A stretch of 64,000 bases of DNA from NCBI GenBank assembly GCA_038883715.1, contig JAVZLS010000002.1:32001-96000 (forward strand), read 5' to 3'. Position 1 is the stretch's first letter. The number at the start of each line of letters is the position of its first letter. The position numbers were made by a program, and so were the translations under genes. Source of the DNA: Candidatus Bathyarchaeia archaeon. Lineage in GTDB: Archaea; Thermoproteota; Bathyarchaeia; Bathyarchaeales; Bathycorpusculaceae. Below the pieces are notes generated by a model, which had not been told where the DNA came from, ran no database searches, and saw nothing but the letters and a program-made list of their open reading frames with translations. Below are positions 1 through 64,000 of this stretch, piece after piece.

Positions 1-697
1 TCACTGTCTGGTAGCGGTTGCCCTTCTCGTCTTCCACTGTTACTATGGCGTCCTTGCGTTTCTTGCCCTTAACTTTCTCAATTTCAATGATTCTGCCACG
101 TTTTCCCATGTTTTTGCCGCCGGTTATTATAACGTAATCGTTCTCCTTCATTTTGATGTGTTCAAGGATTTGCCTATCTGGAAGGCTAATCTTGACCGTG
201 TCAAAAGTGTTGTAAACATCCTCTTGCGGGTTCTTTGGGTCGGCAACTTTAACAAGCACGTTTGAGCCGTCATGGAGGTTCAGTTGTATATGCCCATTTT
301 TCACGATGGTTTTATTCTCTATTCTGCAAAGCTTGAAGTTGGCTTCTTCCTTGCAAATGGGATGAAGGATTAAGCCCTTATGGGAAGGCAAAATGCGGAA
401 ATGCTTATCCAAATCTGGAAGCGAAACCACATCCATAAGTCCCGTCGGAAACTTGTCGCCGCGCCTCACTTTCCCGTCAACGTAAACCTTTCCCTGCGCA
501 GCTATTATTTTTGCTTCCCTTCTTGTTTTTGCGACTCCCAAAATGTCACGTAAAAGAAGGGTTATGGGCAAACAGTTTTCTAGGGAATGGGGGCCGGGGG
601 TTGGCTTTACAACCCAGATAAACTCCTTTCTATGTATTGGCCAGATTTTCGGCGCCGGCTTACGTTTAAGGGTTGTTGAGCCGCCTTTTCTACCCAA
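1..697 (-). CDS. rps4e: 30S ribosomal protein eS4 (3' end runs off the window)
   Basis: Read manually from TTG at 697: [25 protein letters not shown]..., the eS4 N-terminus. It follows uL24 as in the conserved archaeal operon. Not in the ORF track because it is truncated. Confidence 0.95.
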
Positions 698-1319
698 GTT
701 CAGATTCCTCCGCTTTTTTGCGCCTTCTCGCAGCCTTTTCCTTTTTCTCCGCCGCTTTTTCTTCCACTTTTTCTTCGCCCTTTTCCTTCGTCTTCTTTGC
801 AGCTCTTTTTCTTCTCGTCGGCTTTTTCTTTTTGGCTGGCAACTCTTCTACTGCTGGAGGCTTTTCCTCAACTGGTTTTTCTTCAACAACCTTCACCACT
901 TCCTCTGAGGGTTTCTCCACGATTTTTTCCGCAGCTTCTTTGGCTTTCTTACACCTTTCAAGAATCTTTTTTCGCCATTTATCGTCAAGGTTAAGCTTCG
1001 TTATCATAACCTTTGACGGGTGAACTGGAACAAAAACTGTTGACCCGTCAACCTTCTCGCGGGTTAATCCTTCAACATAAATTCTGAACTTTTTCCTATC
1101 AACACGAGCAACTTTCCCCTCAAATCCCTTATGGTCCCCCCTCAAGACGTGAACAGTGTCACCGCTTCTCACTGGAAGGCTTCTAGTTCCATAGGACTTT
1201 CTTAGCTCCGGCGATAAGGGAGCCGAAAAATGCTTGTAGCGTATGTGGTCTGGAGCTTGGAAAAGCATTTTCCTTTGCTTTGAAGGTTTTGATGTTCTGG
1301 CTATTGCTTGCATAACCAT
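690..1319 (-). CDS. rpl24: 50S ribosomal protein uL24 with long charged C-terminal extension
   Basis: [20 protein letters not shown] motif ([16 protein letters not shown]), [11 protein letters not shown]; lies between uL14 and eS4. Confidence 0.96.
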
Positions 1320-1328
1320 TTCACCATG

Positions 1329-1769
1329 CTATACGATAATGCTGGCGGCGCTCGCTATTCTCGGCCACCTTTCAGCCGCCTCCTTTGCCACTGGCCCGCG
1401 AATTTCAGAGCCTTTCATTTCACCTTCCGGCGTTATTATCACTGCCGCATTATCCTCAAATTGAACCCAAACGCCGTCAGTCCTCCGGAAGGGCATCCTC
1501 TGCCTAACAACAACTGCTTGGAAGATTTTCTTCCGCATATCAGGAGTACCATGCTTAACCGAAACGGTTATACGGTCGCCAACCGCGGCGGAAGGCACAC
1601 GCCTAAGCCTACCCTTATAGCCCATAACCTGTATTAGGCGAAGTTCGCGGGCTCCAGTGTTGTCTGCACATTTCAAGATGGAGCCAGCTGGCAGCCCCCT
1701 AGAGATTTTTGGTCTTTGACCAATTACTCCCCTTGCAATCAAGCCCCTTGTTTTCGCCTTCGCCGCCAT
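1329..1769 (-). CDS. rpl14: 50S ribosomal protein uL14
   Basis: [31 protein letters not shown] motifs. Confidence 0.98.
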
Positions 1770-1770
1770 T

Positions 1771-2097
1771 CTACTTCACCTCCTCCTTCTTCTCCACAAC
1801 TACAAAGGAGACAGTTTTGCTTATTGGGCGGCATTCAGCTATTACCACGCGGTCGCCTTCTTTTGCGTCTATGCATGGCGGATTATGGGATGGAATACGG
1901 CTGCGCCGCCTTTCATACCGCATGAACTTTGGAACATACTTCAAATAGTCATGACGAACGATGACAGTTTTGTCCATTTTCGCGCTTACAACCACACCTT
2001 CCAATATGCGGCCTCTTATTGGAAGACTCCCATGGAATGGGCAATTCCTATCATTGCAAGTTTTCTTGGGCTTCTTAAAGGTTATCGCCATCACCAA
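1771..2097 (-). CDS. rps17: 30S ribosomal protein uS17
   Basis: [24 protein letters not shown] motifs; true start may be the ATG at 2091. Confidence 0.98.
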
Positions 2098-2372
2098 AGC
2101 CTCCTAACACGCTTTTTAAGACGGTCTTCGGGTCTTCCAACGAGAAGCTTGCCATCAATTTCAACAACAGTTCCGTCCGGAAACTTGAAATGAAAAACAG
2201 AGGACTCCTTCACAACAACTTTTCTTTCACCACCATGGAGTAAAGTAAACGTGTTCCGAGTCTCATCGATAACCTTGCCGCGTAACCCAACATAACCCCT
2301 ATGAGTGCTGCGGGCAACCTTCACCTCAGTCCCAATAAACTCATAACGTATAATGTCGGGCGTCACCTTCAC
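2091..2372 (-). CDS. rnp1: RNase P protein Rpp29/Pop4
   Basis: GKVIDETRNT and IDGKLLVGRPEDRLK; canonical position between uL29 and uS17. Confidence 0.95.
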   Translation of the reverse strand: MKVTPDIIRYEFIGTEVKVARSTHRGYVGLRGKVIDETRNTFTLLHGGERKVVVKESSVFHFKFPDGTVVEIDGKLLVGRPEDRLKKRVRRLW

Positions 2373-2608
2373 TTACGCGCCCTCCCCTTGCCTTCTGTTG
2401 TTTTAGCTTTCAGTTTCTGCTCGTTCTCTATGGTTAATATTCTGGCAATAGCCCTCCGCAACTCCTTTATTCGAGCAGGGTTTTCCACTGTGCCGCCGGC
2501 CTTAATCATAGTTTTAAGCCTAAGAAGTTCTGTTCTAAACTCGTTGAGCTTTTTACGTCGCTCTTCTGGTGGCATTTCCCTTATTTCCTTAACTCTAATT
2601 ATGGGCAT
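2369..2608 (-). CDS. rpl29: 50S ribosomal protein uL29
   Basis: ENPARIKELRRAIARILT signature; operon position. Confidence 0.97.
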   Translation of the reverse strand: MPIIRVKEIREMPPEERRKKLNEFRTELLRLKTMIKAGGTVENPARIKELRRAIARILTIENEQKLKAKTTEGKGRARK

Positions 2609-3316
2609 TTACTTGGTTGCCTCCTCACCTTCCGCCTCTTCACCACTGGTCTCTTCAGTCTCTGCCGTGGCTTCTTCAACAGCCTCTTCGACGGTTTCTT
2701 CGAGTTTCTCCTCTGCTGGCGGAGCTTCAACTATTTGGATTTTATCTGGAAACTTGGCGTCCGGAGGCATTATTCTAACCTTGACGCCGTAAATGCCCGG
2801 CTTAAGTTGGACATGCACCTCGGCTTTGCGCATATACTTTAAGGCTGGGTCTCCACACTTTGGCAAGTAACCACTCCTAAACTTTTCATATCTGGCTCGT
2901 TCAGTCCGCAGTTTTCCACTAATGATTATTTCTACCCCCAAGGCTCCAGCCTCCATGACTTGGTTTAAAGCCCAGAAACCCGCGCGCCTGAAGTGTACGC
3001 CCCTTTGCAAGGCTGAGGCTATACGTGTGGCAACAATGTATGGGTTCAGCTCGGGGACCTCAATTTCTGAAACTGAGATTTGGGGGTTGGAGACCTTGAA
3101 TTTTTCTTCCAATATTTTCGCGAGTTCCCTTATGGTTTCGCCGCTTCTCCCTATCACAAGTCCGGGGCGCATGGCATAGATGACCACATGTGTTCCAAGA
3201 GGGGTTTCTGAAATGTTTACCCCGCCGTAGCCAGCCTTTTCGAGTTTTTTCTGCAGAAACTCGTCGATTTCCGCCCTCTTCCTAGACTTTGAAATAAAAT
3301 GTTTTACGACAGCCAT
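2609..3316 (-). CDS. rps3: 30S ribosomal protein uS3 with acidic tail
   Basis: KH domain RPGLVIGRSG, GVEIIISGKL, KPGIYGVKVRI. Confidence 0.98.
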   Translation of the reverse strand: MAVVKHFISKSRKRAEIDEFLQKKLEKAGYGGVNISETPLGTHVVIYAMRPGLVIGRSGETIRELAKILEEKFKVSNPQISVSEIEVPELNPYIVATRIASALQRGVHFRRAGFWALNQVMEAGALGVEIIISGKLRTERARYEKFRSGYLPKCGDPALKYMRKAEVHVQLKPGIYGVKVRIMPPDAKFPDKIQIVEAPPAEEKLEETVEEAVEEATAETEETSGEEAEGEEATK

Positions 3317-3807
3317 TAGGCCTCCTCCGCGGCTACTTCGGGCTGCTCTTCCAAGGCTAGTTCAATGTGGGTTAGGGTTTCAAATTTTGGTGTGGCTCTT
3401 CCAAAAGCCCTAGGCATGTACCGCCTAATCTTCATTCCAGGATAAGCCGAAGCATGAATTATCTTGAGCCTTTCCGTGTCTAATCCCTTATTTTCAGCGT
3501 TGGCTTCCGCCCCCTCAAGAACTTTAAGAATTTGCTTTGCCGCCTTTATGGGATATCTGCCAGCATAAGCCTTTTCCAGTCCATGACGGTGAGCGGCCTT
3601 CTTCCTAAACCTTGTGAATGGAACAGCCCTCTTTTTGGCTATAACATCCCTCAAAAACGTTTTAGCTTCTATAAGCATCATGCCCTTTATTGCATTACAT
3701 ACTTCGCGGGCGGATTTATGGGATACCCTAACCTCTCGCCCGCTTGCCTTAACCGTTTTCTCGGGGTCTAATGCCTCTTCTGGTATGGAGTATCCCCATT
3801 TTGGCAC
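3316..3807 (-). CDS. rpl22: 50S ribosomal protein uL22
   Basis: GRYPIKAA, NAENKGLD, PRAFGRA, THIEL. Start moved to the GTG at 3807 (MPKWGYS). Confidence 0.96.
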   Translation of the reverse strand: MPKWGYSIPEEALDPEKTVKASGREVRVSHKSAREVCNAIKGMMLIEAKTFLRDVIAKKRAVPFTRFRKKAAHRHGLEKAYAGRYPIKAAKQILKVLEGAEANAENKGLDTERLKIIHASAYPGMKIRRYMPRAFGRATPKFETLTHIELALEEQPEVAAEEA

Positions 3808-4030
3808 TCGATAGACTCTCCAACTGTGCAATTGAACAGCTACATGGCGGTTTATATGGTTTTCCATAAACCAGTACATTCTAAAGTTCGCCTAACACAA
3901 CAAAACCTGTATCTCTTAACAATTAAGTGAATCTGGTCCGTAGGTGTCCCGCCAAAATAAACCGTCTCATAAATCTTCGATGCGTTTATGTTTAACCAAG
4001 ACTTTATTGACATCAAAACGGTGAATCCCG

Positions 4031-5101
4031 ATGAAAAAGAACGAACATATTACAATGCTGCACGGCGCCGGCGGAACAGTAATGCACGACCTCGTCAAAA
4101 ACTACATCCTAAAATACTTTAGCAGCGCTAAAAACGCAAGTTTTGAAGTGCCCCTTGAGGCGTTAGATGATGCTGCAGTTGTCGGCGACATTGTTTTGAA
4201 AAGCGACTCCCACGCTGTCAAGCCAATTTTTTTCTCAGGCGGGGATATTGGACGCTTGGCTATTTCCGGCACCGTTAATGATATTGCTGTTTTGGGAGCC
4301 GAACCATACGCTTTGGCGTGCGGCTTCATATTGGAAGAGGGACTAGCCCTATCCGATTTTGAGAGAATTTTGGCAAGCATGATGCAAACATGCCAAGAGG
4401 CTGGTGTCAGCATCGTCACAGGCGACACAAAAGTTGTGGAGAAGGGAAGCCTAGGCGGATGCATAGTTAACGTTTCAGGAATTGGTAGAAGAACAAAAGC
4501 CCTAGAAAAAAATCTGGCTGTTGTAAAACGCTTTAGAGGCAACTTTAAAACTCGCTGGATTTTAGATTCAAACCTCAGACCCGGAGACAAAATAATATTG
4601 TCCGGCACGATAGGCGACCATGGCTTGGCGGTTTTGTCAGCCCAAGAGGGCTTAAGCTTTGGAGGCGAAATAAAATCCGATGTTAAACCCTTAAACCGCC
4701 TTATCCAGCGCTTATTAGGGGAGGTAGGCGGCATAGTTGCCATGAAAGACCCAACCCGCGGCGGGTTGGCAGACGCCTTAAACGAGTTCAGCGAAAAATC
4801 AAAAGTGGGCATACTAATCCACGAAGAAAAAATTCCAATAAAGGACAATGTAAGAGCGGCATGTGAAATGCTAGGCTTAGACCCGCTCGAAGTCGGCAAT
4901 GAAGGAAAAATAGTTATAGGCGTGTTAAGGGAGAAGGCAGAAGAAGTTTTACAATTCTTAAAAGCCACAGAAGAAGGCAAGGAAGCAGAAATCATAGGCG
5001 AGGCAACAGGCGCCTTCAACGGAGTAGCCATGCAAACAGTGGTGGGCGGAAAAAGAATAATAGCAAGACCATTAGGCGACCCAGTCCCAAGAATATGCTA
5101 A
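4031..5101 (+). CDS. hypE: Hydrogenase maturation carbamoyl dehydratase HypE
   Basis: HGAGG, GDIGRLAISGTVND, TGDTKVV, DPTRGG, C-terminal PRIC. Confidence 0.97.
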   Translation: MKKNEHITMLHGAGGTVMHDLVKNYILKYFSSAKNASFEVPLEALDDAAVVGDIVLKSDSHAVKPIFFSGGDIGRLAISGTVNDIAVLGAEPYALACGFILEEGLALSDFERILASMMQTCQEAGVSIVTGDTKVVEKGSLGGCIVNVSGIGRRTKALEKNLAVVKRFRGNFKTRWILDSNLRPGDKIILSGTIGDHGLAVLSAQEGLSFGGEIKSDVKPLNRLIQRLLGEVGGIVAMKDPTRGGLADALNEFSEKSKVGILIHEEKIPIKDNVRAACEMLGLDPLEVGNEGKIVIGVLREKAEEVLQFLKATEEGKEAEIIGEATGAFNGVAMQTVVGGKRIIARPLGDPVPRIC

Positions 5102-5175
5102 CCTAATGAAAAGTCTTTTAGCCAAACCATGCCATAAATAAGAGGCGCAAGTAGTAGAAAAAGAAGGGAAAATAT

Positions 5176-5781
5176 GTGAAAGTGAATTATGTTGGCATTA
5201 TCGGAGGCATACTGGCATTCATCAGCTTAGCACTACCATGGTGGGTTATGACTATGTCCATGTCAGCGGGCGAGATTATCCCCTATTCCATTTCAATGGA
5301 CCTCTCAATTTATCCATATAAAAGAACACTGTCCGCATCTGCGATGGGGATGTCCATGTCGCTAGATATCTCCATGGACGCTTGGTATGGTTGGACCGCC
5401 TTAGCTTTTATTATAGTAGGCGGTGTACTAGGAATTTTGGGCAGTATAGTATCTGGTAAAAGAGCGATATTGGCTATTGGTGGAATAATCGCCCTACTTT
5501 CAATCATAATTTTTGCAGCAGGACTGCAGATAGAGCTTTCGCAAGGTATGTCAATACCACCACTAGGGACAGGCACACCACTTCAACTACCTACGTTAGG
5601 TCTATTCTCTAGTGGATCCTTTAGTTTCATGGGAATGCCCATAAACTATTCGACTTATTTGTCATTTGGATTTTGGCTTGCTCTCATTGCAGCAATCATA
5701 ATGTTAGCCGCTATTAAAAGAGCTGAAAAAGTTGCGCCACCACCCCAAGTGCCAGCTCCGGCGCCGCCTCCGCCGCCATAA
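5176..5781 (+). CDS. Uncharacterised 4-TM membrane protein with C-terminal polyproline tail
   Basis: Four hydrophobic segments; ends PPPQVPAPAPPPPP; upstream AAAGTCTTTTA promoter-like motif. Confidence 0.8.
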   Translation: MKVNYVGIIGGILAFISLALPWWVMTMSMSAGEIIPYSISMDLSIYPYKRTLSASAMGMSMSLDISMDAWYGWTALAFIIVGGVLGILGSIVSGKRAILAIGGIIALLSIIIFAAGLQIELSQGMSIPPLGTGTPLQLPTLGLFSSGSFSFMGMPINYSTYLSFGFWLALIAAIIMLAAIKRAEKVAPPPQVPAPAPPPPP

Positions 5782-5841
5782 CCAGACTACCATCCAACAA
5801 CCATTTTTTAATTTCATATATGGAAAGTGTTGAATGTTGAG

Positions 5842-6159
5842 CTAGGCGTATTTTTTGCATGTGTAGCAGTACCATCTTTGATATTGCGGAATATACGTTA
5901 GCGGTCCTTTGCAGGTGGGACATGTTGGCTGCGTTTGTGCTTGTTCTGGTTTTAGGAGCACAAAATCTCCTACAGCTTGTACTTCATCCCATAAGATGTT
6001 TCTGCTTTCGCCCTTCTTGCCTTCTACGTATAGGGATATGCCTGCTCTTCCAACAATGAATGAGACGTCTTTAACCGTTCCTACAATGCGTCCTTCAGCA
6101 TCTATAACCTGCATCCCAAGAAGCATATCCTTAGTAACAGCCTTTTCCTGTTTAGCCAT
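5842..6159 (-). CDS. PRC-barrel domain protein with C-terminal zinc ribbon
   Basis: LLGMQVIDAEGRIVGTVKDV...VQAVGDFVLL (PRC barrel), then CPTC...WYCYTC. Confidence 0.88.
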   Translation of the reverse strand: MAKQEKAVTKDMLLGMQVIDAEGRIVGTVKDVSFIVGRAGISLYVEGKKGESRNILWDEVQAVGDFVLLKPEQAQTQPTCPTCKGPLTYIPQYQRWYCYTCKKYA

Positions 6160-6326
6160 ACCTTTCTCACCTCTCCAACTAATATTGAATTATTAATTCA
6201 TAGAGTTGATTTAAATAAGTTTCCTTCACATGTTAAATTGCGCCAATAACTCCTTGTATAAACAATGAAGATCGTTGCAAAGTTTTTTAAAGAAAGACGG
6301 AATAAACCATAAGGCTGGTGTAGAAA

Positions 6327-7337
6327 ATGAGTGAAGAAAGAGTCACCACTTCCAGTTTAGTTAGTCAAGGAAGAAACATAGGCTACTATGCTGCTCTCTT
6401 ATATGGCGCTGGATACATCTTGGCATTCATAGGCATTCTAACCCTAATCATAATCTTTATCATAGTGTTCCTTGGGGCGGCTGGTCCATTACTTCAGTAT
6501 ATGCCATCCGAGCTTATTGCTAGCTTAGTAATATACCTTATCGCCATGGTATTTGGAATAATTTTCGGCGCGTCCATTATCAGAAGTGCAAAGGCTGTTA
6601 GAACATCCGAGATAAATCTTAATGCTGTGGCATCACCAGTTTCTAGGTTCTCAACGATGCTAATATTATATGGAATAGGCAATACTATTCTAGCATCTGC
6701 TCTTAAAGCATCGCTTGTGGGACCAATCTGTGGAATCATTGGAGCGGTCTTGCTTCTAATGGGTTTCAGAACATATCAAAGTGGAGCTGCAAGCGAATCT
6801 AAACTTATGGGCGCGATTCTAATGTTGGTGTCATTAATCCTCGTATATTTTATAGCAACGCCTCAGTCAATTCTTAACGCTTTATCTGGAGGCTACGGAT
6901 ACGCATACCCTTCCATAATACCAACCGGGTTCTTCCCAGTATCTTATCTCTTTTCAGAGCCAAGGCTTGAATTTATTGCTTTGCTATTAGCGGTTATAGG
7001 CGCACTAATGTTCGCCCTTCGAGTTTTCGGTGAGAAAATGCAGCATGCCATCGCTGGTGTAATTTTGTCTATTAGTGGATTACTTTTTTCCATAGGTGTT
7101 ATGTACATAAACTTTACATCAGCTTCAAGTATAAGCAGTATACTTGGATACCTATCCTCTTACGCGCCATTGCTATCAGTATTGTGGATAACCGTCATTG
7201 GAATGATACTCCTAGGAATAGGCGGCATCATGGCATTAATAGCCTCAATAATACCACTAGTCTCAACCGCAACTCAGCTATCTGCACAAATACCGGCAGC
7301 AGCCCCTCCGCCCCCGCCTCCACCGCCCCCAAGCTGA
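6327..7337 (+). CDS. Uncharacterised multi-pass membrane protein with C-terminal polyproline tail
   Basis: About 8-9 hydrophobic helices; ends in a run of ten prolines. Confidence 0.8.
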   Translation: MSEERVTTSSLVSQGRNIGYYAALLYGAGYILAFIGILTLIIIFIIVFLGAAGPLLQYMPSELIASLVIYLIAMVFGIIFGASIIRSAKAVRTSEINLNAVASPVSRFSTMLILYGIGNTILASALKASLVGPICGIIGAVLLLMGFRTYQSGAASESKLMGAILMLVSLILVYFIATPQSILNALSGGYGYAYPSIIPTGFFPVSYLFSEPRLEFIALLLAVIGALMFALRVFGEKMQHAIAGVILSISGLLFSIGVMYINFTSASSISSILGYLSSYAPLLSVLWITVIGMILLGIGGIMALIASIIPLVSTATQLSAQIPAAAPPPPPPPPPS

Positions 7338-7370
7338 AGTCAAGCAAACGTTCTTTCCACTTTTTTATTT

Positions 7371-8453
7371 TTATGCCATATGTTTTGCCCATATTTGGCA
7401 TGTTCCCTCGATGCTCACCATGCATGCACCTCTTGGCTTCTGTGGGGTACAAGCTTTCATGAATAGTGGGCATTCAGTGGGCTTAATCTTACCAATCATC
7501 ACCAAATGGCATTGGCAGCCCGGCAGCAGATCCGTTCCATTTTTAACTCCGACATTAAATCTTTCCCGTGCCTCATAATTTGCATATTCGCTTTTTAGTT
7601 TTAATGTGGAGTTGGGTAATTTTCCGAGACCACGCCAGTTTCCTCCCACAATTTCAAAAACCTCACTCATGATTTTCTGCGCTTTCACGTTTCCCTCGTA
7701 TGTTACCGCACGGGCGTATTCGTTTTCTAGGCGCGGCTTTTCCTCGTCCAATTGTTTAATAACCATGTAAATGGCGAGTAGAACGTCTAATGGTTCAAAT
7801 CCAGCCACCACTGTTGGCATACGGTAGGCTTTTGGAAACATTTCATAAGCTTTCAAGCCAATGATAGTGCTTACGTGTCCAGGAGCGATGAAACCGTCTA
7901 TGTGGAGGTCTCCTATTCCAAGGAGAAGCTCCATTGCCGGTGGAATCAAACGGTGGGAAACCAGAAAGCTTAGGTTTTCTGGCGGCTTTTTTAGGATTTC
8001 TATGGCTGTTGATGGGGCTGTTGTTTCAAAGCCTATGGCGAAGAAGGCGAACTCTTTATCCGGCTCTTTTTCGGCCATCCTAACGGCGTCTAATGGGCTG
8101 TAAACAACTCGGACATCGGCGCCTTCAGCTTTAGCATCCAACAACGATTTTTCAGAGCCCGGGACGCGGAGGGCATCCCCAAAGCATGTGACGACAACGC
8201 CTTTTAGGGCAAGCTGTACAGCCTCGTCTATTTCGGAGGCTGGTGTTACGCATACCGGGCATCCTGGTCCAGCTATAACCTCAACGTTTTGGGGTAGGAG
8301 GCTTCTCAGCCCAAAATGGGTTATTGTCCACTCGTGAGTGCCGCATACATGGCATATCTTTACGATGTCACGTTTAGGGGCAATTTCATGGATTTTCTCG
8401 ACTACAAGTTTCGCTAATTTTGGATCTCTAAGTTTTTTAAAATATTCGAACAT
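7371..8453 (-). CDS. hypD: Hydrogenase maturation protein HypD
   Basis: CGTH, GPGCPVC, GFETT, PGHVS, GACMVSIEGTC motifs. Confidence 0.97.
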   Translation of the reverse strand: MFEYFKKLRDPKLAKLVVEKIHEIAPKRDIVKICHVCGTHEWTITHFGLRSLLPQNVEVIAGPGCPVCVTPASEIDEAVQLALKGVVVTCFGDALRVPGSEKSLLDAKAEGADVRVVYSPLDAVRMAEKEPDKEFAFFAIGFETTAPSTAIEILKKPPENLSFLVSHRLIPPAMELLLGIGDLHIDGFIAPGHVSTIIGLKAYEMFPKAYRMPTVVAGFEPLDVLLAIYMVIKQLDEEKPRLENEYARAVTYEGNVKAQKIMSEVFEIVGGNWRGLGKLPNSTLKLKSEYANYEARERFNVGVKNGTDLLPGCQCHLVMIGKIKPTECPLFMKACTPQKPRGACMVSIEGTCQIWAKHMA

Positions 8454-8459
8454 TTCAGC

Positions 8460-8705
8460 TCATCGCAAATCATTTCGTTCCAGCTTTTCTTCAACTTCTA
8501 AAATTTCGCTCCACAAGCGTAATGTTTCTTCGGCTTCTTCTTTGCTCAGCACTTGGATGGCATACCCAGCATGGACAAGCACGTAATCGTTAACTTTCAC
8601 GTTTACGAGGCTTATGTCAACCTCTTTTATCAAGCCTCCTCCAAAATCAACTTTTGCAAAATTGCCTTGAACACTCACAACCTTTGCAGGGATAGCCAAA
8701 CACAT
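8460..8705 (-). CDS. hypC: Hydrogenase chaperone HypC
   Basis: MCLAIP N-terminus (ATG at 8705) and YVLVHAGYAI. Confidence 0.97.
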   Translation of the reverse strand: MCLAIPAKVVSVQGNFAKVDFGGGLIKEVDISLVNVKVNDYVLVHAGYAIQVLSKEEAEETLRLWSEILEVEEKLERNDLR

Positions 8706-8753
8706 TATTATCTGCGAAATAGCAAAAACAAACAAGGATAAATCGTTTATGGC

Positions 8754-11042
8754 TTAAGAAGACGCGAAACCAGCGGCGAAAGCTTGACCGAAGGATAAAC
8801 CGCCGTCACTAGGTGGGACTGCCTCATGAACAAGGAATTTTAAGCCAGCGGCCTCAATGGTTTCCCGCATAATTTTTACAAAAATTTCGTTGCAGGCAAC
8901 CCCGCCAGAAAAACCAACCGTTTTCACGCCATTTTCTAGGGCTTTTTCTATGGCTAGTTCCGCCAAGCCCTTGGCTAGGTAAGCGTGGGCTGAAAAAGCC
9001 AAATCCTGTATGGCGTGTCTTTCTCTGTTTTCAAATATCTCCAATAGCAGTTCGGTGGTGTTTAGGATGCCACCCCCAATTATCTGCCTCAGTTTTAGCG
9101 TGTCTTTTCCCTTCATGGCTGTTGATTCAAGTTTCATGGCCGGCTCGCCCTCATATGTTCGCTCAAAGCACACGCCCAAAACAGCTGCAACGGCATCCAA
9201 AATTCTCCCACAACTTGTCGTTTTAACTGTGCCGTGTTCCCTTTTCAACTGCTGAAGAATTATTTGAACCTCTTCTTTGCCGTGAGGAAAATGCCTTTCA
9301 TTCCGCATGAGCCAGTCTTCCACATCCACCTTTTTGTATAGAATCCCAGCAGCCATTCTAAGCGGGTAGCGGGTGGCTAAATCTGCGCCAAGCATGGGCT
9401 GTTTTTCAAGATGGGCTAACCGCTTGAATTCCATTGAATCTTTTAAGCCCAGTATTATTTCACCTCCCCATGCCTCACCGTCAACGCCATATCCATAGCC
9501 ATCACAGCAGACGCCCACAATTTCGGATACGCCGTGCTCAGCCATTAAGGCTGCAACATGTGCATAGTGGTGTTGGATTTGGAAAAACTGCCAGCCGTTC
9601 TCCTCAGCCAAGTCTTGCGCAAGTTTTGTTGTTGTAAATTTTGGATGTAAATCGCATGCAATGACATCCACCTTACTGTTTGTTAAACGGATTAGATGTT
9701 TGGCAGCACTTTCCAAGAAATCCCGCGTTTCTATGTTTTCCACATCGCCGATATGCTGGGATATGAAGGCTTTGTTGCCGAGCAAAACACAGGCGGTATT
9801 GTTAAGCTCACCGCCCAAGGCTAATACGCATTTTTCGGATTTTTCCCTCAAAATCACAGGGGCTGGTGCATAACCCCTTGAACGCCTAATAAAAACCAGT
9901 TTTCCATTGTGCGCTCGCATAACTGAGTCGTCGCATCTGTGGGCTATCCGCCTATTATGAAAAAGGAAGTAGTCAACAATGTCGCCTAGCGTTTTTAGGG
10001 CCTCATCATCGTCTTTAACTATGGGCTGATTTGGCGGGTTGGCACTTGTCATAACAAAGGCTGGTTCGTCTACACTGTCAAACAGCATATAATGCAACCC
10101 TGTGTAGGGAAGCATGACGCCAACATTATGCAAGCCGGGAGCAATCAAATCTGAAAGGTAGTATTTGCTGCTCTTTTTCAAAAGCACTATTGGACGCGTA
10201 TATGAAGTTAAAAGCTCTGCTTCTTTTGGGCTTACTTCGGCAAAGGAACGCACAACTTCAAGGTTTGGCGCCATAATGGCGAAGGGCTTCTGCCTTCTAT
10301 GCTTTGCCTTTCGAAGCCTTATTAAGGGCTCATCCTTCGTTGTTGCAGCCGCCACATGAAAGCCGCCATACCCTTTGATGGCAACAATAAAGCCTTCAGC
10401 AAGCAGTTTGCCCGCCTCCCTTATTGGGTCGTCGGTGGCGACTAGCTCGCCTCTGCTTGTAGTTAAGTAAACTTTTGGACCACACTTTGGGCAAGCCACA
10501 GTCTGCGCGTGGAAACGTCTATTCAACGGGTCTTTGCACTCTTTTTGACAGAAGCCGCACATGGGAAAATCCCGCATGGTTGTGTTTCCTCTGTCATAGG
10601 GAAGCCGCTCAATAATCGTGTATCTTGGACCACAGTCCGTACACGTTATAAAAAAATAGTCATATCTCGGATTGCTTCTCTCCCTCAATTCTTTTAGGCA
10701 CTCATTACATATGGCTACGTCCGGCGGGATAACAGAGCCCGAAAGCTCGGATTCTTCAGAGCTTTTCTCGATTGTAAAGCTTGTATACTGGTTTTCACCT
10801 TCAAGTTTTAATGTTATAATTTCGTGAATATGTGCCAATGGCGGCTTCTTTTCCCTCAAATCCCTTAAGAAACTGTTTATGGCATTTTCTTCGCCTTCCA
10901 AAAGAATTTCAACGCCTGCATCACCCATGTTTCTAACATAGCCTTTCAAGCCGTTTTTCACGGCTATGCGGTACACGAAGGGGCGGAATCCAACCCCTTG
11001 AATTATGCCGGTAACCCTAACTTTTACTCGCACATCGTCCAT
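8754..11042 (-). CDS. hypF: Carbamoyltransferase HypF
   Basis: Acylphosphatase domain QGVGFRPF, two Zn fingers (CTDCGPR, CPKCGP), MTSAN, QHHYAH, SDGGLSFGQ. Confidence 0.97.
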   Translation of the reverse strand: MDDVRVKVRVTGIIQGVGFRPFVYRIAVKNGLKGYVRNMGDAGVEILLEGEENAINSFLRDLREKKPPLAHIHEIITLKLEGENQYTSFTIEKSSEESELSGSVIPPDVAICNECLKELRERSNPRYDYFFITCTDCGPRYTIIERLPYDRGNTTMRDFPMCGFCQKECKDPLNRRFHAQTVACPKCGPKVYLTTSRGELVATDDPIREAGKLLAEGFIVAIKGYGGFHVAAATTKDEPLIRLRKAKHRRQKPFAIMAPNLEVVRSFAEVSPKEAELLTSYTRPIVLLKKSSKYYLSDLIAPGLHNVGVMLPYTGLHYMLFDSVDEPAFVMTSANPPNQPIVKDDDEALKTLGDIVDYFLFHNRRIAHRCDDSVMRAHNGKLVFIRRSRGYAPAPVILREKSEKCVLALGGELNNTACVLLGNKAFISQHIGDVENIETRDFLESAAKHLIRLTNSKVDVIACDLHPKFTTTKLAQDLAEENGWQFFQIQHHYAHVAALMAEHGVSEIVGVCCDGYGYGVDGEAWGGEIILGLKDSMEFKRLAHLEKQPMLGADLATRYPLRMAAGILYKKVDVEDWLMRNERHFPHGKEEVQIILQQLKREHGTVKTTSCGRILDAVAAVLGVCFERTYEGEPAMKLESTAMKGKDTLKLRQIIGGGILNTTELLLEIFENRERHAIQDLAFSAHAYLAKGLAELAIEKALENGVKTVGFSGGVACNEIFVKIMRETIEAAGLKFLVHEAVPPSDGGLSFGQAFAAGFASS

Positions 11043-11083
11043 CTCTTGAAGTTTATTAACATTTAAGACGCTGGTTTAAAGTT

Positions 11084-11827
11084 TCACCCTTCAGACTCCT
11101 TCCACAAATAGTTGAAATAGTCTTTTGCCAGTGCCGCCAAGCCAGGATGGTCTGACCATATAGCGCTTATTTCGCCTCTTTCATCACTGAAGAGCAGCAG
11201 AACCTCGCTGCAGTCGGATATGGCGCCGCCGCCAAACATTTTTGTTCGGCATCGAACCTCGCCGATTTTTGAAAGCATCCTATATACATTTTCGTTTAGC
11301 CCCTTTAGCATCATGAAGCGAACCTGCACCTTTTCTTCGATAAAAGAATGAAGCAACTGGTAAAAATCCATTAAAAACTCTTCCTTGACAAATGGCAAGG
11401 CTATGAGCATTTCCTGCCTACACTTTTTTGCCATTTCCTTAAACTTTGAAAATATGTTCAGCGCGCCTCTCAGAATCCAAACGTCATATTTCTCCTTTGT
11501 TTTAAGCTTCTCGTAAATAGGGAGTAGCTCATCAGTTATTGTTTTCTCGATTTGCAACCACTCATTTTCAAAGGCTACCTTCGCCGCTTTCAGGGCTGTT
11601 TCAGGCGATTTTGGAAAATACCTACTCGGTCTTTTTCTTTCCGATTCTATCCAGCCCTTCCTTTCTAAGCTGTTTAGGACTTGGTAAACTTTGGAGTAGG
11701 GTATCTGCGCCCCGTAGCTTATTTGTTTGGCTGTTAACGCGCCTTTCTCTAGAAGAAGCAAGTATGCGTCTGCCTCGTAGTCTGTTAATCCAACTTTTCT
11801 GAGTGGTGCCTTTGTTTTCTCGCTCAT
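11084..11827 (-). CDS. TrmB family transcriptional regulator
   Basis: GLTDYEADAY...IPYSKVYQVLNSLERKGW wHTH plus C-terminal effector domain. Confidence 0.9.
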   Translation of the reverse strand: MSEKTKAPLRKVGLTDYEADAYLLLLEKGALTAKQISYGAQIPYSKVYQVLNSLERKGWIESERKRPSRYFPKSPETALKAAKVAFENEWLQIEKTITDELLPIYEKLKTKEKYDVWILRGALNIFSKFKEMAKKCRQEMLIALPFVKEEFLMDFYQLLHSFIEEKVQVRFMMLKGLNENVYRMLSKIGEVRCRTKMFGGGAISDCSEVLLLFSDERGEISAIWSDHPGLAALAKDYFNYLWKESEG

Positions 11828-11851
11828 GGTTTAGAGTAATACTTTTCACCC

Positions 11852-11876
11852 TATTAAAATTATGGAAATTTTAATA
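11852..11876. promoter_or_regulatory. Perfect 10-bp inverted repeat forming back-to-back TATA boxes (trmB / tes)
   Basis: TATTAAAATT-ATGGA-AATTTTAATA. Each arm gives a TTTAATA box about 25-35 nt upstream of the divergent starts at 11827 and 11907. Confidence 0.65.
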
Positions 11877-11906
11877 TAACCACAAGCCAAGACCATAAAC
11901 CATAAC

Positions 11907-13457
11907 ATGGCGATGGAAATGTCAAAACTGCAACAGCGAGAAGAAGAGGTAAAGTTTGAATCTTATTCAACGAGCCTATGCCCAGAGTGTCTAAACAAGG
12001 TTCCCATGAGAATTTATGAGGAAAATGGCGTAATCTATCTTGAGAAGACCTGCCCCGAGCATGGAAAGTTTGAAGATGTCTACTGGGGAGACGCTGAACT
12101 TTTCAAGTGGATTTACAAGGAATGGTATAACGCCAAATATCTTGGAAACGGTTTAGAAAACCCCCACACAAAAATTGTTAAGGGATGCCCCTACGACTGC
12201 GGCTTATGCACACAACACAAATCCTACACGGTTCTGGGTATAATAGACGTCACAAACCGCTGCAACATGGCTTGTCCAGTCTGTTTCGCTTATGCCGGCG
12301 CGGTCAACTATGTTTATGAACCAACGTACCAGCAGATTGTGGACATGATTAAGCTGCTTAGAAACAACAAACCTTGGGCGTGTAATGCCCTCCAGTTCAG
12401 CGGAGGTGAACCAACCATAAGAAATGATTTACCACAGCTTATCGCGGAAGCTAAAAAGGCTGGGGTAGAGCATGTGGAGGTGAACACCAACGGCTTACGC
12501 CTCGCAGAGGACATAGATTACTTCAAAAAGCTTTTAGATGCTGGCATGAGCACACTTTACCTCCAGTTTGACGGTTTAAGGGAAGAAATCTACAAGAAAA
12601 CAAGAGGAAGAACAGACCTCGTTCAAATCAAGCATAAGGTTTTGGAAAATGCCAGAAAAATAGGCTTAGACTCAATAGTTTTGGTCGTCACTCTTGCAAG
12701 AGGCGTAAACGACAAAGACCTCGGCAGCATAATACGCTATGCTGTTGAAAATCACGATGTTGTAAGATGCATTAACATTCAGCCAATTTCCATGGCTGGA
12801 AGAGCCCGCAAAGACGAAATGCGAAAAATGCGCATAACAGTGCCAGACACCATCAAACTGATAGAGGAACAGACAAACGGAATTATCACACGTTGGGATT
12901 GGCGCCCAGTCAACTGGCCCGTCCCAATCTCCAAAGGCATGGGTGTTGTGAAAAATAGAGTTTATCCAGAGTTTACTATGCATCCCATGTGTGGGGCAGC
13001 AACATTCATTGTCGTTGAAAAAGATGGCTCCTACAAGCCTATTACGCAGTATGTGGACGTTGACCGCTTCGCCGAAATTTTCTGGAACATTTATTATTCT
13101 GGCGTTAAGGGCAAAAAGACAATGGCGAAAATGAAAATGTTGGAACTACTGCCCTTAGTGAAGTCGCCACTTGTCAGAGGCTTGCTTAAAGATGTTATAA
13201 CTAAGGGAAGTTATGAAGCACTTGGAAGATTCATGCGTAAAATAATAATGATTGGAATAATGCACTTCATGGACGTCTGGAACTTTGACCTAGACCGTGT
13301 TCAAAGATGTGTCATACACTATGCAACCCCTGACGGCAAGGTTAGACCCTTCTGCACATACAACAGCATACATAGGGATAGTGTGGAAAAACAGTTCGCC
13401 ATCTCTGTCAGCGAGTGGACTGAAAAGTTTGGTAAGAAATTAAGCGAGCCAGTTTAG
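11907..13457 (+). CDS. tes: Radical SAM tetraether lipid synthase homologue (Tes/GDGT-MAS, MJ0619 family)
   Basis: SLCPEC...CPEHG, CPYDCGLCTQH auxiliary cluster, CNMACPVC radical SAM motif, HPMCG, MHFMD...RCVIHYATPDG...PFC. Confidence 0.85.
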   Translation: MAMEMSKLQQREEEVKFESYSTSLCPECLNKVPMRIYEENGVIYLEKTCPEHGKFEDVYWGDAELFKWIYKEWYNAKYLGNGLENPHTKIVKGCPYDCGLCTQHKSYTVLGIIDVTNRCNMACPVCFAYAGAVNYVYEPTYQQIVDMIKLLRNNKPWACNALQFSGGEPTIRNDLPQLIAEAKKAGVEHVEVNTNGLRLAEDIDYFKKLLDAGMSTLYLQFDGLREEIYKKTRGRTDLVQIKHKVLENARKIGLDSIVLVVTLARGVNDKDLGSIIRYAVENHDVVRCINIQPISMAGRARKDEMRKMRITVPDTIKLIEEQTNGIITRWDWRPVNWPVPISKGMGVVKNRVYPEFTMHPMCGAATFIVVEKDGSYKPITQYVDVDRFAEIFWNIYYSGVKGKKTMAKMKMLELLPLVKSPLVRGLLKDVITKGSYEALGRFMRKIIMIGIMHFMDVWNFDLDRVQRCVIHYATPDGKVRPFCTYNSIHRDSVEKQFAISVSEWTEKFGKKLSEPV

Positions 13458-13484
13458 ATAAACGCCAAAAAGAAAAAGGGAAGG

Positions 13485-15215
13485 CTAGGTTTTAGCAGCC
13501 AGTTTTTTAAGCTCCTCTTCTCGCAAGACCCTTCGGAGAACCTTGCCAACAGCGCTTAACGGAAGTTCTTTACGAATTTCCAACTCTCTAATCGCTTTGT
13601 AGGGTGCAACCTTCTCGTTCACAAATTTCATTAGCTCCTCTTCGGTAGCGGCCATTCCATCTTTTAGCACAACGAAGGCTTTTGGAATTTCACCAGCAAC
13701 TGGGTCTGGTTTACCGATTACTCCGCAGAGTTTCACGGCTGGATGCTCATATAAGACATCTTCAAGTTCTCTTGGATAGACGCTGTAGCCCTTATACTTG
13801 ATCAAGTCTTTCTTCCGGTCTGTTATATAGAAGTAGCCATCCTCGTCCATTTTTCCAATGTCTCCAGTGTAAAGCCAACCGTTTCTCAAGACTTCGGCTG
13901 TTTCCTCCGGCATTTTCCAGTAACCCTTCATCACTTGGGGACCCTTAACTATCAGTTCACCGATTTCTCCCGGTGGGAGCTCTTTTTCACCCGTTTCTAT
14001 GTCAACTATTTTCGCGTCAGTGTCAGGCCACGGTATCCCTATTGAGCCTATCTTAACAGTTTTCATGGTCTTGTCAAGAGGATTAGCATGTGTTACGGGC
14101 GATGACTCTGTAAGCCCATAACCCTCAACCAAAACGCCGCCGGTAACCTCCATAAACTTCTTCTGAACTTCCGGTGGAAGTGGGGCCGCACCGGATACGC
14201 AGAATTTTATTGATGTGAGGTCGTATTTTTTGAGGTCTGGATGGGCTATGAGCATGGCATACATTGTCGGCGCGCCACAGAACACTGTCACCCGGTATTT
14301 GTGGATGGCTTCTAGGACGGCTACAGGGTCGAAGCGGGGCAACATAACCATTGTCCCGGCGAAGAATATTGGGGCGTTCATACTTGTTGTCATGCCGTAA
14401 ATGTGGAATAACGGAAGCACCGTCAAAACGACTTCTTCGCCCTCATTGGCTTGCAGCCACTCTTTGCACATAAGAGCGTTTGAAACAAGATTCATGTGGG
14501 TGAGCATAGCTCCTTTAGAGATACCAGTGGTTCCGCCTGTGTATTGAAGGGCGGCCAAATCCTCCCTCGGGTTTATTTCAACTTTTGGCGGTTTAGCCTC
14601 GTATTTCGCCATCAGCTCCGTAAAGAAGTAAACGTTGGCTCTGCGTTCTACCTTTCGGGATGGAATCTTTTTCAGCAGGGAACCTAAAACAGCTTTGAAG
14701 GTTGGCATGTAATCCTTTAGGCCTGCCACTATAACGTTTCGAAGCTTTGTCTTCTCCCAAACCTTCTCCACAATTGGGTAAAGCATGTCAAGAACAACTA
14801 TTGTTTCGGCTTCGGAATCGTTTAGCTGGTGTTCAACCTCCCGCTCCCTATAAAGCGGGCTTATCGCGGTGACAATTGCTCCAGCCTTCAAAGCACCATA
14901 ATATGAAATTACGAACTGTGGAATATTTGGAAAATATATGGCAACCTTGTCTCCCTTTTTCACACCTAAATCAACTAAAGCTGTTGCAAACTTGTCAGAA
15001 AGTAAATCCAGCTCCTTATAGGTCATTTTTCTGTCAAAGTAGATTATCGCAGTTTTATCCGGGTACTTTTTGGCGGAATCCCTTAAAAACTCGAAAAGGG
15101 GAACCTCAGGGTAGTCTATGTGTTTTCTAACACCTGGAGGCCAAAACTTGTACCATGGTTTTTCCGGCTTTTCAATTTTCTCCTCTTCAACCTTCTTTTT
15201 CCTTTTAGTTGGCAT
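13485..15215 (-). CDS. fadD: Long-chain fatty acid--CoA ligase
   Basis: YTGGTTGISKG, EGYGLTES, WLYTGDIG, SAVGKVLRR. Confidence 0.93.
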   Translation of the reverse strand: MPTKRKKKVEEEKIEKPEKPWYKFWPPGVRKHIDYPEVPLFEFLRDSAKKYPDKTAIIYFDRKMTYKELDLLSDKFATALVDLGVKKGDKVAIYFPNIPQFVISYYGALKAGAIVTAISPLYREREVEHQLNDSEAETIVVLDMLYPIVEKVWEKTKLRNVIVAGLKDYMPTFKAVLGSLLKKIPSRKVERRANVYFFTELMAKYEAKPPKVEINPREDLAALQYTGGTTGISKGAMLTHMNLVSNALMCKEWLQANEGEEVVLTVLPLFHIYGMTTSMNAPIFFAGTMVMLPRFDPVAVLEAIHKYRVTVFCGAPTMYAMLIAHPDLKKYDLTSIKFCVSGAAPLPPEVQKKFMEVTGGVLVEGYGLTESSPVTHANPLDKTMKTVKIGSIGIPWPDTDAKIVDIETGEKELPPGEIGELIVKGPQVMKGYWKMPEETAEVLRNGWLYTGDIGKMDEDGYFYITDRKKDLIKYKGYSVYPRELEDVLYEHPAVKLCGVIGKPDPVAGEIPKAFVVLKDGMAATEEELMKFVNEKVAPYKAIRELEIRKELPLSAVGKVLRRVLREEELKKLAAKT

Positions 15216-15270
15216 ATCAAACCCTATTAAAGATATTTTCGGTTTTTGAAGTAATAATACTTTCCATGTT

Positions 15271-15702
15271 TTACTCTGGCCGAGTGAACTCGTAGGTTGG
15301 ATGCCCTTCAGAGGTTAGCTTTGCCACAAGTTTAGCTTTCATCCCCACTTTAACTTCTGAAAGCTTGAATCCCGTAAGCCATGCAAGCACCCTAACGCCT
15401 TCCTTAAGTCTGCCGATGGCTACGGTGTAGGGTTTTTCATGCTGGAAGGTTGTTGGCCTAACAACCACATGCGTGAAGGTCTCTATTGTTGCTTCATTGC
15501 TGAGTTCAACCCACTCCATGTCAGAGGTTAAGCAGTTTGAGCAGTCAGCAACTGGCGGGAAATACAGCTTTCCACATTTTTTGCATTTTGTAGCTAAGAT
15601 TTTCCCCTGTTTAAGACCTTCCCAAAACTGAAGAGTCTTGCTTATGGGAATATCCTGTACTATTTTTACCTCTCTCGATTTTATGGAGGGCATAGCTGCC
15701 AT
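15271..15702 (-). CDS. DUF35 Zn-ribbon/OB-fold acyl-CoA-binding protein
   Basis: FWEGL, CKKCG...PP..DCSNC, OB fold; next to the thiolase. Confidence 0.92.
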   Translation of the reverse strand: MAAMPSIKSREVKIVQDIPISKTLQFWEGLKQGKILATKCKKCGKLYFPPVADCSNCLTSDMEWVELSNEATIETFTHVVVRPTTFQHEKPYTVAIGRLKEGVRVLAWLTGFKLSEVKVGMKAKLVAKLTSEGHPTYEFTRPE

Positions 15703-15706
15703 TTTC

Positions 15707-16879
15707 TCATCTCCTTAAAATTGTCACGTAACAATAGTGTCCAGTTCCGCCCACGTTATGGGCTAAGGCTATGTAATTTTTCATCGGGACCTGTCTACTC
15801 TTTTCAAAAGCTTCCTCTCTCAGTTGTTTTGTCAATTCGTATATCATTGAGCATCCCGTTGTGCCAATCGGGTGCCCCTTCGCCTTTAAGCCTCCGTCGA
15901 CGTTCACTGGGATTTTTCCGCCAATTTCTGTTTGTCCTTCTCTGATTAGTTTGGCGCCTTCGCCTTTTTTGCAGAAGCCTAAATCCTCATACGCCATTAT
16001 TTCGGCTATGGTGAAGCAGTCGTGTACCACTGCAACGTCAATCTGGTCTGGCGTCGCATTTGCCATTTTGTAGGCTTTTTGGGCTGCCGTCACACTGGCT
16101 TCCAATCCAACATAGTCAAGCCTTTTGCTCATGTTGGCTGTTCCAGAGGCATACCCGATACCCGCAACCCAAACTGGCGTGTCAACTTTAAGCTCTTTAA
16201 CCTTTTCTTCGGAAGCTAGGATTATTGAGGCGGCTCCATCAGTCACAGGACAGCAGTCGAAGAGTTTTAGGGGTGCGGCAATAACCATTGAAGATAAAAC
16301 GTCGTCAACTGTTATTCTGTTTTGGAGATGGGCTATCGGATTCATGGAGGCATACTTGTGGTTTTTAACGGCAACAAGCGCCAAATCCTCCTCTGTTGTG
16401 CCAAATCTCGCCATGTGAGCAGTTGCATATAAAGCATAATAAGCTGGAAAGGTTAAGCCGAAGTTGTGGAACTCCCATAGGTAGTATCCAGCCCGCCCAA
16501 TCCACTCCATCATCGTCGGAGTGTCAATTTCCCGCATCTTTTCAACACCCAAAGCCGCCGCAATCTCGACTTGCCCGCTTGCCACAGCCCAGTAAGCTGT
16601 TGCGAAGGCAGCACTTCCACTTGCGCAGGCGGCTTCACAGCGCACAAGCCCAGCCCCGGTTAAGCCACAATATTCGGCTGAAACAACGGCTGGGAGAAGC
16701 TCCTCATACCATGCTCCGGCGCCGGTTGAGCCAACAGCGACAAACTCTATGTTTTTTGGTGTTATCCCAGCATCCTCGATCGAGGGCTTAAAAGCTTCAA
16801 AGGTAAGCTCCGCCACATTCACATCGTTTCTAACACCAAACTTGGAGCTCCCAACTCCAATTATTGCGACTTTCCTCAT
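15707..16879 (-). CDS. Thiolase (SCP2-like, acetyl-CoA acetyltransferase)
   Basis: EAACASG catalytic Cys, HDCF, KGHPIGTTG, HNVGG. Confidence 0.94.
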   Translation of the reverse strand: MRKVAIIGVGSSKFGVRNDVNVAELTFEAFKPSIEDAGITPKNIEFVAVGSTGAGAWYEELLPAVVSAEYCGLTGAGLVRCEAACASGSAAFATAYWAVASGQVEIAAALGVEKMREIDTPTMMEWIGRAGYYLWEFHNFGLTFPAYYALYATAHMARFGTTEEDLALVAVKNHKYASMNPIAHLQNRITVDDVLSSMVIAAPLKLFDCCPVTDGAASIILASEEKVKELKVDTPVWVAGIGYASGTANMSKRLDYVGLEASVTAAQKAYKMANATPDQIDVAVVHDCFTIAEIMAYEDLGFCKKGEGAKLIREGQTEIGGKIPVNVDGGLKAKGHPIGTTGCSMIYELTKQLREEAFEKSRQVPMKNYIALAHNVGGTGHYCYVTILRR

Positions 16880-16945
16880 TTGACCACTCTTCTATCGGGC
16901 TTCAAATTTTGGAACAATTAAAAATGTGGGAAATGGTGGGGATGC

Positions 16946-17734
16946 TTACTTTCCTTTGAATTCGGCTTTCCGCCTTGACATGAAGGCTTCTACGCCTTCT
17001 TTCAGGTCTTCTGTTGAGAAGGTTAGACCCATAAGGGCTGATTCTATGCGTAAGCCCGCATCCAAAGGCACTTGCGTTCCAAAGTTTATGGCGAATTTCG
17101 CATACTTCAAAGCGATTGGCGGTCCCTCGCTCAGTTTTTTAGCTAGCTCACGAACTTCGTCCCTAAGTTTCTCGTAATGCACAACCTTGTGGACCAAGCC
17201 AATTTTTAGGGCTTCTTCAGCCTTAAGCCTTGTTCCAAGCATGACCATTTCTTTAGCCTTTGCCAAGCCGACAATCCTAACAAGCCTCTGGGTCCCGCCC
17301 CAACCTGGGATAAGCCCCAAGTTTACTTCTGGGCTTCCTAGTTCGGCGTGTTCGGCGGCTATCCTGAAGTCACATGCCAATGCCAGTTCTAAGCCTCCGC
17401 CAAGGGCGAAGCCATTAATTGCCGCTATAACTGGTTTTGACATTTCCTCAATTTTACTGAAAACCTTCTGCCCTAGCCTAGAAAACTCCTCAGCCTTAAC
17501 GGGTGTTGCCTTTGGAAACATTGTCACGTCTGCGCCAGCGCTAAAGGATCTGTCGCCTTCTCCGGTTATTACAACGCACCTAACGGAGGGGTCTCTGTCG
17601 GCTGTATCTAGGGCGTCTGCAAGCTCCTCCATCAAAACGTCATTGAAAGCGTTCAGCCTATGCGGCCTGTTTAGGATTATCCATAGAACGCTGTCTTCCC
17701 TCTCAATTTTTAGGGTTTCGTATGCTTTGCTCAT
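16946..17734 (-). CDS. Enoyl-CoA hydratase (crotonase)
   Basis: FSAGAD, GFALGGGLELALACD, PEVNLGLIPGWGGTQRL. Confidence 0.95.
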   Translation of the reverse strand: MSKAYETLKIEREDSVLWIILNRPHRLNAFNDVLMEELADALDTADRDPSVRCVVITGEGDRSFSAGADVTMFPKATPVKAEEFSRLGQKVFSKIEEMSKPVIAAINGFALGGGLELALACDFRIAAEHAELGSPEVNLGLIPGWGGTQRLVRIVGLAKAKEMVMLGTRLKAEEALKIGLVHKVVHYEKLRDEVRELAKKLSEGPPIALKYAKFAINFGTQVPLDAGLRIESALMGLTFSTEDLKEGVEAFMSRRKAEFKGK

Positions 17735-17785
17735 GTTTTCACCAAACCATGTTTTATGGAATAGCCTATATTACTTTTGGGAGAT

Positions 17786-18940
17786 TTAGAACTTTCTTAG
17801 GAGATACTTGAGCACAGTCAGTTTCTGAATCTCGCTGGTGCCCTCGTAAATCTCGGTTATTTTTGCGTCTCTGTGGTATCTTTCAACACGGTATTCGCCC
17901 AGATAGCCATAACCGCCCAATGTTTGAATGGCGAAGTCTGTAGCTTCCATCGCTACACGGCTTGCGTACTGTTTTGCCATGGCTGTTGCCATCGGGTCCA
18001 TTTTTCCAACATCTATGAGCCAAGCAGCCTTGTAGGTTAGGAGTCTTGCAGCCTCTATTTTTGTGGCTAACTCCGCCAAGGTGCAGCCTATGGCTTCATG
18101 CTGGATTATGGGCTGTCCGAAGGCTTCCCTCTGCTTTGAATATTTGAAGGCTATTTCCCATGCGCCTTGGGCCATGCCTACGGCTTGGGCTGCCACACCA
18201 ACCCGTGTTTTGTCGAAGAACTCCATTGAGTGGTAGAAGCCTCTGTTAAGCTCGCCTACAATATGCCAGTCGGAAACCTTAACATTGTCAAAGCGCACTT
18301 CGCCAGTTTCAGAACACCTAATCCCCATCTTATTATGAAGCTTTGTTACCTCTAGTCCCGGTGTTCCCTTATCAACGACAAAAAGGGTTTCGCCTCTATA
18401 GGTTGGTCTAACCTTCGTATCTGTTTGTGTCAGCACTACTATGAAGTCAGCTATTGTGGCATTTGTTATGAAGGTTTTTGTGCCGTTAATCCACCATTCA
18501 TTCCCGTATTTTGTGGCTGTTGTCTCCATGCGGGTTATGTCGCTTCCGCTTACGTTCGGCTCTGTGAAAGCTGCCGCTGACGTAAAATCACCTCTGCAAA
18601 TCGGCGGCAGATATTTCTCCTTCTGCTCTTTCGTGCCATATGCCAATATTAATTCGCTGCCAAAGTTTCCGCTTGAAATAGCCACGCCTAGCGACGAGTC
18701 AGCTCTGCACATTTCCTCGATTACAAGACATGTTTCCAGAAGCCCGTATCCTTGTCCGCCATACTCTTGTGGGAAGAACATGCTTGTGAAACCCAGCTTT
18801 GCCGCTTTTTTGTAAAGCTCCATTGGAAACTCTTCTTTGCGGTCAAGCTCCAAGGCTAGTTCTGGCTTGAACTCCTTTTCGCAGAACCCCCTCACAGCAT
18901 TTTTTATTCCAATCTGCTCTTCTGTTAATTCAAACTTCAC
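17786..18940 (-). CDS. Acyl-CoA dehydrogenase
   Basis: FTEPNVSGSD, INGTKTFITN, GGYGY, IYEGTSEIQ. Confidence 0.96.
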   Translation of the reverse strand: MKFELTEEQIGIKNAVRGFCEKEFKPELALELDRKEEFPMELYKKAAKLGFTSMFFPQEYGGQGYGLLETCLVIEEMCRADSSLGVAISSGNFGSELILAYGTKEQKEKYLPPICRGDFTSAAAFTEPNVSGSDITRMETTATKYGNEWWINGTKTFITNATIADFIVVLTQTDTKVRPTYRGETLFVVDKGTPGLEVTKLHNKMGIRCSETGEVRFDNVKVSDWHIVGELNRGFYHSMEFFDKTRVGVAAQAVGMAQGAWEIAFKYSKQREAFGQPIIQHEAIGCTLAELATKIEAARLLTYKAAWLIDVGKMDPMATAMAKQYASRVAMEATDFAIQTLGGYGYLGEYRVERYHRDAKITEIYEGTSEIQKLTVLKYLLRKF

Positions 18941-20125
18941 CTAGTAGAACCCCCTTCCAGTTTTCTTACCAAGCCAGCCCTTGCTAACATACTCTTCTAG
19001 CAGCGGGCATGGCTTATACATTTCCATGTTGTATTTGGCGTAAAGCTCCTTCAACTTGTTAACAATAACGTCTATACCAGTTCTATCCGCGTACTCGCAT
19101 GGACCGGACGGCCAATAGGTTCCAAGTTTCATTCCGGTGTCTATGTCTGCTGGGGTTGCCGCACCTTCATGCACTAGCCATGCAGCCTCGTTTACGGCTA
19201 CAGCCCAAGACCTTTCAACATCATACTCTTCCATCAAATTGAAGGGTATTCTTGGTCTCCCCTTAGTCCAGTCGTAGAAACCGACGCCTGTTTTTTGTCC
19301 AAGCTTTTTCTCTTTGACAAGGGGTTCTATGACCTCTGCGCATGGTTTGAAGCGCTCGCCATAAGCCTCGTAGAGGATTTTTCCAACTTCATAGGCTATG
19401 TCAAGCCCAACGAAGTCTGCCAGTTCAAACCATCCCATTGGGAAGCCGCCACTATATTTGACAGAGGCGTCTATGCCCTCCTTTGTTGCTTCGCCACGAT
19501 GGTAAGCCCAAAAAGCCTCGTTAAAAACTGCTCCGAGAACGCGGTTAACTATGAAGCCCCGCACATCCTTCTTGACAACCACAGGGGTTTTTCCAAGTTT
19601 TTTCGCTAGCTCCACAAGGGTGTCTATTGTTTCTTGGCTTGTTTTCTCGCCCTTAATAACCTCTACTAGAGCCATCATTTGCGGTGGGTTGAAGAAGTGC
19701 ATTCCAGCCACTTTTTCTGGGCGTTTTGTGGCGTTCCCCATCTCCGTTATGCTTAGGGTTGATGTGTTAGACGCTAGAATTGCGTGTGGTGGTGCAATGC
19801 TGTCAAGTTTTGCGAAAACCTGCTTTTTAAGCTCCATGTTTTCTGGGACTGCCTCGATGGCTATGTCTATGCTTTTTGCTGCCTCCTCATAACTTGTTGT
19901 TGTCTTTATTCTTGAAAGTGCCGCTTCTGCGTCCTCCTGCCTAATCCTTCTCTTTTCGACAAACTTGCCTAGGCTCCACTTAATTTTCTCTAAACCCTTT
20001 TGCAATAGTTCGTCGCTGATGTCTACCATTGCCACCTCGATGCCGCTCATAGCCAAAAGCTGTGTTATTCCATGCCCCATTGCTCCAGAACCAATTACAG
20101 CGGCTTTCTTCAATTTTTCAGCCAA
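18941..20125 (-). CDS. 3-hydroxyacyl-CoA dehydrogenase (two C-terminal dimerisation domains)
   Basis: GSGAMGHG, EAVPE, SNTST, GMHFFNP, GFIVNR. Start moved to the TTG at 20125 behind GGAGAGGA. Confidence 0.95.
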   Translation of the reverse strand: MAEKLKKAAVIGSGAMGHGITQLLAMSGIEVAMVDISDELLQKGLEKIKWSLGKFVEKRRIRQEDAEAALSRIKTTTSYEEAAKSIDIAIEAVPENMELKKQVFAKLDSIAPPHAILASNTSTLSITEMGNATKRPEKVAGMHFFNPPQMMALVEVIKGEKTSQETIDTLVELAKKLGKTPVVVKKDVRGFIVNRVLGAVFNEAFWAYHRGEATKEGIDASVKYSGGFPMGWFELADFVGLDIAYEVGKILYEAYGERFKPCAEVIEPLVKEKKLGQKTGVGFYDWTKGRPRIPFNLMEEYDVERSWAVAVNEAAWLVHEGAATPADIDTGMKLGTYWPSGPCEYADRTGIDVIVNKLKELYAKYNMEMYKPCPLLEEYVSKGWLGKKTGRGFY

Positions 20126-20235
20126 ACAAATCCTCTCCCAACATAGAGTAAAATGAATAGATGGCATACGTAATAAAACTTTTGAGAATATGCACAAACC
20201 GTCAAGGAAAAATAAAGGTGAAGGGTAGGAACGGG

Positions 20236-21384
20236 TTACTTCATTAAAAAGTTGACTATTGTGAGCTTTTGAATTTCGCTAGTGCCCTCGTAAATCTCAG
20301 TTATTTTTGCACATCTATGGAACCGCTCCACATGGTAATCTGCCAAATAGCCGTAGCCGCCAAATATTTGGATGGCGTCGTCTGTGACTTCCATTGCTAC
20401 GCGGCTTGCATAAGCCTTAGCCATAGAAGTTGCAGCCGGATTTGGCTTTTCATGGTTGTATATCCAAGCCGCCTTATACGTGAGTAGGCGGGCGGATTCA
20501 ATTTTCATGGCCATTTCAGCCAGCTTGAAAGAGACACCTTGGAAGTTGATTATGGACTGTCCGAACTGTTTGCGAGTTTTAGCATAGTTTAATGCTTTTT
20601 CAAAGGCTCCCTGGGCTATGCCCACGGCCTGGGCAGCCACAGTTATGCGGGTTCCATCGAAAAGTTCAAGCGCATAATAAAAGCCTCTGTTAAGCTCGCC
20701 CACAAGGTTGCTAGAAGGCACACGGAGGTCGCTTAAAGCCAGCGAACCGGTGACGCATGGTCTTATGCCCATCTTGCCATGAAGTTTTGTTGCCTCCAAA
20801 CCGGGCATGCCCTTCTCTACTAAGAAGAGGCTTTGCCCACGGTGGGGTGGGGTTGCGTTGGGATCTGTTTGGCACAGGATTATGAAGGTGTCGGCTATTG
20901 GAGCGTTTGTTATGAACTGTTTTGAGCCGTTAATAACCCATTCGTCGCCTACTCTAACAGCTGTTGTGTCCATTTTGGTTATGTCGCTTCCATGCTCCGG
21001 CTCCGTGAAGGCTGCAGCGGCAATTTTGTCACCTCTAGCCAGTGGTGGAATATACTTTTCCTTCTGCTCCTCTGTGCCGTGCTTGAGCAAGACGTCGGGG
21101 ACCATTAGGTTTCCGAGGGAGATAGCCACTCCCAATCCTGGATCAACGCGGCAGAACTCTTCAACGACTAGGCATTCTTCTAGGACGCCATATCCTTGCC
21201 CATCATATTCTTGAGGTATGCGCATGCTTGTAAAGCCTAGTTTGGCTGCTTTCCTGTAAAGCTCCATTGGAAACTCTTCTTTCTGGTCGTATTCTAGGGC
21301 TAGTTCTGGTGTAAACTCCTTTTCTGCAAATTCGCGGGCAGCCCGTTTAATCTCCATTTGTTCCTCGGTTAGTTTAAAGTCCAT
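20236..21384 (-). CDS. Acyl-CoA dehydrogenase (paralogue of 17786-18940)
   Basis: FTEPEHGSD, INGSKQFITN, GGYGY, IYEGTSEIQ; start ATG 21384 after GGAGGAG. Confidence 0.96.
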   Translation of the reverse strand: MDFKLTEEQMEIKRAAREFAEKEFTPELALEYDQKEEFPMELYRKAAKLGFTSMRIPQEYDGQGYGVLEECLVVEEFCRVDPGLGVAISLGNLMVPDVLLKHGTEEQKEKYIPPLARGDKIAAAAFTEPEHGSDITKMDTTAVRVGDEWVINGSKQFITNAPIADTFIILCQTDPNATPPHRGQSLFLVEKGMPGLEATKLHGKMGIRPCVTGSLALSDLRVPSSNLVGELNRGFYYALELFDGTRITVAAQAVGIAQGAFEKALNYAKTRKQFGQSIINFQGVSFKLAEMAMKIESARLLTYKAAWIYNHEKPNPAATSMAKAYASRVAMEVTDDAIQIFGGYGYLADYHVERFHRCAKITEIYEGTSEIQKLTIVNFLMK

Positions 21385-21404
21385 AGGGGACTCCTCCATT
21401 CTAA

Positions 21405-22394
21405 CTACGCTTTTTGAGCCTTTAACTCGCTAATCTTGTTTTTCAGCACTGGCACGACCTTGAACAAGTCTTCAACAACGCCATAGTCTGAAAAGCTGAA
21501 TATTGGCGCCTTCGGGTCTTTGTTGACGGCTATTATCAAGTCAGAGTTTTTCATTCCTAAGACGTGTTGGAAGGCTCCGCTTATGCCTAGGGCTATGTAG
21601 AGCTTTGGCTTAACAGTTTTTCCAGAAGTCCCCACCTGCCGGTCGCTTGGAAGCCAGCCCTTATCCACAATTGGACGCGAGCATGCCAGCACTCCGCCCA
21701 GCATTTTTGCCAACTCTTCAACCATCGGTATGTTGCTCTGGTCTTTTATTCCCCTTCCAATGCCCACAAGCACCTCTGCAGCTGTTATGTCAACGCCTCC
21801 GGGTGGGGGCAAAACATATTCTAGGAACCTTTTTGTGGCTATTTCCTCTGTTAGGGGTGATGGAACCTCAACAATTTGCCCGTTCATGGGAGTGGGCGGC
21901 TTCTGAGCTTGGAAGGCTGCCTGGCGCACTGTAACCATGTAGCTTTCAGCCCTGCGGAGTACTGCCTTAACGTTTACTTTTCCGCCGTACATCTGTCTCG
22001 TAATTGTAAACGTGTCGCCTTCAAAAGCAAGGTCTATGCAATCTGTCGCCAATGGAATGTTTAAGGCTGCTGCCAGTCTTGGGGCAAGCTCAACGCCATA
22101 AGACGTGTGCCCAATGATTGTCAGTAGGGGCTTGTGCTCTTTAATTAGGTTGGAAAGAACCTTTTGATAGGCTTCAGAATTGAAGTTTTCAAGTTTTCCA
22201 TCCTCTACAAGCAGAACTTTTTTGGCGTGCTCAGCTAAGTTTTTGGCGTGCTCTTTGACGCCCTTGCCTAAAATGACAGCCACTGGTTCGGCGTTTGTTT
22301 TTTCGGCTAGTTCTCTTGCTTTTGTCAGCATTTCGAAGGTTATGTCTCTTAACTGGCCTTGCCTGTGCTCGGCTAAAACAAAGATTTCAGCCAT
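21405..22394 (-). CDS. etfA: Electron transfer flavoprotein alpha subunit
   Basis: QVGTSGKTVKPKLYIALGISGAFQH, AVNKDPKAPIF. Confidence 0.96.
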   Translation of the reverse strand: MAEIFVLAEHRQGQLRDITFEMLTKARELAEKTNAEPVAVILGKGVKEHAKNLAEHAKKVLLVEDGKLENFNSEAYQKVLSNLIKEHKPLLTIIGHTSYGVELAPRLAAALNIPLATDCIDLAFEGDTFTITRQMYGGKVNVKAVLRRAESYMVTVRQAAFQAQKPPTPMNGQIVEVPSPLTEEIATKRFLEYVLPPPGGVDITAAEVLVGIGRGIKDQSNIPMVEELAKMLGGVLACSRPIVDKGWLPSDRQVGTSGKTVKPKLYIALGISGAFQHVLGMKNSDLIIAVNKDPKAPIFSFSDYGVVEDLFKVVPVLKNKISELKAQKA

Positions 22395-22396
22395 CC

Positions 22397-23191
22397 CTAA
22401 ATCAGCCCCCTAGACTTTAGGATTTCAATAATCCTCGTGGTTATCTCGTCTGGGTTTCCCTTGAGGAATTCCGCCTGCTTCTCCACTGGCGGGACATAAA
22501 GCTTCTCTATCTTAAGCCATGAGCCAGCCTCGCCCACATCGTTTTCGCTCAAGCCTATGTCCGCCAACCCCATAACTTTGACCTCTTTCTGCATAGCCTT
22601 ACGAATTCCCATAATGGAGACATAACGTGGCTCATTTATGCCCGTCTGAACAGCAAAAAGAGCTGGCAACCTAACTTCTAGGCGTTCTTCTAAGCCTCCC
22701 TCAAGCTCTCGGTTAACGATGGCTTTCCCATCGCTGAACTCAATCTTCTTAACCATAGTGGCGTGTGGAATGCCGAGCAGCTCGGCTAGGACTGGCCCGA
22801 CAACGGCACTTCCATCGTCGCCAGCCTGAGCCCCTGTGAGAATTAGGTTGAAGTGGAGGTTTTTGATTACGCTGTAAAGGATTTTCGCAGTGGCATAGGC
22901 ATCTGAGCCGGCAAATTTCGGGTCTGTTAGGCGTAGGGCCTTGTCGGCGCCGCGGGCAAGGCATTTTCGCAGCGTGCTTTCAGAGTCTTCTGGTCCAACG
23001 GTTATGGCGGTGACTGTTCCGCCGAACTTCTCTTTTATGCGCACAGCCTCTTCCAGCGCGTAGTCGTCCCACTCGTTAATATCGTAGACCAAACCAGCCT
23101 TTTCTATGCCTTTACCAGTCGCGTCAATTTTGAGTTCCGCTTCTGCTGTTTCTGGAACATGCTTAACACAAACAATAATGTCCAATCGCAT
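22397..23191 (-). CDS. etfB: Electron transfer flavoprotein beta subunit
   Basis: IIVCVKHVP, DDYALEEA, GINEPRY. Start moved to the ATG at 23191 behind AGGAGAGA. Confidence 0.95.
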   Translation of the reverse strand: MRLDIIVCVKHVPETAEAELKIDATGKGIEKAGLVYDINEWDDYALEEAVRIKEKFGGTVTAITVGPEDSESTLRKCLARGADKALRLTDPKFAGSDAYATAKILYSVIKNLHFNLILTGAQAGDDGSAVVGPVLAELLGIPHATMVKKIEFSDGKAIVNRELEGGLEERLEVRLPALFAVQTGINEPRYVSIMGIRKAMQKEVKVMGLADIGLSENDVGEAGSWLKIEKLYVPPVEKQAEFLKGNPDEITTRIIEILKSRGLI

Positions 23192-23337
23192 TTCTCTCCT
23201 AAACCAATTTTGAAATGTGTTGTACAAACCGTTACCATATATTTTTTGCCCGACTCCGCATACCAATTTAATGTTAAACTCTGCCTTATCCAGCAAAGTC
23301 TTTATCAAACGAAAACTGTAATGGAAACGGAGAAAAC

Positions 23338-24168
23338 ATGAAAAAAGAGATCGACTGGCTGCCAATACTAATCCAGTGCAAAGACAACGTGAAGAAGCGG
23401 ATAACCCCACTTTTAAAGACTGCACGTAAACAACAGCAACCAAACCTCGGCATCGGGGCTGGCGGCGACCCAATAAAACAGATCGACATGGAGGCGGAAA
23501 AAGCCATAGTGGAAACCATTGTTGGACAAGGCATATCATTCACTTTGATAAGCGAGGAGTCCGGCATAAGGAAATACGGAGAAAACCCAAATGTAAATTA
23601 TGTGACAGCAGACCCAATAGATGGAACAACAAACCTAACGAGGGGCATACCATTCTACGCAACATCCATAGCGGTGTCAAAAAAGCCAGAACTGAACGCT
23701 GTTCACACGGCATTGGTGGCGGACCTCTTCCACGGCACAACATACACCGCCAAGAAAGATGAAGGAGCATATCGTGACAATGAGAAGATAGTTCCATCAA
23801 AACAGACAAGCTTGGAAGACGCAGTAATGGGCATAGACCTAAACACTTACAAGGCACGTGAAATCGCCCCAAAACTAACAAGCCTAATTGAAAAGACGAA
23901 GCACATACGCCATCTAGGAGCCAACGCCCTAGAACTGTGCTACGTAGCTGACGGAACAACAGACGCCTTCATAGACATCCGCGGAAAACTTAGAACAACA
24001 GACACGGCGGCTGCATGGCTAATAATAAGGGAGGCTGGAGCACTAATCACAACGCCAGACGGGAAGCCTTTAAACGCCAAATTGGACCCAAGGGAAAGGC
24101 TGACCTTTGTGGCTTCCGCCAACCCACAAATCCACGGAAAAATTTTAAGTCTAATGAAAAAGGGTTGA
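23338..24168 (+). CDS. suhB: Bifunctional FBPase/inositol monophosphatase family protein
   Basis: SEESG, DPIDGTTN, RHLGANALE, LRTTDTAA. Confidence 0.88.
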   Translation: MKKEIDWLPILIQCKDNVKKRITPLLKTARKQQQPNLGIGAGGDPIKQIDMEAEKAIVETIVGQGISFTLISEESGIRKYGENPNVNYVTADPIDGTTNLTRGIPFYATSIAVSKKPELNAVHTALVADLFHGTTYTAKKDEGAYRDNEKIVPSKQTSLEDAVMGIDLNTYKAREIAPKLTSLIEKTKHIRHLGANALELCYVADGTTDAFIDIRGKLRTTDTAAAWLIIREAGALITTPDGKPLNAKLDPRERLTFVASANPQIHGKILSLMKKG

Positions 24169-24177
24169 AGCAGACCG

Positions 24178-25026
24178 ATGATAATGCCTTTAATGCCCCA
24201 CCCCGCTGCCCTCGTAAAGACTAAGGAAACAAGAGTGTTGGTTGTGGCGGATTTACACATAGGATGGGAAATAGCCCTATCAGAAAAGGGCATACATGTC
24301 CCCACACAAATGCCAAAACTCCTGCAAAATCTGAAGACTCTCATAAGCTTGTATAAGCCGGAAAAACTTCTAATAGTAGGCGATGTTAAACATACGGTGG
24401 CAACAGCAGAAATAAGCGAGTGGCACGACGTCCCAGACTTCTTCACAGAACTAAAACCGCTCGTCCAAGAAATAGAGGTAATCCGGGGAAACCACGATGG
24501 AAACCTCGACCCATTACTTCCGGAGGGCATAAAAACCCTTCCATCCTCTGGCACAGTCATAGGTGATGTGGGCTTTTTCCACGGTCATCGCTGGCCATCA
24601 CCAGCACTTTTAAAGTGCAAAACCCTTGTAATGGGACACGTGCACCCAGTTGTGGGGTTTCGTGACCCAGTTGGCTTTAGAATAACTAGGCAAGTTTGGG
24701 TTAAGGCAAACTGCAACAAAGAACAGTTAACAAGGATTTTGCTGGAAAAGAATAAAATAAAAATTGAGAACAACCCGCAAGAAACACTACTCAAACATTA
24801 CAGAGTTAAGCCCAGAACCTCCCAACTTTTCATAATGCCATCCTTCAACGAGTATTTAGGAGGAAAACCATTAAACGAGAAAAACTCTGGCGCAGAAGGG
24901 GAAAAGGGCGAAAAAATTGTTGGACCAATATTGAGAACGGATGCGGTTGACTTAGAAAATGCGGAAATCTACCTCTTGGACGGAACATTTCTTGGAGCTT
25001 TAAGCCAGCTTAAAGCATTAGCATAG
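24178..25026 (+). CDS. Calcineurin-like metallophosphoesterase (archaeal family)
   Basis: ADLHIG, GDVKH, GNHD, HGH, GHVHP. Confidence 0.9.
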   Translation: MIMPLMPHPAALVKTKETRVLVVADLHIGWEIALSEKGIHVPTQMPKLLQNLKTLISLYKPEKLLIVGDVKHTVATAEISEWHDVPDFFTELKPLVQEIEVIRGNHDGNLDPLLPEGIKTLPSSGTVIGDVGFFHGHRWPSPALLKCKTLVMGHVHPVVGFRDPVGFRITRQVWVKANCNKEQLTRILLEKNKIKIENNPQETLLKHYRVKPRTSQLFIMPSFNEYLGGKPLNEKNSGAEGEKGEKIVGPILRTDAVDLENAEIYLLDGTFLGALSQLKALA

Positions 25027-25075
25027 CGTAAAGATTTTATAGATTGAGGTTTTCAACACTAAACTGGGTGGAAGA

Positions 25076-25672
25076 ATGCCTTCTGAAGAAGATTTTCCAG
25101 AATGGTTTAGGAGGAGACGCTTCCCATTCTTCGGAAGCTGGTTCTTTGAGGACGTAGACAGAATGTTCAGAGAAATGGAAAGATGGATGGAAGAAGAATT
25201 CAAAGAGTTCACCTCCAGAATTCCGAGAGACTATGTTAGGGAGCGCAAACTACCAGACGGCTCAACAATAAGGGAGTGGGGACCCTTCGTTTATGGCTAT
25301 AGCATAAAAATAGGACCGGACGGCAAACCAGAAATCAGAGAGTTTGGAAATGTCAAGCCAACTCGCCTTGGACCAAAAGTTAAGGAGGAACGCGAACCAC
25401 TAGTGGACATAGTTGAGACAGACAACGAAATCCACGTTGTGGCTGAACTACCCGGCGTTGAAAAAGAGGACATCAAGCTTCACGGCACAGAAGACACATT
25501 AACAATAAGCGTAGACACGCCCCAACGCAAATACTATAAGGAGTTGACTCTTCCAGCAAAGGTCAATGTGAAAGAGGTGAAAACCCAGTATAAGAACGGA
25601 GTTTTAGAGGTCAAGCTTCCAAAGATAAAGGAAGAGAAGAAGCCGAAAGGTGAGCCGATAAAAATCGAATAG
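25076..25672 (+). CDS. hsp20: Archaeal small heat-shock protein Hsp20
   Basis: GPFVYGYS...GPDGKP..REFGN, REPLVD, ELPGVEK, YKNGVLEV. Confidence 0.95.
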   Translation: MPSEEDFPEWFRRRRFPFFGSWFFEDVDRMFREMERWMEEEFKEFTSRIPRDYVRERKLPDGSTIREWGPFVYGYSIKIGPDGKPEIREFGNVKPTRLGPKVKEEREPLVDIVETDNEIHVVAELPGVEKEDIKLHGTEDTLTISVDTPQRKYYKELTLPAKVNVKEVKTQYKNGVLEVKLPKIKEEKKPKGEPIKIE

Positions 25673-25705
25673 AAAAGCAAGCAACATGTCAAAGCTTGTG
25701 CTTTC

Positions 25706-26116
25706 ATGAGCGAAGACTCCGAAAGTGACATCCTTGATGCCATATGCAAAGAAGTTAAGGCAGAAGGCAAGCTAACAGGGAAAAATCTCACAAGGCTCTA
25801 TGAGGCATTTGGGCAACGCTTCACAAAGGCATTCGAAGCCCTAAAAGAGAACAGAGTGAAAAAGTACACCTTCAAGCCCAGCGGAAAAGTTGTCTGGGTT
25901 GTCGTTGGCAAAGAACGCGACTACTTGATAATGCCAGACGCTGAGTTCTGCACATGCGACGACTTCTACTTCCGAGTTCTAGACAGAAAAATCCACCTAT
26001 GCTATCATTTGATAGCCCAGAAAATAGCTAACATCCTCGAATGGTACGAGAAAATAGAGGAACACGACGAATTATACGAGCCTTTAATGAGGGAGTGGAA
26101 GAAACCAACTCCTTAA
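25706..26116 (+). CDS. SWIM zinc-finger protein
   Basis: CTCDDF...CYH SWIM motif. Confidence 0.85.
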   Translation: MSEDSESDILDAICKEVKAEGKLTGKNLTRLYEAFGQRFTKAFEALKENRVKKYTFKPSGKVVWVVVGKERDYLIMPDAEFCTCDDFYFRVLDRKIHLCYHLIAQKIANILEWYEKIEEHDELYEPLMREWKKPTP

Positions 26117-26159
26117 ATACCACAATTTAGAATTAAGAAAGTACATAAAAGGGATTTAC

Positions 26160-26276
26160 ATGGATATTGGAGCATACTTTGAAACCCTCAAATATGTTCT
26201 GATGACAACAACATTCGTTGTCCTAGTCCTAATATTCCTACACATATTCTACGGAAGAGAAGAAAAGAAAAGCTGA
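26160..26276 (+). CDS. Putative 38-aa single-pass membrane protein (below ORF-track cut-off)
   Basis: Manual translation MDIGAYFETLKYVLMTTTFVVLVLIFLHIFYGREEKKS; one TM helix plus charged tail; fills an intergenic gap. Confidence 0.55.
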   Translation: MDIGAYFETLKYVLMTTTFVVLVLIFLHIFYGREEKKS

Positions 26277-26290
26277 ACAAAAAGTCTATC

Positions 26291-26584
26291 TCAACTTCTC
26301 CTTCGCCAAAACACAAGGAACAGCACAACGCTTAAAATTCCAAGAATTATGGCAAACAAAACGAGCCATATAGCTGCTGGACCAGCACCAAAAACTATGG
26401 GGATAGGTCCTACAATTATGAATCCGCCAAAACTGCTTGTGCCTTCACCAAAAAGCAGTGCGGCAACTACCGTTATTATAATGCCTACCAATATTATGAA
26501 AAAGCCTATAAAGAATAGTATTATAAAGCGTTTAACCCATCTGTTTTCTGCGTTTTCTTCGCTTTCATCTTCTTTTGATGCCAT
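26291..26584 (-). CDS. DUF131 (TIGR00304) membrane protein
   Basis: GGFIIVGPIPIVFG signature between two TM helices. Confidence 0.85.
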   Translation of the reverse strand: MASKEDESEENAENRWVKRFIILFFIGFFIILVGIIITVVAALLFGEGTSSFGGFIIVGPIPIVFGAGPAAIWLVLFAIILGILSVVLFLVFWRRRS

Positions 26585-26590
26585 CCAATT

Positions 26591-26863
26591 TCACCTACCC
26601 AAAAAATAAAGCACTATAAAAACTATGAAGAGAAGCACTGTGAGGGCTATCGAAAGCCACAAAACAGTCCTGACAGACTCCTTATCGCTGCCGAAGACTA
26701 TTGGAAGAGGGCCGATAATTAATGCTCCACCACCCCGCGCTCTCCCACTCTTTATGCTTGAAAGGAAAAGTAGAACAAAAGCCGCGAGGACAACTATAAC
26801 GCCTATGAAAATTATGATGATGCCCAACTCGTAAAGCAAACCAGCATCCAGCGTCAAAGCCAT
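26591..26863 (-). CDS. DUF131 (TIGR00304) membrane protein, tandem paralogue
   Basis: GGGALIIGPLPIVFGSD signature. Confidence 0.87.
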   Translation of the reverse strand: MALTLDAGLLYELGIIIIFIGVIVVLAAFVLLFLSSIKSGRARGGGALIIGPLPIVFGSDKESVRTVLWLSIALTVLLFIVFIVLYFLGR

Positions 26864-26907
26864 CCTTTATCTAATCCAGCTTTAACATCGCAGACTTTTA
26901 AGCATTT

Positions 26908-28179
26908 TTAAATGGAGAACGGGAGAAAGTAAACAAGCAAGGCTGTTGCAAAAGTCGCTATGAAGGATGGAATCACATACTTGTAAACCTTGCCCAGAGG
27001 ACTCTTGAAGTAGTCAGCCGTAAAAACGAAACAGAGATGAGTAGGCGAAATGGTATAGCCAAGATAAGCACTAATATATAGAAGCGCAGCGGTTTTCGGC
27101 GAAAAAGCCAAAACTCCTGTTAAAATTGGCACACTTACGGCTACTGCACCGTGCGGAGAGCCTATGAGAAAACCCAAAACCGCTGGAATTAATGTTAGCA
27201 GTATAACTGTGTCCACGCTTCCATTAGCAACAAACCGCTTGAAAACATCAGAAACTCCAGCAGCAACAATCACATTGCGAAGCAGAAAAGCTCCATAAAC
27301 AGCCAAAGTCACCCCATAAATTCCCCAATCCCTAAGCGGTTTCGCCAGCACTTTGAAGTTTAGACGGGAAATCACGGCTAAAACCACTAACCCCGCAAAA
27401 GTCGCTATTAGAACATCAAACCCTAACCGAGACAAACCATAACTTAAAGCGCCTATAAAAACAGCCACAACAATAGTTGCCATTATAGGAGTGAACGAAA
27501 TAAGGAAACGCTTAAACTCCGAACCATTGTCACTTACTACTTTTTCGGATTCCTCCATGTTTCTTACGATTGAAACTTTCCAGAAACCCACCAAAAAGCC
27601 AACAATAACCATAACCGTAACCGTTGGAATTTGAAGCAAAATAATAGAAAATAGGGATACTCCAGTTAAGGCAGCCGTCACTATCAGCACCTGGCTTAAC
27701 GGGTAAACAGGAAAAATCGTGTGCCTAAACCACAAATTCACATAAGCCTTCCGCTCCGCCTTCAATTTCAACTTTTCAGCCTCCGAATCCACTATGGGAG
27801 CCGACATCAAAGCCCCACCAGCCACCTGAAGGAAACCTATCACGGCTGGAAGCACACTTAAGACAATCTTTGGATTCTTAACAAGGCGGCTCAAGCTCTC
27901 GCTTAATTTTGTGATTTCCCCCGTCTCCTTGTAAAGTTGGCTCAACCACATTATACCAAAAGTCGTAAAAATAACCGATATCGCAAGGAGCCCCTCACTT
28001 TTTAAGGGATTAACGGTTGCGTAGGCTATACTTGGAAAGCTCTGCCAATCAAGCGAAAGCAAAGCCAAAAGAACAGCTGTTGCGTTTAAGGTTATCCCCA
28101 AATTAACACGCCTATAAAGCAAAACGCCAAGAAAGCAAAAGGAAACAACCACAGAGGTCAACGGGTCCAGCAGTCCCAA
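26908..28179 (-). CDS. DUF401 family membrane transporter-like protein
   Basis: GGALMSAP, NLWFRH, SPTHLC motifs; polytopic. Confidence 0.85.
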   Translation of the reverse strand: MGLLDPLTSVVVSFCFLGVLLYRRVNLGITLNATAVLLALLSLDWQSFPSIAYATVNPLKSEGLLAISVIFTTFGIMWLSQLYKETGEITKLSESLSRLVKNPKIVLSVLPAVIGFLQVAGGALMSAPIVDSEAEKLKLKAERKAYVNLWFRHTIFPVYPLSQVLIVTAALTGVSLFSIILLQIPTVTVMVIVGFLVGFWKVSIVRNMEESEKVVSDNGSEFKRFLISFTPIMATIVVAVFIGALSYGLSRLGFDVLIATFAGLVVLAVISRLNFKVLAKPLRDWGIYGVTLAVYGAFLLRNVIVAAGVSDVFKRFVANGSVDTVILLTLIPAVLGFLIGSPHGAVAVSVPILTGVLAFSPKTAALLYISAYLGYTISPTHLCFVFTADYFKSPLGKVYKYVIPSFIATFATALLVYFLPFSI

Positions 28180-28268
28180 ATCAAGGCATCCCTTTCAAAC
28201 ATTTAAAAACCAAAATATACGCCAAACACTTAATCCTTTCCATAAAACACCACACAAAATGTGGTCGC

Positions 28269-28685
28269 ATGAAAAGAAAAGCTTTCATCTCCGGACCAAT
28301 CCAAGGCATGGAAACAAAACAATCCTACAGAGAAACCATAAGACGCATCTGCACCCGCTGTGGATACGAACCAATCGACCCGTGGCAACGCGAAAAAATA
28401 ATTTACAAAGGCACAGAAAACGGCTGGTGGCAAAAAGTTCCAGCAGCAGACTTCATAAAAAGAGATTTAGAAGATATAGAAAAATGCGATATCCTAATCG
28501 CCTACATGCCAAAACTATCAGCCGGAACATGCATGGAACTCTTCCACGCAAAAATGAAGGGGAAGAAAACTATATGCATATGCAAAATCAAAAACCCAAG
28601 CCCATGGATAACCACTCACTCAGACATCATCCTCAAAGATATCAAACAACTTGAACAAGCATTAAAAGCCATAAACCCTTATTAA
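28269..28685 (+). CDS. Nucleoside 2-deoxyribosyltransferase / RCL-like N-glycosidase family protein
   Basis: AFISGPI, RDLEDIEKCDILIA, SAGTCMEL. Confidence 0.8.
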   Translation: MKRKAFISGPIQGMETKQSYRETIRRICTRCGYEPIDPWQREKIIYKGTENGWWQKVPAADFIKRDLEDIEKCDILIAYMPKLSAGTCMELFHAKMKGKKTICICKIKNPSPWITTHSDIILKDIKQLEQALKAINPY

Positions 28686-28699
28686 CACAGCTCTGAAGC

Positions 28700-29578
28700 T
28701 TAAAGCTTCAATGCAGCCCTAAGCCTAGCCGACCTAGCCCTAGGATTTTCCTCAACCTCCTCCTTAGATGGCCTAACAGGCTTTTTCGTCAAAATTTTAA
28801 CAGCACCTTCTTTGTCTTTCTGTCTCAGAAAATTTTTTACAATACGATCTTCCAAGGAATGAAAGGAAATAACCACAAGCCTACCCCCCTTATCCAATAT
28901 GTCAAGAGCTTGAGGCAAAGCCTTCGCCAAATTCTGCAACTCATTGTTCACAGCTATTCTCAAAGCCTGAAATGTCTTAGTGGCAAAATGAATCCGCCCC
29001 CTATGATACCAAGAAGGCGTCGCCTTCTCAACAGCCATAACCAAATCCACAGTAGTCCTCAACGGCCTAGACCGCACAATTTCTTCGGCTATCCTCCGCG
29101 CAAACCGCTCTTGCCCATAAACCCTTAAAATCTTCACAATATCCCTCAAACTCCAAAGATTCACTATGACTTCAGCAGTCAACGGATTTTCTGGGTTATA
29201 CCGCATATCAAGAGGCTCATTCCGGAGAAAAGAAAAACCTCGACCACTCCCCTCTAAATGCCAGCTTGACAAACCCAAATCAAACAAAACCCCAGAAACA
29301 CGCCTAAAGGCATACCTATCAACCATATCGCCCAAATTGGCAAAGTTACCGCAAACGAGGATTAGACGTTTTTCGTAATCGGTGCCTTCAACTCTCCTCT
29401 TAAGCCTCTCCAAAATTACAGGGTCAGCGTCCAGCCCCAAAACTCTACCGGAAGGCCCCGTCCGCTCCAAAACAGCCAAAGCATGACCACCCAAACCCAC
29501 AGTACAATCAACAAAATCCTCACCAGGCTTAGGATCAAGAAAAAGAATAACCTCGTCCTTCATAACTGGCAAGTGCAA
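28700..29578 (-). CDS. rsmH: 16S rRNA m4C1402 methyltransferase RsmH (MraW), bacterial type
   Basis: All RsmH motifs present: HLPVMKDEV, DCTVGLGGH, DLGLSS, RGFSF..PLDMR, YGQERFARRIA, ATKTFQALRIAVNNEL, ISFHSLEDRIVK, NPRARSARLR; start TTG 29578. Confidence 0.95.
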   Translation of the reverse strand: MHLPVMKDEVILFLDPKPGEDFVDCTVGLGGHALAVLERTGPSGRVLGLDADPVILERLKRRVEGTDYEKRLILVCGNFANLGDMVDRYAFRRVSGVLFDLGLSSWHLEGSGRGFSFLRNEPLDMRYNPENPLTAEVIVNLWSLRDIVKILRVYGQERFARRIAEEIVRSRPLRTTVDLVMAVEKATPSWYHRGRIHFATKTFQALRIAVNNELQNLAKALPQALDILDKGGRLVVISFHSLEDRIVKNFLRQKDKEGAVKILTKKPVRPSKEEVEENPRARSARLRAALKL

Positions 29579-29659
29579 CCCTAGACACCACAATCCCACA
29601 TAGATTTCGAAGCAACACGCATAAGTAAAAGCCGCATTTTATTTTAAAATTTACGAAAG

Positions 29660-29734
29660 TGCGGCCGCCGGGATTTGAACCCGGGTCGTCAGCGTGGCAG
29701 GCTGATGTCCTAGTCCAGGCTAGACTACGGCCGC
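29660..29734 (-). tRNA. tRNA-Gly (GCC), no intron, CCA not encoded
   Basis: GCGGCCG acceptor stem, D-loop AGCCTGGACTAGG, anticodon arm TCAGC-CTGCCAC-GCTGA, T-arm CCGGGTTCAAATCCCGG. Confidence 0.97.
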
Positions 29735-29913
29735 CTCGATAATTTCTGGTTATCCTCTTATCCACGTTTTCCTAAAAAGCGTTATGTTCTGTGTTGTTAA
29801 TAGCAAATGTCAATTTTGTGTTGGGTGGGAGACTGCAAAATTGATAGCCCCCTCTAGTTTTCTGTGTTGCTTTATAGTCAAGTTTTTATTGCTTGTTGGC
29901 TTTTGTGTTTTTG

Positions 29914-30801
29914 ATGTTTGGTAAGGAGTTTTTTGTTAGTCGTTATCGGTTGTTGGGTTGGGAGTTTAGGGATGTTGCGCCAAAACAGGCCATTAGGGTT
30001 AATGCCATGAATGTTAAGGGCGTCAATATTTTGGAGAGGCTTAGGGGTTTGGGGGTTGAGCTTGAGGAAATCCCGTTTCTTCGTGGTGGTTACTGGGTTA
30101 CGCGTTCAGATTTTTCTGTCGGCGCCACTGTGGAGTATCTTTTGGGCTATTATTCCATACAGGAGGCTGCGGCTCAAATCCCAGCAACATTGTTCACAGA
30201 TTTAAGGAGCAAGACTGTTTTAGATGCTTGTGCCGCTCCAGGCGGCAAGACTGTTCAGTTGGCGGATTTGATGGGGAACACTGGCGTCATTGTGGCTTTG
30301 GATGTTGATGGACGGAGGCTCAATGCCTTACAAAATCAGTTGGAGCGTTGCCGTGTGAAAAACACCATTGTTTATCGGCTGGATGCCCGAAAAACTTCAA
30401 AGCTGGGTTTGAAGTTTGATAGAATATTGCTTGATGTGCCATGTTCTGGCAACTTCGCCACCGACAAAGGCTGGTTTAGGCGGAGAACGCTGGCTGATGT
30501 TAAGAGAAACGCTAGGCTTCAAAGGGAGATGCTCGCTGAAGCCGCCAAGGTTCTAAAGGAAGACGGGGAAATAGTTTATGCCACATGCTCCCTAGAGCCG
30601 GAAGAAGACGAACTGAACATTGACTGGGCTGTGAAGAATCTAGGCCTTGAAACTGTAGAGATAGAATGCTACGGAGAGGAGGCGCCAACAGAAATCTTCG
30701 GCAAAAAACTAGATGATTCCGTTGGGAATTGTCGCCGCATATGGCCTGGTGAAACCCAAGGCTTTTTTTCATGCAAACTTAAAAAGCGCAAACATGGGTG
30801 A
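29914..30801 (+). CDS. RsmB/RsmF/Nop2 family RNA m5C methyltransferase (catalytic part)
   Basis: SIQEAAA, DACAAPGGKT, DVPCSG, YATCSLEPEE (both catalytic Cys); likely ATG at 29914. Confidence 0.92.
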   Translation: MFGKEFFVSRYRLLGWEFRDVAPKQAIRVNAMNVKGVNILERLRGLGVELEEIPFLRGGYWVTRSDFSVGATVEYLLGYYSIQEAAAQIPATLFTDLRSKTVLDACAAPGGKTVQLADLMGNTGVIVALDVDGRRLNALQNQLERCRVKNTIVYRLDARKTSKLGLKFDRILLDVPCSGNFATDKGWFRRRTLADVKRNARLQREMLAEAAKVLKEDGEIVYATCSLEPEEDELNIDWAVKNLGLETVEIECYGEEAPTEIFGKKLDDSVGNCRRIWPGETQGFFSCKLKKRKHG

Positions 30802-31300
30802 AATGGTCATGGCGAAGTGTATAGAGGATTTTGCCGAACTTTTCGGTGTAAAACTTAGCTTGGACAAAAGTCTGGTAGTTAAGAAGAAAGGTAAGTTTTT
30901 CTTGCTCAGCCCGAAATTGAAGAAATTGGCTGGGAAAGGCAGAGACTGGCTTTTTGCTGGAATATATCTTGGCAAAGTCGAGAATGGCAGGTTCTTTCCA
31001 AGTTTTCCCTTGCTTTTCATGATTGCAGGCCAAGCCCAAAACAAGGTGATTGTTGATGATAAGGCAGCTTGGCTTTTCGTCTGCAGCAGAGACATATTTA
31101 AGGAGGGAATATTGGAGGCTTACGGCTCAAGAGGTAAAGGCGCCTACACATTGGTTTTTAATCGCTATGGCGAGTGCCTCGGTTTTGGTAGAATAAAAAG
31201 GGACTTAGACAAGGCGGAAAGCGGCGTGGTCGTCAAAAACATTTTGGACATTGGAGATTTCTTAAGAAGGGAGCGAAGCACAAAAATTTCGGAAATCTAA
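30794..31300 (+). CDS. Nip7/PUA-like RNA-binding protein (resembles the RsmF C-terminal domains)
   Basis: GIYLGK...FFPSF, VDDKAAWLF..RDI, GECLGFG, KNILDIGDFLRRE; overlaps the methyltransferase stop. Confidence 0.75.
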   Translation: MGEMVMAKCIEDFAELFGVKLSLDKSLVVKKKGKFFLLSPKLKKLAGKGRDWLFAGIYLGKVENGRFFPSFPLLFMIAGQAQNKVIVDDKAAWLFVCSRDIFKEGILEAYGSRGKGAYTLVFNRYGECLGFGRIKRDLDKAESGVVVKNILDIGDFLRRERSTKISEI

Positions 31301-32595
31301 ATTCCGCCAGATTTTATTTTTTGGGCTAGTTCCTCAATTTTGACCTTGCTTTGTTCCTTTTTCTGCATGTCTCTTAGGACGACGGCTCCTTCGCTTAGTT
31401 CCCTTTCGCCAACGATTACTACATGGCTTATGCCCCTTCTGTCAGCGTCTTCCAAAGCCTTTGTAACCTTCCGCCTCATGACTTCCGTTTCAACGGTTAT
31501 TCCCTCATTTCTAAGCATTTCTGAAATCTTCAAGGCTTCATTGTTCAGTTTCTCATTAACAGGAATAACCATTACCCGTTTTTCCTCTTCGGCTGGTGGG
31601 CTGGTTTTCTGCTCTTGCATGGCGAGCATTATTCTGTCTATTCCATGGGCAACCCCAACGGCTGGTGTGGGTTCTCCACCAAAAAGCTCCACAAGTTTGT
31701 CATATCTTCCCCCGCCAGCCAGTGCAATGTCCAGCTCCGGCACATAAACCTCAAAAATCATCCCAGTATAGTATTCCAGTCCGCGGGCGAAACCAGAGTC
31801 CACGATTATGTCCAGCTCTTTCTCTGATTTTCCCACCAACCCGAGGATTTCTCTGAGATTTTTTGCTGCTTTTGATGCGTTCTCGTAATCTTTCACGAGT
31901 TTTTCCATTTCATCCAGAATGCTTGCAGTGTTGCCCCCTTTTAAGCCAATCATCCTTTGGAGCGTTTTTAGGCACCTATCCGTCACTCCTGCCTCTTTTA
32001 CCATGTTTAGGGCGTCTTCGTATTGTTTTTTGTCCATGAGTTGCATGACACGGTTTTGGGTTTCCTCTCCGAGTCCTTCGCGGCTTAATATGCCTCTTAA
32101 AACGCCGACGTGTCCAACTTTGAAGGTGTAGTTTTTTAATCCTACAGACCTCATTAAAGTGTTTGTTAGCAGTAGCACTTCGGCGTCGGCTTCTGGTTTT
32201 TCAGAGCCTATAAGCTCAAAGTTTGACTGCCAAAACTCTCTGAAGCGTCCCTTTTGTGGTTCATCATATCTGTAGAGACTTCCGATACAGAATAGCCTCA
32301 ATGGTTTGGGCTCGTTCCGCATTGTTGTCGCCACAAGCCTTGCAACAGAAGCCGTGAACTCCGGTCTTAAGGCAACTTTTCTTCCACCCAAATCTTCAAA
32401 GGCGTACATTCTTGCGCGGACTTCTTCGCCTGCCTTTGCCGCCACCAACTCATAGGACTCTACGACTGGTGTTATTATTTCCCTATATCCGTATAGTTTG
32501 GCTGTTTTTCTGGCTTTTTCCTCTATGAAGCGCATTATTTTTGCCTCTTCTGGTAGGAAGTCCCTCATTCCCCGGACTGTTTTGTAGGCGCTCAT
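31297..32595 (-). CDS. hisS: Histidine--tRNA ligase
   Basis: RGMRDFLP, LRPEFTA, RYDEPQKGRFREF, RGLEYYTG, GGGRYD. Confidence 0.98.
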   Translation of the reverse strand: MSAYKTVRGMRDFLPEEAKIMRFIEEKARKTAKLYGYREIITPVVESYELVAAKAGEEVRARMYAFEDLGGRKVALRPEFTASVARLVATTMRNEPKPLRLFCIGSLYRYDEPQKGRFREFWQSNFELIGSEKPEADAEVLLLTNTLMRSVGLKNYTFKVGHVGVLRGILSREGLGEETQNRVMQLMDKKQYEDALNMVKEAGVTDRCLKTLQRMIGLKGGNTASILDEMEKLVKDYENASKAAKNLREILGLVGKSEKELDIIVDSGFARGLEYYTGMIFEVYVPELDIALAGGGRYDKLVELFGGEPTPAVGVAHGIDRIMLAMQEQKTSPPAEEEKRVMVIPVNEKLNNEALKISEMLRNEGITVETEVMRRKVTKALEDADRRGISHVVIVGERELSEGAVVLRDMQKKEQSKVKIEELAQKIKSGGI

Positions 32596-32625
32596 AACAG
32601 TTCACGTTTTGGGCTTCTACCTCTT

Positions 32626-33186
32626 TTATGGTAGGGTTAATTGTGAGACGGAATAGTAAACTATTTCGCCTCTTCGGCTCATAACAGCCAAAATAAGCTC
32701 CTTTTTTAGGCTTTGACACTGCCTCATTATTTGGGTTAACTCCTCCATTGTTATTGGTTTTCCCTCTTGAAGGTTTAGGATTAGATATTTGGCTGTGTCC
32801 TTTCCATACTCGCCTCTTTCGTAGACTCTGAAGTCTACGCCCATGCCGAAGCCTTCGCGGACAACGTATCCGCGGCTTCTAAGGTCTCTGTAAACCATGT
32901 ATTTAGCCCAAGCGTTCTCGTCTGTTTTTTCAGCGGCTTGCAGAAGTTGTTGAAAGTCTATTTCCCAGCCCTTCTCGTCTTTAACTAAAATTAAGCCCTT
33001 ATCTAGGAGGTGGAGTGCCTCGTAAAAGTTTAGGAGAAGCCCGCCGTTTTCTTCTATGCCGTAGCCCTTTGCTTTAAGCTCCTCTGCTCTCTGTTTGTTG
33101 GCTATTTTCACTCCCTTTTCGGTTAATGTTCCCTCAATTTTTGTTTCTTGACGTAGCGGCTGCGGCGGCTCCTTACTTTTGCTCAT
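32626..33186 (-). CDS. endA: tRNA splicing endonuclease subunit (probably structural beta subunit)
   Basis: VYRDLRSRGYVVREGFGMGVDFRVY; the catalytic His and the GxKxG Lys are not evident. Confidence 0.85.
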   Translation of the reverse strand: MSKSKEPPQPLRQETKIEGTLTEKGVKIANKQRAEELKAKGYGIEENGGLLLNFYEALHLLDKGLILVKDEKGWEIDFQQLLQAAEKTDENAWAKYMVYRDLRSRGYVVREGFGMGVDFRVYERGEYGKDTAKYLILNLQEGKPITMEELTQIMRQCQSLKKELILAVMSRRGEIVYYSVSQLTLP

Positions 33187-33190
33187 AGGC

Positions 33191-34216
33191 TTAACCGTGC
33201 TGGCTTATTTTTGCCAAATCGTCCTTATATAGGATGCCTTCTTCGCAAATAATTGCGGTCACATATTTTATGGGCGTGATGTCAAAAGCTGGATTTAGGG
33301 CTGGAACGCCTTCTGGAGCTATCCGCTCAGAGCCTATACATGTCACCTCTTCTTGGCTTCGCTCTTCTATTGTTATATCTGCTGCTGTATGGGCTAAGTC
33401 AAAGGTGGATTTTGGAGCCGCCACGTAAAATGGTATGCCGTGTTCTTTAGCTAGGACTGCTATCTGGTAGGTTCCAATCTTGTTGATTACAGCATCCCGC
33501 ACTATACGGTCGGCTCCAACAATAACCTTGTCAACCATGCGTTTATACATGACGTATCCCACCATGGTGTCGCTTATCAAGGTGACTGGTATTCCGTCCC
33601 GTTTAAGCTCGTAGGCTGTTAGGCGGGCGCCCTGCAGCTTTGGTCTGGTTTCAGTGGCAATAACCCTAACCCTTTTACCTTGTTCCACAGCTGCCCTAAT
33701 AACGCCTAGGGCTGTTCCATAGTCCACTGTGGCTAGTGCCCCAGCGTTGCAATGTGTCAACAATGTGTCCCCATCATTGATTAGTGTGGCTCCATGCTTT
33801 CCCATTGAGCGGTTTGCCGCAACGTCCTCTTCAGCTATCCTATTTGCCTCTTCAACGACGAAGACGGCTAATTCCTCAGCGTTTCCTTGGAAAGCCCTAG
33901 CCTTGTTTAAAATCCTGTCAACCGCCCAGAAGAGGTTAACCCCTGTAGGTCTGGTCTTCCGTAATGTGTTTGCCGCCTCTTCTAATTCACGGATAAGCTC
34001 TTCTTTCCGCCGTGCCTTTGAATGGTAAGCTGTCAGCGCCAAGGCGTAGGCTGCGGCAACCCCTATTAGTGGAGCACCCCTAATCTTCATGGTTTTTATG
34101 GCTTCAGCCACTTCGCCGCTGCTTCGCATTTTGAGAGTGACGGTTTCTCTTGGAAGCCTTGTCTGGTCTATGGTTGTTACGACCCCGTTTTGCCATTTAA
34201 TCGTCCGCGTTTTCAT
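33191..34216 (-). CDS. mtnA: Methylthioribose-1-phosphate isomerase (eIF2B family)
   Basis: IRGAPLIG, RPTGVNL, THCNAGALAT, ETRP, GADR, NKIGT, NPAFDITP. Confidence 0.92.
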   Translation of the reverse strand: MKTRTIKWQNGVVTTIDQTRLPRETVTLKMRSSGEVAEAIKTMKIRGAPLIGVAAAYALALTAYHSKARRKEELIRELEEAANTLRKTRPTGVNLFWAVDRILNKARAFQGNAEELAVFVVEEANRIAEEDVAANRSMGKHGATLINDGDTLLTHCNAGALATVDYGTALGVIRAAVEQGKRVRVIATETRPKLQGARLTAYELKRDGIPVTLISDTMVGYVMYKRMVDKVIVGADRIVRDAVINKIGTYQIAVLAKEHGIPFYVAAPKSTFDLAHTAADITIEERSQEEVTCIGSERIAPEGVPALNPAFDITPIKYVTAIICEEGILYKDDLAKISQHG

Positions 34217-34339
34217 AGCGACAAGCTCAGCAAATCGTTTATGTAATGGAAAATATAAAAGCTGCTAGGAAAGTTAAGGATTGAAGCTAATTACCAAAAC
34301 TATTAAATCATGAGAACAGAATTTTATTTGTGGTCTAAA

Positions 34340-34759
34340 TTGGTTAAAGTCGTAACACGTTATTGGAGGATAGTTGCTGGGCATCCTAAACAAAAGGAAG
34401 ATAGAATTGAGCCGAAGTCGATCATTTTAGGAGACTGGCTTCGTAATGATTATGTATCAATTGGTTGGGAAGATCCTAAACAAATATCCCGAAGACGTTT
34501 TGACGAAATGAAGATTGGTGATAAAATCGTCGTAACAACGGACAAGCACATTTGGGCTATAGGTGAGATTGCAGGAAATTTATATGAAAAAGAAGAAGGA
34601 GAACTTTACCCTTATAGAAAGGATGTGATTTGGTACAAAATAACTAGGCTCAGTTACGATAATTTTCCAGCTTCTCTTAGAAACAAACTTAGAAATCCTC
34701 ATACCGTTATGGAATTAGATAAAAATGATTGGGAGACTATTCTAGCGTATCTTACGTAG
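34340..34759 (+). CDS. AT-rich hypothetical protein, PUA/EVE-like domain as found at the N-terminus of McrB/Mrr-type proteins
   Basis: YWRI..G, YVSIGW, MKIGDKIVV, AIGEIAG, YRKDVIW pattern; start uncertain (34310 or 34340). Confidence 0.6.
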   Translation: MVKVVTRYWRIVAGHPKQKEDRIEPKSIILGDWLRNDYVSIGWEDPKQISRRRFDEMKIGDKIVVTTDKHIWAIGEIAGNLYEKEEGELYPYRKDVIWYKITRLSYDNFPASLRNKLRNPHTVMELDKNDWETILAYLT

Positions 34760-34770
34760 TGAGATACATA

Positions 34771-35481
34771 ATGAAAAAGGAAGATCTAAAAGTTTTCGTT
34801 GAAGGTTTTGGGCATAGATACTCTGGAATTTTGGGCATAGACCTAAAAAGCCGAAGGGAAGAGGAGATTTTCAAGTGGTTTTTGACTTCCGTACTTTTCG
34901 GCGCGCCTATAACTGAAACTTCCGTCATAAAAACTTACAAGTGCTTCGAAAAGCGCGGCGTCTTAACTCCTCAAAAGATTTTGGAAACCGGTTGGGACGG
35001 CTTAGTGCAAATTCTCGACGAAGGCAGCTACACACGTTACGACTTCAAAACGGCTGACAAACTTCTCGAAGTAATGCGAAACTTAATAGAAAAGTATGAC
35101 GGAAAATTAACTACCATTTATGAAGAAGCCCATGACCACGCAGATTTGGAAGAGAAGCTTAAAAGTTTAGGAAAGGGCGTCGGCGACGTAACGGTGGGCA
35201 TATTCCTACGGGAGCTGCGCGACGTTTGGGAAAAAGCCAAACCAAAACCAACAAGCCTCGTTGTAATGGCAGCCAAAAACCTTGGAATAATTGATGAGAA
35301 ATCTCCAAAGGATGTTTTGCGGCAGCTTGAAGATTTTTGGGCTGAAAATGCTGTGACTGGCAAGTCCTTCACAAACTTTGAAACTGCATTGCTTCGTCTA
35401 GGCAAAAACTACTGTAGAAAGGATAGGTGCGCCGTTTGCCCCGTTAAGGCGGATTGTAAACGCCACGCTACGGGGGCTTAA
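34771..35481 (+). CDS. HhH-GPD superfamily-like protein with C-terminal Fe-S motif
   Basis: FKWFLTSVLFG, YTRYDFKTA, HhH LKSLGKGVGDVT, C-x4-C-x2-C-x5-C. Confidence 0.75.
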   Translation: MKKEDLKVFVEGFGHRYSGILGIDLKSRREEEIFKWFLTSVLFGAPITETSVIKTYKCFEKRGVLTPQKILETGWDGLVQILDEGSYTRYDFKTADKLLEVMRNLIEKYDGKLTTIYEEAHDHADLEEKLKSLGKGVGDVTVGIFLRELRDVWEKAKPKPTSLVVMAAKNLGIIDEKSPKDVLRQLEDFWAENAVTGKSFTNFETALLRLGKNYCRKDRCAVCPVKADCKRHATGA

Positions 35482-36202
35482 TGTAAGTTACAACCTCTAT
35501 TGGGCATTCTTCCGGAAGTTTTAGTCGCTTCCGCCACTCGTCGCCTATGGCTATGAGGGAGAAAATCCCTGAAATTTCAGCCTTCGCTTTACGCACAAGA
35601 TTGACGAGCGCTGCTTGTGTCTCACCAGTCTTAATCATGTCATCCACTATTAGGACGCTGTCCCGCTTTTTGATGGCTTCCTTTGGAACATAAAGCGTAA
35701 TTGTTACGCCGGAATCCCTAAGCACAAATGTTTCCTCAAGAAACTCTTTAACGCCAACCTCCTTGCTTCTCTTGGCTATAACAAGGTTTACGCCTAGAGC
35801 GTTTGCCACCATAGTTGCCAATGGGATTCCGTCAACCGCCGCAGTAAACACTTTTGTAACTCGTTTTCCAGCAAAATTTGCAAGAGCATGATTAGCCGCC
35901 TGCTGGAGAATGTTAAAATCTCCAATAATCTCGGTATTATCAAAATAACCATCCTCGTTAAACTTTATTCTGTTCCGGAGCTCGTTTTCCAAACCAACAA
36001 ATTTTGATAAGACTTTCCAGAGCTGTTTTGCTCTGGCAGTGTTTGGCAAAACGTGTCCTTTGGCGTATCTGCTTAGAACTGTTACTGGCAAGCCTGTTTT
36101 TGCTGACAACTCGCGGTATGTGATGTTCCGCTTGTATTTGGCTGTTCGAAGAAGTTCAATAGTCATTAAACGCAGTTTCAACTCTTCTGCGTGTGTGCTC
36201 AT
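35468..36202 (-). CDS. HTH-fused purine phosphoribosyltransferase-like regulator
   Basis: N-terminal HTH (TYRELSAKTGLPVTVLSRY) plus PRPP loop LIVDDMIKTGET. Confidence 0.85.
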   Translation of the reverse strand: MSTHAEELKLRLMTIELLRTAKYKRNITYRELSAKTGLPVTVLSRYAKGHVLPNTARAKQLWKVLSKFVGLENELRNRIKFNEDGYFDNTEIIGDFNILQQAANHALANFAGKRVTKVFTAAVDGIPLATMVANALGVNLVIAKRSKEVGVKEFLEETFVLRDSGVTITLYVPKEAIKKRDSVLIVDDMIKTGETQAALVNLVRKAKAEISGIFSLIAIGDEWRKRLKLPEECPIEVVTYIKPP

Positions 36203-36314
36203 CAGCCTCCCCCATACACAAGGACCAGTTAAATTCTGAAGCGTTTACATCTTATTATTACCTTCCCAATTTATAATTTCCGCTCGAAAACCGAACAGCA
36301 CGCAAACAAACGTT

Positions 36315-37262
36315 TTAGGGCGCCTTAGCTAAAATCACTTCGAAGGAGTACTCAAAACCATCCCGGTAAACCGTCAAGCGGACTTTTTCGCCAGCCCTTT
36401 TCTTATGAATTTCGCCTAAGAGCTTCTCTATCCGTGTTACGGGGACGTCATCCAAAGCCAATATTATGTCGCCAGCCGCTATGCCAGCCTCATGCGCTGG
36501 GCTTCCCTCAACAACCCTAGTGACTAAAACGCCTTCATCTAATGGTATTCCATAATAGCGGGAAATCTCCTTTGTGAGGCTTAATCCCATTATCCCAAGC
36601 CATGGTCGTGTGTGCACCCCTTTAGATATGATTTCTGCTGCGCACTTTTTGGCTGAGTTTATGGGGATGGCGAACCCGATTCCATGGGCATAGGGAATAA
36701 TAGCGGTGCTTATGGCAACAACCTTGCCATTAACATCCACTAGGGGTCCGCCGCTGTTTCCCGGGTTTATGGCTGCATCTGTCTGGACAAGATTTTCCAG
36801 AAGCTCATTTTTGGATTCTATGGTGCGGTTTAAGGCGCTTACAACGCCGGAAGTTATTGTTGGTCCACCAGCCAAGCCGAAGGGGTTACCGATGGCGTAG
36901 ACGCGCTGTCCAATCCTCAACTTATCAGAGTCTCCAAGCTCAGCATAGGGCAAGCCTTTCCTGTCAACTTTGACTACGGCTATGTCGTGGATTGTGCATG
37001 TTCCAAGCAAGCGTCCGTTTAAAACTTCGCCGTTCCAGAGGGTGACGGCTATGCGTTCAGCGCCTTGAACAACATGGTTATTCGTTAATACGTGGCCTTC
37101 GCTGTCTATTATTGTTCCGGAACCCATGCCCTTGACTGGGAAGACTTGGTAGAATATGTCTTGAATCAGCCTAATCGTGCTGATGTTGACAACGCTCCTG
37201 CTGACTTTTTCTAGAACATCCAAAACCTTAGACTCGTCATTAAATGCCAATCTAACCGCCAC
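36315..37262 (-). CDS. HtrA/DegP-like serine protease with PDZ domain
   Basis: TNNHVV, DIAVV, QTDAAINPGNSGG, C-terminal PDZ; no signal peptide. Confidence 0.93.
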   Translation of the reverse strand: MAVRLAFNDESKVLDVLEKVSRSVVNISTIRLIQDIFYQVFPVKGMGSGTIIDSEGHVLTNNHVVQGAERIAVTLWNGEVLNGRLLGTCTIHDIAVVKVDRKGLPYAELGDSDKLRIGQRVYAIGNPFGLAGGPTITSGVVSALNRTIESKNELLENLVQTDAAINPGNSGGPLVDVNGKVVAISTAIIPYAHGIGFAIPINSAKKCAAEIISKGVHTRPWLGIMGLSLTKEISRYYGIPLDEGVLVTRVVEGSPAHEAGIAAGDIILALDDVPVTRIEKLLGEIHKKRAGEKVRLTVYRDGFEYSFEVILAKAP

Positions 37263-37301
37263 TGTAAAATCTCTTTAAAGGCTTTAAACCCTTTTCTCTC
37301 T

Positions 37302-38495
37302 TCACGTTTTGGTTTTTGAGTAGGCGTTAATGAGTAGAACCACCGCGGCGGCTTGTGTCAAAAGAACATATATTATCACGGCTAAATATGGAATTTTCAA
37401 TTCTGCCATCAAGCCATATACTGCCCCGCCAGCTAACATGCCAACACCATAAGCCGTGTTAAATATGCCATAGGCTGTTCCCCGCAAAGAAATTGGGGCA
37501 AAACCCGAAACAGCTGCGCGGTAAATGGACTCCTGCATTCCCAAAACTAAACCGAAAAAGGCTGCAGCCACAACAAGCATTGTTAAGTCTGCATTAGCCA
37601 TGGCAAAAAATGTTGGAAAAACCGACAGAATGAACGGCAGCACCAAAACTCTAATCTTGAACCTGTCGTAGGCGAATCCCGCAAAAAGTGCTGTTGGCGC
37701 GTCCACCCCCTGTATCAGCATGTAGATTAGGGGGACAATCCACAACTGGTTCGTCGGCTTTAGAATTTCTGTCGCCTTGAGAAGTATAAGCTCGAAGGGT
37801 ATAAGCCCAACAGTGTTCAGTAAAACAGCCGAAGTGTAAACGTAAAAATCTCTTCCAAGTTTTTCTTCACCCTTTTCTATTCTAGCCTCTGCTGGTTCTG
37901 CGGTTTTTCTCCAACCGACTTTCCTAAACGTGTAGGCTAGGAATGCCATAAGCATGATGAAGGGCAACGCTAGAAGACTGAAGGTTAAATTGTAATTGTT
38001 GCTGGTGTAGAACATTAAGCCAGCCACAATGAGGGGACCCAAAATGGCGCCAATTTGGTCTAATAGTTCATGGATTCCGAAGGCTTTTCCAGCGCCAACC
38101 CCTCGGCTTACAATTGATAGCACGGCGTCTCTCGCCGGCGACCTAATGGCTTTTCCAATTCTTTCAAGAAGCACCAAGATTATTGCTATTTCCCAAATTC
38201 TTGTCACTCCCAAAAGCGGTATTGATACAATAAGCCCGTATCCCAAAAATATGAAAAGCCAGTAAGCCCTCGTGGTGTCTGCGAGGCTCCCGCTTACAAG
38301 CCTTAAGGCGTATCCCAAAAACTCCCCAAATCTGCCGAAAAAGGCTATGGCAAAGGCGGAGGCTCCAAGAAATTCTAGGTATGGTGTAACAATCCCCCTT
38401 GAACCCTCATAGACAACGTCTCCCATGAGGCTCACTATTCCGAGAAGGAGAATAGCCACGTAGGCTTTTTTCGCATTCACTAAGCCATTTTTCAT
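37302..38495 (-). CDS. MFS transporter
   Basis: About 12 TM; ERIGKAIRSPARD, DQIGAILGP. Confidence 0.9.
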   Translation of the reverse strand: MKNGLVNAKKAYVAILLLGIVSLMGDVVYEGSRGIVTPYLEFLGASAFAIAFFGRFGEFLGYALRLVSGSLADTTRAYWLFIFLGYGLIVSIPLLGVTRIWEIAIILVLLERIGKAIRSPARDAVLSIVSRGVGAGKAFGIHELLDQIGAILGPLIVAGLMFYTSNNYNLTFSLLALPFIMLMAFLAYTFRKVGWRKTAEPAEARIEKGEEKLGRDFYVYTSAVLLNTVGLIPFELILLKATEILKPTNQLWIVPLIYMLIQGVDAPTALFAGFAYDRFKIRVLVLPFILSVFPTFFAMANADLTMLVVAAAFFGLVLGMQESIYRAAVSGFAPISLRGTAYGIFNTAYGVGMLAGGAVYGLMAELKIPYLAVIIYVLLTQAAAVVLLINAYSKTKT

Positions 38496-38526
38496 TATGT
38501 TTTCCTGCTAAGAGTAGCCCTTTAAT

Positions 38527-38994
38527 CTAGGCTGAAGTTAAGAGTTTCGCTATCCTCTCAAGCCACTCCTTATCTTTCTCGTCAAAACTGCCATATTCCT
38601 CGCTGTCAACATCAAGAACAGCCACAACATCGCCCTTCTCGCCGAATACTGGCACGGCAATTTCAGACTTTGAACGGGGGTCACATGCGATATGTCCTGG
38701 AAACTCGTGAACATTTGGCACAATAATGGTTTTCCCGCTTTTGGCGCATTTCCCGCAAACACCAGTGTAGGCTATTCTTGCGCATGCTGGCGGTCCCTTT
38801 GATGGACCAAGCTCCAACCAATCCTTCTTGGGAATATAAAATCCAACCCAAAAATAGTATGGGATTTTCTCCTTCAAAACGCTGCATACAAGTGCCATTC
38901 TTTCTTCAAAGGATTTTCCCCTAACTCCTTTCTTTATAGCTTCGAAGCATTCGCTGTAAGTTTTCTCTTTTGCATTATGTTCCATCATGTTCAC
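38527..38994 (-). CDS. msrC: GAF-domain free methionine-R-sulfoxide reductase
   Basis: WVGFY, GPPAC, GVCG, FPGHIACD..SKSEI. Confidence 0.85.
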   Translation of the reverse strand: MNMMEHNAKEKTYSECFEAIKKGVRGKSFEERMALVCSVLKEKIPYYFWVGFYIPKKDWLELGPSKGPPACARIAYTGVCGKCAKSGKTIIVPNVHEFPGHIACDPRSKSEIAVPVFGEKGDVVAVLDVDSEEYGSFDEKDKEWLERIAKLLTSA

Positions 38995-39096
38995 TCAACT
39001 TTTAGGTTGGCGAATTTAAAACATGTTTTGATTGGATAAAGCTTTTATTGATGCTCCTGGTTTAGTTTGGCAAATGCCCATAAAAGATGATGTGAA

Positions 39097-39798
39097 ATGG
39101 CTTTGCAGAAAGGCGACTTCATACTGTTAGATTACGTGGCAAAGGTAAAAGAGACAGGAGAAGTCTTCGACACCACAATTGAGGAGGTAGCCAAAAAAGA
39201 ACGCCTCTACAAAGAGGGCGAAATCTACGAGCCAAAACTCGTTGTTATAGGCGAGGGCTGGGTCCTAAAGGCTTTGGATGAAAGCCTAACAAACATGGAA
39301 GTTGGAAAAACTGAAACTGTGGAGATACCGCCAGAAAAAGCCTTTGGAGCAAGAGACCCAGAAAAAGTTAAGCGAGTTCCTCTTAGGCACTTGACGGCTA
39401 AGGGCATAACCCCAACCCTTGGAATGCGCCTCGAATACGACGGTAAAATGGCAACTGTTAGGGCTATTGGCGCTGGTCGCGTCCTTTTAGACTTTAATCC
39501 TCCATTGGCTGGAAAGACCCTTGTTTACGAGGTTACGGTCAAGAAGAAGCTTGAAACGCCAGAAGAGAAGATAGCCGCCCTAATTCACCGTAGAATACCA
39601 ACAGTTGAGGCTGAAAAGTTCAAGTTCACCATTAAAGCGAAAAACGTTGGCATAGAAATGCCTGAAGAAGCCTTCTACTTAGAAGGAATTCAAGTTGCAA
39701 AGCGTGGCATAGCCCTAGACATACAGAAGTTCTTCCCGGAAATAACAGCCGTAAAATTCACGGAAACCTTCAAGGCGGAACCAAAGGCAAAAGCCTAA
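39097..39798 (+). CDS. slyD: Long-type archaeal FKBP peptidyl-prolyl isomerase
   Basis: GEVFDTT, IPPEKAFG, DFNPPLAGKTL. Confidence 0.92.
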   Translation: MALQKGDFILLDYVAKVKETGEVFDTTIEEVAKKERLYKEGEIYEPKLVVIGEGWVLKALDESLTNMEVGKTETVEIPPEKAFGARDPEKVKRVPLRHLTAKGITPTLGMRLEYDGKMATVRAIGAGRVLLDFNPPLAGKTLVYEVTVKKKLETPEEKIAALIHRRIPTVEAEKFKFTIKAKNVGIEMPEEAFYLEGIQVAKRGIALDIQKFFPEITAVKFTETFKAEPKAKA

Positions 39799-40859
39799 AC
39801 AACCCCGGTTATTTTCGCAATTCTTTCGCATTCTTCAAGGCTTAGGTCTAACTTGTTAAGGATTGTGTAGCGTTCAGGTCTTATTGATGATGCCATAAAC
39901 AAGGCTTTAACCGCATCGTCTTTCGCCAAACCAAGTTCGTAGGCGTTGGTTGGCGCTCCAACTGTTTTTAGGGTTTCCCTTATGCGCTTCCAGTCTGTGC
40001 CATGCAGATAAGCCATAATAATTGTTCCTATACCGCACTGCTCGCCGTGAAGGGCGTTGTTAGGCTTTATGAGGTCTAGGGCGTGGCTGAACAAGTGTTC
40101 TGCACCGCTGCATGGGCGGCTGCTCCCAGCAATGCTCATGGCTACTCCACAGCTTATTAGGGCTTCGAGAAGCACGCGCAAGCCTTCCTCGTTTTCTGGT
40201 TTTATAAGGCTGGCGTTTCGCATCACGAGCCTCGCGCTCATTAGGGCTAGGCTTGCGGCGTACTCCCCATAATACTCGTTCTTATCCATGCTTGCAAGCT
40301 TCCAGTCTCTCACAGCTGTGAACTTTGCAATGACGTCTCCGCAACCACTTGCAATAAAACGGTGAGGCGTCTGTGCAATTATTTTTGTGTCAGCTATTAT
40401 GGCTACCGGGGCTTGAGCCATTACCGAAAAAGGTTTTTCAAGACCTTTAACAGACGACAATGGGCTTGCAATCCCATCATGAGAGGCTGTTGTTGGAACA
40501 CTTATGAAGGGCACCTTTTGCCGGGCAGAGCTTAACTTTGCAATGTCGATTTTTGTTCCACCGCCCACGCCAAAAACCACCTGAGGTTTTAAGGCTCTAA
40601 TTTCTTCTTCAACAGCTTCCACATCTTTTATGGTGGCTGACTCCACAATGAGCGTTTTGGCTTGTACTCCCTCTTTTTCAAGAATTTCCTCAACAATTTT
40701 CCCGGCAATGTTGTGGGTTTTCCTCCCAGTAATTACTAGGGCGGATTCCGTGAAACCCAGCCTTCTGGATATTTCTGCAGTTTGTTCTATTACGCCTTCT
40801 CCGACAATAACCTCCCTTGGAAGCTGCATCCAGTGGCGTTTTAAAGGCAAACCAATCAC
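39795..40859 (-). CDS. egsA: sn-glycerol-1-phosphate dehydrogenase
   Basis: GVGGG..ID.AK, PTTASHDGIAS, SSRPCSGAEHLFSH, LHGEQCG, RPERYTIL. Confidence 0.96.
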   Translation of the reverse strand: MIGLPLKRHWMQLPREVIVGEGVIEQTAEISRRLGFTESALVITGRKTHNIAGKIVEEILEKEGVQAKTLIVESATIKDVEAVEEEIRALKPQVVFGVGGGTKIDIAKLSSARQKVPFISVPTTASHDGIASPLSSVKGLEKPFSVMAQAPVAIIADTKIIAQTPHRFIASGCGDVIAKFTAVRDWKLASMDKNEYYGEYAASLALMSARLVMRNASLIKPENEEGLRVLLEALISCGVAMSIAGSSRPCSGAEHLFSHALDLIKPNNALHGEQCGIGTIIMAYLHGTDWKRIRETLKTVGAPTNAYELGLAKDDAVKALFMASSIRPERYTILNKLDLSLEECERIAKITGVV

Positions 40860-40997
40860 TTGCTGAGACTTTTCCTCTCAAATGATATGATTGTGGCTCT
40901 TAAAACCCTTTTTCAAAGCAACGCTTCAGCCTGGTATTTTAACTATGAATTTTAGTTTCATAACCGATAAGAATCCAGAATTTAAAACCCTATCATC

Positions 40998-41159
40998 ATG
41001 TCTGATAGGGCGACGATTGAGAAGGGAAAATGTAAACATTGCTGTATGAGGTGCGGCAAGGAAATATCAAAGGATGAGTATGAAGAGTTCGATGGTTTCT
41101 GCGAAGAGTGCTATTGGGCGGAGGAAGACGAGCTAACAGAAGAAGAGGACATAATCTAG
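40998..41159 (+). CDS. Putative 53-aa zinc-finger micro-protein (below ORF-track cut-off)
   Basis: Manual translation MSDRATIEKGKCKHCCMRCGKEISKDEYEEFDGFCEECYWAEEDELTEEEDII; CxxCG...CxxC and an acidic tail. Confidence 0.7.
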   Translation: MSDRATIEKGKCKHCCMRCGKEISKDEYEEFDGFCEECYWAEEDELTEEEDII

Positions 41160-41276
41160 AGGCTTTAAAACGTTTATAGATGAATTGCATTTTCGAAGCG
41201 TAATATTAATAAGCTTCATGGCGTGATTAAATGATGCTACTTCCTAGCGAAGTAAATTTGGCGATGTGTTTAGGTT

Positions 41277-41936
41277 TTGGGAGAAATGCGTAAAATGTTA
41301 AACAGCAACGTAGTTGATAAGTTGACGTTGAAGGGAACGACAACCATAGGGGTTGTCTGCAAAGATGGAGTAATCCTAGCCTCGGACACCCGTGTAACCA
41401 TGGGATTCTATGTAGCCCACAAACATGGGAAGAAAATATACAAGATAGACGACCACATGGCGATGACCATTGCTGGAACAGTCGCTGACGCCCAAAGAAC
41501 AGTGGACATTTTAACGGCTAACGCCCAACTTTACAAGATAAACATGGGAAGACCAATGCCCATAAGCTCAGCGGCAAGGCTAATGGCAAACCTCCTATTC
41601 TCAACCCGGTACATACCACTAGCAACCCAAGTCCTAATAGGCGGCGTCGACGACACTGGACCTCATGTCTTCTCCATAGACCCCTTCGGAAGCCTAACTG
41701 AGGAGAAATGCGTTGCCACCGGTTCCGGCTCTCCAATAGCCTACGGCGTTTTGGAGGACAAGTTCCGAGAGGGCATGTCAGTGGCTGAAGCTTTACCAAT
41801 AATTATTAGGGCCGTTGACTCAGCCATGAAAAGGGACTCAGCTAGCGGAGACAGCTTTAACGTGGCAGTTGTAGACGCTAACGGTTATAGAGAATTAACA
41901 GAAGAGGAGAAGAGGAAACTTTTAGCTGCAAACTAG
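41277..41936 (+). CDS. psmB: Proteasome beta subunit
   Basis: Propeptide + KG|TTTIG, GSGS, RDSASG. Confidence 0.97.
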   Translation: MGEMRKMLNSNVVDKLTLKGTTTIGVVCKDGVILASDTRVTMGFYVAHKHGKKIYKIDDHMAMTIAGTVADAQRTVDILTANAQLYKINMGRPMPISSAARLMANLLFSTRYIPLATQVLIGGVDDTGPHVFSIDPFGSLTEEKCVATGSGSPIAYGVLEDKFREGMSVAEALPIIIRAVDSAMKRDSASGDSFNVAVVDANGYRELTEEEKRKLLAAN

Positions 41937-41954
41937 AAAAGGGAAGTCTAAAAG

Positions 41955-43874
41955 TTGGCGCCCAACACTGAAAGGGAGAAAATCGAAATAAGTAAATACA
42001 TACTTGAGCATGTCCCAAAAGAGGCTGAAGTCACAAGGGTAGAATATGAAGGCCCAATGCTGGCGGTCTACGCAAAAAGACCGGAAATCCTCGTGGAGCA
42101 GAGCAGCCTAATCGCAGACATAGTAAACGTCATCAGAAAAAGAATAGTCGTCCGCTCAGACCCATCTGTAAGGCTTCCAGAGAAAGAAGCAGAGAAAATA
42201 GCTCGAGAAATAATTCCGCCAGAGGCTGAAGTCACAGACGTGTACTTTGATCCAAGTCTTGGCGAAATAATCATTGAGGCTAAAAAGCCGGGGCTAGTCA
42301 TTGGAAAAAATGGGGCTGTCTTGCAGGAAATTATAAAGAGGACAAAGTGGCGCCCCCATGTTTTGAGAAGCCCACCGCTTCGCTCTAAGATTATTGCGCA
42401 CATGCGTCACTATCTCCATTCTGAGAGCAAGGAAAGGGAGCGGAACCTCCGCACATTTGGCGAAAGAATCTTCAGACCAAAAGTCTTCGAGGTCGGAGAT
42501 GTTCGAATCACGCCCTTAGGCGGCGTTCAAGAGGTTGGACGCTCGGCTTTTCTTGTGCAGACAAGAGAAAGCAACATCCTCTTGGACTGCGGCATAAATC
42601 CGGGCTCGTCGAAGCCTTTTGAGGCTTTTCCAAGGTTTGACCATCCAGCTTTCGAGATAGACTCGCTGGACGCTGTTGTTATAAGCCACGCCCACCTCGA
42701 CCACTGCGGCTTAGTGCCATTCCTATACAAGTATGGCTACGAAGGCCCCGTTTACTGTTCCGCTCCAACATCCAACCTCATGACCCTGCTTCAGCTTGAC
42801 TATTTAGATGTGGCTAGCAAGCAGGGTATAATCCCGCCCTATGACCAAAAGGATGTTCGAGAATGCGTCCTTCACACGATTCCGCTTCGTTACGGCGTTG
42901 TAACGGATATTGCCCCAGACGTGCGGCTGACACTGCATAATGCCGGGCACATTTTAGGCTCTTCAATAGTGCATTTGCACATTGGCGAAGGCTTGCACAA
43001 CATTGTTTATACTGGTGACTACAAGTATGCGCGAACCATGCTTCTAGAGGCGGCAACAGCCGAATTTCCAAGAGTTGAAACTGTCATAACTGAAAGCACT
43101 TATGGCGGTTCGGAGGACATAATGCCTTCAAGGGTTGAGGCTGAAGAACGTCTAACAAAAATAGTAAATGAAACCCTAGAGAAAAGAGGCAAGGTCTTAA
43201 TTCCAGTTCCAGCTGTTGGCAGAGCGCAAGAAATAATGCTTGTTTTGGACGGCTACATGAAGCGTGGGCTGATGAAGGAGGCTCCAGTCTTCATTGAAGG
43301 TATGATTTCTGAAGCTACGGCAATCCACACGGCTTATCCAGAATACTTGGGCAGGGAAGTCAGAAACAGCATCCTCCACGATGGGGTGAACCCCTTCGAG
43401 TCGGACTACTTCACAGTTGTTGAGCATCCAAGCGTTAGACAAAGCGTGATTGACGGAGAGCCGTGCATAATCATGGCTACTTCAGGCATGCTTGAGGGCG
43501 GACCAGTAATAGAATACTTCAAAAGCCTAGCAGAAAATGAGATAAACACTATAGTCTTTGTAAGCTACCAGATTGAGGGCACTTTAGGTAGACGTGTTCA
43601 AAAGGGCATAAACGAGGTGGCAATGATTGACAGCGAGGGCAAAATGAGTGTTGTAAAAGTGAGGATGCGTGTAGAATCCATAGAAGGCTTTTCGGGGCAC
43701 TCTGATAGGCGGCAGATAATAAACTACATAACACATCTGAAGCCTAGGCCAGAACGGGTAATAGTTTGCCACGGTGAGCGGGCAAAAATAGCCAGCATAT
43801 CCAATTTCATAGAGAAAAAGTGTGGAATCCAGAGCTTTGCGCCCGCGGTTATGGAAACAATTAGGCTGCTGTAG
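41955..43874 (+). CDS. fttA: aCPSF1/FttA beta-CASP ribonuclease (transcription termination)
   Basis: Two KH domains, HAHLDH, AGHILGS, FSGHSD, HGE; conserved next to psmB. Confidence 0.96.
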   Translation: MAPNTEREKIEISKYILEHVPKEAEVTRVEYEGPMLAVYAKRPEILVEQSSLIADIVNVIRKRIVVRSDPSVRLPEKEAEKIAREIIPPEAEVTDVYFDPSLGEIIIEAKKPGLVIGKNGAVLQEIIKRTKWRPHVLRSPPLRSKIIAHMRHYLHSESKERERNLRTFGERIFRPKVFEVGDVRITPLGGVQEVGRSAFLVQTRESNILLDCGINPGSSKPFEAFPRFDHPAFEIDSLDAVVISHAHLDHCGLVPFLYKYGYEGPVYCSAPTSNLMTLLQLDYLDVASKQGIIPPYDQKDVRECVLHTIPLRYGVVTDIAPDVRLTLHNAGHILGSSIVHLHIGEGLHNIVYTGDYKYARTMLLEAATAEFPRVETVITESTYGGSEDIMPSRVEAEERLTKIVNETLEKRGKVLIPVPAVGRAQEIMLVLDGYMKRGLMKEAPVFIEGMISEATAIHTAYPEYLGREVRNSILHDGVNPFESDYFTVVEHPSVRQSVIDGEPCIIMATSGMLEGGPVIEYFKSLAENEINTIVFVSYQIEGTLGRRVQKGINEVAMIDSEGKMSVVKVRMRVESIEGFSGHSDRRQIINYITHLKPRPERVIVCHGERAKIASISNFIEKKCGIQSFAPAVMETIRLL

Positions 43875-44232
43875 CTATAGGCTCGCTTGCCACCGGCGTT
43901 TTCTCTCTCCAAATTCTCACGTTAGGCGGACAAATAACCACACGTTCCTCGCCTAGGCGGGCTATGTCTCCGCCGACAGACTCAACAAACTCGCATAACT
44001 CGTTAACAGCCTTCTTAACATCGTCCACGCTCTTATTTGCGAGAGGAGTTATCCTAAGAATTAGTATGTTTCCGGAGCGCACCTCCTTCTTAACAACGTC
44101 CAAGTCGGATAAGTCTCGAAGGGGCATAGCCTTCAAGAAGGTTTTGCCGGGCTTCTCCTTGGCTTCCGTTTTCGGCGTTTCCGCCTTTCCCTCTTTCTTG
44201 TATTTGCGGAAGAGTTCACCTAAACCCGGCAA
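43861..44232 (-). CDS. sepF: Cell division protein SepF (archaeal type)
   Basis: N-terminal amphipathic helix, GNILIL, GGDIARL..RVVICP. Confidence 0.88.
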   Translation of the reverse strand: MPGLGELFRKYKKEGKAETPKTEAKEKPGKTFLKAMPLRDLSDLDVVKKEVRSGNILILRITPLANKSVDDVKKAVNELCEFVESVGGDIARLGEERVVICPPNVRIWREKTPVASEPIATAA

Positions 44233-44379
44233 ACTTCTCCTCTCTACTAAGCCCTTTATAACCTATTTACCCCTTTTAAGAGTTTAAGCGTTTCCTTATC
44301 GAATGGTGCTCTGAACCTAAAATACAGATTAGTGTTAATAGGTTTATGAATCTAAAATGTGGATTTGAACTTACTTTTG

Positions 44380-44886
44380 CTATGCACTTGCCAACTCCTT
44401 TATAGTTTTCCAGACTTTATCGCCAACGTAGTGGACGTTTTTGACCACAACGCCATGCTTAACTCCAGCAGCCTCCCCTGAGTTGTAAAGGATTTCGCCT
44501 ACAGCAATAGGCTTGCCATGTTTCTCATCCACAACCAAAGCCACGTCGCCTCTCAAAAATTCTCTTTCAAAGCGTAGAATTCCAGGAGCCATCACATCTG
44601 CGCCATTACAAATGTGAGGGACAGCCCCCATGTCCACGACAACCCTTGGCAAAAAACCGAAAACTTCTTTGAAAAGGAGGGTTGGGTAAACGTTTTCTCC
44701 GCTTTTGAAAAGTGCTGGTTCTCCATTTATGAGGTAAATCTCGCCAAAATCTGCTTCAACAACCTCCACTTTTGGAGTACTTGCAAAGCACTTTTTCAAA
44801 GCTATTTTCAGCCTTTTTGAGGCTTTTTCCAAAAGATTCCTAGCCTCTTTATCCTTTAGGAAATGCCTTTTAAACCTTTTAGACAT
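44380..44886 (-). CDS. DUF1947/PUA RNA-binding protein (MCT-1/Tma20-like)
   Basis: YPTL, VVVDMGAVPHICNGADVMAPGI, HYVGDKVW. Confidence 0.9.
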   Translation of the reverse strand: MSKRFKRHFLKDKEARNLLEKASKRLKIALKKCFASTPKVEVVEADFGEIYLINGEPALFKSGENVYPTLLFKEVFGFLPRVVVDMGAVPHICNGADVMAPGILRFEREFLRGDVALVVDEKHGKPIAVGEILYNSGEAAGVKHGVVVKNVHYVGDKVWKTIKELASA

Positions 44887-44967
44887 AGTTTTCCGCTTCT
44901 CGCTTAGATAGGTTTAAATGGTATAATTTAAGTATAAAAAGGGTAAATGTCTAATTGAGGTCTGCGA

Positions 44968-45195
44968 ATGAGCGAGATGACTACCGAAATCCTTGAGCAG
45001 AACCTTGGAAAAATAGTGCTTGTAAGGTTGAAGGGTGGAAAAAGCCTCAGGGGAAGATTGAAGGGCTTTGACCAACACTTAAACCTTGTTCTTGAGGATA
45101 CGGAAGACACGACGGATGCTGAAAACACTAAGAAGCTCGGCTTAATAATTGTCCGCGGAGACAACGTCGTTCTAATATCGCCGCCGCCTAGGTGA
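44968..45195 (+). CDS. Sm-like protein (SmAP1/Lsm)
   Basis: [17 protein letters not shown]; conserved upstream of eL37. Confidence 0.96.
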
Positions 45196-45200
45196 AAATT

Positions 45201-45389
45201 TTGGGAAAGGGAACACCTTCCTTTGGGAAACGTGCTGGCAAAACGCTTCACATACGCTGTAGGCGTTGTGGAAGGAGAGCCTACAACGTTTCTAAAAAGC
45301 GGTGTGCTGCATGCGGCTATGGGGCGTCAACAACTATTAGGCGCTATTCTTGGCAGACTAAAAACCTTAACAGGGAAAGAATCCGCTAA
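45201..45389 (+). CDS. rpl37e: 50S ribosomal protein eL37
   Basis: [23 protein letters not shown]; start TTG 45201. Confidence 0.96.
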
Positions 45390-46000
45390 AACTCGTTGTT
45401 GTTATAGTAGCCCTTATCAATTCTGACGAATATGAGCGGTCCTTTGCTTCTTGTTAGTTCCCTAGCCTTGCGCAAAGTGTTGTTTACGACGTTTAGCACT
45501 TGTTCTTGATCGCTTGCGTACTTCCTCTTGTTTTCGCCTAACTCCATTTTTAGGAGGTTTTCAGCCAAAATTGCTGTTCCGCAGATTTCGCCGTTCTTGA
45601 TAAGGGTTGATATGACGACTTCTTGCATTTCTCTGCGGTTGGTAAGCCTCCTCCATATGGGTTCTGCATTGTTTAGGATTTTTGTCACTTTGTTCCACTT
45701 TTGGGCTTCCTCGTTGCCTATTAGAAGTTTTACCCTCTCCCCCCACTTTTTCAACCATATGCCAGTCCACAAGTCTATGAACTCTTCAAGCTCTTTAGGC
45801 TCTTTCTGATAGAACTCTTCAAGCTTGTCAGCGAGTTCAAACTCGTTCGCCTCCTTGCCCACAAGGTTCCAGTAAACCTTCAAATAGTTGGTGAAGTCTT
45901 GGCATGCTATCTGCAAAACCTTCCGGTCAGCGCCGAAAATATCCAGCATTGGATTTTTGCTCTTCAACTTCTCAGACAACAGTACCTCGATGAAATTCAT
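45386..46000 (-). CDS. Hypothetical soluble protein
   Basis: 204-aa open frame with typical codon usage; no motif recognised. Confidence 0.75.
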
Positions 46001-46121
46001 TGTTTTCGAAGCCCTCTCCGCTCTAATACTAAGATTAAAGTTTTAATTAAGCTTTATTTATGGTTGCTTCTATAACATTCTTAAGTAATTTTCAACCATA
46101 TTGCATGTTCCGTAATATTCC

Positions 46122-46772
46122 CTAACAAAGAAATTTTGGGAGCTCGCTGAAGTCCCTAATGATTAGGTCAGGCTTTTCATTTTCTAATTCTTCCCTCGTG
46201 AATATTCCGGACAAGACGGCGACCGTTTTCGCACCAGCATTTTTTCCAGCCTTAATATCTGCGACGGAATCGCCTACGATAGCACATTCGCCTACTTTAA
46301 CGCCTATCCGCTCAGCGCAGTCAACCAGCGCCTTAGGAGAAGGCTTCGGAAATCTCGTGTTCAATGCTGTCACAACACATTGGAAATATTTGGCTAAGCC
46401 CACCTTCTCCAGCCACTTTCCAATATTTTCGCATGGGACATAACGCATTGTTAATAGTGCAAGCCTAGCCTTTCTTGAAAGCATCTCAAGAGTTTTCTGC
46501 GTGTTTGGCAATAGTTTTGCCTTGTCTTCAGCAATCCTATAATAAGCCTCAAGATAGGCTTCTAGAAATTTTTCAATGTTTATTTTTGGCAATAAATCCT
46601 TTATTGGTAGGTTCTGCTCTAGTCTTCTCGGAATCTCTAAAATCAAGCTGGGGTTAAACTCTTTTACGCCAAGCTTTTCTAGGGCTTTTGCTAGGGCTTC
46701 GTGGTAGGCTTCTCTTGAATCTACAAGTGTGCCGTCCAAGTCTATGATTATCCCTTTAACTTTCAGCTTCAT
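46122..46772 (-). CDS. HAD-superfamily hydrolase (phosphoglycolate phosphatase-like)
   Basis: DLDGTL, KPSP, VGDSVADI. Confidence 0.92.
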   Translation of the reverse strand: MKLKVKGIIIDLDGTLVDSREAYHEALAKALEKLGVKEFNPSLILEIPRRLEQNLPIKDLLPKINIEKFLEAYLEAYYRIAEDKAKLLPNTQKTLEMLSRKARLALLTMRYVPCENIGKWLEKVGLAKYFQCVVTALNTRFPKPSPKALVDCAERIGVKVGECAIVGDSVADIKAGKNAGAKTVAVLSGIFTREELENEKPDLIIRDFSELPKFLC

Positions 46773-46893
46773 TCCTCTGCCTCTTTTGCCAGTTTACGCG
46801 CCTCTTGTTTCGATAAGTTTTTATCTATGGTTTATTGTCTAAAAGGATACCCGCTAAAAAGTATAAAAGGTTGAAGGTTTGGAGTATTAGGCT

Positions 46894-47202
46894 ATGGTTA
46901 GGAAGGCGCGGATACGCTTAACAAGCACAGACTACAAGAAGCTTGAGGAAGTGTGCCAAGAGCTTAAGGCAATAGCTGAAAAGACAGGGGTGAAAATGGT
47001 TGGGCCTATCCCATTGCCAACCAAGAGGCTTAAGGTTCCAGTTTTGAAGTCTCCATGCGGCGAAGGAACATCCACATGGGACAAGTGGGAGCTGCGCATC
47101 CACAAACGCTTGGTGGACATTGACGCTGAAGAACGTGCCATGAGAAGGATTATGCGTATCCGTGTCCCGGAGGAAGTGCACGTAACAATAGAGCTTCTCT
47201 AG
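46894..47202 (+). CDS. rps10: 30S ribosomal protein uS10
   Basis: [27 protein letters not shown]. Confidence 0.98.
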
Positions 47203-47220
47203 TTTTATGTTTCGTGCCTT

Positions 47221-48030
47221 TTACAAGAGTATGAAGGATATTATTGTTAAGATTAGGCTTATGATAAAGGCCAAAGCCCAAACAGCCTTGTTCCAGAAGA
47301 AGATTTTAAAGCCGTCGAGCATTCCGAAGGGTATGAGATTGAGAAAGGCTATCCAAGCGTTTATCGCGAAACCTAGAAGGAACAGATATGTAAGGTTGCC
47401 GGTTGGTGCAAAATGCGTCGCTAGAAGAAACCCTAAGGATAATATGATGTTTGTTAATGGTCCAGCTATGGAGATTTTCCCGAGGTTTCTTTTGCTGGTT
47501 AACCCTGATACGACCACCGCTCCGGGCGATATAATCTTGAAGAGGGGCGAAACGATGGATATAGCTGTTAATATTAGGCCGAAAAGCATTATTCTGAATT
47601 CCGCCCATAAACCGCTTTTTTGAGCTGTGAATTTGTGGGATAGTTCGTGGATTAGGAAGGATGCCGTAACTATAACTCCAAACGCGAATAGCATGGGGAT
47701 GCCTCCAATATTTTGGATCATGGTTGGCGACATTCCTAGGGATAGTCCTATGCCCAAAACAAGTAGTGCTGCCACCGCTAGGTGTGTGACCTCTTTAGCG
47801 CTGAATCGAATCTGCCTTCTAGTTTCTATTGGAATGTATGTGATTGTGTACTCGATTGGCTTCCATGCTTGAGGGAATAGTGTCCGCTCTTCTTTTGCTG
47901 GGGCTCTTGCCGACTCGATTTTTGGGCATTCATGGTTTTCCGGTAAGCGGTGCTCAGTGCAGAAGTATCCTCCACAGTAGGGACACCTAAACGGCAGAAA
48001 GGTTTCTGTTCCACATTTTTGACACTTCAT
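47221..48030 (-). CDS. AN1-type zinc finger fused to M50 (site-2) intramembrane metalloprotease
   Basis: CQKC...CPYCGGYFCTEHRLPENHEC; HELSH; AGPLTN; NLIPFGMLDG. Confidence 0.9.
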   Translation of the reverse strand: MKCQKCGTETFLPFRCPYCGGYFCTEHRLPENHECPKIESARAPAKEERTLFPQAWKPIEYTITYIPIETRRQIRFSAKEVTHLAVAALLVLGIGLSLGMSPTMIQNIGGIPMLFAFGVIVTASFLIHELSHKFTAQKSGLWAEFRIMLFGLILTAISIVSPLFKIISPGAVVVSGLTSKRNLGKISIAGPLTNIILSLGFLLATHFAPTGNLTYLFLLGFAINAWIAFLNLIPFGMLDGFKIFFWNKAVWALAFIISLILTIISFILL

Positions 48031-48148
48031 TTTTGTGGCGCCCTTTAACCGCTTAAAATGGCTTTTTACTCTTTATATGTTTCTATCGGCGATGGGTTAA
48101 ACGTTAATAAGGGTATGCGTCCAGTTAATTTGGAAGGGTGGAGAAAGC

Positions 48149-49351
48149 GTGAAGGCTTTCAGTTTCGTTCATGCGGCAGACTTACATTTGGGCTATTCAC
48201 AGTATGGTTTAGAAGTGAGACGTGAAGACTTTGACAAGGCATTTAAGGAGCTTGTTGACAAAACCCTTGAGCTAAAACCCGCATTCCTCATAATTGCCGG
48301 AGACCTTTTTCACAATGCCAGGCCATCCAACGTCACATTGGAGAACGCCATAAAAAACTTTAGCAGGCTGCGGGAGGCTGGCATTCCAGTGCTGGTTGTT
48401 GACGGTTCCCATGACTCGGCGCCAAACGTTGTCACAAGCACTATCCTTAACCCGTTGGACAGTGCTGGGCTTATCTATTATCTGCCACGGCATGAGGGGG
48501 CTTGTTGGCGGAAACCTGAATGCTGCTACGTTTACGGAGTGCCCAACTATCGGACTAGGCGTAAAACCGAAGAGATGCTTCCAGCCTTTATGGAGCAGAA
48601 CAAGCCAACGCCAGACCCTTCGCTTTTTAACATTTTCGTCTTCCACATGGCACTTGACCTTCCAGAGGTTAACCCGCCATACATAGAGGCTGAAGCTCCC
48701 GTTGAGCTTATACCCGAAGGCTTCAATTATTATGCCGGCGGGCACGTTCACAAACCTTACATGGGAAAGCTCAAAACTGGATTGTTGGTTTATCCCGGAA
48801 GCACTGAGACAATAAATTATGACGAGGCTGGGAACGAGAAGGGCTTTTACTACGTGGAAGTGAACGAGAAGGGGGAGGCTAACTCACAGTTCATAAAATT
48901 GGAGTCTCCCCGCAAGTTTGTTGTTTTAGAGCAAGATTTTACTGGCGTTACAGCATCGAAAATCACCGAGCTTGCTGTCCAACTTGTGAAGGGCGCTGAT
49001 GTGGAGGGCGCTGTGCTTATTCCAGTTTTGCGTGGTGTCTTGCCAGTTGAGGCTAGCCGTGCAGAAGTTGACGTCGCCCAAATTCGGGGCGCCGCCGAGA
49101 AAGCTTTACTTGTCCATCCAGTGGTTTTGCTGCGGGAAAGCGAGGTTCCAGAGACCGTTGTTCGCTCCATATTCGAAAGCGAAATTAAGGATTTGAAAAC
49201 GAAAAGCTTCGAATATTTCTTGCAAATTTTCTCTGAACGCTACAGTCGGGAAGAAGCCGAAAAAATCGCCAAGGCTGCTGTTAACTTGATTGAGCCGCTT
49301 TCCAAAAAGCAGGACGAGAAGGTTAAGCAGATTTTGGAGGAGCTTATCTAA
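48149..49351 (+). CDS. mre11: Mre11 nuclease
   Basis: ADLHLG, GDLF, GSHD, GHVH, YPGS; translationally coupled to rad50. Confidence 0.9.
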   Translation: MKAFSFVHAADLHLGYSQYGLEVRREDFDKAFKELVDKTLELKPAFLIIAGDLFHNARPSNVTLENAIKNFSRLREAGIPVLVVDGSHDSAPNVVTSTILNPLDSAGLIYYLPRHEGACWRKPECCYVYGVPNYRTRRKTEEMLPAFMEQNKPTPDPSLFNIFVFHMALDLPEVNPPYIEAEAPVELIPEGFNYYAGGHVHKPYMGKLKTGLLVYPGSTETINYDEAGNEKGFYYVEVNEKGEANSQFIKLESPRKFVVLEQDFTGVTASKITELAVQLVKGADVEGAVLIPVLRGVLPVEASRAEVDVAQIRGAAEKALLVHPVVLLRESEVPETVVRSIFESEIKDLKTKSFEYFLQIFSERYSREEAEKIAKAAVNLIEPLSKKQDEKVKQILEELI

Positions 49352-51438
49352 TGAAAATCGAAGTTGTCCAATTGGAAAACATCCGCTCCCACGTGAAGTC
49401 TACAGTTCCATTTGCCAGAGGCTTCAATTGCCTCGTTGGCGGCTTGGGCTGCGGTAAATCCAGCATACTTTACGCCATAGACTTCGCCCTCTTCGGAGAC
49501 CCTTTAGGAAGGAGCTACGACTACCTTCTGCGGGATGGCGCCGAAACCGGAAGAGTTGTTGTCCAGTTCACCCACAACGGCAAGAGCTATAAAATATCGA
49601 GGGGCTTGAAGAGGCGTGGGAAGGGCATAAGCCAAGACTTTGACGAGCTTAAACTTTTTGAAGGCGAAACCATAATCGCAAGCGTGAAAAGCGACGCTGT
49701 CGCAGAACAGTTGAAGGCTATCACTGGCTTGGAGAAGGAGCTTTTCCGCGAAATTGTTTGGGTCCGCCAAGAACACCTAAAAGAACTTTTAGACGCCCCG
49801 CCCAGGGAGCGGCAAAAACGCCTAGACGAACTTTTTGGCTTGTCGGAATACGAAACAGCATGGAGCAACCTGGCTGGCTACCAAAAGGAATACGAAGGTG
49901 AAAAAAGAGTATACGAAAGAGACCCAGACGTCGCTGGAATTAAAAAGCTGAATGAGGAGTACAACAGCCTAGCCAGAGAATTCGCCCTATTAGAGATTGA
50001 CCTCCAAGAAACCACAAGAAAGCTCAACGAAGCCAAAAAAGCTTTGGAGGAGGCAGACCTCAAACTCAAAAAACTTGAGGAGCTTAAAACATCCGTAGAA
50101 AGCCTCAAACGCAAGGAAGCCCAAATACAAGCCAGCCTAACAAGCCTTGAAGATTCTTTGGCATCACTTGCTGAAAAAGTTGAAGGAAAAAAGGCAATAA
50201 TTGACAATCTGAAACAGCGCCTCAACACTATGGAATCACAAGCAAACGCCCACAAGGAAACGCTCAAAGAAATTGGGGTTCCGGCAGACCAGCCCGTTGA
50301 AAATTTGAGACAGCATCTTTCAGCCTTTGACGAGCAAATTGCAAGCCTAAAAGCTGAACAAGAGGCTATTCTTCGAAACCTCCAAGCAGACCAGCGGAGG
50401 CTTGCGTCTCTTTCAGCTGAAAACCGATGTCCGCTATGCCTCCAACCATTAAACGCTGATTATAAGACCAGCCTAATGGAGCGTATACAAAAAGAAAACG
50501 TGGAACGGCAAAAAACCATAAACCAGCTTCAAAAGGACATTGAGGAACTTCAGCAAATAAGGGAGAAAGCCAACTCCGCCATCTCCAACCTCCAGGCTCT
50601 TCTGCCCAGAATCGAAGACTTGAGAGCCCGCCTAAACGAGGAGTCTAGAGCTTTAGCCGAGCTTTCAAAGGAGTTTGAAGAGAAGCAGGAAATGGAGAAT
50701 ACGCTGAGAAACCAGCTGGAAGGCATACGCGCGGAAATAGGCAGATTTGACGTTTTCCAGCTTGAAACCGCCAGAAAGCTAAGAGAACAAGTTTTCCGGC
50801 AATATTATATGCTTGAATCTGAGCTGCGGACCAAGGAAAGCCGGAAAGAGGACATGATGCGGCGTCTAGACGAAATTAAGGATCGCATAGACCGAGCCCA
50901 GAAAAAGATTGAGGAGATGGAGAAACTTGACAAGATTTTGGGCGTTATTGGCGGTATCCGCGACGCCTATAGGAGCATTCAACCAAAATTGCGGAGCGAA
51001 TTTGTAAAAGTCTTGAAGAATTTTGTTCAGCAAATCCTAGACAGCCTAGTGGGCGAGGAAGGCGCACCAATAAATATCACAATAGATGAGACTTATACGC
51101 CGTATGTGATAAGCGAGACGGGCGTCGAAAGGGAGGTTTCAAACCTTTCTGGTGGGGAGCGAACCCTAATAGCTTTTGCATATCGCCTCGGGCTTGGTCA
51201 GTTGATAATGCAGTCGCGGACTGGTCACGGCTTAAGCCTCCTACTGCTTGACGAGCCGACAGAAAGCCTTGGAAGGGAGGATGGCTCAATAGACCGCTTG
51301 GCAGAAGCCATCTCAAGGTTTAAAGCTGTAGAACAGATAATCGCCGTAACCCATAGCGAGGCTTTCGCTGAAAAAGCCGAACACGTTATAAGGGTGGAGA
51401 AAGAGGCTGGGGAAAGCAAAATATCGGTCGAAAAATAA
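49351..51438 (+). CDS. rad50: Rad50 ATPase
   Basis: Walker A GGLGCGKSS, Q-loop, coiled coil with CPLC zinc hook, LSGGE, LLLLDEPT, VTH. Confidence 0.92.
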   Translation: MKIEVVQLENIRSHVKSTVPFARGFNCLVGGLGCGKSSILYAIDFALFGDPLGRSYDYLLRDGAETGRVVVQFTHNGKSYKISRGLKRRGKGISQDFDELKLFEGETIIASVKSDAVAEQLKAITGLEKELFREIVWVRQEHLKELLDAPPRERQKRLDELFGLSEYETAWSNLAGYQKEYEGEKRVYERDPDVAGIKKLNEEYNSLAREFALLEIDLQETTRKLNEAKKALEEADLKLKKLEELKTSVESLKRKEAQIQASLTSLEDSLASLAEKVEGKKAIIDNLKQRLNTMESQANAHKETLKEIGVPADQPVENLRQHLSAFDEQIASLKAEQEAILRNLQADQRRLASLSAENRCPLCLQPLNADYKTSLMERIQKENVERQKTINQLQKDIEELQQIREKANSAISNLQALLPRIEDLRARLNEESRALAELSKEFEEKQEMENTLRNQLEGIRAEIGRFDVFQLETARKLREQVFRQYYMLESELRTKESRKEDMMRRLDEIKDRIDRAQKKIEEMEKLDKILGVIGGIRDAYRSIQPKLRSEFVKVLKNFVQQILDSLVGEEGAPINITIDETYTPYVISETGVEREVSNLSGGERTLIAFAYRLGLGQLIMQSRTGHGLSLLLLDEPTESLGREDGSIDRLAEAISRFKAVEQIIAVTHSEAFAEKAEHVIRVEKEAGESKISVEK

Positions 51439-51445
51439 CTTGAAA

Positions 51446-52348
51446 CTAGTCCTCTTCAATAACTCTGTTTTCTAAAACGCCTATTCCTTCAATTTCTATT
51501 CTTACGGTGCTTCCGGGCTTCAGAAATTTTGGCTTCGGCTTCATGGCAAAGCCGACACCAGCCGGTGTCCCTGTGGCGATTATGTCGCATGGCTCTAATG
51601 TCATGACTTTGCTTAAGTGGTGAACTATTTCGTAAACGTTAAAAACCATATTTTTCGTTGTTGAGTCTTGGCGAAGTTCCTTGTCCACCCATGTTCTAAT
51701 GCGAAGGTTGGATGTGTCTGGCAGCTGGTTTTCCGTTGTTATGCATGGTCCGATAGGCGCAAAAGTGTCGAAACTTTTGCCTCTGGTCCATTGTCTATCC
51801 TTAAACTGAATGTCCCGCGCTGAAACATCATTTAAAATTGTGTATCCGAAAATATGTTTCCTCGCCTCTGAAACCGGCACATTTTTACCTTTTCGCCCTA
51901 TCACAATGGCTAACTCTGCCTCATAGTCGAGTTCCTTAACAAATCTTGGCTTAACAATATTCTCGTTTGGTCCAATTATGGTTGTGTGGGGCTTAAGAAA
52001 GATTATGGGTTCGTCTGGTATCTGTGTGTTTTGCTCCGCGGCATGGTCCCTATAATTCAGTCCTAAGCAGATGATTTTTGGCGGGTGAGCTATTGGCGCA
52101 AGAAGTCTTATCCCATTAACTGGCACAGAGTTTTTCTCGATGACATGTTCTGGAGCTTCCTCAAGAAGTCTTTCTACAGTTTTAATGGCTCTTTCCCCGC
52201 TTGTCACAAAGGTTTCTATCTTGCTTGGAAGCCGTCTGTGCACTGTTTTGGCGAGGCTTGGCAAGCAGACCACCCTTTTCTCATCGCTGGATAAAACACC
52301 GTAACTTTCCCTTTCTCCGTCCAAGTAGCGGACAAGCTTCATTGTCAT
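51446..52348 (-). CDS. Fumarylacetoacetate hydrolase family protein
   Basis: CLGLNY..H, DYEAEL, NDVSARD, GKSFDTF, TGTPAGVG. Confidence 0.93.
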   Translation of the reverse strand: MTMKLVRYLDGERESYGVLSSDEKRVVCLPSLAKTVHRRLPSKIETFVTSGERAIKTVERLLEEAPEHVIEKNSVPVNGIRLLAPIAHPPKIICLGLNYRDHAAEQNTQIPDEPIIFLKPHTTIIGPNENIVKPRFVKELDYEAELAIVIGRKGKNVPVSEARKHIFGYTILNDVSARDIQFKDRQWTRGKSFDTFAPIGPCITTENQLPDTSNLRIRTWVDKELRQDSTTKNMVFNVYEIVHHLSKVMTLEPCDIIATGTPAGVGFAMKPKPKFLKPGSTVRIEIEGIGVLENRVIEED

Positions 52349-52434
52349 ACCTTCTTTTGGCTATGATAACGCTCAATAATTTTCACTTTTAGGATTGAAA
52401 ATGTATAAATGTGATTTGGAGAAGAGCATACGTT

Positions 52435-53337
52435 ATGTATGTTAAAACAAGAAAATTAGCTCTTATAGAGGGCATAACTGCTGGCATCCTCTTTGGGACC
52501 TCAGCTATCTTCATAAGGTATCTCCAAAATTTTGATGCCTTTTCCATAGCCTTCTGGCGATTAATCATCGCTTGCATCGTGCTGGCTGTAGGGCTCTTTG
52601 TGCCTAGAAAAGCTTTCAGCTTTAGCCTTGTTAGGAAAAATTTGGGAAATTTTTTCGTTCTCAGTCTTTTTCTAGGTTTGCACTTCATATTTTTCATATC
52701 CGCTGTTAAGGATACAACGATTTTAAATGCAACAGTTTTGGTTAACACAACCCCAATTTTTTCCCTAATTTTCTCAAGCCTATTCTATAAAGCTAAACCT
52801 TCAAGCCTCGCTGTTTTTGGCATAGCCTTATCTTTTGTTGGCGCGTGCATTATTGCCTCCGCTGAAACCCAAATGGCTGGTGCTTCACTAAATAGCTTCT
52901 CTCCAAGACTAAAGGGGGATTTAGAAGCCACATTAGCTGCTATACTTGAAGCCTGCTTCCTTACTTATGGAAGAAAGATAAGGGGGTGCATGGACATAAT
53001 CTCCATTATGCTTCCCATCTATTTTCTAACAGCGCTAATCGTAGGCGTGTTAGGATTGGCTGTCGCAAATAAAACTTTAGAGTCGCCGACAACGATAGAA
53101 AGTCTCCTTCCACTGGTTGGCTTAGGTGTCTTGCCAACGGCGGTAGCCCGCACTTTAGCTTTTTCTTCTCTCTCGGATCTAAAATCTTTTGAAACTGCAA
53201 CCATGGCTTTGCTGGAACCATTAGGGGCAACATCCCTAGGCATAGTTCTATTTGGCGAGTGGCCTCTCCCAATTTTTGCGGTGGGAACGGCATTGATTTT
53301 GGCTGGAATAGTCTTCGTTTCCAGAGGGGAAGGCTGA
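52435..53337 (+). CDS. DMT/EamA family transporter
   Basis: About 10 TM in two repeats; LLEPLGA...LFGE. Confidence 0.88.
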   Translation: MYVKTRKLALIEGITAGILFGTSAIFIRYLQNFDAFSIAFWRLIIACIVLAVGLFVPRKAFSFSLVRKNLGNFFVLSLFLGLHFIFFISAVKDTTILNATVLVNTTPIFSLIFSSLFYKAKPSSLAVFGIALSFVGACIIASAETQMAGASLNSFSPRLKGDLEATLAAILEACFLTYGRKIRGCMDIISIMLPIYFLTALIVGVLGLAVANKTLESPTTIESLLPLVGLGVLPTAVARTLAFSSLSDLKSFETATMALLEPLGATSLGIVLFGEWPLPIFAVGTALILAGIVFVSRGEG

Positions 53338-53400
53338 AAGCTTTTACGAAACAGATAAAAGGCTTCACAATATATTGTGCAGAAAGCGGGTTGAAACCCA

Positions 53401-53796
53401 ATGGCGGCAAACGACAAGATATTGAAGGCTTTGGAATCCGCAACCAGCTACTTGGAAAAATCGGCTTCCGCGCTGAGCAGCGGAGACGAAAACTCCTTTA
53501 CAAAGCATTTTTGGCATGTTGCCGCAGAACTGGAATACGCCCTTTTCCTGTTCTCCCTAATTTTCCAAGAAGAGAATGTTGACAAGTCAAAGTGGAAGCC
53601 CAACCCAGACATGAAAAAGGATAATATCAATGGCGTTTTAGCCGAAGTTCGCAGCTTACTGGAAAACGCTAAAAAGTTTTTAACCAGCGGCAAGCTTTTA
53701 GACGCCTATAAGGGCATTTATGTGGCAAGACACTGTGTTTTCGCCGTTGAGGAGAATCTAGCCAAGAAAAAGCGTGAAAGCTCGAAAAATAAATAG
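53401..53796 (+). CDS. Hypothetical helical protein
   Basis: 131-aa frame, amphipathic helices; no motif recognised. Confidence 0.65.
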   Translation: MAANDKILKALESATSYLEKSASALSSGDENSFTKHFWHVAAELEYALFLFSLIFQEENVDKSKWKPNPDMKKDNINGVLAEVRSLLENAKKFLTSGKLLDAYKGIYVARHCVFAVEENLAKKKRESSKNK

Positions 53797-53800
53797 GCTA

Positions 53801-54076
53801 TTATTCTGGCAGCTTTCGCCCCTTAATCTTTAAGGCGCCTTCTTCCTCGCTTATAACCCTATAATATTCCTTAAGCTCGCTTTTATGTAGAAACTTTTTC
53901 AGAAGCACCCTCACGTACTGTTTTGGAAGGCTTTTCTCTTCGCTCTTCACTACAATATCATTTGTTAGGGTTTTAACTTCGGCGTTTGTCTTTTCTTTTA
54001 AGAATTCTGCCAGCTCTTTTACGATATCTCCGCCTTCAGCCTTAAGCTCAGACACATCAATTTTTATCTCAATCAT
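53801..54076 (-). CDS. rpl22e: Ribosomal protein eL22 (L22e) homologue
   Basis: KIDVS...LAEFLKEK...PKQYVRVLLKKFLHKSELKEYYRVIS resembles the eL22 signature SKRYLKYLTKKYLKKxxLRDWLRVVA (recognised from memory of the family). Confidence 0.78.
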   Translation of the reverse strand: MIEIKIDVSELKAEGGDIVKELAEFLKEKTNAEVKTLTNDIVVKSEEKSLPKQYVRVLLKKFLHKSELKEYYRVISEEEGALKIKGRKLPE

Positions 54077-54100
54077 TCCATCCCCCGCCTTCATTCTGGT

Positions 54101-54760
54101 TTACTTTCTAACCATTATAACCCTAACTTGGTCACATGCATCCTCGCATGCGTCTGCAATCATTTCTAAGGCTTCAAAAAGTTGACCAACTAAAACGGCG
54201 ACTCCAGCCTTTTGGAGGTTCTCTTTTCCCAATAATGTTCTTGCCGTCTCGTGTAAGTCGTCAACTTTCTCCTCCTCCCTTTCCACGGCGTCTGCCGCTT
54301 GAAGGGCTTCTTCCGGCTTTGTTATTATCTTGTTTATGCACCTTTGGAGCATTATGGCACATTCCCTCACGCCTTTAGCCATCTCCACAAACTCTTTTTT
54401 GATAGAGGCTGGCACATGCTCCATGGGCGTGGCCATTAAAACCCTTGTTGATTCTCTGCTCCAGTCTGCGACCATGTCCACCCTCTTGACAAGGTGCATT
54501 ATGTCTTCTCTGGCTGTTGGCGGTAACTCACCTTTCGACACTTCATCCATAACTTTTCTGCGTAGGCTGTCCGCCTCTCTTTCGCCGCTGGCAATTCTCT
54601 CTACACAGTTTCTTAGGGTTTTTGGGTCGCCGTCCACTGCCGCCTTAACGGCTTTTTCCAAGTCCTCAACTATGCTTGTTGTTATGGCGAGGTGTTGCTG
54701 TATCATTGTTAGGGCTTTCGTCTCCCTGCGCTTTTCAAACCATTTTATTAGTTCACTCAA
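54101..54760 (-). CDS. DUF47/PhoU-like phosphate transport regulator
   Basis: EREAD..RR, PTARED, D.VAD, EEKVDD, E.IADACED. Confidence 0.9.
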   Translation of the reverse strand: MSELIKWFEKRRETKALTMIQQHLAITTSIVEDLEKAVKAAVDGDPKTLRNCVERIASGEREADSLRRKVMDEVSKGELPPTAREDIMHLVKRVDMVADWSRESTRVLMATPMEHVPASIKKEFVEMAKGVRECAIMLQRCINKIITKPEEALQAADAVEREEEKVDDLHETARTLLGKENLQKAGVAVLVGQLFEALEMIADACEDACDQVRVIMVRK

Positions 54761-55856
54761 CAGCCAACTCCTCCCTTAAGCCTAACTCCGGATAAGCGAA
54801 CAAGTGGGCGCTTTCCGGTTGGAAACTTAAGGTAACCTTTTCCCCTATATTAAGCCATTCACAAGCCATGGAAGGCGTAACGACAACTACTAAATCTTGA
54901 TTTTCAAGCCTAACCTCGTACCTTACATTTGTTCCTTCAAAGGCAAACCTTTCAACAACACCCAACATGGCATTTTCATCCGCGTCCTTCCCCCGCTTAA
55001 TGGTAAAAGTTTCTGGTCTGACGGCTAAAACCACTCTTTCACCCTTACTCATGCCTTTATTGACCGCTTGAACTTTTATGCCTCCTCGAAGCTCAATAAC
55101 AGCCATCCGCCCCCTCGTTTCCGCTATGAAGCCTTCCAAAAAGTTTGAACCTCCAATGAAATTTGCCACAAAAATGCTCTGGGGGTTCATGTAAAGCTCT
55201 CGAGGCGTCCCCACTTGTAGGACCTTTCCCTTCTTCATAACGGCTATTCTGTCTGATATTGCCATAGCCTCCGACTGGTCATGGGTTACATGTATGGCGG
55301 TTAACTCCAAATCCTTAGTCATGCGTCTAATCTCATATCTAAGCTCATTTCTAACCTTAGCGTCCAAATGCCCTAAAGGCTCGTCTAAAAGTAGCAGTTT
55401 TGCACCAGCAGCAAGTGCCCTTGCAACGGCCACCCTCTGCATCATTCCGCCACTTAACTCGCTTGGAAAAGCATCTAACCGCTCATGGAGTCTAACCATT
55501 TCCAAAACTTCATGTCCTATCCTTTCGGCTTTCTGCATGTCAAAACCCTTAACCCTTGGACCATAAGTGACGTTTTCCCAAGCGTTCATGTGGGGAAACA
55601 GCGCAAAAGTCTGAAAGACAAAGCCCACATCGCGGTCTTCAGGCGGGACATCATTCACAAGCCTATCGCCAATGTATATTTCGCCTTCGTCAGGCTCTAT
55701 CAATCCAGCAATAAGCCTAAGTAAAGTGGTCTTTCCACAACCGCTCGGTCCAAGAATTGAGAAATACTCCTTATCCTTTATGTGGAGGCTGACGTTGTCG
55801 ACAGCCACAATTTTTCCAAACTTTTTCGTGACATTAACCAAGCGCACGTCTGGCAT
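54753..55856 (-). CDS. ABC transporter ATP-binding protein (PotA/FbpC-like, TOBE domain)
   Basis: GPSGCGKTT, LSGGMMQR, LLLLDEP, HVTHDQ. Confidence 0.95.
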   Translation of the reverse strand: MPDVRLVNVTKKFGKIVAVDNVSLHIKDKEYFSILGPSGCGKTTLLRLIAGLIEPDEGEIYIGDRLVNDVPPEDRDVGFVFQTFALFPHMNAWENVTYGPRVKGFDMQKAERIGHEVLEMVRLHERLDAFPSELSGGMMQRVAVARALAAGAKLLLLDEPLGHLDAKVRNELRYEIRRMTKDLELTAIHVTHDQSEAMAISDRIAVMKKGKVLQVGTPRELYMNPQSIFVANFIGGSNFLEGFIAETRGRMAVIELRGGIKVQAVNKGMSKGERVVLAVRPETFTIKRGKDADENAMLGVVERFAFEGTNVRYEVRLENQDLVVVVTPSMACEWLNIGEKVTLSFQPESAHLFAYPELGLREELAVE

Positions 55857-55858
55857 GC

Positions 55859-57550
55859 CTAGTACCTTCCCTTACCCTTAACGATAAGCCTTAAGGCTAA
55901 TAGGATTATGAAGGAGATTAATATTAAGAAACCGCAACCCAAACCAATCTCCAAAAATTTATCATAACTTTTAGTTTTCATCCATTCCCTAACCCATTCT
56001 ACAAGAAATACGGGGGCGGTCTGAAGCTGTCGGGTGACGGCCAGTGTGGCACCAGTTTCACTTACGCTTCTTGTGAAGACCATTATAGCACCAGAAAGCA
56101 TTGAATATTTAGTCAAGGGGAATATTATTGTTCTGAACACGCTTAAGGGTTTAGCCCCCAAGGTTCTTGACGCTTCCTCCAGCTCTATGCTTATCCTCTC
56201 GATGGCTGCTGACATAGATCTTACAAAATATGGGTAGGTTATGGCCAAATGTGCGAAAATGAGAAGCAAAATGTCCGGTATGAAAGCCAAAGTCCCCCAG
56301 AAAAATCCAAGAGAAACGCCTAAAGCCGCTGATGGGATAATTATTGGGATGTCGATAAGCACGTTTAAGGCTGATGAAGTTTTTCCAAGACGTTTTCGTG
56401 CGACAATTATTGCCATTGGCAAGCCTATAAGGACATTTAAGACTGTTACGACGGCCCCAAGGGAATATGAAAGAACGAGGCTTTGCCAATACCTTCCCCA
56501 AGAATTAACCCCTGAAAGAGCGGTACATATTAAACCTGCTGACGCAGCTTTGAAAGCCGGTAGAGCTGCAAAAAGTGATGGAATTAGCACGATGATAAAG
56601 AAGATAAAGAGCGTGATGCCATTTCTTATTAGAACCGCAGAGGAATAGCTTATTTTCCTCTCAACTGTTGGCCAAGCCCTTTTGAATGGCAGTTTCAGTT
56701 TACCTCCAAGAACGCGTACTGCAGCAAAAATTAGGCATGAAATAACAATAAGAATAAGGCTCACAAAAACTGTTGCACCGACATAAACATCTTTCGTGTT
56801 CTGGATAAATATAGGGCCGTTTTCAAATAGTATTTGACCAGTTTCAATGGACGTGGCAACCATCATGGTTGCCCCTGTTTCCGAAATGGACCTTGCAAAA
56901 GCCAAAATAAAAGCCGCAATCAAGGAAGGGTTTATAATTCCGAAAGTAACCGTTCTGGCAGTTGTGAAGGGTGGCGCGCCTAAGGTTCTCGATGCTTGTT
57001 CATATTCGATCTTATAATCCAGCAAAGCGCCAACAATCACCCTCACAACGACCGGATACGAGAATGTGAAATGCAGTAATGCAACAAGAAGCCAGCCTGG
57101 CGAAACAAGAGAGCCGCCAAAAAGTGCTGAGATTCCTTCGGGCTTGTACCAGAACAAAAGAAGCGAATAGCCGAGCACGGCTGTCGGCACGATAAAAGGG
57201 ACGTCTGCAAGCGTGTCGAGAACGTTTATCCATTTGGATTTGCTTCGGGCTATGAGCCAAGCCATTGGAATGCCGGCAGCTACATCCAAAATCGAAACCA
57301 AAACAGCCATGACAAAGGAATTTTTCACAGCGTCTAATGCCCGATTCATAAGTTGGCTGTCGCCAAAAATTTCCTGCATCGAGCCCCACTTAATTACTAT
57401 ACCTAAAATTGGCGGAATCAAAATTAGGGCGAAAAAGAGTATTACCGCGACTAAATAAACTCCATATTTGACAGTTGGCTTTGAGGAAAGCCTATCAAGC
57501 TTCTCCGTGAATTTTTTGGGCAAACTTACCAGCCTAAATCCGCTCGGCAA
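55859..57550 (-). CDS. ABC transporter permease, fused double TM domain (Fe3+/thiamine/oxyanion type)
   Basis: Two EAA loops (YEQASRTLGA; LEEASRTLGA). Confidence 0.92.
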   Translation of the reverse strand: MPSGFRLVSLPKKFTEKLDRLSSKPTVKYGVYLVAVILFFALILIPPILGIVIKWGSMQEIFGDSQLMNRALDAVKNSFVMAVLVSILDVAAGIPMAWLIARSKSKWINVLDTLADVPFIVPTAVLGYSLLLFWYKPEGISALFGGSLVSPGWLLVALLHFTFSYPVVVRVIVGALLDYKIEYEQASRTLGAPPFTTARTVTFGIINPSLIAAFILAFARSISETGATMMVATSIETGQILFENGPIFIQNTKDVYVGATVFVSLILIVISCLIFAAVRVLGGKLKLPFKRAWPTVERKISYSSAVLIRNGITLFIFFIIVLIPSLFAALPAFKAASAGLICTALSGVNSWGRYWQSLVLSYSLGAVVTVLNVLIGLPMAIIVARKRLGKTSSALNVLIDIPIIIPSAALGVSLGFFWGTLAFIPDILLLIFAHLAITYPYFVRSMSAAIERISIELEEASRTLGAKPLSVFRTIIFPLTKYSMLSGAIMVFTRSVSETGATLAVTRQLQTAPVFLVEWVREWMKTKSYDKFLEIGLGCGFLILISFIILLALRLIVKGKGRY

Positions 57551-57687
57551 ACTAACATGCTTCTTTTTTCATTTGCAAAATTTGCTGATAAGCTTTCCGT
57601 ATAAGGGCAAATGTTTCATCTTGTTCAATTATGAAAATTATGAAAATAAGGAAAAAATTATAAAAATTGGGAGATGTTGCCCTTAAT

Positions 57688-58368
57688 TTAACCATTTTTG
57701 GATTTGCGTTTAGTGTAGATTATGGCTGTTGATACTATGGCTATTGCCACGGCTGTTGAGATGCATATAGACATGATTTCTATTGGCAGGTTTGGCGGTG
57801 ATAGCGGGTTTGATGATGACGTTCCTTGCCAAATGTTTGTGCTGGTTGCTTTAAAAGTAGCTGACATGGAGCCTTGAGTTAAAGTTACTTCCACAATGAT
57901 TCCTGTTTCCTTGTCCCAGCAGTAGCTGAACTGCATGTCTCCTTGTGTTAGGCTTGCGTAGACAACGGTTCTGCTTGCTCCGGCATAAGTTCCTGTTTTT
58001 TCACCAGCAATGGTTACGCTGCTTCCTTCTACCGCTGGAATGATATCTCCGGTCCTTAAGTTTGCTGGTATAAGTGCTTGGAAAGTCGCGTTTCCAGTGC
58101 CGCTTGCAACGTCCCACGTCATGATTTCAGTCTGTTCTGCTCCATTGCTGAAGTGTGTTGTCACGCGTAACGTTGCAACTGTTCCCGCTGCTGATAGGCA
58201 TTCCACTTTAACCCATTGGATAAACTCGCTTGGCAAATTGTTGCCCGAAACATATTCGCATTTTATCCAGTCATCTGCTTTAACGCCTAACTGCGCGGTA
58301 GCGTAAACTGAACCTAAACAGAGTAGAAAAAGGATGATGATTGTTCCCAGAGCAACTGCCTTACTCAT
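57688..58368 (-). CDS. Exported protein with C-terminal membrane anchor
   Basis: Signal peptide, beta-rich body with WDKETG, C-terminal TM + basic tail. Confidence 0.78.
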   Translation of the reverse strand: MSKAVALGTIIILFLLCLGSVYATAQLGVKADDWIKCEYVSGNNLPSEFIQWVKVECLSAAGTVATLRVTTHFSNGAEQTEIMTWDVASGTGNATFQALIPANLRTGDIIPAVEGSSVTIAGEKTGTYAGASRTVVYASLTQGDMQFSYCWDKETGIIVEVTLTQGSMSATFKATSTNIWQGTSSSNPLSPPNLPIEIMSICISTAVAIAIVSTAIIYTKRKSKNG

Positions 58369-58384
58369 AGCGTTGACCCTCCCA

Positions 58385-60199
58385 TCATCCTCGTTTCACG
58401 ATCATTGCGGCTATCACAGATGCAACCGCTACGATGGCAACCGACAATATCAGCCACCAGTAGCTTAATATGCCCGTAAAGTCAAAGCCGCCACCACCGG
58501 CTGCGCCACCGCCGCCGCTTAAATGCGCTGCTAACTGGTGGTAGCTGTGGTGGTATTGCACGTAGATTTGAGCGTATCCGCCAGCCTGACTTATCTGAAA
58601 GTCTATGGGCTGATCGTCTAATGTCACTTTTACGGCTGAAAGCGAACTAATCATTTCAACTGGTATGGTGATGTTGGCTATTCCCGTTGTTCCGTCTGGA
58701 CCGCCAACGTTTACGCTTAAAGTCATGCTTGTAGAGTTGAAGACCACGCCAAGCACAGAAGAGTTTGTTGAAACGTACATTCTCTTGTTTCGCCACTCTA
58801 GCTGCATGCGAATCCAACCTTCCGGCAAAACGGAGATGAAAGCGTTCAAACCAGTCGCTGCAGCCTCATGACCATCATCTATGCCGTCACCATCCGTATC
58901 CCTTCTTATGGGGTCTGTCCGGAAAACTTTGATTTCAACACCGTCGCTGAGTCCATCCCCATCAGTATCTGGATTTAATAGATTTAACGGGTAAGTTCCA
59001 ACACCAGCCCGCTTTATGTTAAACTCATGCTCTTCCAAGTTGGTCAACCCGTCATTGTCATAGTCTTTGTAGATGTCTGTTGGATCCAGTGGGTTAAAGT
59101 ATCCACAGAAAATTTCTTCGCGGTCAGATAGGCCGTCTCCGTCGCTGTCCGGGTTGGAGGATATTGGAAGGCTTAAGTCTATAAGATATGGAACGTCTCT
59201 TATTGTTTTAATGAAGGCGGCTATGGAATCGTTGAGGGGCGACCATGTCCAACATTTGGCGCCATAAAAAATCGTGTGTTTGTTGCTTCCATCAACATTT
59301 ATAGCTGTGATGTTACTACTATCCCACCAAATATTATATGGATGGTAATCATATCTTCCTCCATAATTAACTTCCGTGTATGTTAGCATTGTTCCATTCG
59401 GCGCCCAATTTAAATGCATTGCAATGTTGTTTTCTGAGATATCAGCAATCTTGGTTAGGTTGGTTCCATCGGAGTTAATTATCCAAACGCCAGTGTACGT
59501 TGTGAAGGCTATCTTGTCGTTTGATGGAGAAAACCTAACGCTAAACATCTGGTTATCTGTCCCCTCAAGTTCCAGAACCAGTGATCTCTCGCTTGTTTCG
59601 AGGTTGACTTTCCAAATGCGACTGAAATGGGTGTAGGGATATGTAGAATGGTTCTCTGCAAATTCTGTGTAAAGTAATGTTGTGCCATCCCTTGATAAGT
59701 CAAAGAATGTGGGTACGCATGAGGAGCAACTATTAACGTAGGTTATGAAAGTTGGATTGGTACCATCCAAGTTCTTTGAATATATTGCGGAAGAAGGAGC
59801 AAATACATAGCTGGCGTTGATGTAGAATATTTTTGAATCGTCTGGCGAAATAACAAAATTATCAAACACGCCTTGACCGCTATAGCCCCACAGATTACAA
59901 GAGTCACTAATCGGCGACCAAGTGCTTGCGTTAATTACCACAAAACGGTCAGAACCAGCTATTAATAGTATCTCTCCAGAAGGGGACCATGCGATGCTTG
60001 TTGCGATCATGCCTCCAGAATTCCACATGATATGTCCATCTTCTGTTTGCCATACTTGAGGCGCAGGCCAATAAATGATCCTTGGATTGGCATTAACGGT
60101 AGATTCAGCTGCGTTTGAAAGAGGGATTCTGCAAAGTCCAAACATTGTTGAAGCAAGGATAAAGGTTATTGCGGCGATAGACAATGATCTTTTTAACAT
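58385..60199 (-). CDS. Cell-surface protein: TolB-like beta-propeller + Ca-binding DxDGDG repeats + C-terminal anchor
   Basis: Signal peptide; WSP/FSP/WAP repeats; DSDGDGLSD, DYDNDGLTN, DTDGDGLSD, DTDGDGIDD; Gly linker, TM, KRG. Confidence 0.82.
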   Translation of the reverse strand: MLKRSLSIAAITFILASTMFGLCRIPLSNAAESTVNANPRIIYWPAPQVWQTEDGHIMWNSGGMIATSIAWSPSGEILLIAGSDRFVVINASTWSPISDSCNLWGYSGQGVFDNFVISPDDSKIFYINASYVFAPSSAIYSKNLDGTNPTFITYVNSCSSCVPTFFDLSRDGTTLLYTEFAENHSTYPYTHFSRIWKVNLETSERSLVLELEGTDNQMFSVRFSPSNDKIAFTTYTGVWIINSDGTNLTKIADISENNIAMHLNWAPNGTMLTYTEVNYGGRYDYHPYNIWWDSSNITAINVDGSNKHTIFYGAKCWTWSPLNDSIAAFIKTIRDVPYLIDLSLPISSNPDSDGDGLSDREEIFCGYFNPLDPTDIYKDYDNDGLTNLEEHEFNIKRAGVGTYPLNLLNPDTDGDGLSDGVEIKVFRTDPIRRDTDGDGIDDGHEAAATGLNAFISVLPEGWIRMQLEWRNKRMYVSTNSSVLGVVFNSTSMTLSVNVGGPDGTTGIANITIPVEMISSLSAVKVTLDDQPIDFQISQAGGYAQIYVQYHHSYHQLAAHLSGGGGAAGGGGFDFTGILSYWWLILSVAIVAVASVIAAMIVKRG

Positions 60200-60356
60200 G
60201 ATGTTTCCCTCATACTTTTAGTGTTTATTACGAAAGCATACTCTAAAAGACTTACGCACAACAAATTCTAAAAATTCATCAAAATTTCAACTAAACTTCA
60301 TGCAACATTCTGAACATATTGCAAAGATCCGACGTCACACAACAAATTTTTATGTG

Positions 60357-60423
60357 TCAGTTCGCCCGTCGAGTCATATCACAGCTTATGCCAAAGCTCT
60401 ATTGACTCTCCAGCTCATCATCC
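60357..60423 (-). ncRNA. Box C/D sRNA predicted to guide 2'-O-methylation of 16S C1402 (E. coli numbering)
   Basis: GG-AUGAUGA(C)-GCUGGAG-AGUCAAUAGA-GCUU-UGGCAU-AAGC-UGUGAUAUGACU-CGACGGGCG-AA-CUGA(D). Intergenic, with perfect C and D boxes, an internal K-turn hairpin, and a guide complementary to CGCCCGUCG. Confidence 0.85.
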
Positions 60424-60446
60424 AAAATTAAAATGTAAATAATCCA

Positions 60447-60460
60447 ATTTAAGGCTTATT
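60447..60460 (-). promoter_or_regulatory. BRE-TATA candidate for the C/D sRNA
   Basis: AATAAGCCTTAAAT about 25-30 nt upstream of box C. It resembles the AAAG(C/T)(C/T)TTTA motifs upstream of hypE, suhB and slyD in this window. Confidence 0.55.
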
Positions 60461-60849
60461 TAGGTATCCTTTTTCTTTCGCCTTCTTAATAAATCCAAAT
60501 ATTCTTTCATTGATTTTTCAATATCCCATCTAAATCCAAGCTCTCCAAAGGTTGCATTCCACCAGCTTATAAATCTCTTTAAAGAAATCTTCACAAAAAG
60601 CATGAAAGTGGCCGTCGGAATAATTAATACCAATAAAATGTTCAGTGGAAACCTAAAAGTCGCGATAAAATATAAGCTTAGCAAAAACTCCCCTACCAAA
60701 AATATTGGCACTAAAATTCCCCAGAAAATGCCACCAGCCCCCTCAAGGAAGTCTGTTCCCGGAATTTTCAAAATTAACCTATAAAACCATGGCAAGTCTT
60801 TCTCTTCAATACGCCTCAATTCGTCTTCCTTTTCTTTCATGGAAACCAT
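60460..60849 (-). CDS. Hypothetical 2-TM membrane protein
   Basis: Two hydrophobic helices, charged termini; AT-rich. Confidence 0.7.
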   Translation of the reverse strand: MVSMKEKEDELRRIEEKDLPWFYRLILKIPGTDFLEGAGGIFWGILVPIFLVGEFLLSLYFIATFRFPLNILLVLIIPTATFMLFVKISLKRFISWWNATFGELGFRWDIEKSMKEYLDLLRRRKKKDT

Positions 60850-60924
60850 ACACTTTAACGATTTTGTAAGACTTAAGCTTTACATTGAAAATATGCTGGA
60901 ATGGGACACTGCTTTTACCCCGGG

Positions 60925-61740
60925 CTAGCCTTCCACAACTCCAATCTTAGTTACTGACAGTCCCCTTCTTTCCAATTCATGGATAAAAGGGTTTATCCCC
61001 AGCGAGTCGCTAGCAATATGCCCGGTCACTATCAAGTTGCCTTTACCCTCCGCCTTCAGTTTTTCCAGGTCCGATGGGCTTATGTGAATGTAAATTAGCG
61101 TGTTGACACCGTGCTCAAAGTACGTTTTAGCAATTTCATACCCTCCGTTAGTGGCTGCCGCATGGGAAACAACAACTTTTCCAGCCTTGTTTTCAACTTT
61201 TCCAAGGCAAACACTGACTTTTGTAAGGGAGTTTCTGAATTCCGGAAGCCCCATCAAGGCGGAAACCACATCTCCAACCGTAGAGTCTTCTCCCACTTTT
61301 TTGTTGATCTGCTCAACCATCCGTTTTCTCCCAATCTCGTCTAAAGGCATATGTATATTCATAAAGGGTATCTTCAAAAGCCTTGCAAAATCCACGGCAT
61401 GAGCATAATTTCGAGCATGTGCTTCTACACTCAATTGTTCAAATTTCCTTTTTACAGCCATTTCAGCCTTTTCCAGTGGAACACCAGCGTCCACCATCTG
61501 CTGAACATGCCTCATAAAAACCCTTGGAAAGCCAAGAATAGCTGATCCGCCAGCCGGGTGATGAGCTATGACGACGTCGTAGCCTAGCTGCTTGGCAAGT
61601 AGAAGCTCTACTGGTCCAGCATCTATGCAGAACAAGACTCGCCGGATGTTTTCGCCTTCAATGTAGATGGTGCTGTCCTCTGGGATTTCAGTTAAACCAG
61701 CAAGCTTTAGGGCTAACTCCATAATCTCTTCAGCGTTCAA
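60925..61740 (-). CDS. Nif3-like dinuclear metal-centre protein
   Basis: FCID, AHHP, NIHMPLD, GHIASDSLG. Confidence 0.75.
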   Translation of the reverse strand: MNAEEIMELALKLAGLTEIPEDSTIYIEGENIRRVLFCIDAGPVELLLAKQLGYDVVIAHHPAGGSAILGFPRVFMRHVQQMVDAGVPLEKAEMAVKRKFEQLSVEAHARNYAHAVDFARLLKIPFMNIHMPLDEIGRKRMVEQINKKVGEDSTVGDVVSALMGLPEFRNSLTKVSVCLGKVENKAGKVVVSHAAATNGGYEIAKTYFEHGVNTLIYIHISPSDLEKLKAEGKGNLIVTGHIASDSLGINPFIHELERRGLSVTKIGVVEG

Positions 61741-61851
61741 GGACTCACTCTCCTTTAGGAACCAGATAATTTTTCTAGCTATCTATTTATGAGTTCTGCA
61801 AAATTTTATCAATCTACAGCCCAAAATAATCAGTTGTGGACGCGTGACGTT

Positions 61852-62373
61852 ATGGACGTTTTCGAAGCCATAAAAGGAAGACGCAGCATAAGAGCCTTCA
61901 AAGATGCTGACATTTCAACTGAAACCGTTGAGAAACTCATTGACGCCGCTAGATGGGCTCCCTCCGCTGGGAATATCCAGCCATGGGAGTTCATAGTTGT
62001 CCGTAACCCAGAAACTAAAAAGCGGCTGGCTGAAGCTGCGTTAGGGCAATCCTTCATCGAGGAGGCGCCAGTCGTAATTGTTGTATGCGCAGATGAGGAG
62101 CGTTCTGCAAGAGGCTATGGCGCACGTGGAAGAACCCTTTACTGCATACAGGACACGGCTGCAGCCATACAAAACATTCATTTGGCAGCCTACGCAATAG
62201 GTTTGGGCACGTGCTGGATTGGAGCCTTCAGAGAAGAGGAAGCAAGAAAAATCCTGCAAGTTCCAGAAGGCGTAAGACCAGTAGCCATGATACCAGTTGG
62301 CTACCCGGCTGAGTCTCCACCGCTGAGGAGTAGGCGACCCTTAAAGCAGATAATCCATTATGAAAAGTTTTAG
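61852..62373 (+). CDS. Nitroreductase family protein
   Basis: RRSIRAF, APSAGNIQPWEF, GLGTCWIG; start ATG 61852. Confidence 0.93.
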   Translation: MDVFEAIKGRRSIRAFKDADISTETVEKLIDAARWAPSAGNIQPWEFIVVRNPETKKRLAEAALGQSFIEEAPVVIVVCADEERSARGYGARGRTLYCIQDTAAAIQNIHLAAYAIGLGTCWIGAFREEEARKILQVPEGVRPVAMIPVGYPAESPPLRSRRPLKQIIHYEKF

Positions 62374-62392
62374 GAGAGCGCCAACTTTGAAA

Positions 62393-63151
62393 ATGCGAAG
62401 CTACTATTTGGGCGAACTAACATGGGTTGATGTAGAAGAGTTCCTGAAAGTACATAAAACCGTGGTTGTGCCTGTCGGAAGCTGTGAGCAGCATGGTCCT
62501 CATTTGCCACTAGACACGGACGCTTATGACGCCTTTTGGCTTTCCATGAAGGCTGCTGAAAAAGCAGAATGCGCCCTTGTGGCTCCACCCATATATTATG
62601 GCGTTTCGCTACACCACATGGGCTTTCCGGGAACAATAACACTGAATCCGCAAACTTTTGAGCAAATGGCCTATGAAGTGGGCGCGTGCCTAACAAAGCA
62701 TGGATTCACAAAAATACTTTTTGAAAACGGCCACGGCGGAAACACCCCAGCCCTAGAGGCCGCAGCCCAGAGAATTAAGGCTGAAACCGGCGCTTTCGTA
62801 GCCATAGACACAGTCAGCCTCATACCAGACTTCATAGAACAGTTCATAGAAACATTCTATGATGCGCATGCCGGAGAGTTCGAAACATCCACAACGCTGG
62901 CCAACCGCGAAAACGCTGTTGCCAAGGAAAGAATTACAAAGCCGAGGCTAAACCTTCCAAAGTCGAAGTACACAAAAATTGGACTGAAGGAGGTTGGGCC
63001 AAAAGTTTCATGGGCTTTCGGAACAAGAGAGATTAGCAACACTGGCGTAATAGGCGACCCAACAAAAGCTTCAAAGGAGAAAGGCGAAAAGGCTTGGCGG
63101 CTTGCCATAGAGCGGTTGGCGGAACTTTTAAAAGAACTGGACAACATGTAA
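62393..63151 (+). CDS. Creatininase family amidohydrolase (ArfB/MftE-like)
   Basis: GSCEQHGPHLPLDTD, NGHGGN, HAGEFETS, GVIGDP. Confidence 0.92.
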   Translation: MRSYYLGELTWVDVEEFLKVHKTVVVPVGSCEQHGPHLPLDTDAYDAFWLSMKAAEKAECALVAPPIYYGVSLHHMGFPGTITLNPQTFEQMAYEVGACLTKHGFTKILFENGHGGNTPALEAAAQRIKAETGAFVAIDTVSLIPDFIEQFIETFYDAHAGEFETSTTLANRENAVAKERITKPRLNLPKSKYTKIGLKEVGPKVSWAFGTREISNTGVIGDPTKASKEKGEKAWRLAIERLAELLKELDNM

Positions 63152-63176
63152 ACACAAACAACCACAGTGTGGTTTT

Positions 63177-63578
63177 ATGAGCAATTTGGAAGAAGGTTTA
63201 AGATGGCTAGACCAGGCAGAAGCCGATTTCAAAACAGCCAAAGACTGCTTGGAAGATGGAAACTATTATGCGTGTGCCTTTTTCGCCCAGCAGTCGGCTG
63301 AAAAAGCGTTGAAAGGTTTCCTATATTCAAAGGGCTACAGAGCCCTTATAACGCATTCCGTCACCGAGCTTCTTGAGGAAGCCTCAAGGGTCGAGGGAAA
63401 CTTTGGAAGGTTTGGTGATTATGGAAGAGAGCTTGATAGACATTACATTGGTTCCAGATACCCCAACTTTTATCCAAAAGGACCCGCATACAAGTATTAT
63501 ACGGAGGAAATAGCCCGAAGATGCTTAAATTACGCAGAGTTAATATTGAAAGAAGTGAAGAGGTTTTTGAGAAAATAA
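63177..63578 (+). CDS. HEPN domain protein (HEPN-MNT module)
   Basis: WLDQAEAD, FFAQQSAEKALK, THS, RHYIGSRYP. Confidence 0.92.
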   Translation: MSNLEEGLRWLDQAEADFKTAKDCLEDGNYYACAFFAQQSAEKALKGFLYSKGYRALITHSVTELLEEASRVEGNFGRFGDYGRELDRHYIGSRYPNFYPKGPAYKYYTEEIARRCLNYAELILKEVKRFLRK

Positions 63579-63868
63579 GGGCTTATGTAAACGAGGTTGT
63601 CAACCGTCTTAACCCACAGCTAGTCATTCTTTTCGGCTCCTTTGCCACCGGCGACATAAATGAAGGCTCGGATGTTGATATACTCGTTGTTGCGGATTTT
63701 AAGGAAGGCTTTCTTGAACGTATAGGAACGCTGATGAAATTGAATACTTTTGGCATACCAGTAGAGCCTTTAGGCTACACGCCCGAGGAGTTTGAAGATA
63801 TGAAAAGGCGGAAAACCCCATTCATTTTAGAAGTTTTGGAGAAGGGCAGGATCCTTTACAAGTCGTAA
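63521..63868 (+). CDS. Minimal nucleotidyltransferase (MNT)
   Basis: LFGSFATG....GSDVD (GSx10DxD), YTPEEF; overlaps HEPN. Confidence 0.92.
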   Translation: MLKLRRVNIERSEEVFEKIRAYVNEVVNRLNPQLVILFGSFATGDINEGSDVDILVVADFKEGFLERIGTLMKLNTFGIPVEPLGYTPEEFEDMKRRKTPFILEVLEKGRILYKS

Positions 63869-63928
63869 GTATGCGGTTGCGTCAAACTTAATATATTTGG
63901 CTTGTTCCTATCAACGTGAGGGTCAATT

Positions 63929-64000
63929 TTGTTTTACTCTGAAATTGCTGACGCCTACGAAAAAATTGAAGCCACAACCAAAAGGCTTGAAATGACAGAT
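63929..64000 (+). CDS. lig: ATP-dependent DNA ligase, N-terminus only
   Basis: TTG start: MFYSEIADAYEKIEATTKRLEMTD, a typical archaeal ligase N-terminus; runs off the window. Confidence 0.75.
   Translation, partial: MFYSEIADAYEKIEATTKRLEMTD

Follow-up and report, generated by a model that had tools for sequence, protein, structure and literature searches.

A hot-spring archaeon may complete a bacterial-style double methylation of 16S rRNA C1402 by a mixed route

Introduction

Which modification does nucleotide C1402 of 16S rRNA, which contacts the P-site codon, carry in an archaeon that encodes both a homologue of bacterial RsmH and a candidate guide RNA for the same base? A stretch of 64,000 nucleotides from a Bathyarchaeia genome (the window) raises this question. 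In Table 4 of PMC7005279, the modification of C1402 is a signature of the domain, with m4Cm in bacteria, Cm in archaea and eukaryotes, and m4C in mitochondria; the archaeal/eukaryotic label is given there to Cm1376 of Pyrococcus abyssi, the C1402 equivalent. Cm at the equivalent position is also listed in Table 2 of PMC11542601. The relevant part of the 2009 paper on E. coli RsmH and RsmI states that neither gene was found in archaea (PMC2831307), and a survey of seven archaea made few predictions in helix 44, its passages used here making no mention of C1402 (PMC4644070). In the literature, no paper was found in which 'Bathyarchae' and 'RsmH' occur together.

Results

A box C/D small RNA with a guide aimed at C1402

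A first-pass annotation of this DNA had placed a box C/D RNA at 60357-60423, and boxes C and D were indeed found there. The parts of the RNA are the following:

60357..60423, minus strand: the entire box C/D small RNA, with boxes C and D, conserved in relatives
60415..60421, minus strand: box C, AUGAUGA, invariant in 24/24 aligned homologues
60402..60414, minus strand: D' spacer of 13 nt, its 3' half pairing inside the RNA with 60371-60376 in the fold
60398..60401, minus strand: D'-like box UAGA, replaced in the alignment of relatives by CAGA, CUGA or UGGA
60384..60397, minus strand: stem-loop between D' and C', with an invariant GC/GC base and compensating inner pairs
60376..60382, minus strand: C'-like box GUGAUAU, deviating from RUGAUGA, with an invariant UGAU and a variable remainder
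60361..60375, minus strand: D spacer of 15 nt, of which 60363-60371 (positions 3-11 counted from box D) pair with 16S rRNA
60357..60360, minus strand: box D, CUGA, invariant in 24/24 aligned homologues

The small RNA was conserved in 26 of the 41 relatives, and its covariance model matched 38 of 151 genomes of the class. At gathering thresholds, Rfam gave no match for it, the best being sR2 with 16.7 bits against 42; the weak matches below threshold were all to archaeal C/D families and on the same strand as the small RNA. About 12% of one raw RNA run was read, and it contained a single read that partly fitted the small RNA. With the canonical archaeal double-guide C/D sRNAs (Rfam sR families, snoPyro_CD) it shares boxes C and D, an internal pair of C'- and D'-like boxes, the +5 rule and a predicted dependence on L7Ae, Nop5 and fibrillarin. 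Unlike them, it has spacers of 13 and 15 nt rather than about 12 nt, a covarying stem-loop in place of the short loop that connects D' to C', and a D' spacer base-paired to the beginning of the D spacer. Pair 36-45 of the stem-loop was UA in 10 sequences, CG in 4 and UG in 4, and the internal helix of the D' spacer gave 89/20000 in a self-versus-permuted duplex test. Against helix 69 of 23S rRNA, the D' spacer formed 8 Watson-Crick pairs and 1 G-U, below the 9-pair rule. The guide RNA may perhaps be a structurally new single-guide form, in which the D' spacer would be locked in the internal helix, leaving a kink-turn arm. In this genome, that arm would lie between two segments that could jointly pair with 14 contiguous bases of 16S rRNA. 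The native guide machinery that had been proposed to act with it is encoded in the genome: fibrillarin (327.8 bits) and Nop (Nop5, 263.6 bits) are adjacent on contig C31, and the L7Ae family has two matches.

The host 16S rRNA gene (G000:C1:52909-54403) reads ...ACACCGCCCGTCGCTCC... in the target region. Guide positions 3-11 form nine consecutive Watson-Crick pairs with CGCCCGUCG, from C1400 to G1408, which is the best match for the D guide in the host's own 16S plus a 23S from the same genus. As had been claimed before the host sequence was compared, the fifth base upstream of box D, G60365, lies opposite C1402 in a Watson-Crick G-C pair; on alignment to E. coli 16S, the +5 base falls on the first C of the CCC triplet, C1402, a numbering for which we take A1408 as the landmark. 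The target had been described as the universal motif C1400-C1407. These bases are all paired, but the ninth pair uses G1408, a base found in 24/24 of the relatives' 16S ends read. The target sequence was identical across 24 relatives, and the host target is identical to bacterial 16S over CCGCCCGUC.

Published target prediction has used at least nine consecutive Watson-Crick rRNA pairs covering +5 (a criterion set out in PMC4644070), and the D guide has nine such pairs. Among shuffled, composition-matched 12-mers, 1359/20000 (6.8%) also reached at least nine pairs covering +5, so the match taken alone is only suggestive. Judged by the sequences compared, the case for the guide is carried by conservation: its core is invariant in the 24 aligned homologues and is retained class-wide, distant families keeping the paired core but differing in the other spacer. 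In every lineage, C1402 stays in the +5 register, even where guide positions 1-3 and 8 vary.

These observations bear on a reading in which the base methylation alone is real, RsmH making m4C1402 as METTL15 does, with the small RNA serving as a folding chaperone of the 1400 region or having another target, and no m4Cm being formed. The ease with which shuffled guides equal the 9-bp match speaks for it, as do the atypical RNA, whose internal helix joins the two spacers, the C' and D' boxes that are off consensus, and the chaperone-type C/D RNAs discussed in parts of PMC4644070. We nevertheless regard this reading as unlikely, though deserving real weight, given the constancy of the +5 register despite the changes around it, the Watson-Crick G-C pair at +5 itself, and the fact that eukaryotes and a further archaeon are documented to carry Cm at the equivalent of C1402.

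An intact rsmH gene

The second element lies elsewhere in the window, next to a tRNA gene:

28700..29599, minus strand: rsmH, an intact open reading frame, homologue of 16S rRNA (cytosine1402-N4)-methyltransferase
29659..29734, minus strand: tRNA-Gly (GCC), found with ARAGORN; 64.7 bits against the Rfam tRNA model

The earlier report of an intact RsmH gene was borne out, since the product scored 292.8 bits against the NCBIfam equivalog TIGR00006 'RsmH' (cut-off 154.3 bits), over profile positions 6-307 of 310, and 313.6 bits against PF01795 of Pfam. Two starts are available: a GTG at 29599 gives 299 aa, and the start at 29578, where the first-pass annotation had ended the gene, gives the form of 292 aa used by public gene callers (P0001, 100% identical). 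In a structure search, MraW of T. maritima (1m6y) matched RsmH residues 9-298 with 270.5 bits, 1wg8 was likewise collinear with residues 9-298, and METTL15 structures were aligned full-length with about 174-177 bits. A glycine-rich loop, presumably the SAM-binding loop, reads VGLGGHA opposite VGEGGHS in the solved RsmH/MraW structures. Public annotations already name these genes RsmH, and the predicted activity of this archaeal RsmH is N4-methylation of 16S C1402 on the 30S subunit. Stop-free open frames were found in 17/17 rsmH matches from relatives, and dN/dS against 6 same-genus orthologues (6 unsaturated pairs) ranged from 0.078 to 0.222; by these ratios, rsmH is under purifying selection.

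The tRNA-Gly lies about 60 nt upstream of rsmH, both being on the minus strand, and the other neighbours are a NOL1/NOP2/Sun methylase, a nucleoside deoxyribosyltransferase-like gene and a DUF401 membrane protein. In bacteria, rsmH typically heads the cell-division (dcw) cluster, a context that is typical rather than defining. A dcw-type context was looked for around the archaeal rsmH and was absent among its neighbours.

Distribution and origin of rsmH, and its relation to the guide

The gene was found in 16/41 relatives, limited to a subclade of one family: it was present in 12 of the 13 other genomes of the host genus and in further genera, and is kept in at least seven genera. Wider surveys detected it in 9/301 genomes of the class, every one in family f1, in 3/401 of the phylum, and in 0/4 archaeal control genomes. 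In a tree of the best 80 of 477 relatives, built without a non-CPR outgroup, the 25 Bathyarchaeia rows formed a single clade (SH-aLRT 100) on a long stem, and the other 54 rows were labelled Patescibacteria/CPR or plain 'bacterium'; two sequences labelled 'Bathyarchaeota' (L174 and L177) sat outside the main archaeal clade. Among these best 80 of 477, the nearest relatives of the Bathyarchaeia clade are, by this tree, Patescibacteria (CPR) RsmH. The view of RsmH as an imported gene of bacterial type is thus upheld by its confinement to the subclade and by these nearest relatives.

The genome search for rsmI that had been proposed gave nothing above the cut-off of TIGR00096, either in the host genome (90.3% complete) or in the 41 relatives (0/41), in which three weak matches reached at most 24.2 bits. 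The proposed survey of co-occurrence had a mixed outcome. Both elements were found among the relatives, but 12/41 had the guide without RsmH and two genomes, both incomplete, had RsmH without the guide. The presence of RsmH was uncorrelated with changes in guide or target. Guide and RsmH do not co-vary, therefore their shared target is the sole link between them. By its distribution, the guide is ancestral, older and far wider spread than RsmH, and the idea that it is 'standing in for RsmI' in an assembled pathway has to be given up: it occurs class-wide, also in the relatives that have no RsmH.

The same data can be read as ribose methylation alone, the guide making Cm1402 while the imported RsmH acts on another substrate or is barely active on the archaeal subunit. 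Such a reading agrees with the very distant donor of RsmH, with its lack of a bacterial gene neighbourhood, and with a guide and target that are unchanged whether RsmH is present or not. It appears quite unlikely, as all characterised family members in the structure search (bacterial RsmH, mitochondrial METTL15) are named for C1402, CCGCCCGUC is shared exactly with the bacterial target, and rsmH is under selection across its several genera. Finally, it is barely credible that rsmH came in through faulty binning or assembly, on a misplaced CPR contig or at a chimeric junction: bacteria of the donor group are often found in the same habitats, L174 and L177 fall outside the main clade and close relatives differ in the position of rsmH relative to a neighbour, but the gene lies inside a contig of 137.6 kb with archaeal-type genes on both sides, recurs throughout the genus and beyond it, forms an archaeal clade of its own on a long stem, and its exact protein is present on 5 contigs, the longest of 241 kb.

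Discussion

We favour, with a probability of roughly 0.55, the reading in which two independent systems converge on C1402, so that the RsmH-bearing lineages are expected to make m4Cm1402 without RsmI. The ancestral box C/D guide RNA would assemble with L7Ae, Nop5 and fibrillarin, and its D guide would pair with C1400-G1408 of nascent 16S rRNA and direct 2'-O-methylation of C1402, giving the Cm that is carried by Pyrococcus and eukaryotes. RsmH would have been acquired once, from a Patescibacteria-like donor, by the ancestor of a hot-spring subclade of Bathyarchaeia, and then retained. Acting on the assembled small subunit, as its counterparts do in bacteria and mitochondria, the enzyme would supply C1402 with its N4-methyl, and the product expected in the RsmH-bearing lineages would be an RsmI-free m4Cm1402. 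From these sequences we infer that the small RNA is expressed, that both methyl groups are transferred and in which order the events took place. The sole new step would be the N4-methyl of RsmH, Cm at this position being already documented in Pyrococcus abyssi. That the subclade turned an archaeal/eukaryotic-type Cm1402 into a bacterial-type m4Cm, by combining a CPR-derived RsmH with ancestral RNA-guided ribose methylation, is a tentative proposal to which we give slightly less than even odds.

The arrangement predicted here resembles several known systems in part. With the RsmH/RsmI pair of E. coli (PMC2831307), it has in common the nucleotide, the expected product and a full-length RsmH family member; it differs in its archaeal host, in that RsmI was not found, and in the predicted source of the ribose methyl, an RNA-guided fibrillarin RNP. 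Cm1376 of P. abyssi, Cm1639 of yeast and Cm1703 of human are the same P-site cytidine and result from RNA-guided 2'-O-methylation, as is predicted here; these organisms carry Cm only, whereas the Bathyarchaeia host also encodes an N4-methylase. Mitochondrial METTL15 (m4C839/840 of 12S rRNA) is an RsmH-family enzyme outside bacteria that acts on the same nucleotide, but there the m4C is made without a ribose methyl. METTL15 came with the organelle rather than by recent transfer.

A hot-spring archaeon may therefore methylate C1402 doubly, in bacterial style, by a mixed route. If this is true, m4Cm would be seen in an archaeon for the first time, and nature would offer its first example of a nucleotide completed jointly by two enzymes, one RNA-guided, the other stand-alone and derived from another domain. 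Because close relatives with and without RsmH share the guide and the target, the group offers a natural experiment. The finding would add a further instance of gene flow from CPR bacteria to archaea, here touching the ribosome itself, and would mean that a cross-domain transfer of a single gene can change the chemistry of the decoding centre.

An intact RsmH gene of bacterial type

We looked at two elements of the window that share one expected target base in 16S rRNA:

28700-29599, minus strand: rsmH, intact open reading frame of 299 amino acids
60423-60357, minus strand: box C/D small RNA, made of box C AUGAUGA, a 13-nt spacer, UAGA, a 14-nt stem-loop, GUGAUAU, a 15-nt spacer and box D CUGA

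The ORF call and the minus-strand sequence agree with the coordinates proposed for both by the first-pass annotation, and the gene it had called an intact RsmH scores 292.8 bits against the NCBIfam equivalog TIGR00006 (cut-off 154.3) and 313.6 bits against Pfam PF01795. Residues 9-298 align to the solved MraW of T. maritima and T. thermophilus and, less strongly, to E. coli RsmH and mitochondrial METTL15. The window corresponds to C2:32001-96000 of the own genome (G000), which measures 1.33 Mb in 41 contigs with an estimated completeness of 90.3%. The sequencing runs containing the locus are labelled as hot springs metagenome.

Upstream of rsmH, at a distance of about 60 nt on the same strand, there is a tRNA-Gly(GCC), and the divergent neighbour (29893-30801, plus strand) encodes a NOL1/NOP2/Sun m5C RNA methylase (TIGR00446, 225.8 bits; weak match to the RsmF N-domain). 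The two genes are adjacent in the own genome and in one relative, G012. They form a tandem with a 26-nt gap in G018, which belongs to another genus (C13:2584-4369), and share a contig about 60 kb apart in G003, G004, G008 and G013. These differences in gene order suggest an inversion in the own genome and G012; the two enzymes are perhaps functionally paired on neighbouring 16S cytidines.

RsmH was detected in 16 of the 41 relatives, namely in 12 of the 13 other genomes of the genus and in three further genera belonging to its family. In a class-wide scan it exceeded the cut-off in 9 of 301 genomes, with two further fragments at contig ends, all within this single family (f1); 3 of 401 genomes were positive across the phylum, and none of four archaeal control genomes. 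When 185,579 species genomes were scanned, the best 80 of 477 relatives comprised 27 archaeal-labelled and 53 bacterial-labelled loci, the latter bearing Patescibacteria/CPR names or plain 'bacterium' (47-63% identity). A quick maximum-likelihood tree, built without a non-CPR outgroup, recovered a single clade of 25 archaeal rows, one of them the query (SH-aLRT 100), whose sister is a Nealsonbacteria/Patescibacteria pair with a support of only 80. We speak of a 'CPR donor' because of this similarity ranking and topology, and the proposal that RsmH was imported agrees with its restricted range. Two other Bathyarchaeota-labelled rows (L174, L177) branch among the CPR rows outside the main archaeal clade, and G006, of the same genus, carries two copies (C16:5844-6710 and C1:98182-99057); these could reflect mixed bins, a second transfer or mis-binned CPR contigs.

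Mis-assembly or contamination of rsmH itself is very unlikely, since the identical protein occurs on 5 contigs (the longest of 241 kb), the reading frame is open in each of the 17 matches from relatives, and dN/dS against the query within the genus is 0.078-0.222 in six unsaturated pairs (six more distant pairs being saturated). Judged from its sequence, rsmH is thus an imported and retained gene.

A conserved box C/D RNA with a predicted target at C1402

The 16S rRNA gene of the own genome was located on contig C1, with the target region ...ACACCGCCCGTCGCTCCACC... Counted upstream from box D, guide positions 3-11 make an unbroken run of nine Watson-Crick pairs with 16S CGCCCGUCG, in which the fifth guide base pairs with the leading C of the CCC triplet. 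This C is feature position 1401 of the 1541-nt copy by alignment to an E. coli 16S, and we take it to be C1402 in standard numbering, with A1408 as the landmark. The host 16S therefore matches the guide, and the fifth-base pairing put forward for C1402 holds. No 23S rRNA was found in the own genome (searched at 90.3% completeness), and a same-genus 23S was substituted in the comparisons; against the own 16S and this 23S, the top match of the D guide is the C1402 site. The pairing agrees with the rule for archaeal target prediction in PMC4644070 (at least nine consecutive Watson-Crick pairs, the +5 position included). Taken alone, the nine-pair match would barely exceed chance, as 1359 of 20000 composition-matched shuffled guides also had nine pairs covering +5. 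The weight of the case comes from the conservation of the RNA, of the D-guide core and of the target.

The RNA is present in 26 of the 41 related genomes. Box C, box D and the D-guide core GACGGGC are invariant in the 24 aligned copies, two exact duplicates having been left out. With a covariance model built from these 24, members of the family were detected (E up to 0.01) in 38 of 151 genomes chosen from throughout the class. In distant members the first spacer is swapped for unrelated sequences, and the D guide still contains CGACGGGCG or CGAUGGGCG, in constant register to box D. The target, including G at 1408, is identical in all 24 16S 3' regions of relatives in which the motif was found; three further 16S loci without the motif lie outside this count. 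A covariation check between guide position 11 and 16S 1408 was uninformative, this G being invariant in the 24 16S ends. A search of the whole own genome for targets of either spacer, at least 10 nt long, yielded the antisense strand of the RNA itself, a few 10-11-mers without annotation and nothing else. When the genome was scanned for more C/D RNAs with a strict regular expression, two loose matches came up, which says nothing of their total number.

Position 1408 is G, not A, in all 16S genes read of this order (L001 2864-2872, and 24 relatives), which is the eukaryote-like state of this decoding-site base. Relatives whose genomes look complete have unlinked 16S and 23S genes: in G004 (C1:377263-398262) the two are on opposite strands with about 18 kb between them, and in G021 (C1) the distance exceeds 800 kb.

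The small RNA occupies a 260-nt gap with minus-strand ORFs on both sides. Directly downstream (58385-60199, minus strand) is a predicted surface protein of 604 amino acids with an N-terminal hydrophobic segment, repeated Asp/Gly-rich D-x-D-G-D-G motifs and a C-terminal membrane anchor. No RNA run is listed among those containing the locus. In one raw RNA run, of which about 12% was read, a single partly fitting read was seen at the small RNA. In two other runs, the depth summed over contigs climbs from about 40 to 500-770 across 60351-60431, exactly at the RNA, and contigs from other contexts break or join at 60354/60355 and 60424/60427. Both runs are labelled metatranscriptomic but are probably DNA; we rejected the spike as a sign of expression and read it as summed depth from relatives sharing the conserved RNA block.

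A predicted internal helix between the two spacers

The D' spacer has AGUCA in its 3' half, which can pair with UGACU at the start of the D spacer (60403-60408 with 60371-60376, minus strand). In the predicted fold, this helix and the stem-loop make a long hairpin enclosing the C'/D' boxes, which is unusual for an archaeal C/D RNA. By pair counting in 24 homologues, the helix is 93.8% paired within the family, where variation is too small for strong covariation. Several distant lineages have changed sequences with the pairing kept, and for rows L133, L139 and L144 each lineage's self-pairing is the best among 16 cross-pairings. Permuted partners matched or exceeded the summed self-pairing energy in just 89 of 20000 trials, a figure that overstates the support since the rows are related. 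Four rows (L027, L138, L145, L147) are without such a helix.

The internal helix is the best-supported role for the first spacer, ranking above a 23S target and a split guide. The D' spacer (60402-60414, minus strand) can form eight Watson-Crick pairs and one G-U with helix 69 of 23S (L044 and L043, from G004 and G021), a match equalled by 2846 of 20000 shuffles and absent from members with an altered internal helix. Its +5 base would face the C that aligns to C1920 of E. coli. C1920 is ribose-methylated by TlyA in mycobacteria. If this target were real, a single RNA would mark both sides of an intersubunit bridge. As a split guide, first-spacer UGGAG would pair with 16S CUCCA and extend the 16S pairing to 14 bases in the own genome; visual comparison of alignment rows with 16S ends showed only three of these five pairs kept in most other lineages. 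When the RNA and the 16S segment were folded together as two strands, the internal hairpin and eight guide pairs remained; this fold was set aside because it paired box C with the target, which is unrealistic for a protein-bound box.

Two elements of different age with one predicted target base

The machinery expected for such a guide is encoded in the own genome, with fibrillarin (327.8 bits) and Nop5 (263.6 bits) as neighbours on contig C31 and two L7Ae-family genes. RsmI was not found in this genome (90.3% complete) or above cut-off in any of the 41 relatives; three weak matches to its model (24.2 bits at most) are other methylases of that fold.

Distribution of the guide and RsmH among 41 relatives
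Both guide and RsmH: 14 genomes
Guide only: 12 genomes
RsmH only: 2 genomes
Neither: 13 genomes

In both RsmH-only genomes (84% and 79% complete) the covariance model found no guide either. From these counts, the guide is older than RsmH and independent of it. As the first-pass annotation had held, the link is not operonic: guide and RsmH are not genetically linked, and their sole connection is the expected action on the same base. It had also proposed a combined pathway to m4Cm1402 with the guide replacing RsmI. This interpretation is supported in part. The sequences give good grounds for an ancestral guide and an imported RsmH that converge on C1402; a guide older than RsmH and independent of it departs from the joint scheme.

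The product m4Cm is a reasonable prediction. The guide RNP would act first, on single-stranded nascent 16S, giving Cm1402, and RsmH would later add the N4-methyl. In E. coli, the substrate of RsmH is the assembled 30S, according to Kimura and Suzuki (PMC2831307), who also state that a C/D snoRNA serves the C1402 site in eukaryotes and that, at the time of writing, no archaeon was known to have either rsmH or rsmI. Table 4 of Coureux et al. (PMC7005279) lists P. abyssi 16S Cm1376 as the equivalent of m4Cm1402, classing Cm as archaeal/eukaryotic and m4Cm as bacterial, and Table 2 of a 2024 review (PMC11542601) gives the same equivalence in another numbering. A ribose methyl at C1402 was therefore already known in archaea, which makes the candidate guide described here a further member of a familiar type. 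Our literature search returned no paper containing both 'Bathyarchae' and 'RsmH', and public annotation pipelines already call these Bathyarchaeia genes RsmH. The finding is less surprising because of the known archaeal Cm1402 and these existing annotations; its new part would be an N4-methyl on top of the archaeal Cm1402.

What the first reader, a model, noticed from the sequence alone, without database searches (positions are those of the whole stretch)
28700..29734. Bacterial rsmH immediately downstream of tRNA-Gly; sequence style recalls Parcubacteria/CPR RsmH
Seen: rsmH lies about 80 bp from the tRNA 3' end, a classic integration position. It lacks the mraZ/ftsL/ftsI neighbours of the bacterial dcw cluster and is flanked by archaeal-type genes. 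It shares the local strand skew of its neighbours, which argues for long residence rather than contamination. From memory, the variant motifs DLGLSSWHL, LRNEPLDMRYNP..PLTA and ATPSWYHR resemble Parcubacteria (Nealsonbacteria-like) RsmH, a group that includes episymbionts of archaea. Inference: cross-domain transfer, possibly from a CPR symbiont to an archaeal host.
Basis: partly seen in the sequence, partly recalled or inferred. Interest (0 to 1): 0.78.

Follow-up and report, generated by a model that had tools for sequence, protein, structure and literature searches.

The report
Bacterial rRNA methylase gene in an archaeon
A hot-spring archaeon (Bathyarchaeia) carries a working-looking copy of the bacterial gene rsmH, which methylates one key base of the ribosome's decoding site; the gene came long ago from tiny "CPR" bacteria, and it may now cooperate with a native archaeal guide RNA that targets the same base.

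Summary
Window 28700-29578 (-) encodes a full-length RsmH (TIGR00006, 293 bits against a cut-off of 154). It lies 80 nt downstream of tRNA-Gly(GCC), among archaeal genes and without dcw neighbours.

It is not contamination. The locus is syntenic in 23 related genome loci, and a contig from an independent study bridges the gene borders at even depth.

In archaea the gene is narrowly distributed. I found it in 3 of 401 genomes of the phylum and 16 of 81 of the family. Thirteen of these fall in one FttA-tree clade of 14 genomes.

ML trees nest all Bathyarchaeia RsmH inside a Patescibacteria (CPR) clade (95/93). The nearest named bacterium is a Parcubacteria MAG whose copy sits in mraZ-rsmH-PBP-mur context. 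Three separate Bathyarchaeia placements suggest one to three acquisitions, but AU tests do not reject a single one (p 0.09-0.20).

Within the genus dN/dS is 0.06-0.22, and G+C matches the host.

RsmI was not found. A conserved box C/D sRNA in the same window is predicted to 2'-O-methylate the same C1402. A hybrid route to m4Cm1402 is therefore plausible but unproven.

First-stage readers of this scan noted the same rsmH-after-tRNA pattern on two other genomes.

The parts
28700..29578 (-). rsmH coding sequence (292 aa from the TTG at 29578; the open frame runs up to a GTG at 29599)
   Evidence: PF01795 E 2e-93 and TIGR00006 292.8 bits against cut-off 154.3. Best solved relative is T. maritima MraW 1m6y, E 2.5e-79, aligned end to end. 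Start inferred from the alignment of congeners and the 292-aa database copy. dN/dS 0.06-0.22.
29635..29652 (-). A/T-rich TATA-box-like element between the tRNA and rsmH; candidate archaeal promoter of rsmH (inferred)
   Evidence: An AAAyrTTAAAAT-like block is kept about 55-75 nt upstream of the start in most genus members, whichever tRNA lies upstream. No transcript data are available.
29659..29734 (-). tRNA-Gly(GCC), a native archaeal tRNA gene directly upstream of rsmH
   Evidence: ARAGORN. The orthologous tRNA lies beside the same NDT/DUF401 genes in rsmH-less relatives G021 and G016.
28269..28685 (+). Nucleoside 2-deoxyribosyltransferase-like (NDT) gene, convergent with rsmH; the most stable neighbour of rsmH in the clade
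   Evidence: PF05014 E 1.8e-9. It lies within about 1.2 kb of the rsmH stop in 20 of 23 main-clade loci. It is also present in rsmH-less G021 and G019, so it was not co-transferred.
29893..31300 (+). Nop2/Sun (RsmB/F-like) m5C methyltransferase ORF (29893-30801) overlapping a PUA-domain ORF (30713-31300), divergent from tRNA-rsmH; context only
   Evidence: PF01189 E 6e-46 and TIGR00446 225.8 bits; PUA PF03657 E 6e-15. In genus g6 rsmH is followed about 20-30 nt later, on the same strand, by this gene.
60357..60423 (-). Box C/D sRNA whose D-guide pairs with 16S rRNA 1400-1408; predicted to direct 2'-O-methylation of C1402, the base RsmH N4-methylates
   Evidence: C box AUGAUGA, D box CUGA, guide CGACGGGCG(AA). 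The fifth nucleotide upstream of box D pairs with C1402 of the genome's own 16S. Boxes and guide core are kept in 28 copies from 26 of 41 relatives; the guide core has one substitution in each of two copies. Rfam gives only a weak sR2 hit, 16.7 bits against 42.

Best explanation
The gene encodes a functional RsmH, the SAM-dependent methyltransferase that in bacteria puts a methyl group on N4 of C1402 of 16S rRNA at the ribosomal P site. An ancestor of one subclade of a single Bathyarchaeia family acquired it from a Parcubacteria-type (Patescibacteria/CPR) bacterium. It has since been inherited vertically at one locus, next to a native tRNA-Gly(GCC) and an NDT-like gene. It gained an archaeal-style promoter and has been kept under purifying selection.

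The most likely mechanism, which is inferred, is that it methylates N4 of the equivalent C1402 of the archaeal 16S rRNA. The surrounding sequence CCGCCCGUC is the same as in bacteria. The host lacks RsmI but has an ancestral box C/D guide RNA predicted to 2'-O-methylate the same cytidine. The two together could therefore build m4Cm1402 by a mixed bacterial-archaeal route.

Shown: identity of the gene, its distribution, its phylogenetic placement, synteny, selection and conservation of the target sequence. Inferred: the activity on archaeal 30S, the promoter and the cooperation with the sRNA.
For: Family membership. All 35 columns invariant across 25 RsmH sequences are kept in the window protein.

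Not an artefact: the block IMPase-metallophosphatase-HSP20-SWIM-2 membrane genes-DUF401-NDT-rsmH, or the rsmH/NDT pair alone, recurs in 23 loci of independent genomes. A 2093-nt contig from another study spans 27800-29685, and depth is alike on both sides of the tRNA (191 and 203).

Restricted distribution:
- 12 of 13 congeners, 3 of 11 other genera of the family, 0 of 16 genomes of other families of the order.
- In 301 genomes of the class, full-length copies occur only in this family.
- 3 of 401 genomes in the phylum.
- 16 of 81 genomes in the family.

Species tree from FttA/aCPSF1, 50 genomes: one clade (SH-aLRT 100) holds 13 rsmH+ genomes and 1 rsmH- genome.

Donor:
- 96-row tree: a clade of 13 Bathyarchaeia + a Parcubacteria MAG + 2 unnamed rows at 99/96.
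- 69-row tree: Bathyarchaeia plus Patescibacteria-labelled rows form a 60-row clade at 95/93, apart from Chloroflexota, Acidobacteriota and Clostridia.
- The Parcubacteria copy lies in an mraZ-rsmH-small ORF-PBP-Mur ligase cluster.
- The second-best representative (61% identity) is labelled Gribaldobacteria.

Selection and age: dN/dS 0.075-0.222 in 10 within-genus comparisons with G000 and 0.062-0.183 in 6 other pairs. dS is saturated between genera. G+C is 45.5%.

Target: the genome's 16S reads CACACACCGCCCGTCG, and this stretch is identical in rsmH+ and rsmH- relatives.

Partner: RsmI (TIGR00096) was not found in G000, which is 90% complete. For the C1402-directed sRNA.

Literature: in E. 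coli, m4Cm1402 is made by RsmH plus RsmI (passages of PMC11551388). The eukaryotic equivalents of Cm1402 are listed, and the plant one is assigned a box C/D guide (Table 1 of PMC11542601).
Against: No biochemical or transcript evidence exists. No listed run is reliably RNA.

The immediate bacterial sister of the window's own clade is unresolved (node 81/73).

Some labels of named rows are automatic MAG labels. A few rows labelled Gammaproteobacteria fell among Patescibacteria in the FastTree. In the 96-row tree two Dehalococcoidales and a spirochaete sat in the unresolved wider 56-row clade.

The species tree rests on one protein and a quick search.

One genome inside the rsmH+ clade (G705, 91% complete) lacks both rsmH and the NDT gene. 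This could be loss or an assembly gap.

The sRNA also exists in rsmH-less relatives, so it says nothing about RsmH activity itself.
Confidence: 0.8

Rival explanations
1. The same family captured rsmH two or three separate times from related Parcubacteria, rather than once. The window's clade is one event, genus g36 and its kin a second, and genus g263 a third.
For: In the gene trees g36-type sequences (5 rows, 100/100) nest inside a 28-row clade (99/94). That clade holds all 6 Nealsonbacteria-labelled rows and the Parcubacteria MAG, while the main clade (100/99) lies outside it. G684 pairs with another Patescibacteria-labelled row. None of 200 bootstrap trees has Bathyarchaeia as one group. 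g36 and G684 carry rsmH at different, fully archaeal loci: CGI-121, THUMP, ABCE1 and Topo VI B in one, and FBPase, ArgRS and deoxyhypusine synthase in the other. Both lie outside the main clade in the FttA tree, among rsmH-less genomes.
Against: AU tests do not reject a single Bathyarchaeia group (p 0.202 for 13 rows; p 0.092 for 17 rows). The G684 pairing has SH-aLRT of only 49. The hosts of unnamed rows are unknown, so some 'bacterial' rows might be archaeal. Relocation after a single gain, plus losses, is possible.
Confidence: 0.5
2. The enzyme has been retargeted in the archaeon. It would methylate another RNA (23S rRNA, tRNA or another 16S cytidine), or act mainly as an assembly factor, not at C1402.
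For: The archaeal 30S differs from the bacterial one in proteins around helix 44. The mitochondrial homologue METTL15 shows that the family can adapt to a different ribosome (PDB hits 7pnv and 8ipi). There are no activity data.
Against: The protein scores well above the TIGR00006 equivalog cut-off and keeps every invariant column. The target sequence 1399-1407 is unchanged. Purifying selection is as expected for a conserved function.
Confidence: 0.12
3. The gene arrived on an integrative element that used the 3' end of tRNA-Gly(GCC) as its attachment site. The present position is the scar of that event.
For: rsmH starts 80 nt after the tRNA 3' end. In rsmH-less G021 and G016 the orthologous tRNA-Gly(GCC) directly adjoins the same NDT/DUF401 genes, so the gene sits where an insertion at that tRNA would put it. 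A tRNA lies within 200 nt upstream on the same strand in 13 of 23 main-clade loci.
Against: There is no integrase or other mobile gene. No direct repeat of the tRNA 3' part flanks rsmH; the repeats found are 12-31 nt chance-like matches. The tRNA is inverted relative to G021. The upstream tRNA differs among congeners: Gly-GCC in 2, Gly-CCC in 7, Glu-CTC in 3, Gly-TCC in 1. This fits later recombination between tRNA genes as well as it fits integration. Ten of 23 loci have no tRNA nearby.
Confidence: 0.2
4. The stretch is bacterial contamination or a chimeric join in a metagenome-assembled genome.
For: The genome is a 41-contig assembly with 2% estimated contamination. Logan contigs break at the tRNA.
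Against: The same gene sits in the same archaeal neighbourhood in 23 loci from separate genomes. A single contig from another study bridges NDT-rsmH-tRNA, and depth is even. The break at the tRNA coincides with a depth spike above 8000 that is typical of a repeat shared by many organisms. G+C and skew are host-like.
Confidence: 0.01
5. RsmH is an old, vertically inherited archaeal gene, or it moved from Bathyarchaeia to CPR bacteria.
For: The Bathyarchaeia clades are old; dS is saturated between genera.
Against: The gene is found in 3 of 401 genomes of the phylum and only in part of one family. The Bathyarchaeia branches are nested within bacterial diversity, and the bacterial copies sit in the ancestral dcw context. 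The gene rings in 10 of 10 bacterial and 0 of 4 archaeal control genomes.
Confidence: 0.02

Closest known systems
Bacterial RsmH (MraW), 16S rRNA (cytosine1402-N4)-methyltransferase; solved examples T. maritima 1m6y/1n2x, T. thermophilus 1wg8, E. coli 3tka
   Same: Full-length, gap-poor alignment (E 2.5e-79 to 1m6y). The glycine-rich SAM loop (DCTVGLGGH), DLGxSS, RGFSF, EPLDMR, HFATKTFQALRI and SFHSLEDRIVK blocks are all present. The score is above the equivalog cut-off.
   Different: The host is an archaeon. There are no mraZ/ftsL/ftsI neighbours. The gene stands alone behind a tRNA with an archaeal-looking promoter. The partner RsmI was not found.
Parcubacteria/Patescibacteria RsmH (Parcubacteria-group MAG locus L057; proteins labelled Gribaldobacteria and Nealsonbacteria)
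   Same: 59-61% identity to the window protein and a shared DLGxSSWHLE-type motif. They fall in the same ML clade.
   Different: The bacterial copies lie in the dcw cluster. The window's clade is a separate, long branch with 100/99 support.
METTL15, the mitochondrial RsmH homologue (12S rRNA m4C839; PDB 7pnv, 7pnx, 8ipi)
   Same: It is a precedent for a bacterial RsmH working in a ribosome of another lineage after transfer. It is homologous over about 250 residues (E about 1e-50).
   Different: METTL15 came with the mitochondrial endosymbiont and acts on a bacterial-type ribosome. Here the recipient ribosome is archaeal.
Box C/D-guided Cm at the C1402 equivalent in eukaryotes (yeast 18S Cm1639, human Cm1703, Arabidopsis Cm1645 with snoRNA U43)
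   Same: An RNA-guided 2'-O-methylation of the same universally conserved cytidine (Table 1 of PMC11542601). The window's sRNA obeys the fifth-nucleotide rule for C1402.
   Different: Eukaryotes do not add the N4-methyl in cytoplasmic ribosomes. Combination with an RsmH would give the bacterial product m4Cm by a different pair of enzymes.
Reported gene transfers from Patescibacteria to DPANN archaea (PMC12455944, passages read)
   Same: Same donor phylum and direction, bacteria to archaea.
   Different: The recipients there are ultra-small DPANN archaea, and the genes named in the passages I read are an ABC transporter and glyoxalases. Here the recipient is Bathyarchaeia and the gene is a ribosome-modifying enzyme.

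Membership tests
RsmH / MraW (PF01795; NCBIfam TIGR00006 equivalog) | Full-length match to the family profile above the curated cut-off | tested here: met
   PF01795 313.6 bits (cut-off 27), profile positions 4-307 of 309. TIGR00006 292.8 bits (cut-off 154.3).
RsmH / MraW | Conserved SAM-binding and catalytic-pocket residues as in solved structures | tested here: met
   All 35 invariant columns of a 25-sequence alignment are kept (H9, D31, T33, G37, G38, H39, D59, D107, G109 and the rest). End-to-end alignment to 1m6y without loss of blocks. No residue-level structural model was made.
RsmH / MraW | N4-methylation of C1402 of small-subunit rRNA | not testable with these tools
   Only the substrate sequence could be checked: CCGCCCGUC (1399-1407) is present in the genome's 16S.
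RsmH / MraW | Usual bacterial context: first genes of the dcw cluster (mraZ-rsmH-ftsL-ftsI). This is typical, not defining. | tested here: not met
   Neighbours are archaeal or housekeeping genes. No transpeptidase in the genome. The only MraZ hit is borderline and partial, on another contig. The nearest bacterial homologue does have this context.
m4Cm1402 pathway (RsmH + RsmI) | Presence of the 2'-O-methyltransferase RsmI | tested here: not met
   TIGR00096 has no match in G000, which is 90% complete. A box C/D sRNA aimed at C1402 is present instead.
Archaeal box C/D sRNA (for the partner RNA at 60357-60423) | C and D boxes, a guide of 9 or more bp to rRNA ending 2-3 nt from box D, and conservation | tested here: met
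   AUGAUGA ... CUGA with a 9-bp guide to 16S 1400-1408. 28 copies in 26 of 41 relatives keep the boxes and the guide core, apart from one substitution in each of two copies. C' and D' boxes are degenerate. The best Rfam match, sR2, is below threshold. Expression was not tested.
Gene of Patescibacteria (CPR) origin | Nested within a supported clade of CPR sequences in an ML tree that includes other bacteria | tested here: met
   60-row clade at 95/93 holding all Bathyarchaeia rows and only Patescibacteria-labelled named rows. 16-row clade at 99/96 with the Parcubacteria MAG. Caveat: many rows are unnamed.
tRNA-targeted integrative element | Integrase gene and a duplicated tRNA 3' segment (att) at the far border | tested here: not met
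   No integrase among the neighbours. No repeat of the tRNA 3' part in 27900-30000.

The most novel reading that the evidence does not exclude
One family of hot-spring and subsurface Bathyarchaeia captured rsmH from Nealsonbacteria-like Parcubacteria on two or three separate occasions. Each time the gene was kept because, together with an ancestral box C/D guide RNA for Cm1402, it lets an archaeal ribosome carry the bacterial and mitochondrial decoding-centre mark m4Cm1402. This would be a hybrid pathway of a bacterial stand-alone enzyme and an archaeal RNP. Repeated capture of the same gene from the same donor group would point to lasting physical contact, possibly episymbiosis, between these CPR bacteria and Bathyarchaeia.
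Probability: 0.2. Interest if true: 0.75.

Novelty: new member of a known kind. Interest (0 to 1): 0.5.

Why it matters
RsmH is treated as a bacterial (and mitochondrial) enzyme. A stably inherited, selected copy in an archaeal lineage means that some archaeal ribosomes probably carry m4C, or m4Cm, at the P-site cytidine 1402.

This is a clean natural experiment on how portable decoding-centre modifications are between domains. The universal target sequence explains why the transfer could work.

The likely donor adds an informational, ribosome-modifying gene to the short list of CPR-to-archaea transfers, and Bathyarchaeia to the list of recipients.

The co-occurrence with a C1402-directed box C/D sRNA gives a directly testable prediction. 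m4Cm should be present in 16S rRNA of rsmH+ genera and Cm alone in their rsmH-less sister genera.

Public annotation already names these proteins RsmH. My searches found no paper holding both RsmH and Bathyarchae* and none on archaeal RsmH transfer among the 7 listed for RsmH + archaea + horizontal gene transfer. The annotation is therefore known, but the evolutionary reading does not appear to be in print in the library searched.

Tried and rejected
Contamination or a chimeric join is rejected.

Deep archaeal inheritance is rejected.

att sites or an integrase at the tRNA: nothing found.

The sigma-70 promoter and terminator scan gave counts at shuffle level, 3 against 2.1 and 1 against 1.7, and does not apply to archaea anyway.

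tRNA remolding as the reason for different anticodons upstream of rsmH is rejected. The anticodon arms differ throughout, so these are different genes.

Monophyly of all Bathyarchaeia RsmH is neither shown nor rejected (AU p 0.202 and 0.092).

Expression: no RNA holder is listed. Two runs carry a metatranscriptomic library label but the tool marks them as probably DNA, so nothing can be said.

G705, the one rsmH-less genome inside the rsmH+ clade, also lacks the NDT gene. Loss and an assembly gap cannot be told apart.

Co-variation of the 16S decoding region with rsmH: none. Positions 1390-1408 are identical in 2 rsmH+ and 3 rsmH- genomes. A 1410 C/U difference does not track rsmH.

I made no structure prediction, complex prediction or atlas search, because sequence homology to solved RsmH structures is already decisive. 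Supplementary tables of PMC12455944 (its Table S10) could name further CPR-to-archaea genes, but supplements were closed and I did not see them.
Full report
WHAT IS THERE

The minus strand of the window carries an open frame at 28700-29599. It is a complete RsmH. Pfam PF01795 covers profile positions 4-307 of 309 (E 2e-93). The NCBIfam equivalog TIGR00006 scores 292.8 bits against a cut-off of 154.3. The best solved relatives are T. maritima MraW (1m6y, E 2.5e-79, aligned over residues 2-291), T. thermophilus 1wg8, E. coli RsmH 3tka and mitochondrial METTL15.

An alignment with congeners shows that the real start is most likely the TTG at 29578, an ATG in two species. This gives M-H-L-P-V-M... 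and 292 aa, the length of the identical database protein P0001. ARAGORN finds a single tRNA in the window, tRNA-Gly(GCC) at 29659-29734 on the same strand.

The neighbours are the following:
- a DUF401/TIGR00529 membrane protein
- a nucleoside-2-deoxyribosyltransferase-like (NDT) gene, convergent with rsmH
- a Nop2/Sun m5C methyltransferase with an overlapping PUA ORF, divergent from rsmH
- HisRS
- tRNA-intron endonuclease

No dcw gene is near. The whole genome has no transpeptidase hit. Its only MraZ hit is a borderline fragment on another contig.

WHOSE GENOME, AND IS THE GENE REALLY PART OF IT

The window is part of a 1.33-Mb, 41-contig genome that is 90% complete. The closest homologues that carry names are all labelled Bathyarchaeia, Bathyarchaeota or Bathyarchaeales. 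More than 100 clusters at 71-88% identity are listed.

I cut out rsmH loci from related genomes and mapped the window's neighbour proteins onto them. This covered 23 loci of the window's RsmH clade, including the window. The convergent NDT gene lies within about 1.2 kb of the rsmH stop in 20 of them. Most of these also keep the whole block IMPase-metallophosphatase-HSP20-SWIM-two small membrane genes-DUF401-NDT-rsmH.

Public runs that hold the stretch are labelled hot-spring metagenomes and come from six studies. I laid four of them. In one, from a study other than the best holder's, a single 2093-nt contig covers 27800-29685. That contig runs from DUF401 through NDT and rsmH into the tRNA. 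The mean contig depth is 191 on that side and 203 on the Nop2 side. The contigs break only inside the tRNA, where summed depth jumps above 8000, as expected for a sequence shared by many organisms. A chimeric join or contamination is therefore excluded as far as such data can exclude it.

DISTRIBUTION

| Group searched | Genomes with RsmH |
|---|---|
| Congeners (same genus) | 12 of 13; the miss is 64% complete |
| Other genera of the family | 3 of 11 |
| Other families of the order | 0 of 16 |
| Class sample (301 genomes) | 24 hits, 13 over the Pfam cut-off |
| Phylum sample, TIGR00006 at E <= 1e-10 | 3 of 401, all in this family |
| Family sample | 16 of 81, one cut by a contig end |
| Control genomes | 10 of 10 bacteria, 0 of 4 archaea |

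Of the 13 class hits over the cut-off, only 6 are full-length and 2 are cut by contig ends. All 8 belong to this one family. The remainder are matches of 60 to about 80 profile positions in the SAM-binding end of other methyltransferases.

For a species tree I used FttA/aCPSF1 (window 41955-43874), which was found in 78 of 81 family genomes. I used 50 of those 78. These were the 30 best-scoring loci the tool returned, plus 20 I chose: the two remaining rsmH+ genomes and 18 rsmH-less ones down the ranking. In the quick ML tree one clade with SH-aLRT 100 holds 13 rsmH+ genomes and one rsmH-less genome. The latter is G705, which is 91% complete and also lacks the NDT gene. Three further rsmH+ genomes (G195 of g36, G684 of g263, and the partial G324 of g42) lie outside that clade among rsmH-less genomes. 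This is a single-protein tree and should be read as provisional.

DONOR

A search of 1.84 billion 50%-identity representatives gave best hits of 59-61% identity, falling smoothly to 45-50%. The second best is labelled Candidatus Gribaldobacteria.

Its best non-archaeal loci were a Parcubacteria-group MAG (59%), a MAG labelled Saccharibacteria (55%) and a Patescibacteria-group MAG (54%). Chloroflexota and others followed at 49% or less. The Parcubacteria locus has the textbook order mraZ-rsmH-small ORF-PBP transpeptidase-Mur ligase. It is therefore a bona fide bacterial copy, and the direction of transfer is bacterium to archaeon.

I built three careful IQ-TREE analyses (LG+C20+F+G4 PMSF).

(i) 96 rows. 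All 13 Bathyarchaeia rows fall in a 16-row clade (99/96) with the Parcubacteria MAG and two unnamed proteins. That clade sits inside a 26-row clade (92/89) whose other named rows are all Patescibacteria. The wider 56-row clade is poorly resolved and also holds two Dehalococcoidales and one spirochaete. The bootstrap had not fully settled.

(ii) 59 rows with seven more Bathyarchaeia. The main clade of 17 rows has 100/99 support. The g36 pair is sister to the Parcubacteria MAG at 100/96. G684 falls elsewhere in the same 32-row clade (95/83).

(iii) 69 rows, adding relatives of the Parcubacteria protein found. Six of these are labelled Nealsonbacteria, one Parcubacteria CG2_30 and one Bathycorpusculaceae.
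- A 60-row clade (95/93) holds every Bathyarchaeia row, and its named bacteria are all Patescibacteria. It is separated from Chloroflexota, Acidobacteriota and Clostridia, and also from Magasanik- and Uhrbacteria.
- The g36-type archaeal clade (5 rows, 100/100) nests in a 28-row clade (99/94) with all six Nealsonbacteria rows.
- The window's clade (11 rows, 100/99) lies just outside, and its sister is unresolved (81/73).
- G684 pairs with a Patescibacteria-labelled row (UFBoot 100, SH-aLRT 49).

'Nealsonbacteria-like' is accurate for the second archaeal lineage and only approximate for the window's own.

ONE GAIN OR SEVERAL

The gene trees show three archaeal placements, and none of 200 bootstrap trees unites them. 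The g36 and G684 copies lie at other, thoroughly archaeal loci. These loci carry KEOPS CGI-121, THUMP, ABCE1 and Topo VI B in one case, and class V FBPase, ArgRS and deoxyhypusine synthase in the other. Both genomes fall outside the main clade in the FttA tree.

Against this, AU tests do not reject one archaeal group (p 0.202 with 13 rows; p 0.092 with 17 rows). I leave it at one to three acquisitions, with roughly even odds for more than one.

AGE AND SELECTION

Nei-Gojobori dN/dS against the window copy is 0.075-0.222 in ten within-genus comparisons. It is 0.062-0.183 in six other close pairs. Between genera dS is saturated. G+C (45.5%) and GC3 (44%) match the host. All 35 invariant columns of a 25-sequence RsmH alignment are kept. 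The gene is old in this lineage and is maintained by selection.

THE tRNA

In rsmH-less relatives of the same family the orthologous tRNA-Gly(GCC) lies directly beside the same neighbour genes. Its body is near-identical, with compensatory acceptor-stem changes. In G021 the order is DUF401, NDT, tRNA. In G016 it is DUF401, tRNA. The gene therefore sits exactly where an insertion at the 3' side of that tRNA would place it, although the tRNA-rsmH unit is inverted relative to G021.

No integrase and no att-like repeat remain. Within the genus the tRNA upstream of rsmH is not constant. It is Gly-GCC in 2 loci, Gly-CCC in 7, Glu-CTC in 3, and Gly-TCC in genus g6. In all, 13 of 23 main-clade loci have a same-strand tRNA within 200 nt.

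In G013 and the window the spacer downstream of the tRNA is clearly homologous. The anticodon arm and everything upstream differ. This points to recombination between tRNA-Gly isoacceptor genes, which share their 5' and 3' parts, as the cause of the rearrangements.

An A/T-rich block (window 29635-29652) is kept upstream of rsmH in most congeners whichever tRNA precedes it. I read it as the gene's own archaeal TATA/BRE promoter. This is an inference without transcript data.

HOW IT MOST LIKELY WORKS

In E. coli, C1402 carries m4Cm, made by RsmH (N4) and RsmI (2'-O) (passages of PMC11551388 citing Kimura and Suzuki 2010). The genome's own 16S rRNA (another contig) reads CACACACCGCCCGTCG. By the 1392-1406 primer-site numbering, which I recalled, this gives C1399-C1407 identical to bacteria and G at 1408. 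The stretch is the same in three rsmH-less and two rsmH+ relatives. That identity explains why a bacterial enzyme could act on it. RsmI (TIGR00096) was not found in the genome.

An earlier first-stage note on this window (e1-6364657) led me to the RNA at 60357-60423 (-). It has a C box AUGAUGA and a D box CUGA. Its guide CGACGGGCG pairs with 16S 1400-1408, and the fifth nucleotide upstream of box D pairs with C1402. The RNA occurs in 26 of 41 relatives, including rsmH-less genomes and four other families. The boxes and the guide core are kept in all 28 copies, apart from one substitution in each of two copies, and the internal stem shows compensatory changes. Rfam gives only a sub-threshold sR2 match.

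Box C/D-guided Cm at the C1402 equivalent is known in eukaryotes (Table 1 of PMC11542601). The host therefore very probably already makes Cm1402 through its sRNP. RsmH would add the N4-methyl and give the bacterial product m4Cm1402 by a mixed pathway. This last step is inference, and nothing here measures the modification.

In genus g6 rsmH is followed about 20-30 nt later, on the same strand, by the Nop2/Sun-PUA pair. That pair resembles RsmF-type 16S m5C methyltransferases of the same helix. The arrangement hints at a functional link but is no more than a hint.

COMPARISON WITH WHAT IS KNOWN, AND NOVELTY

As an enzyme this is an ordinary RsmH. Public annotation already names these archaeal proteins so.

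Three things are unusual:
- the host domain
- the CPR source
- the likely pairing with an RNA-guided partner instead of RsmI

Transfers from Patescibacteria to DPANN archaea have been reported (passages of PMC12455944). I found no paper that holds both RsmH and Bathyarchae* (0 papers). Among the 7 papers listed for RsmH + archaea + horizontal gene transfer (of 8 that hold all three terms), none treats archaeal RsmH transfer (listing only). First-stage readers of this scan noted the same rsmH-after-tRNA pattern on two other genomes (e1-6368590, e1-6368593). I did not examine those.

I class the finding as a new member of a known kind, of moderate interest. It would rise if m4Cm1402 is demonstrated in an archaeal ribosome, or if repeated capture from Nealsonbacteria-like donors is confirmed.

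Noticed in passing
window 60357-60423 (-): A conserved box C/D sRNA whose D-guide predicts 2'-O-methylation of 16S C1402. It is present in 26 of 41 relatives across five families, and no Rfam family reaches threshold.
   Followed up: partly
window 29893-31300 (+); also L045, L049, L050, L195-L199: The Nop2/Sun methyltransferase ORF and the following PUA-domain ORF overlap by about 35-90 nt in a different frame in most relatives. They resemble the N- and C-terminal parts of RsmF. The cause could be a conserved split, a frameshift or overlapping genes. In G701 the two matches do not overlap.
   Followed up: no
upstream of rsmH in loci L038-L055 (genus g1): The tRNA gene in front of rsmH changes between congeners (Gly-GCC, Gly-CCC, Glu-CTC) while the spacer downstream stays homologous. 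In G013 versus the window the breakpoint falls inside the tRNA. tRNA isoacceptor genes seem to act as recombination breakpoints.
   Followed up: partly
L142 2857-2872 (16S rRNA of G000, contig C1): Position 1408 of the 16S rRNA is G (A in E. coli) in this genome and in the four relatives checked. The 1410 position is C in G000 and U in the others, with a matching change on the 3' strand.
   Followed up: no
G006 (L053 and L054): This genome (74% complete, 3% contamination) holds two rsmH loci with full flanking synteny. One is nearly identical to G013's locus and one to G009's. The bin probably mixes two species.
   Followed up: no
L038 (G001) 7257-8040: In G001 the DUF401 gene is reduced to its C-terminal quarter and the NDT gene to fragments, while rsmH next to them is intact. 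This looks like a local deletion.
   Followed up: no
window 29609 region; run X2/X3 contigs: A strain in other hot-spring runs lacks 19 nt of the tRNA-rsmH spacer, just upstream of the rsmH start.
   Followed up: no
G000:C7:3758-3859 (L233): An 80-aa ORF with a borderline partial MraZ-family match (23.6 bits). It is probably an AbrB/SpoVT-fold protein and is unrelated to rsmH.
   Followed up: no

Follow-up and report, generated by a model that had tools for sequence, protein, structure and literature searches.

In the small ribosomal subunit, C1402 (E. coli numbering) lies against the P-site codon. Its ribose is methylated in each of the three domains; Rfam lacks the archaeal guide responsible for this, and human U43 (SNORD43) is the counterpart of the yeast guide snR70. 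According to a comparative table, Cm1376 of Pyrococcus abyssi equals m4Cm1402 of E. coli, Cm1639 of yeast and Cm1703 of human (PMC7005279, Table 4). In bacteria, the protein-only enzymes RsmI and RsmH are named as responsible for m4Cm1402 (PMC11542601; PMC5053481). In yeast, snR70 is given as the guide of Cm1639, the equivalent of E. coli C1402 (PMC2794176), and in Arabidopsis its counterpart is listed as AtU43 (PMC11542601, Table 1). The text on snR70 in PMC3116282 counts it among the shortest guides and describes a conserved extra base-pairing beside the target, with a stem in between, which raised methylation five-fold in a test construct. In archaea, double guides that bridge both strands of 16S helix 28 (h28) are depicted for Nanoarchaeum sR17 and sR15 (PMC4644070, Fig. 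5). A different use of two strands is described for H/ACA guides, where a stem is flanked by two antisense strands and a three-way junction arises on pairing with the target (PMC2094053). The usual spacer length of archaeal sRNAs is stated to be about 12 nt, while a Sulfolobus C/D RNP was active with spacers of 21–23 nt (PMC7229835); thus the 12-nt spacer is typical, but not a requirement.

Within the window, i.e., the whole stretch of 64,000 nucleotides that was analyzed, the minus strand carries an unannotated box C/D RNA gene from 60425 to 60355 (all positions below are window positions, and all elements of the RNA lie on the minus strand). The RNA comprises about 67–71 nt, with a covariance-model match at 60355–60425 and an Rfam-style match at 60355–60423. 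Similarity to co-occurring relatives on metagenome contigs is confined between 60354/5 and 60424–8, which corresponds to the sRNA ends (two runs are labelled metatranscriptomic, but consist of contigs and are probably DNA; they yielded neither transcript ends nor strand nor expression level). Box C (AUGAUGA, 60415..60421) and box D (CUGA, 60357..60360) are evident in the sequence and identical in all 27 aligned relatives, and UG at the 5′ end and CA at the 3′ end can provide two pairs of a terminal stem. Parsing with a strict C/D′/C′/D pattern yields a D′ spacer of 13 nt (GCUGGAGAGUCAA, 60402..60414) and a D spacer of 15 nt (60361..60375), the latter exceeding the archaeal norm of about 12 nt. 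This strict pattern matched three times in the genome and never in the reversed genome, and among the three matches only this sRNA possesses an rRNA complement of at least 9 bp. A looser genome-wide scan returned 38 C..D pairs, most of which look coding, against four in the reversed genome; again, this RNA was the only one to combine both inner boxes with a guide of at least 9 bp.

The sequence-only reading had called an unannotated box C/D sRNA with a BRE/TATA-like element at the right distance upstream, and both parts of this call hold. The boxes are perfect, and scanning the window against Rfam, one of the checks it had proposed, gave no family at the gathering threshold; the best sub-threshold scores were sR2 with 16.7 bits (threshold 42) and sR3 with 12.7 bits (threshold 41). 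Eleven relatives likewise matched generic C/D families only below threshold; relatives in other classes reached 17–24 bits against thresholds of 36–50. The promoter region (60446..60460) consists of an A-rich, BRE-like stretch (60460–60455) and a TATA-like CTTAAA (60453–60448), placed at −30 to −25 with the first G of GGAUGAUGA as the reference. The upstream ORF has its stop codon at 60462–60460. The upstream regions of relatives, of which 122 distinct sequences were compared, show TATA-like hexamers clustered at −31 to −27, an AT content that peaks at 0.84–0.89, and an A-rich block at −36 to −33. A BRE/TATA-like promoter at a fixed distance is thus common to the fetched relatives of the sRNA. 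The genes for fibrillarin (PF01269, 327.8 bits) and Nop5 (Nop domain PF01798, 263.6 bits) are adjacent on host contig C31.

Conservation in related genomes was a further check that had been suggested, and the sRNA is widespread. DNA similarity (E < 1e-3) revealed relatives in 34 of 61 genomes, a covariance model in 38 of 151, and a pattern search that required these boxes together with the D guide in 146 of 401 genomes of Bathyarchaeia. In a phylum-wide pattern search, 68 of 401 genomes matched, Bathyarchaeia among them; other classes of the phylum carry compact canonical sRNAs with the same D guide and spacing, whose D′ spacer had no clear target in the available rRNAs that were scanned. One might argue that box-like motifs came together here by chance and are functionless. 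However, sequence, structure, promoter and guide are all kept across hundreds of species, so that we regard the probability of such a coincidence as close to nil. Judged by these features, the locus is predicted to be an independently transcribed box C/D gene of a hot-spring Candidatus Bathyarchaeia archaeon.

Among the relatives, the D guide is conserved. In the host 16S rRNA gene (G000:C1:52909-54403) the relevant stretch reads ACACCGCCCGTCGCTCCACCCGAG, and the D guide CGACGGGCG (60363..60371) forms nine Watson-Crick pairs with nt 1364–1372 of this own 16S rRNA, which we take to be C1400–G1408 in E. coli numbering. The guide occupies positions 3–11 counted from box D. The two adenines adjoining box D (positions 1 and 2) face a C and an A of the target and stay unpaired, just as the sequence-only reading had cautioned. 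G 60365, the fifth base from box D, lies opposite nt 1366 of the own 16S rRNA, presumably C1402; box D therefore puts C1402 at N+5, the target position that had been proposed. A complement to rRNA as good as that of the D guide was found for 52 of 300 shuffles, such target scans having little power. Both the guide sequence and its spacing from box D are conserved throughout the class and also in further classes of this phylum, and nearly all sequences matched in the class and phylum pattern searches possess the C before GAYGGG, opposite G1408. On this basis, the D guide and its spacing represent the conserved function of the sRNA, and we infer that it most likely directs the 2′-O-methylation of C1402. 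In the open-access full texts that were searched, we found no paper on a Bathyarchaeia C1402 guide.

Besides the guide, the inner part of the RNA is conserved as a structure. Box D′ (UAGA, 60398..60401) provides the GA that forms tandem sheared pairs, 60399–60398 lying opposite 60380–60379. In relatives, it reads CCGA, CAGA, CUGA or UUGA and changes jointly with position 6 of box C′, and the pairs beside the G-A pairs swap together as UA, UG, CG or GC. Box C′ (GUGAUAU, 60376..60382) is invariant in its xxUGA and contributes, together with the U at 60383, to the 3-nt bulge UGU (60383–60381). An apical hairpin of varying length (60384..60397; GCUU, loop UGGCAU, AAGC) represents the canonical stem of this K-turn. 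On the other side, AGUCA (60407–60403) can pair with UGACU (60376–60372), or over six pairs as GAGUCA (60403..60408) with UGACUC (60371..60376), so that a helix would connect the two spacers. The 71-nt RNA folds with −20.3 kcal/mol (z = −2.51), a value equalled by 2 of 200 shuffles. In an alignment of 100 sequences (94 distinct), which was fitted to the structure model, 87.1% of the cells pair, compared with 16–53% in slid controls, and 0 of 500 shuffles reached any of five measures. The closing GC/GC pairs of the apical hairpin are kept in 90–92 of 94 sequences, and its inner pairs changed on both sides in 24 and 8 cells; the apical and the K-turn pairs covary. The K-turn arm that had been described from the letters is consequently borne out, with all of its elements in the sequence and a fit beyond that of all 500 shuffles.

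Of 136 distinct sequences, 110 have an inter-spacer helix of at least 5 bp. Its sequence differs from lineage to lineage, with versions such as GAGUCA/UGACUC, GAGCUA/UAGCUC, CAAGAGUU/GACUCUUG and AGUGUCU/GGACAUU, and further versions include GAGAGU/ACUCUC, GAGAGA/UCUCUC and GAUCC/GGAUU. Within family f1, the core of five pairs is near-constant (GC in 93/94, AU in 93/94 and GC in 92/94 sequences) and the covariation of the helix therefore stems from a few more distant lineages; the last pair is open in 14 sequences. From these counts, the conserved structure of the sRNA is best described as a predicted helix of 5–6 bp between the spacers that prolongs the K-turn. A helix that ties the spacers together misfits the canonical picture of archaeal RNPs and may have to open on assembly. 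The sequence-only reading had asked for covariation of this stem and of the UGGAG strand beside it; the helix answers this expectation by being kept with different sequences across lineages, whereas the UGGAG strand varies freely.

This UGGAG strand, the 5′ arm (60408..60412), leads to a question of its own, since the RNA had been proposed to be designed as one split guide that reads 14 nt across a junction. In this genome, the idea is correct as far as pairing is concerned. The arm complements CUCCA, nt 1373–1377 of the own 16S rRNA, which we take to equal E. coli 1409–1413. Because the host 16S reads ACACCGCCCGTCGCTCCACCCGAG, CGACGGGCG (60371–60363) and UGGAG (60412–60408) complement 14 contiguous bases, nt 1364–1377, presumably C1400–A1413. 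The expected continuation of the host 16S as CUCCA was thus found, and the anticipated three-way junction on the target is the minimum-energy structure of a cofold with the 16S fragment, in which the arm pairs (−40.0 kcal/mol, compared with −20.3 kcal/mol for the RNA alone, at 37°C). At 75°C, the cofold returned exactly the junction that had been suggested.

A strong form of this idea holds that the two strands flanking the K-turn hairpin were built to read C1400–A1413. Its proponents could point to the 14 contiguous complementary bases and the cofold just described, and to the occurrence of UGGAG in families f1, f2 and f3, by which the arm may be ancestral. In addition, the arm bases AG beside the helix are near-invariant, and no relative would be without their pairs to 1410 and 1409. 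Arms of at least 4 bp were found in 8 of 12 genomes with C at 16S position 1409 and in 2 of 29 with U (by genus, 4 of 5 vs. 2 of 18), although this link is confounded by shared descent. The idea also has a precedent in kind, the extra base-pairing described for yeast snR70 at the same nucleotide (PMC3116282). However, at least four arm pairs exist in only 9 of 80 relatives, or 17 of about 84 by hand count among the pattern matches, while the others have two or three. The arm reads UAGAG, CAGAG, CUGAG, UUUAG, ACUAG or otherwise in relatives whose 16S is constantly CUCCA or UUCCA, and it switches from G to A inside the genera g1 and g13 with unchanged 16S. Lineages that keep the helix with other sequences lack a complementary arm. 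Furthermore, only 2 nt separate the arm from box C, but the target extends from the distal end of the D-guide duplex, which makes the geometry inside the RNP uncertain. We therefore consider it doubtful that the RNA was designed as a split guide: the arm is kept in about one fifth of the close relatives.

In the same proposal, which we consider unlikely as a whole, C1402 would be methylated efficiently only with the help of the arm, and the arm would also keep hold of the 5′ strand of h44 as folding proceeds.

The split guide is real in this genome and unconserved among relatives. The arm is probably ancestral to families f1–f3 and has repeatedly decayed; therefore it is not the selected feature. 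Extra base-pairing as introduced by van Nues et al. (2011) is contiguous with the guide duplex, as is the pairing of UGGAG with nt 1373–1377, and it is conserved among orthologues, which here applies to the two helix-adjacent bases only. By analogy, we read the arm as a lineage-specific accessory extra base-pairing that may strengthen the binding of a short guide. One might speculate further that the ancestor of f1–f3, and still this genome, reads C1400–A1413 via a junction like that of an H/ACA pocket inside a C/D RNP, with the two antisense strands on either side of an L7Ae-binding K-turn hairpin, and couples C1402 methylation to an open 5′ strand of h44 during 30S assembly as an archaeal counterpart of snR70. 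We hold this to be rather improbable; if true, it would suggest that the combination of a short guide and accessory pairing at C1402 is older than eukaryotes.

The helix between the spacers might itself be understood differently, because its D′ strand is conserved beyond the needs of pairing. The heptamer AGAGUCA at the 3′ end of the D′ spacer occurs in 26 of 27 relatives that were found without conditioning on it, the exception being GGGAGUCA, and A 60409 and A 60403, which flank the helix core, are conserved though dispensable for the helix. The heptamer thus seems to be under some constraint besides the helix. A serious rival to the structural reading is a double guide, in which AGAGUCA targets UGACUCU of 23S helix 69 (H69), with C1920 at N+5 here, while UGACUC acts as a masking anti-guide or is incidental. 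No 23S gene was found in the host assembly with an archaeal LSU model and a short motif, and all statements on H69 therefore rest on relatives. With UGACUCUCU from the 23S rRNA of a genome of the same genus (G004), GGAGAGUCA forms eight Watson-Crick pairs and one G-U pair, and the target stretch is identical in all 17 genomes that yielded it, 15 from a search of 61 and two from a search of five. An f6 relative (L046) even reaches ten contiguous pairs. Invariance extends over the entire heptamer, also to both adenines that are dispensable for the helix, and the D′ strand is less variable than its partner by hand tally. Moreover, H68, H69 and H71 of thermophilic archaea are named as hotspots of methylation (PMC4644070). 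Clear D′ guides of 9–11 bp to 16S exist in other families of this sRNA, so that D′ guides are in use in this sRNA family.

Other observations do not fit a guide to H69. The linker between AGAGUCA and the GA of box D′ measures 3, 2, 1 or 0 nt among relatives, and the base at N+5 would thus shift from C1920 to U1921 and beyond; a fixed distance between guide and box D′, as a double guide would lead one to expect, was not found. Two relatives (G175 and G369) possess GAGCUA in the D′ strand and the compensating UAGCUC, whereby the match is lost and the helix kept. Binding to H69 must open the helix, and the net energy gained is only about −1 to −4 kcal/mol. In favour of the match, an equally good rRNA complement was reached by 9 of 300 shuffled versions of the 8-mer; scans of 16S and 23S for D′ targets have little power, and a match of 7–8 nt within 4.6 kb of rRNA is weak evidence. 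All in all, we consider the H69 guide unlikely and the structural helix the preferred reading. As a separate matter, independent sRNAs with an H69 guide were sought in the class, which yielded 12 extra matches compared with eight in the reversed control and hence no support; among six H69-match contexts inspected, five were coding-like and one had degenerate boxes only.

The partner strand offers yet another target, as the D-spacer extension (U)UGACUC could pair with the loop of 16S helix 31 (GAGUCAAC, own nt 933–940). The spacer would then bridge h31 and C1400–1407, with the D′ strand as a mask. The complement amounts to 6 bp here and to 7–8 bp in relatives with UUGACUC or GUUGACUC (L043), in family f27 the D′ guides (xCUCCAAUxx) are complementary to AAUUGGAG, a 16S stretch that overlaps this one, and h31 and C1400–1402 are grouped as P-site vicinity in PMC7005279 (Table 4). 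However, chance alone would be expected to produce a 6-mer match within 1.5 kb, and by hand tally about 18 of 84 relatives differ at the first U of UGACUC, which leaves 5 bp. A bridge to h31 is thus very improbable.

Taken together, a C1402 guide sRNA with a K-turn, an inter-spacer helix and an accessory arm is the joint reading to which we give a slightly better than even chance. L7Ae would bind the RNA at two K-turns and Nop5 and fibrillarin would be recruited. The non-canonical stem of the internal K-turn would be extended by 5–6 bp between GAGUCA, with which the D′ spacer ends, and UGACUC, a 4–5 nt extension of the D spacer, which would leave 10–11 nt of free D guide and a short 5′ tail. 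With the D′ strand held in this helix, the D′ side would be mostly structural and the RNA effectively a single guide. The D guide would pair with C1400–G1408 of the 16S rRNA, whereupon fibrillarin would 2′-O-methylate C1402 at the P site. Here and in about one fifth of the closest relatives, the tail UGGAG would continue the pairing to 1409–1413 and produce the three-way junction on the target.

If so, the sRNA family supplies the C1402 guide for a large uncultured class. Its architecture is unlike the textbook sRNA, with a hairpin-closed K-turn, long spacers and an inter-spacer helix, and bears on what the RNP tolerates. The family also forms a natural series of canonical double guides, helix-bearing single guides and members with two to five extra junction pairs, which would allow direct measurement of the effects of extra base-pairing and guide masking. 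Should the match to H69 be true after all, a single RNA would serve the two partners of bridge B2a.

Compared with described systems, the bacterial enzymes RsmI and RsmH, as portrayed in the sources given above, act on the same nucleotide, yet without a guide RNA and by unrelated machinery. H/ACA guides are closer in appearance. The H/ACA stem carries an L7Ae-binding K-turn, and in the candidate, too, antisense strands flank a K-turn stem and form a three-way junction. Reading the RNA as an H/ACA guide, for which this arrangement and an ACA after box D could be quoted, was rejected, as there is no unpaired target base at the junction, no lower stem, and an ACA that is not conserved across the class. 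Since the boxes are of the C/D type, fibrillarin and not Cbf5 is the expected enzyme.

The double guides sR17 and sR15, as drawn for Nanoarchaeum, find their likeness in relatives of families f14, f17, f39 and f35, which join the C1402 guide to a D′ guide of 9–11 bp. The D′ guide of these families targets nt 868–887 of their own 16S rRNA, a stretch immediately preceding the 5′ strand of h28; C1400 comes after the 3′ strand of this helix. Unlike sR17 and sR15, the RNA described here lost or never had such a D′ guide, its D′ spacer being engaged in the internal helix. With yeast snR70, as far as it is described in the cited text, it shares the same universal base and the combination of a short guide with extra pairing. 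However, the extra element of snR70 resides in the loop of the stem between D′ and C′ and serves a D′ guide, whereas here the D′ spacer begins with it and the D guide is the one it assists; it is conserved among yeasts, but kept in only about one fifth of the relatives here.

In comparison to archaeal box C/D sRNAs such as the sR families of Pyrococcus and those of Pyrobaculum (PMC6009581), the RNA differs in several respects. With about 70 nt it is longer than the typical sRNA of about 50 nt, its C′/D′ motif is a hairpin-closed K-turn instead of a K-loop, its spacers of 13 and 15 nt deviate from the typical 12 nt, and they pair with each other over 5–6 bp, which those of typical archaeal sRNAs do not. 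In common are the boxes C, D′, C′ and D with tandem G-A pairs, a guide adjacent to box D with its target at N+5, an own promoter, and fibrillarin and Nop5 in the host. Thus boxes C and D, internal D′/C′ boxes with G-A pairs, a guide of at least 9 bp with a paired N+5 position and the genes for Nop5 and fibrillarin are all present, as is usual for archaeal box C/D sRNAs.

On the minus strand of the window, between 60425 and 60355, lies a real box C/D sRNA that had not been annotated and that would serve the universal Cm1402 site. In it, GG is followed by box C (AUGAUGA, 60421-60415), a D' spacer of 13 nt (GCUGGAGAGUCAA, 60414-60402), the D'-like box UAGA (60401-60398), a hairpin with stem strands GCUU and AAGC around the loop UGGCAU (60397-60384), a C'-like GUGAUAU holding the bulge UGU (60383-60376), a D spacer of 15 nt (60375-60361) and box D (CUGA, 60360-60357) with CA after it. 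The computed fold, with GAGUCA/UGACUC paired and the hairpin closed, reaches -20.3 kcal/mol (z = -2.51), which was equalled by 2 of 200 shuffles. Neither this RNA nor any of 11 relatives reaches the threshold of an Rfam family. At gathering thresholds, Rfam models match the window only once, at a tRNA gene (29660-29734, minus strand, 64.7 bits).

The host 16S (contig C1 of the own genome, G000:C1:52909-54403) reads ACACCGCCCGTCGCTCCACCCGAG at the target; thus CGACGGGCG of the D guide and the arm UGGAG, the start of the D' spacer, complement 14 contiguous bases. These are own nt 1364-1377, which we take to be C1400-A1413 in E. coli numbering; in these terms the G fifth from box D faces C1402. 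The sequence-only reading had described this complement, and every detail of its observation was confirmed, including the caveat that both A adjoining box D are unpaired with the target. Throughout the class and phylum searches, GAYGGGC, the preceding C (facing G1408) and the spacing to CUGA are kept; hence C1402 is always the base opposite the fifth guide position (N+5). In Table 4 of a cryo-EM study, Cm1376 of Pyrococcus abyssi is listed together with m4Cm1402 of E. coli, Cm1639 of yeast and Cm1703 of man (PMC7005279), and snR70 is given as the yeast guide for Cm1639 (PMC2794176). The kept D guide and spacing, together with the known modification of that base, suggest that the window sRNA would methylate C1402.

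The sRNA is one member of a family that is widespread in Bathyarchaeia and has canonical relatives in other classes of the phylum. DNA similarity (E below 1e-3) revealed relatives in 34 of 61 genomes, and a covariance model did so in 38 of 151. Within the class, a pattern requiring only C box and D guide matched in 146 of 401 genomes, and within family f1 in 80 of 103; applied across the phylum, it matched in 68 of 401, where other classes have compact, canonical versions of 45-49 nt with an identical D guide. At least 119 stretches matched in a pattern scan; among the 80 records listed, most carry labels of the kind Bathyarchaeota or Bathyarchaeia, except for two given as Heimdallarchaeota, one as Limnocylindrales bacterium and two as 'uncultured archaeon'. 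Two genomes (G002, contamination 6%, and G043) have two copies each on different contigs, which may be real duplicates or mixed bins.

The metagenomes that contain the window sequence are from hot springs. Summed contig depth over 60333-60414 is 8-10 times that of the flanks in all four runs examined, DNA runs included, and loose contig ends lie at 60354/5 and 60424-8; thus the block common to co-occurring relatives is exactly the RNA, many of them having its sequence in common and different flanks. In 122 distinct upstream sequences of relatives, an A-rich block occupies -36 to -33 and a TATA-like motif of CTTAAGT type occupies -31 to -27, both at a fixed distance from GGAUGAUGA, which bears out the BRE/TATA-like element proposed earlier. 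The promoter region in the window reads AATAAG, then CCTTAAATT (60460-60446), immediately after the stop codon of the upstream ORF. Fibrillarin and Nop5 genes are adjacent on contig C31 of the host genome. The neighbouring ORFs, all on the minus strand, show no link to ribosome biogenesis: 58385-60199 (604 aa, bacterial TSP3 repeats, weak beta-propeller matches), 60460-60849 (129 aa, without Pfam family) and 60925-61740 (271 aa, weak NIF3/DUF34 match). Many relatives (e.g. loci L067, L069, L076 and L082) show a second promoter-like motif of GGAAAACTTATCA type 10-30 nt 3' of box D, which presumably serves the next gene; the window sequence there differs.

A structure alignment of 100 relatives (94 distinct) has 87.1% of cells paired, a count biased in favour of the model to which the sequences had been aligned; slid controls gave 16-53%, and none of 500 shuffles reached any of five measures. 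Covariation is found in the apical stem and in the pairs adjoining the G-A pairs, both among the 94 distinct sequences and in a smaller set. The inter-spacer helix, which joins the 3' end of the D' spacer to the 5' extension of the D spacer, has at least 5 bp in 110 of 136 distinct sequences. Its core pairs are nearly constant in f1 (GC 93/94, AU 93/94, GC 92/94, UA 80 plus 9 UG, CG 85), and other lineages have a helix of different sequence at the same place: GAGCUA/UAGCUC in the relatives G175 and G369, CAAGAGUU/GACUCUUG in G059, AGUGUCU/GGACAUU in G181, GAGAGU/ACUCUC and GAGAGA/UCUCUC in family f6, and GAUCC/GGAUU in f23. Families f14, f17, f27 and f39 and genus g134 of f35 are without the helix and instead have D' guides of 9-11 bp to 16S, UUCAGCCUU(G) pairing own nt 868-877 and UCCUUUAAGUU own nt 877-887. 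Thus two forms exist, a canonical double guide and one with its D' side tied up in a helix, and the window sRNA is of the latter form.

That UGACUC of the D spacer might instead pair with the helix-31 loop region of 16S (GAGUCAAC) is highly improbable: UGACUC here, and UUGACUC or GUUGACUC in relatives, are complementary to it, and D' guides of f27 also target this region, but a 6-mer match is expected by chance. The apical loop between D' and C' is kept as UCUCAGCC(G) across f35, f27, f30, f32 and f37 (e.g. L053, L186-L188, L191, L192, L195), in contrast to f1, where it shows free variation; the D' guide of f14 and f17 likewise has UCAGCC as its core. The conserved loop could provide extra pairing to 16S (GGCUGA, own nt 871-876), while other matches score equally.

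The heptamer AGAGUCA is the part of the D' spacer that does not vary, and both A flanking the helix core are conserved although the helix needs only GAGUC; the last helix pair is unpaired in 14 sequences of the model alignment, and by hand tally the U on its other strand differs in about 18 of 84 relatives. The heptamer might guide to 23S helix 69, a serious rival reading that we regard as unlikely. In the 23S of G004, a genome of the same genus, GGAGAGUCA finds 8 Watson-Crick pairs and one G-U with UGACUCUCU, which we take to be the 3' half of helix 69 with, in our assumed numbering, C1920 at N+5. Bacterial TlyA methylates 16S C1409 and 23S C1920. In favour of this match, the stretch reads the same in each of the 17 genomes in which it was located, 9 of 300 shuffles of the 8-mer match equally well, an f6 relative can form 10 contiguous pairs, and helix 69 is described as a hotspot for archaeal guides (PMC4644070). 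However, the linker from AGAGUCA to box D' is 3, 2, 1 or 0 nt among relatives, so that no single helix-69 base would be methylated, and G175 and G369 keep the helix while losing the match. Once the cost of opening the helix is counted, the net gain amounts to just -1 to -4 kcal/mol, the own 23S is absent from the assembly so that the match rests on relatives, and no convincing independent helix-69 guide was found elsewhere in the class. The rRNA genes appear unlinked: the 1.5 kb after the own 16S contain no 23S, and in G004 some 18 kb of a single contig separate the 23S (377263-380343) from the h44 segment of 16S (398132). Outside the window, a candidate C/D sRNA at G000:C2:113515 (plus strand; AUGAUGA, 15-nt spacer, CUGA, GC-rich hairpin, terminal CUGA) has in its spacer 11 contiguous pairs to the G004 23S (nt 2225).

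The split guide proposed in the sequence-only reading, in which D guide and arm read the 14 bases together across the K-turn hairpin, is real in this genome. Cofolding with a 16S fragment at 37 C gave a three-way junction at minimum energy (-40.0 versus -20.3 kcal/mol alone), and at 75 C exactly the junction first described, with a 6-bp stem. However, the split guide is an extension specific to its lineage rather than the design on which the family is built, since the arm varies while the 16S partner is CUCCA or UUCCA in every relative where it was found. Among 80 species found with the strict pattern, the pentamer before AGUCA is UGGAG in only 8 and CGGAG in one, others having ACUAG (14), CAGAG (11), UUUAG (9), UAGAG (7), CCGAG (6) and further variants; a hand count of 84 AGAGUCA-type sequences gave UGGAG 15, CGGAG 1 and GGGAG 1. 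Within genera g1 and g13 the arm switches between UGGAG and UAGAG or CAGAG with unchanged 16S. In favour of the arm, the AG adjoining the helix is nearly invariant, and the occurrence of UGGAG in f1, f2 and f3 suggests that it may be the ancestral arm. Where 16S has C at 1409, 8 of 12 genomes have arms of at least 4 pairs, versus 2 of 29 where it has U (by genus 4/5 versus 2/18), counts which, as the genomes are kin, are not an independent test. Taken together, the arm pairing likely forms in this organism, as an accessory under weak selection.

In the cited accounts, archaeal sRNAs measure about 50 nt and have a K-loop and spacers of 12 nt (PMC6009581, PMC7229835), so that the helix-bearing form is a variant. 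In contrast, the K-turn of the window sRNA is closed by a hairpin, its spacers are long and a helix joins them, an architecture unusual for archaea. In the literature cited here, the mechanism closest to the arm is 'extra base-pairing', described for snoRNAs of yeast and man. That account cites snR70 as having one of the shortest guides, and in a test construct an extra pairing introduced by design increased methylation five-fold (PMC3116282). By this account, the split guide has in snR70 a described eukaryotic counterpart at the identical nucleotide.
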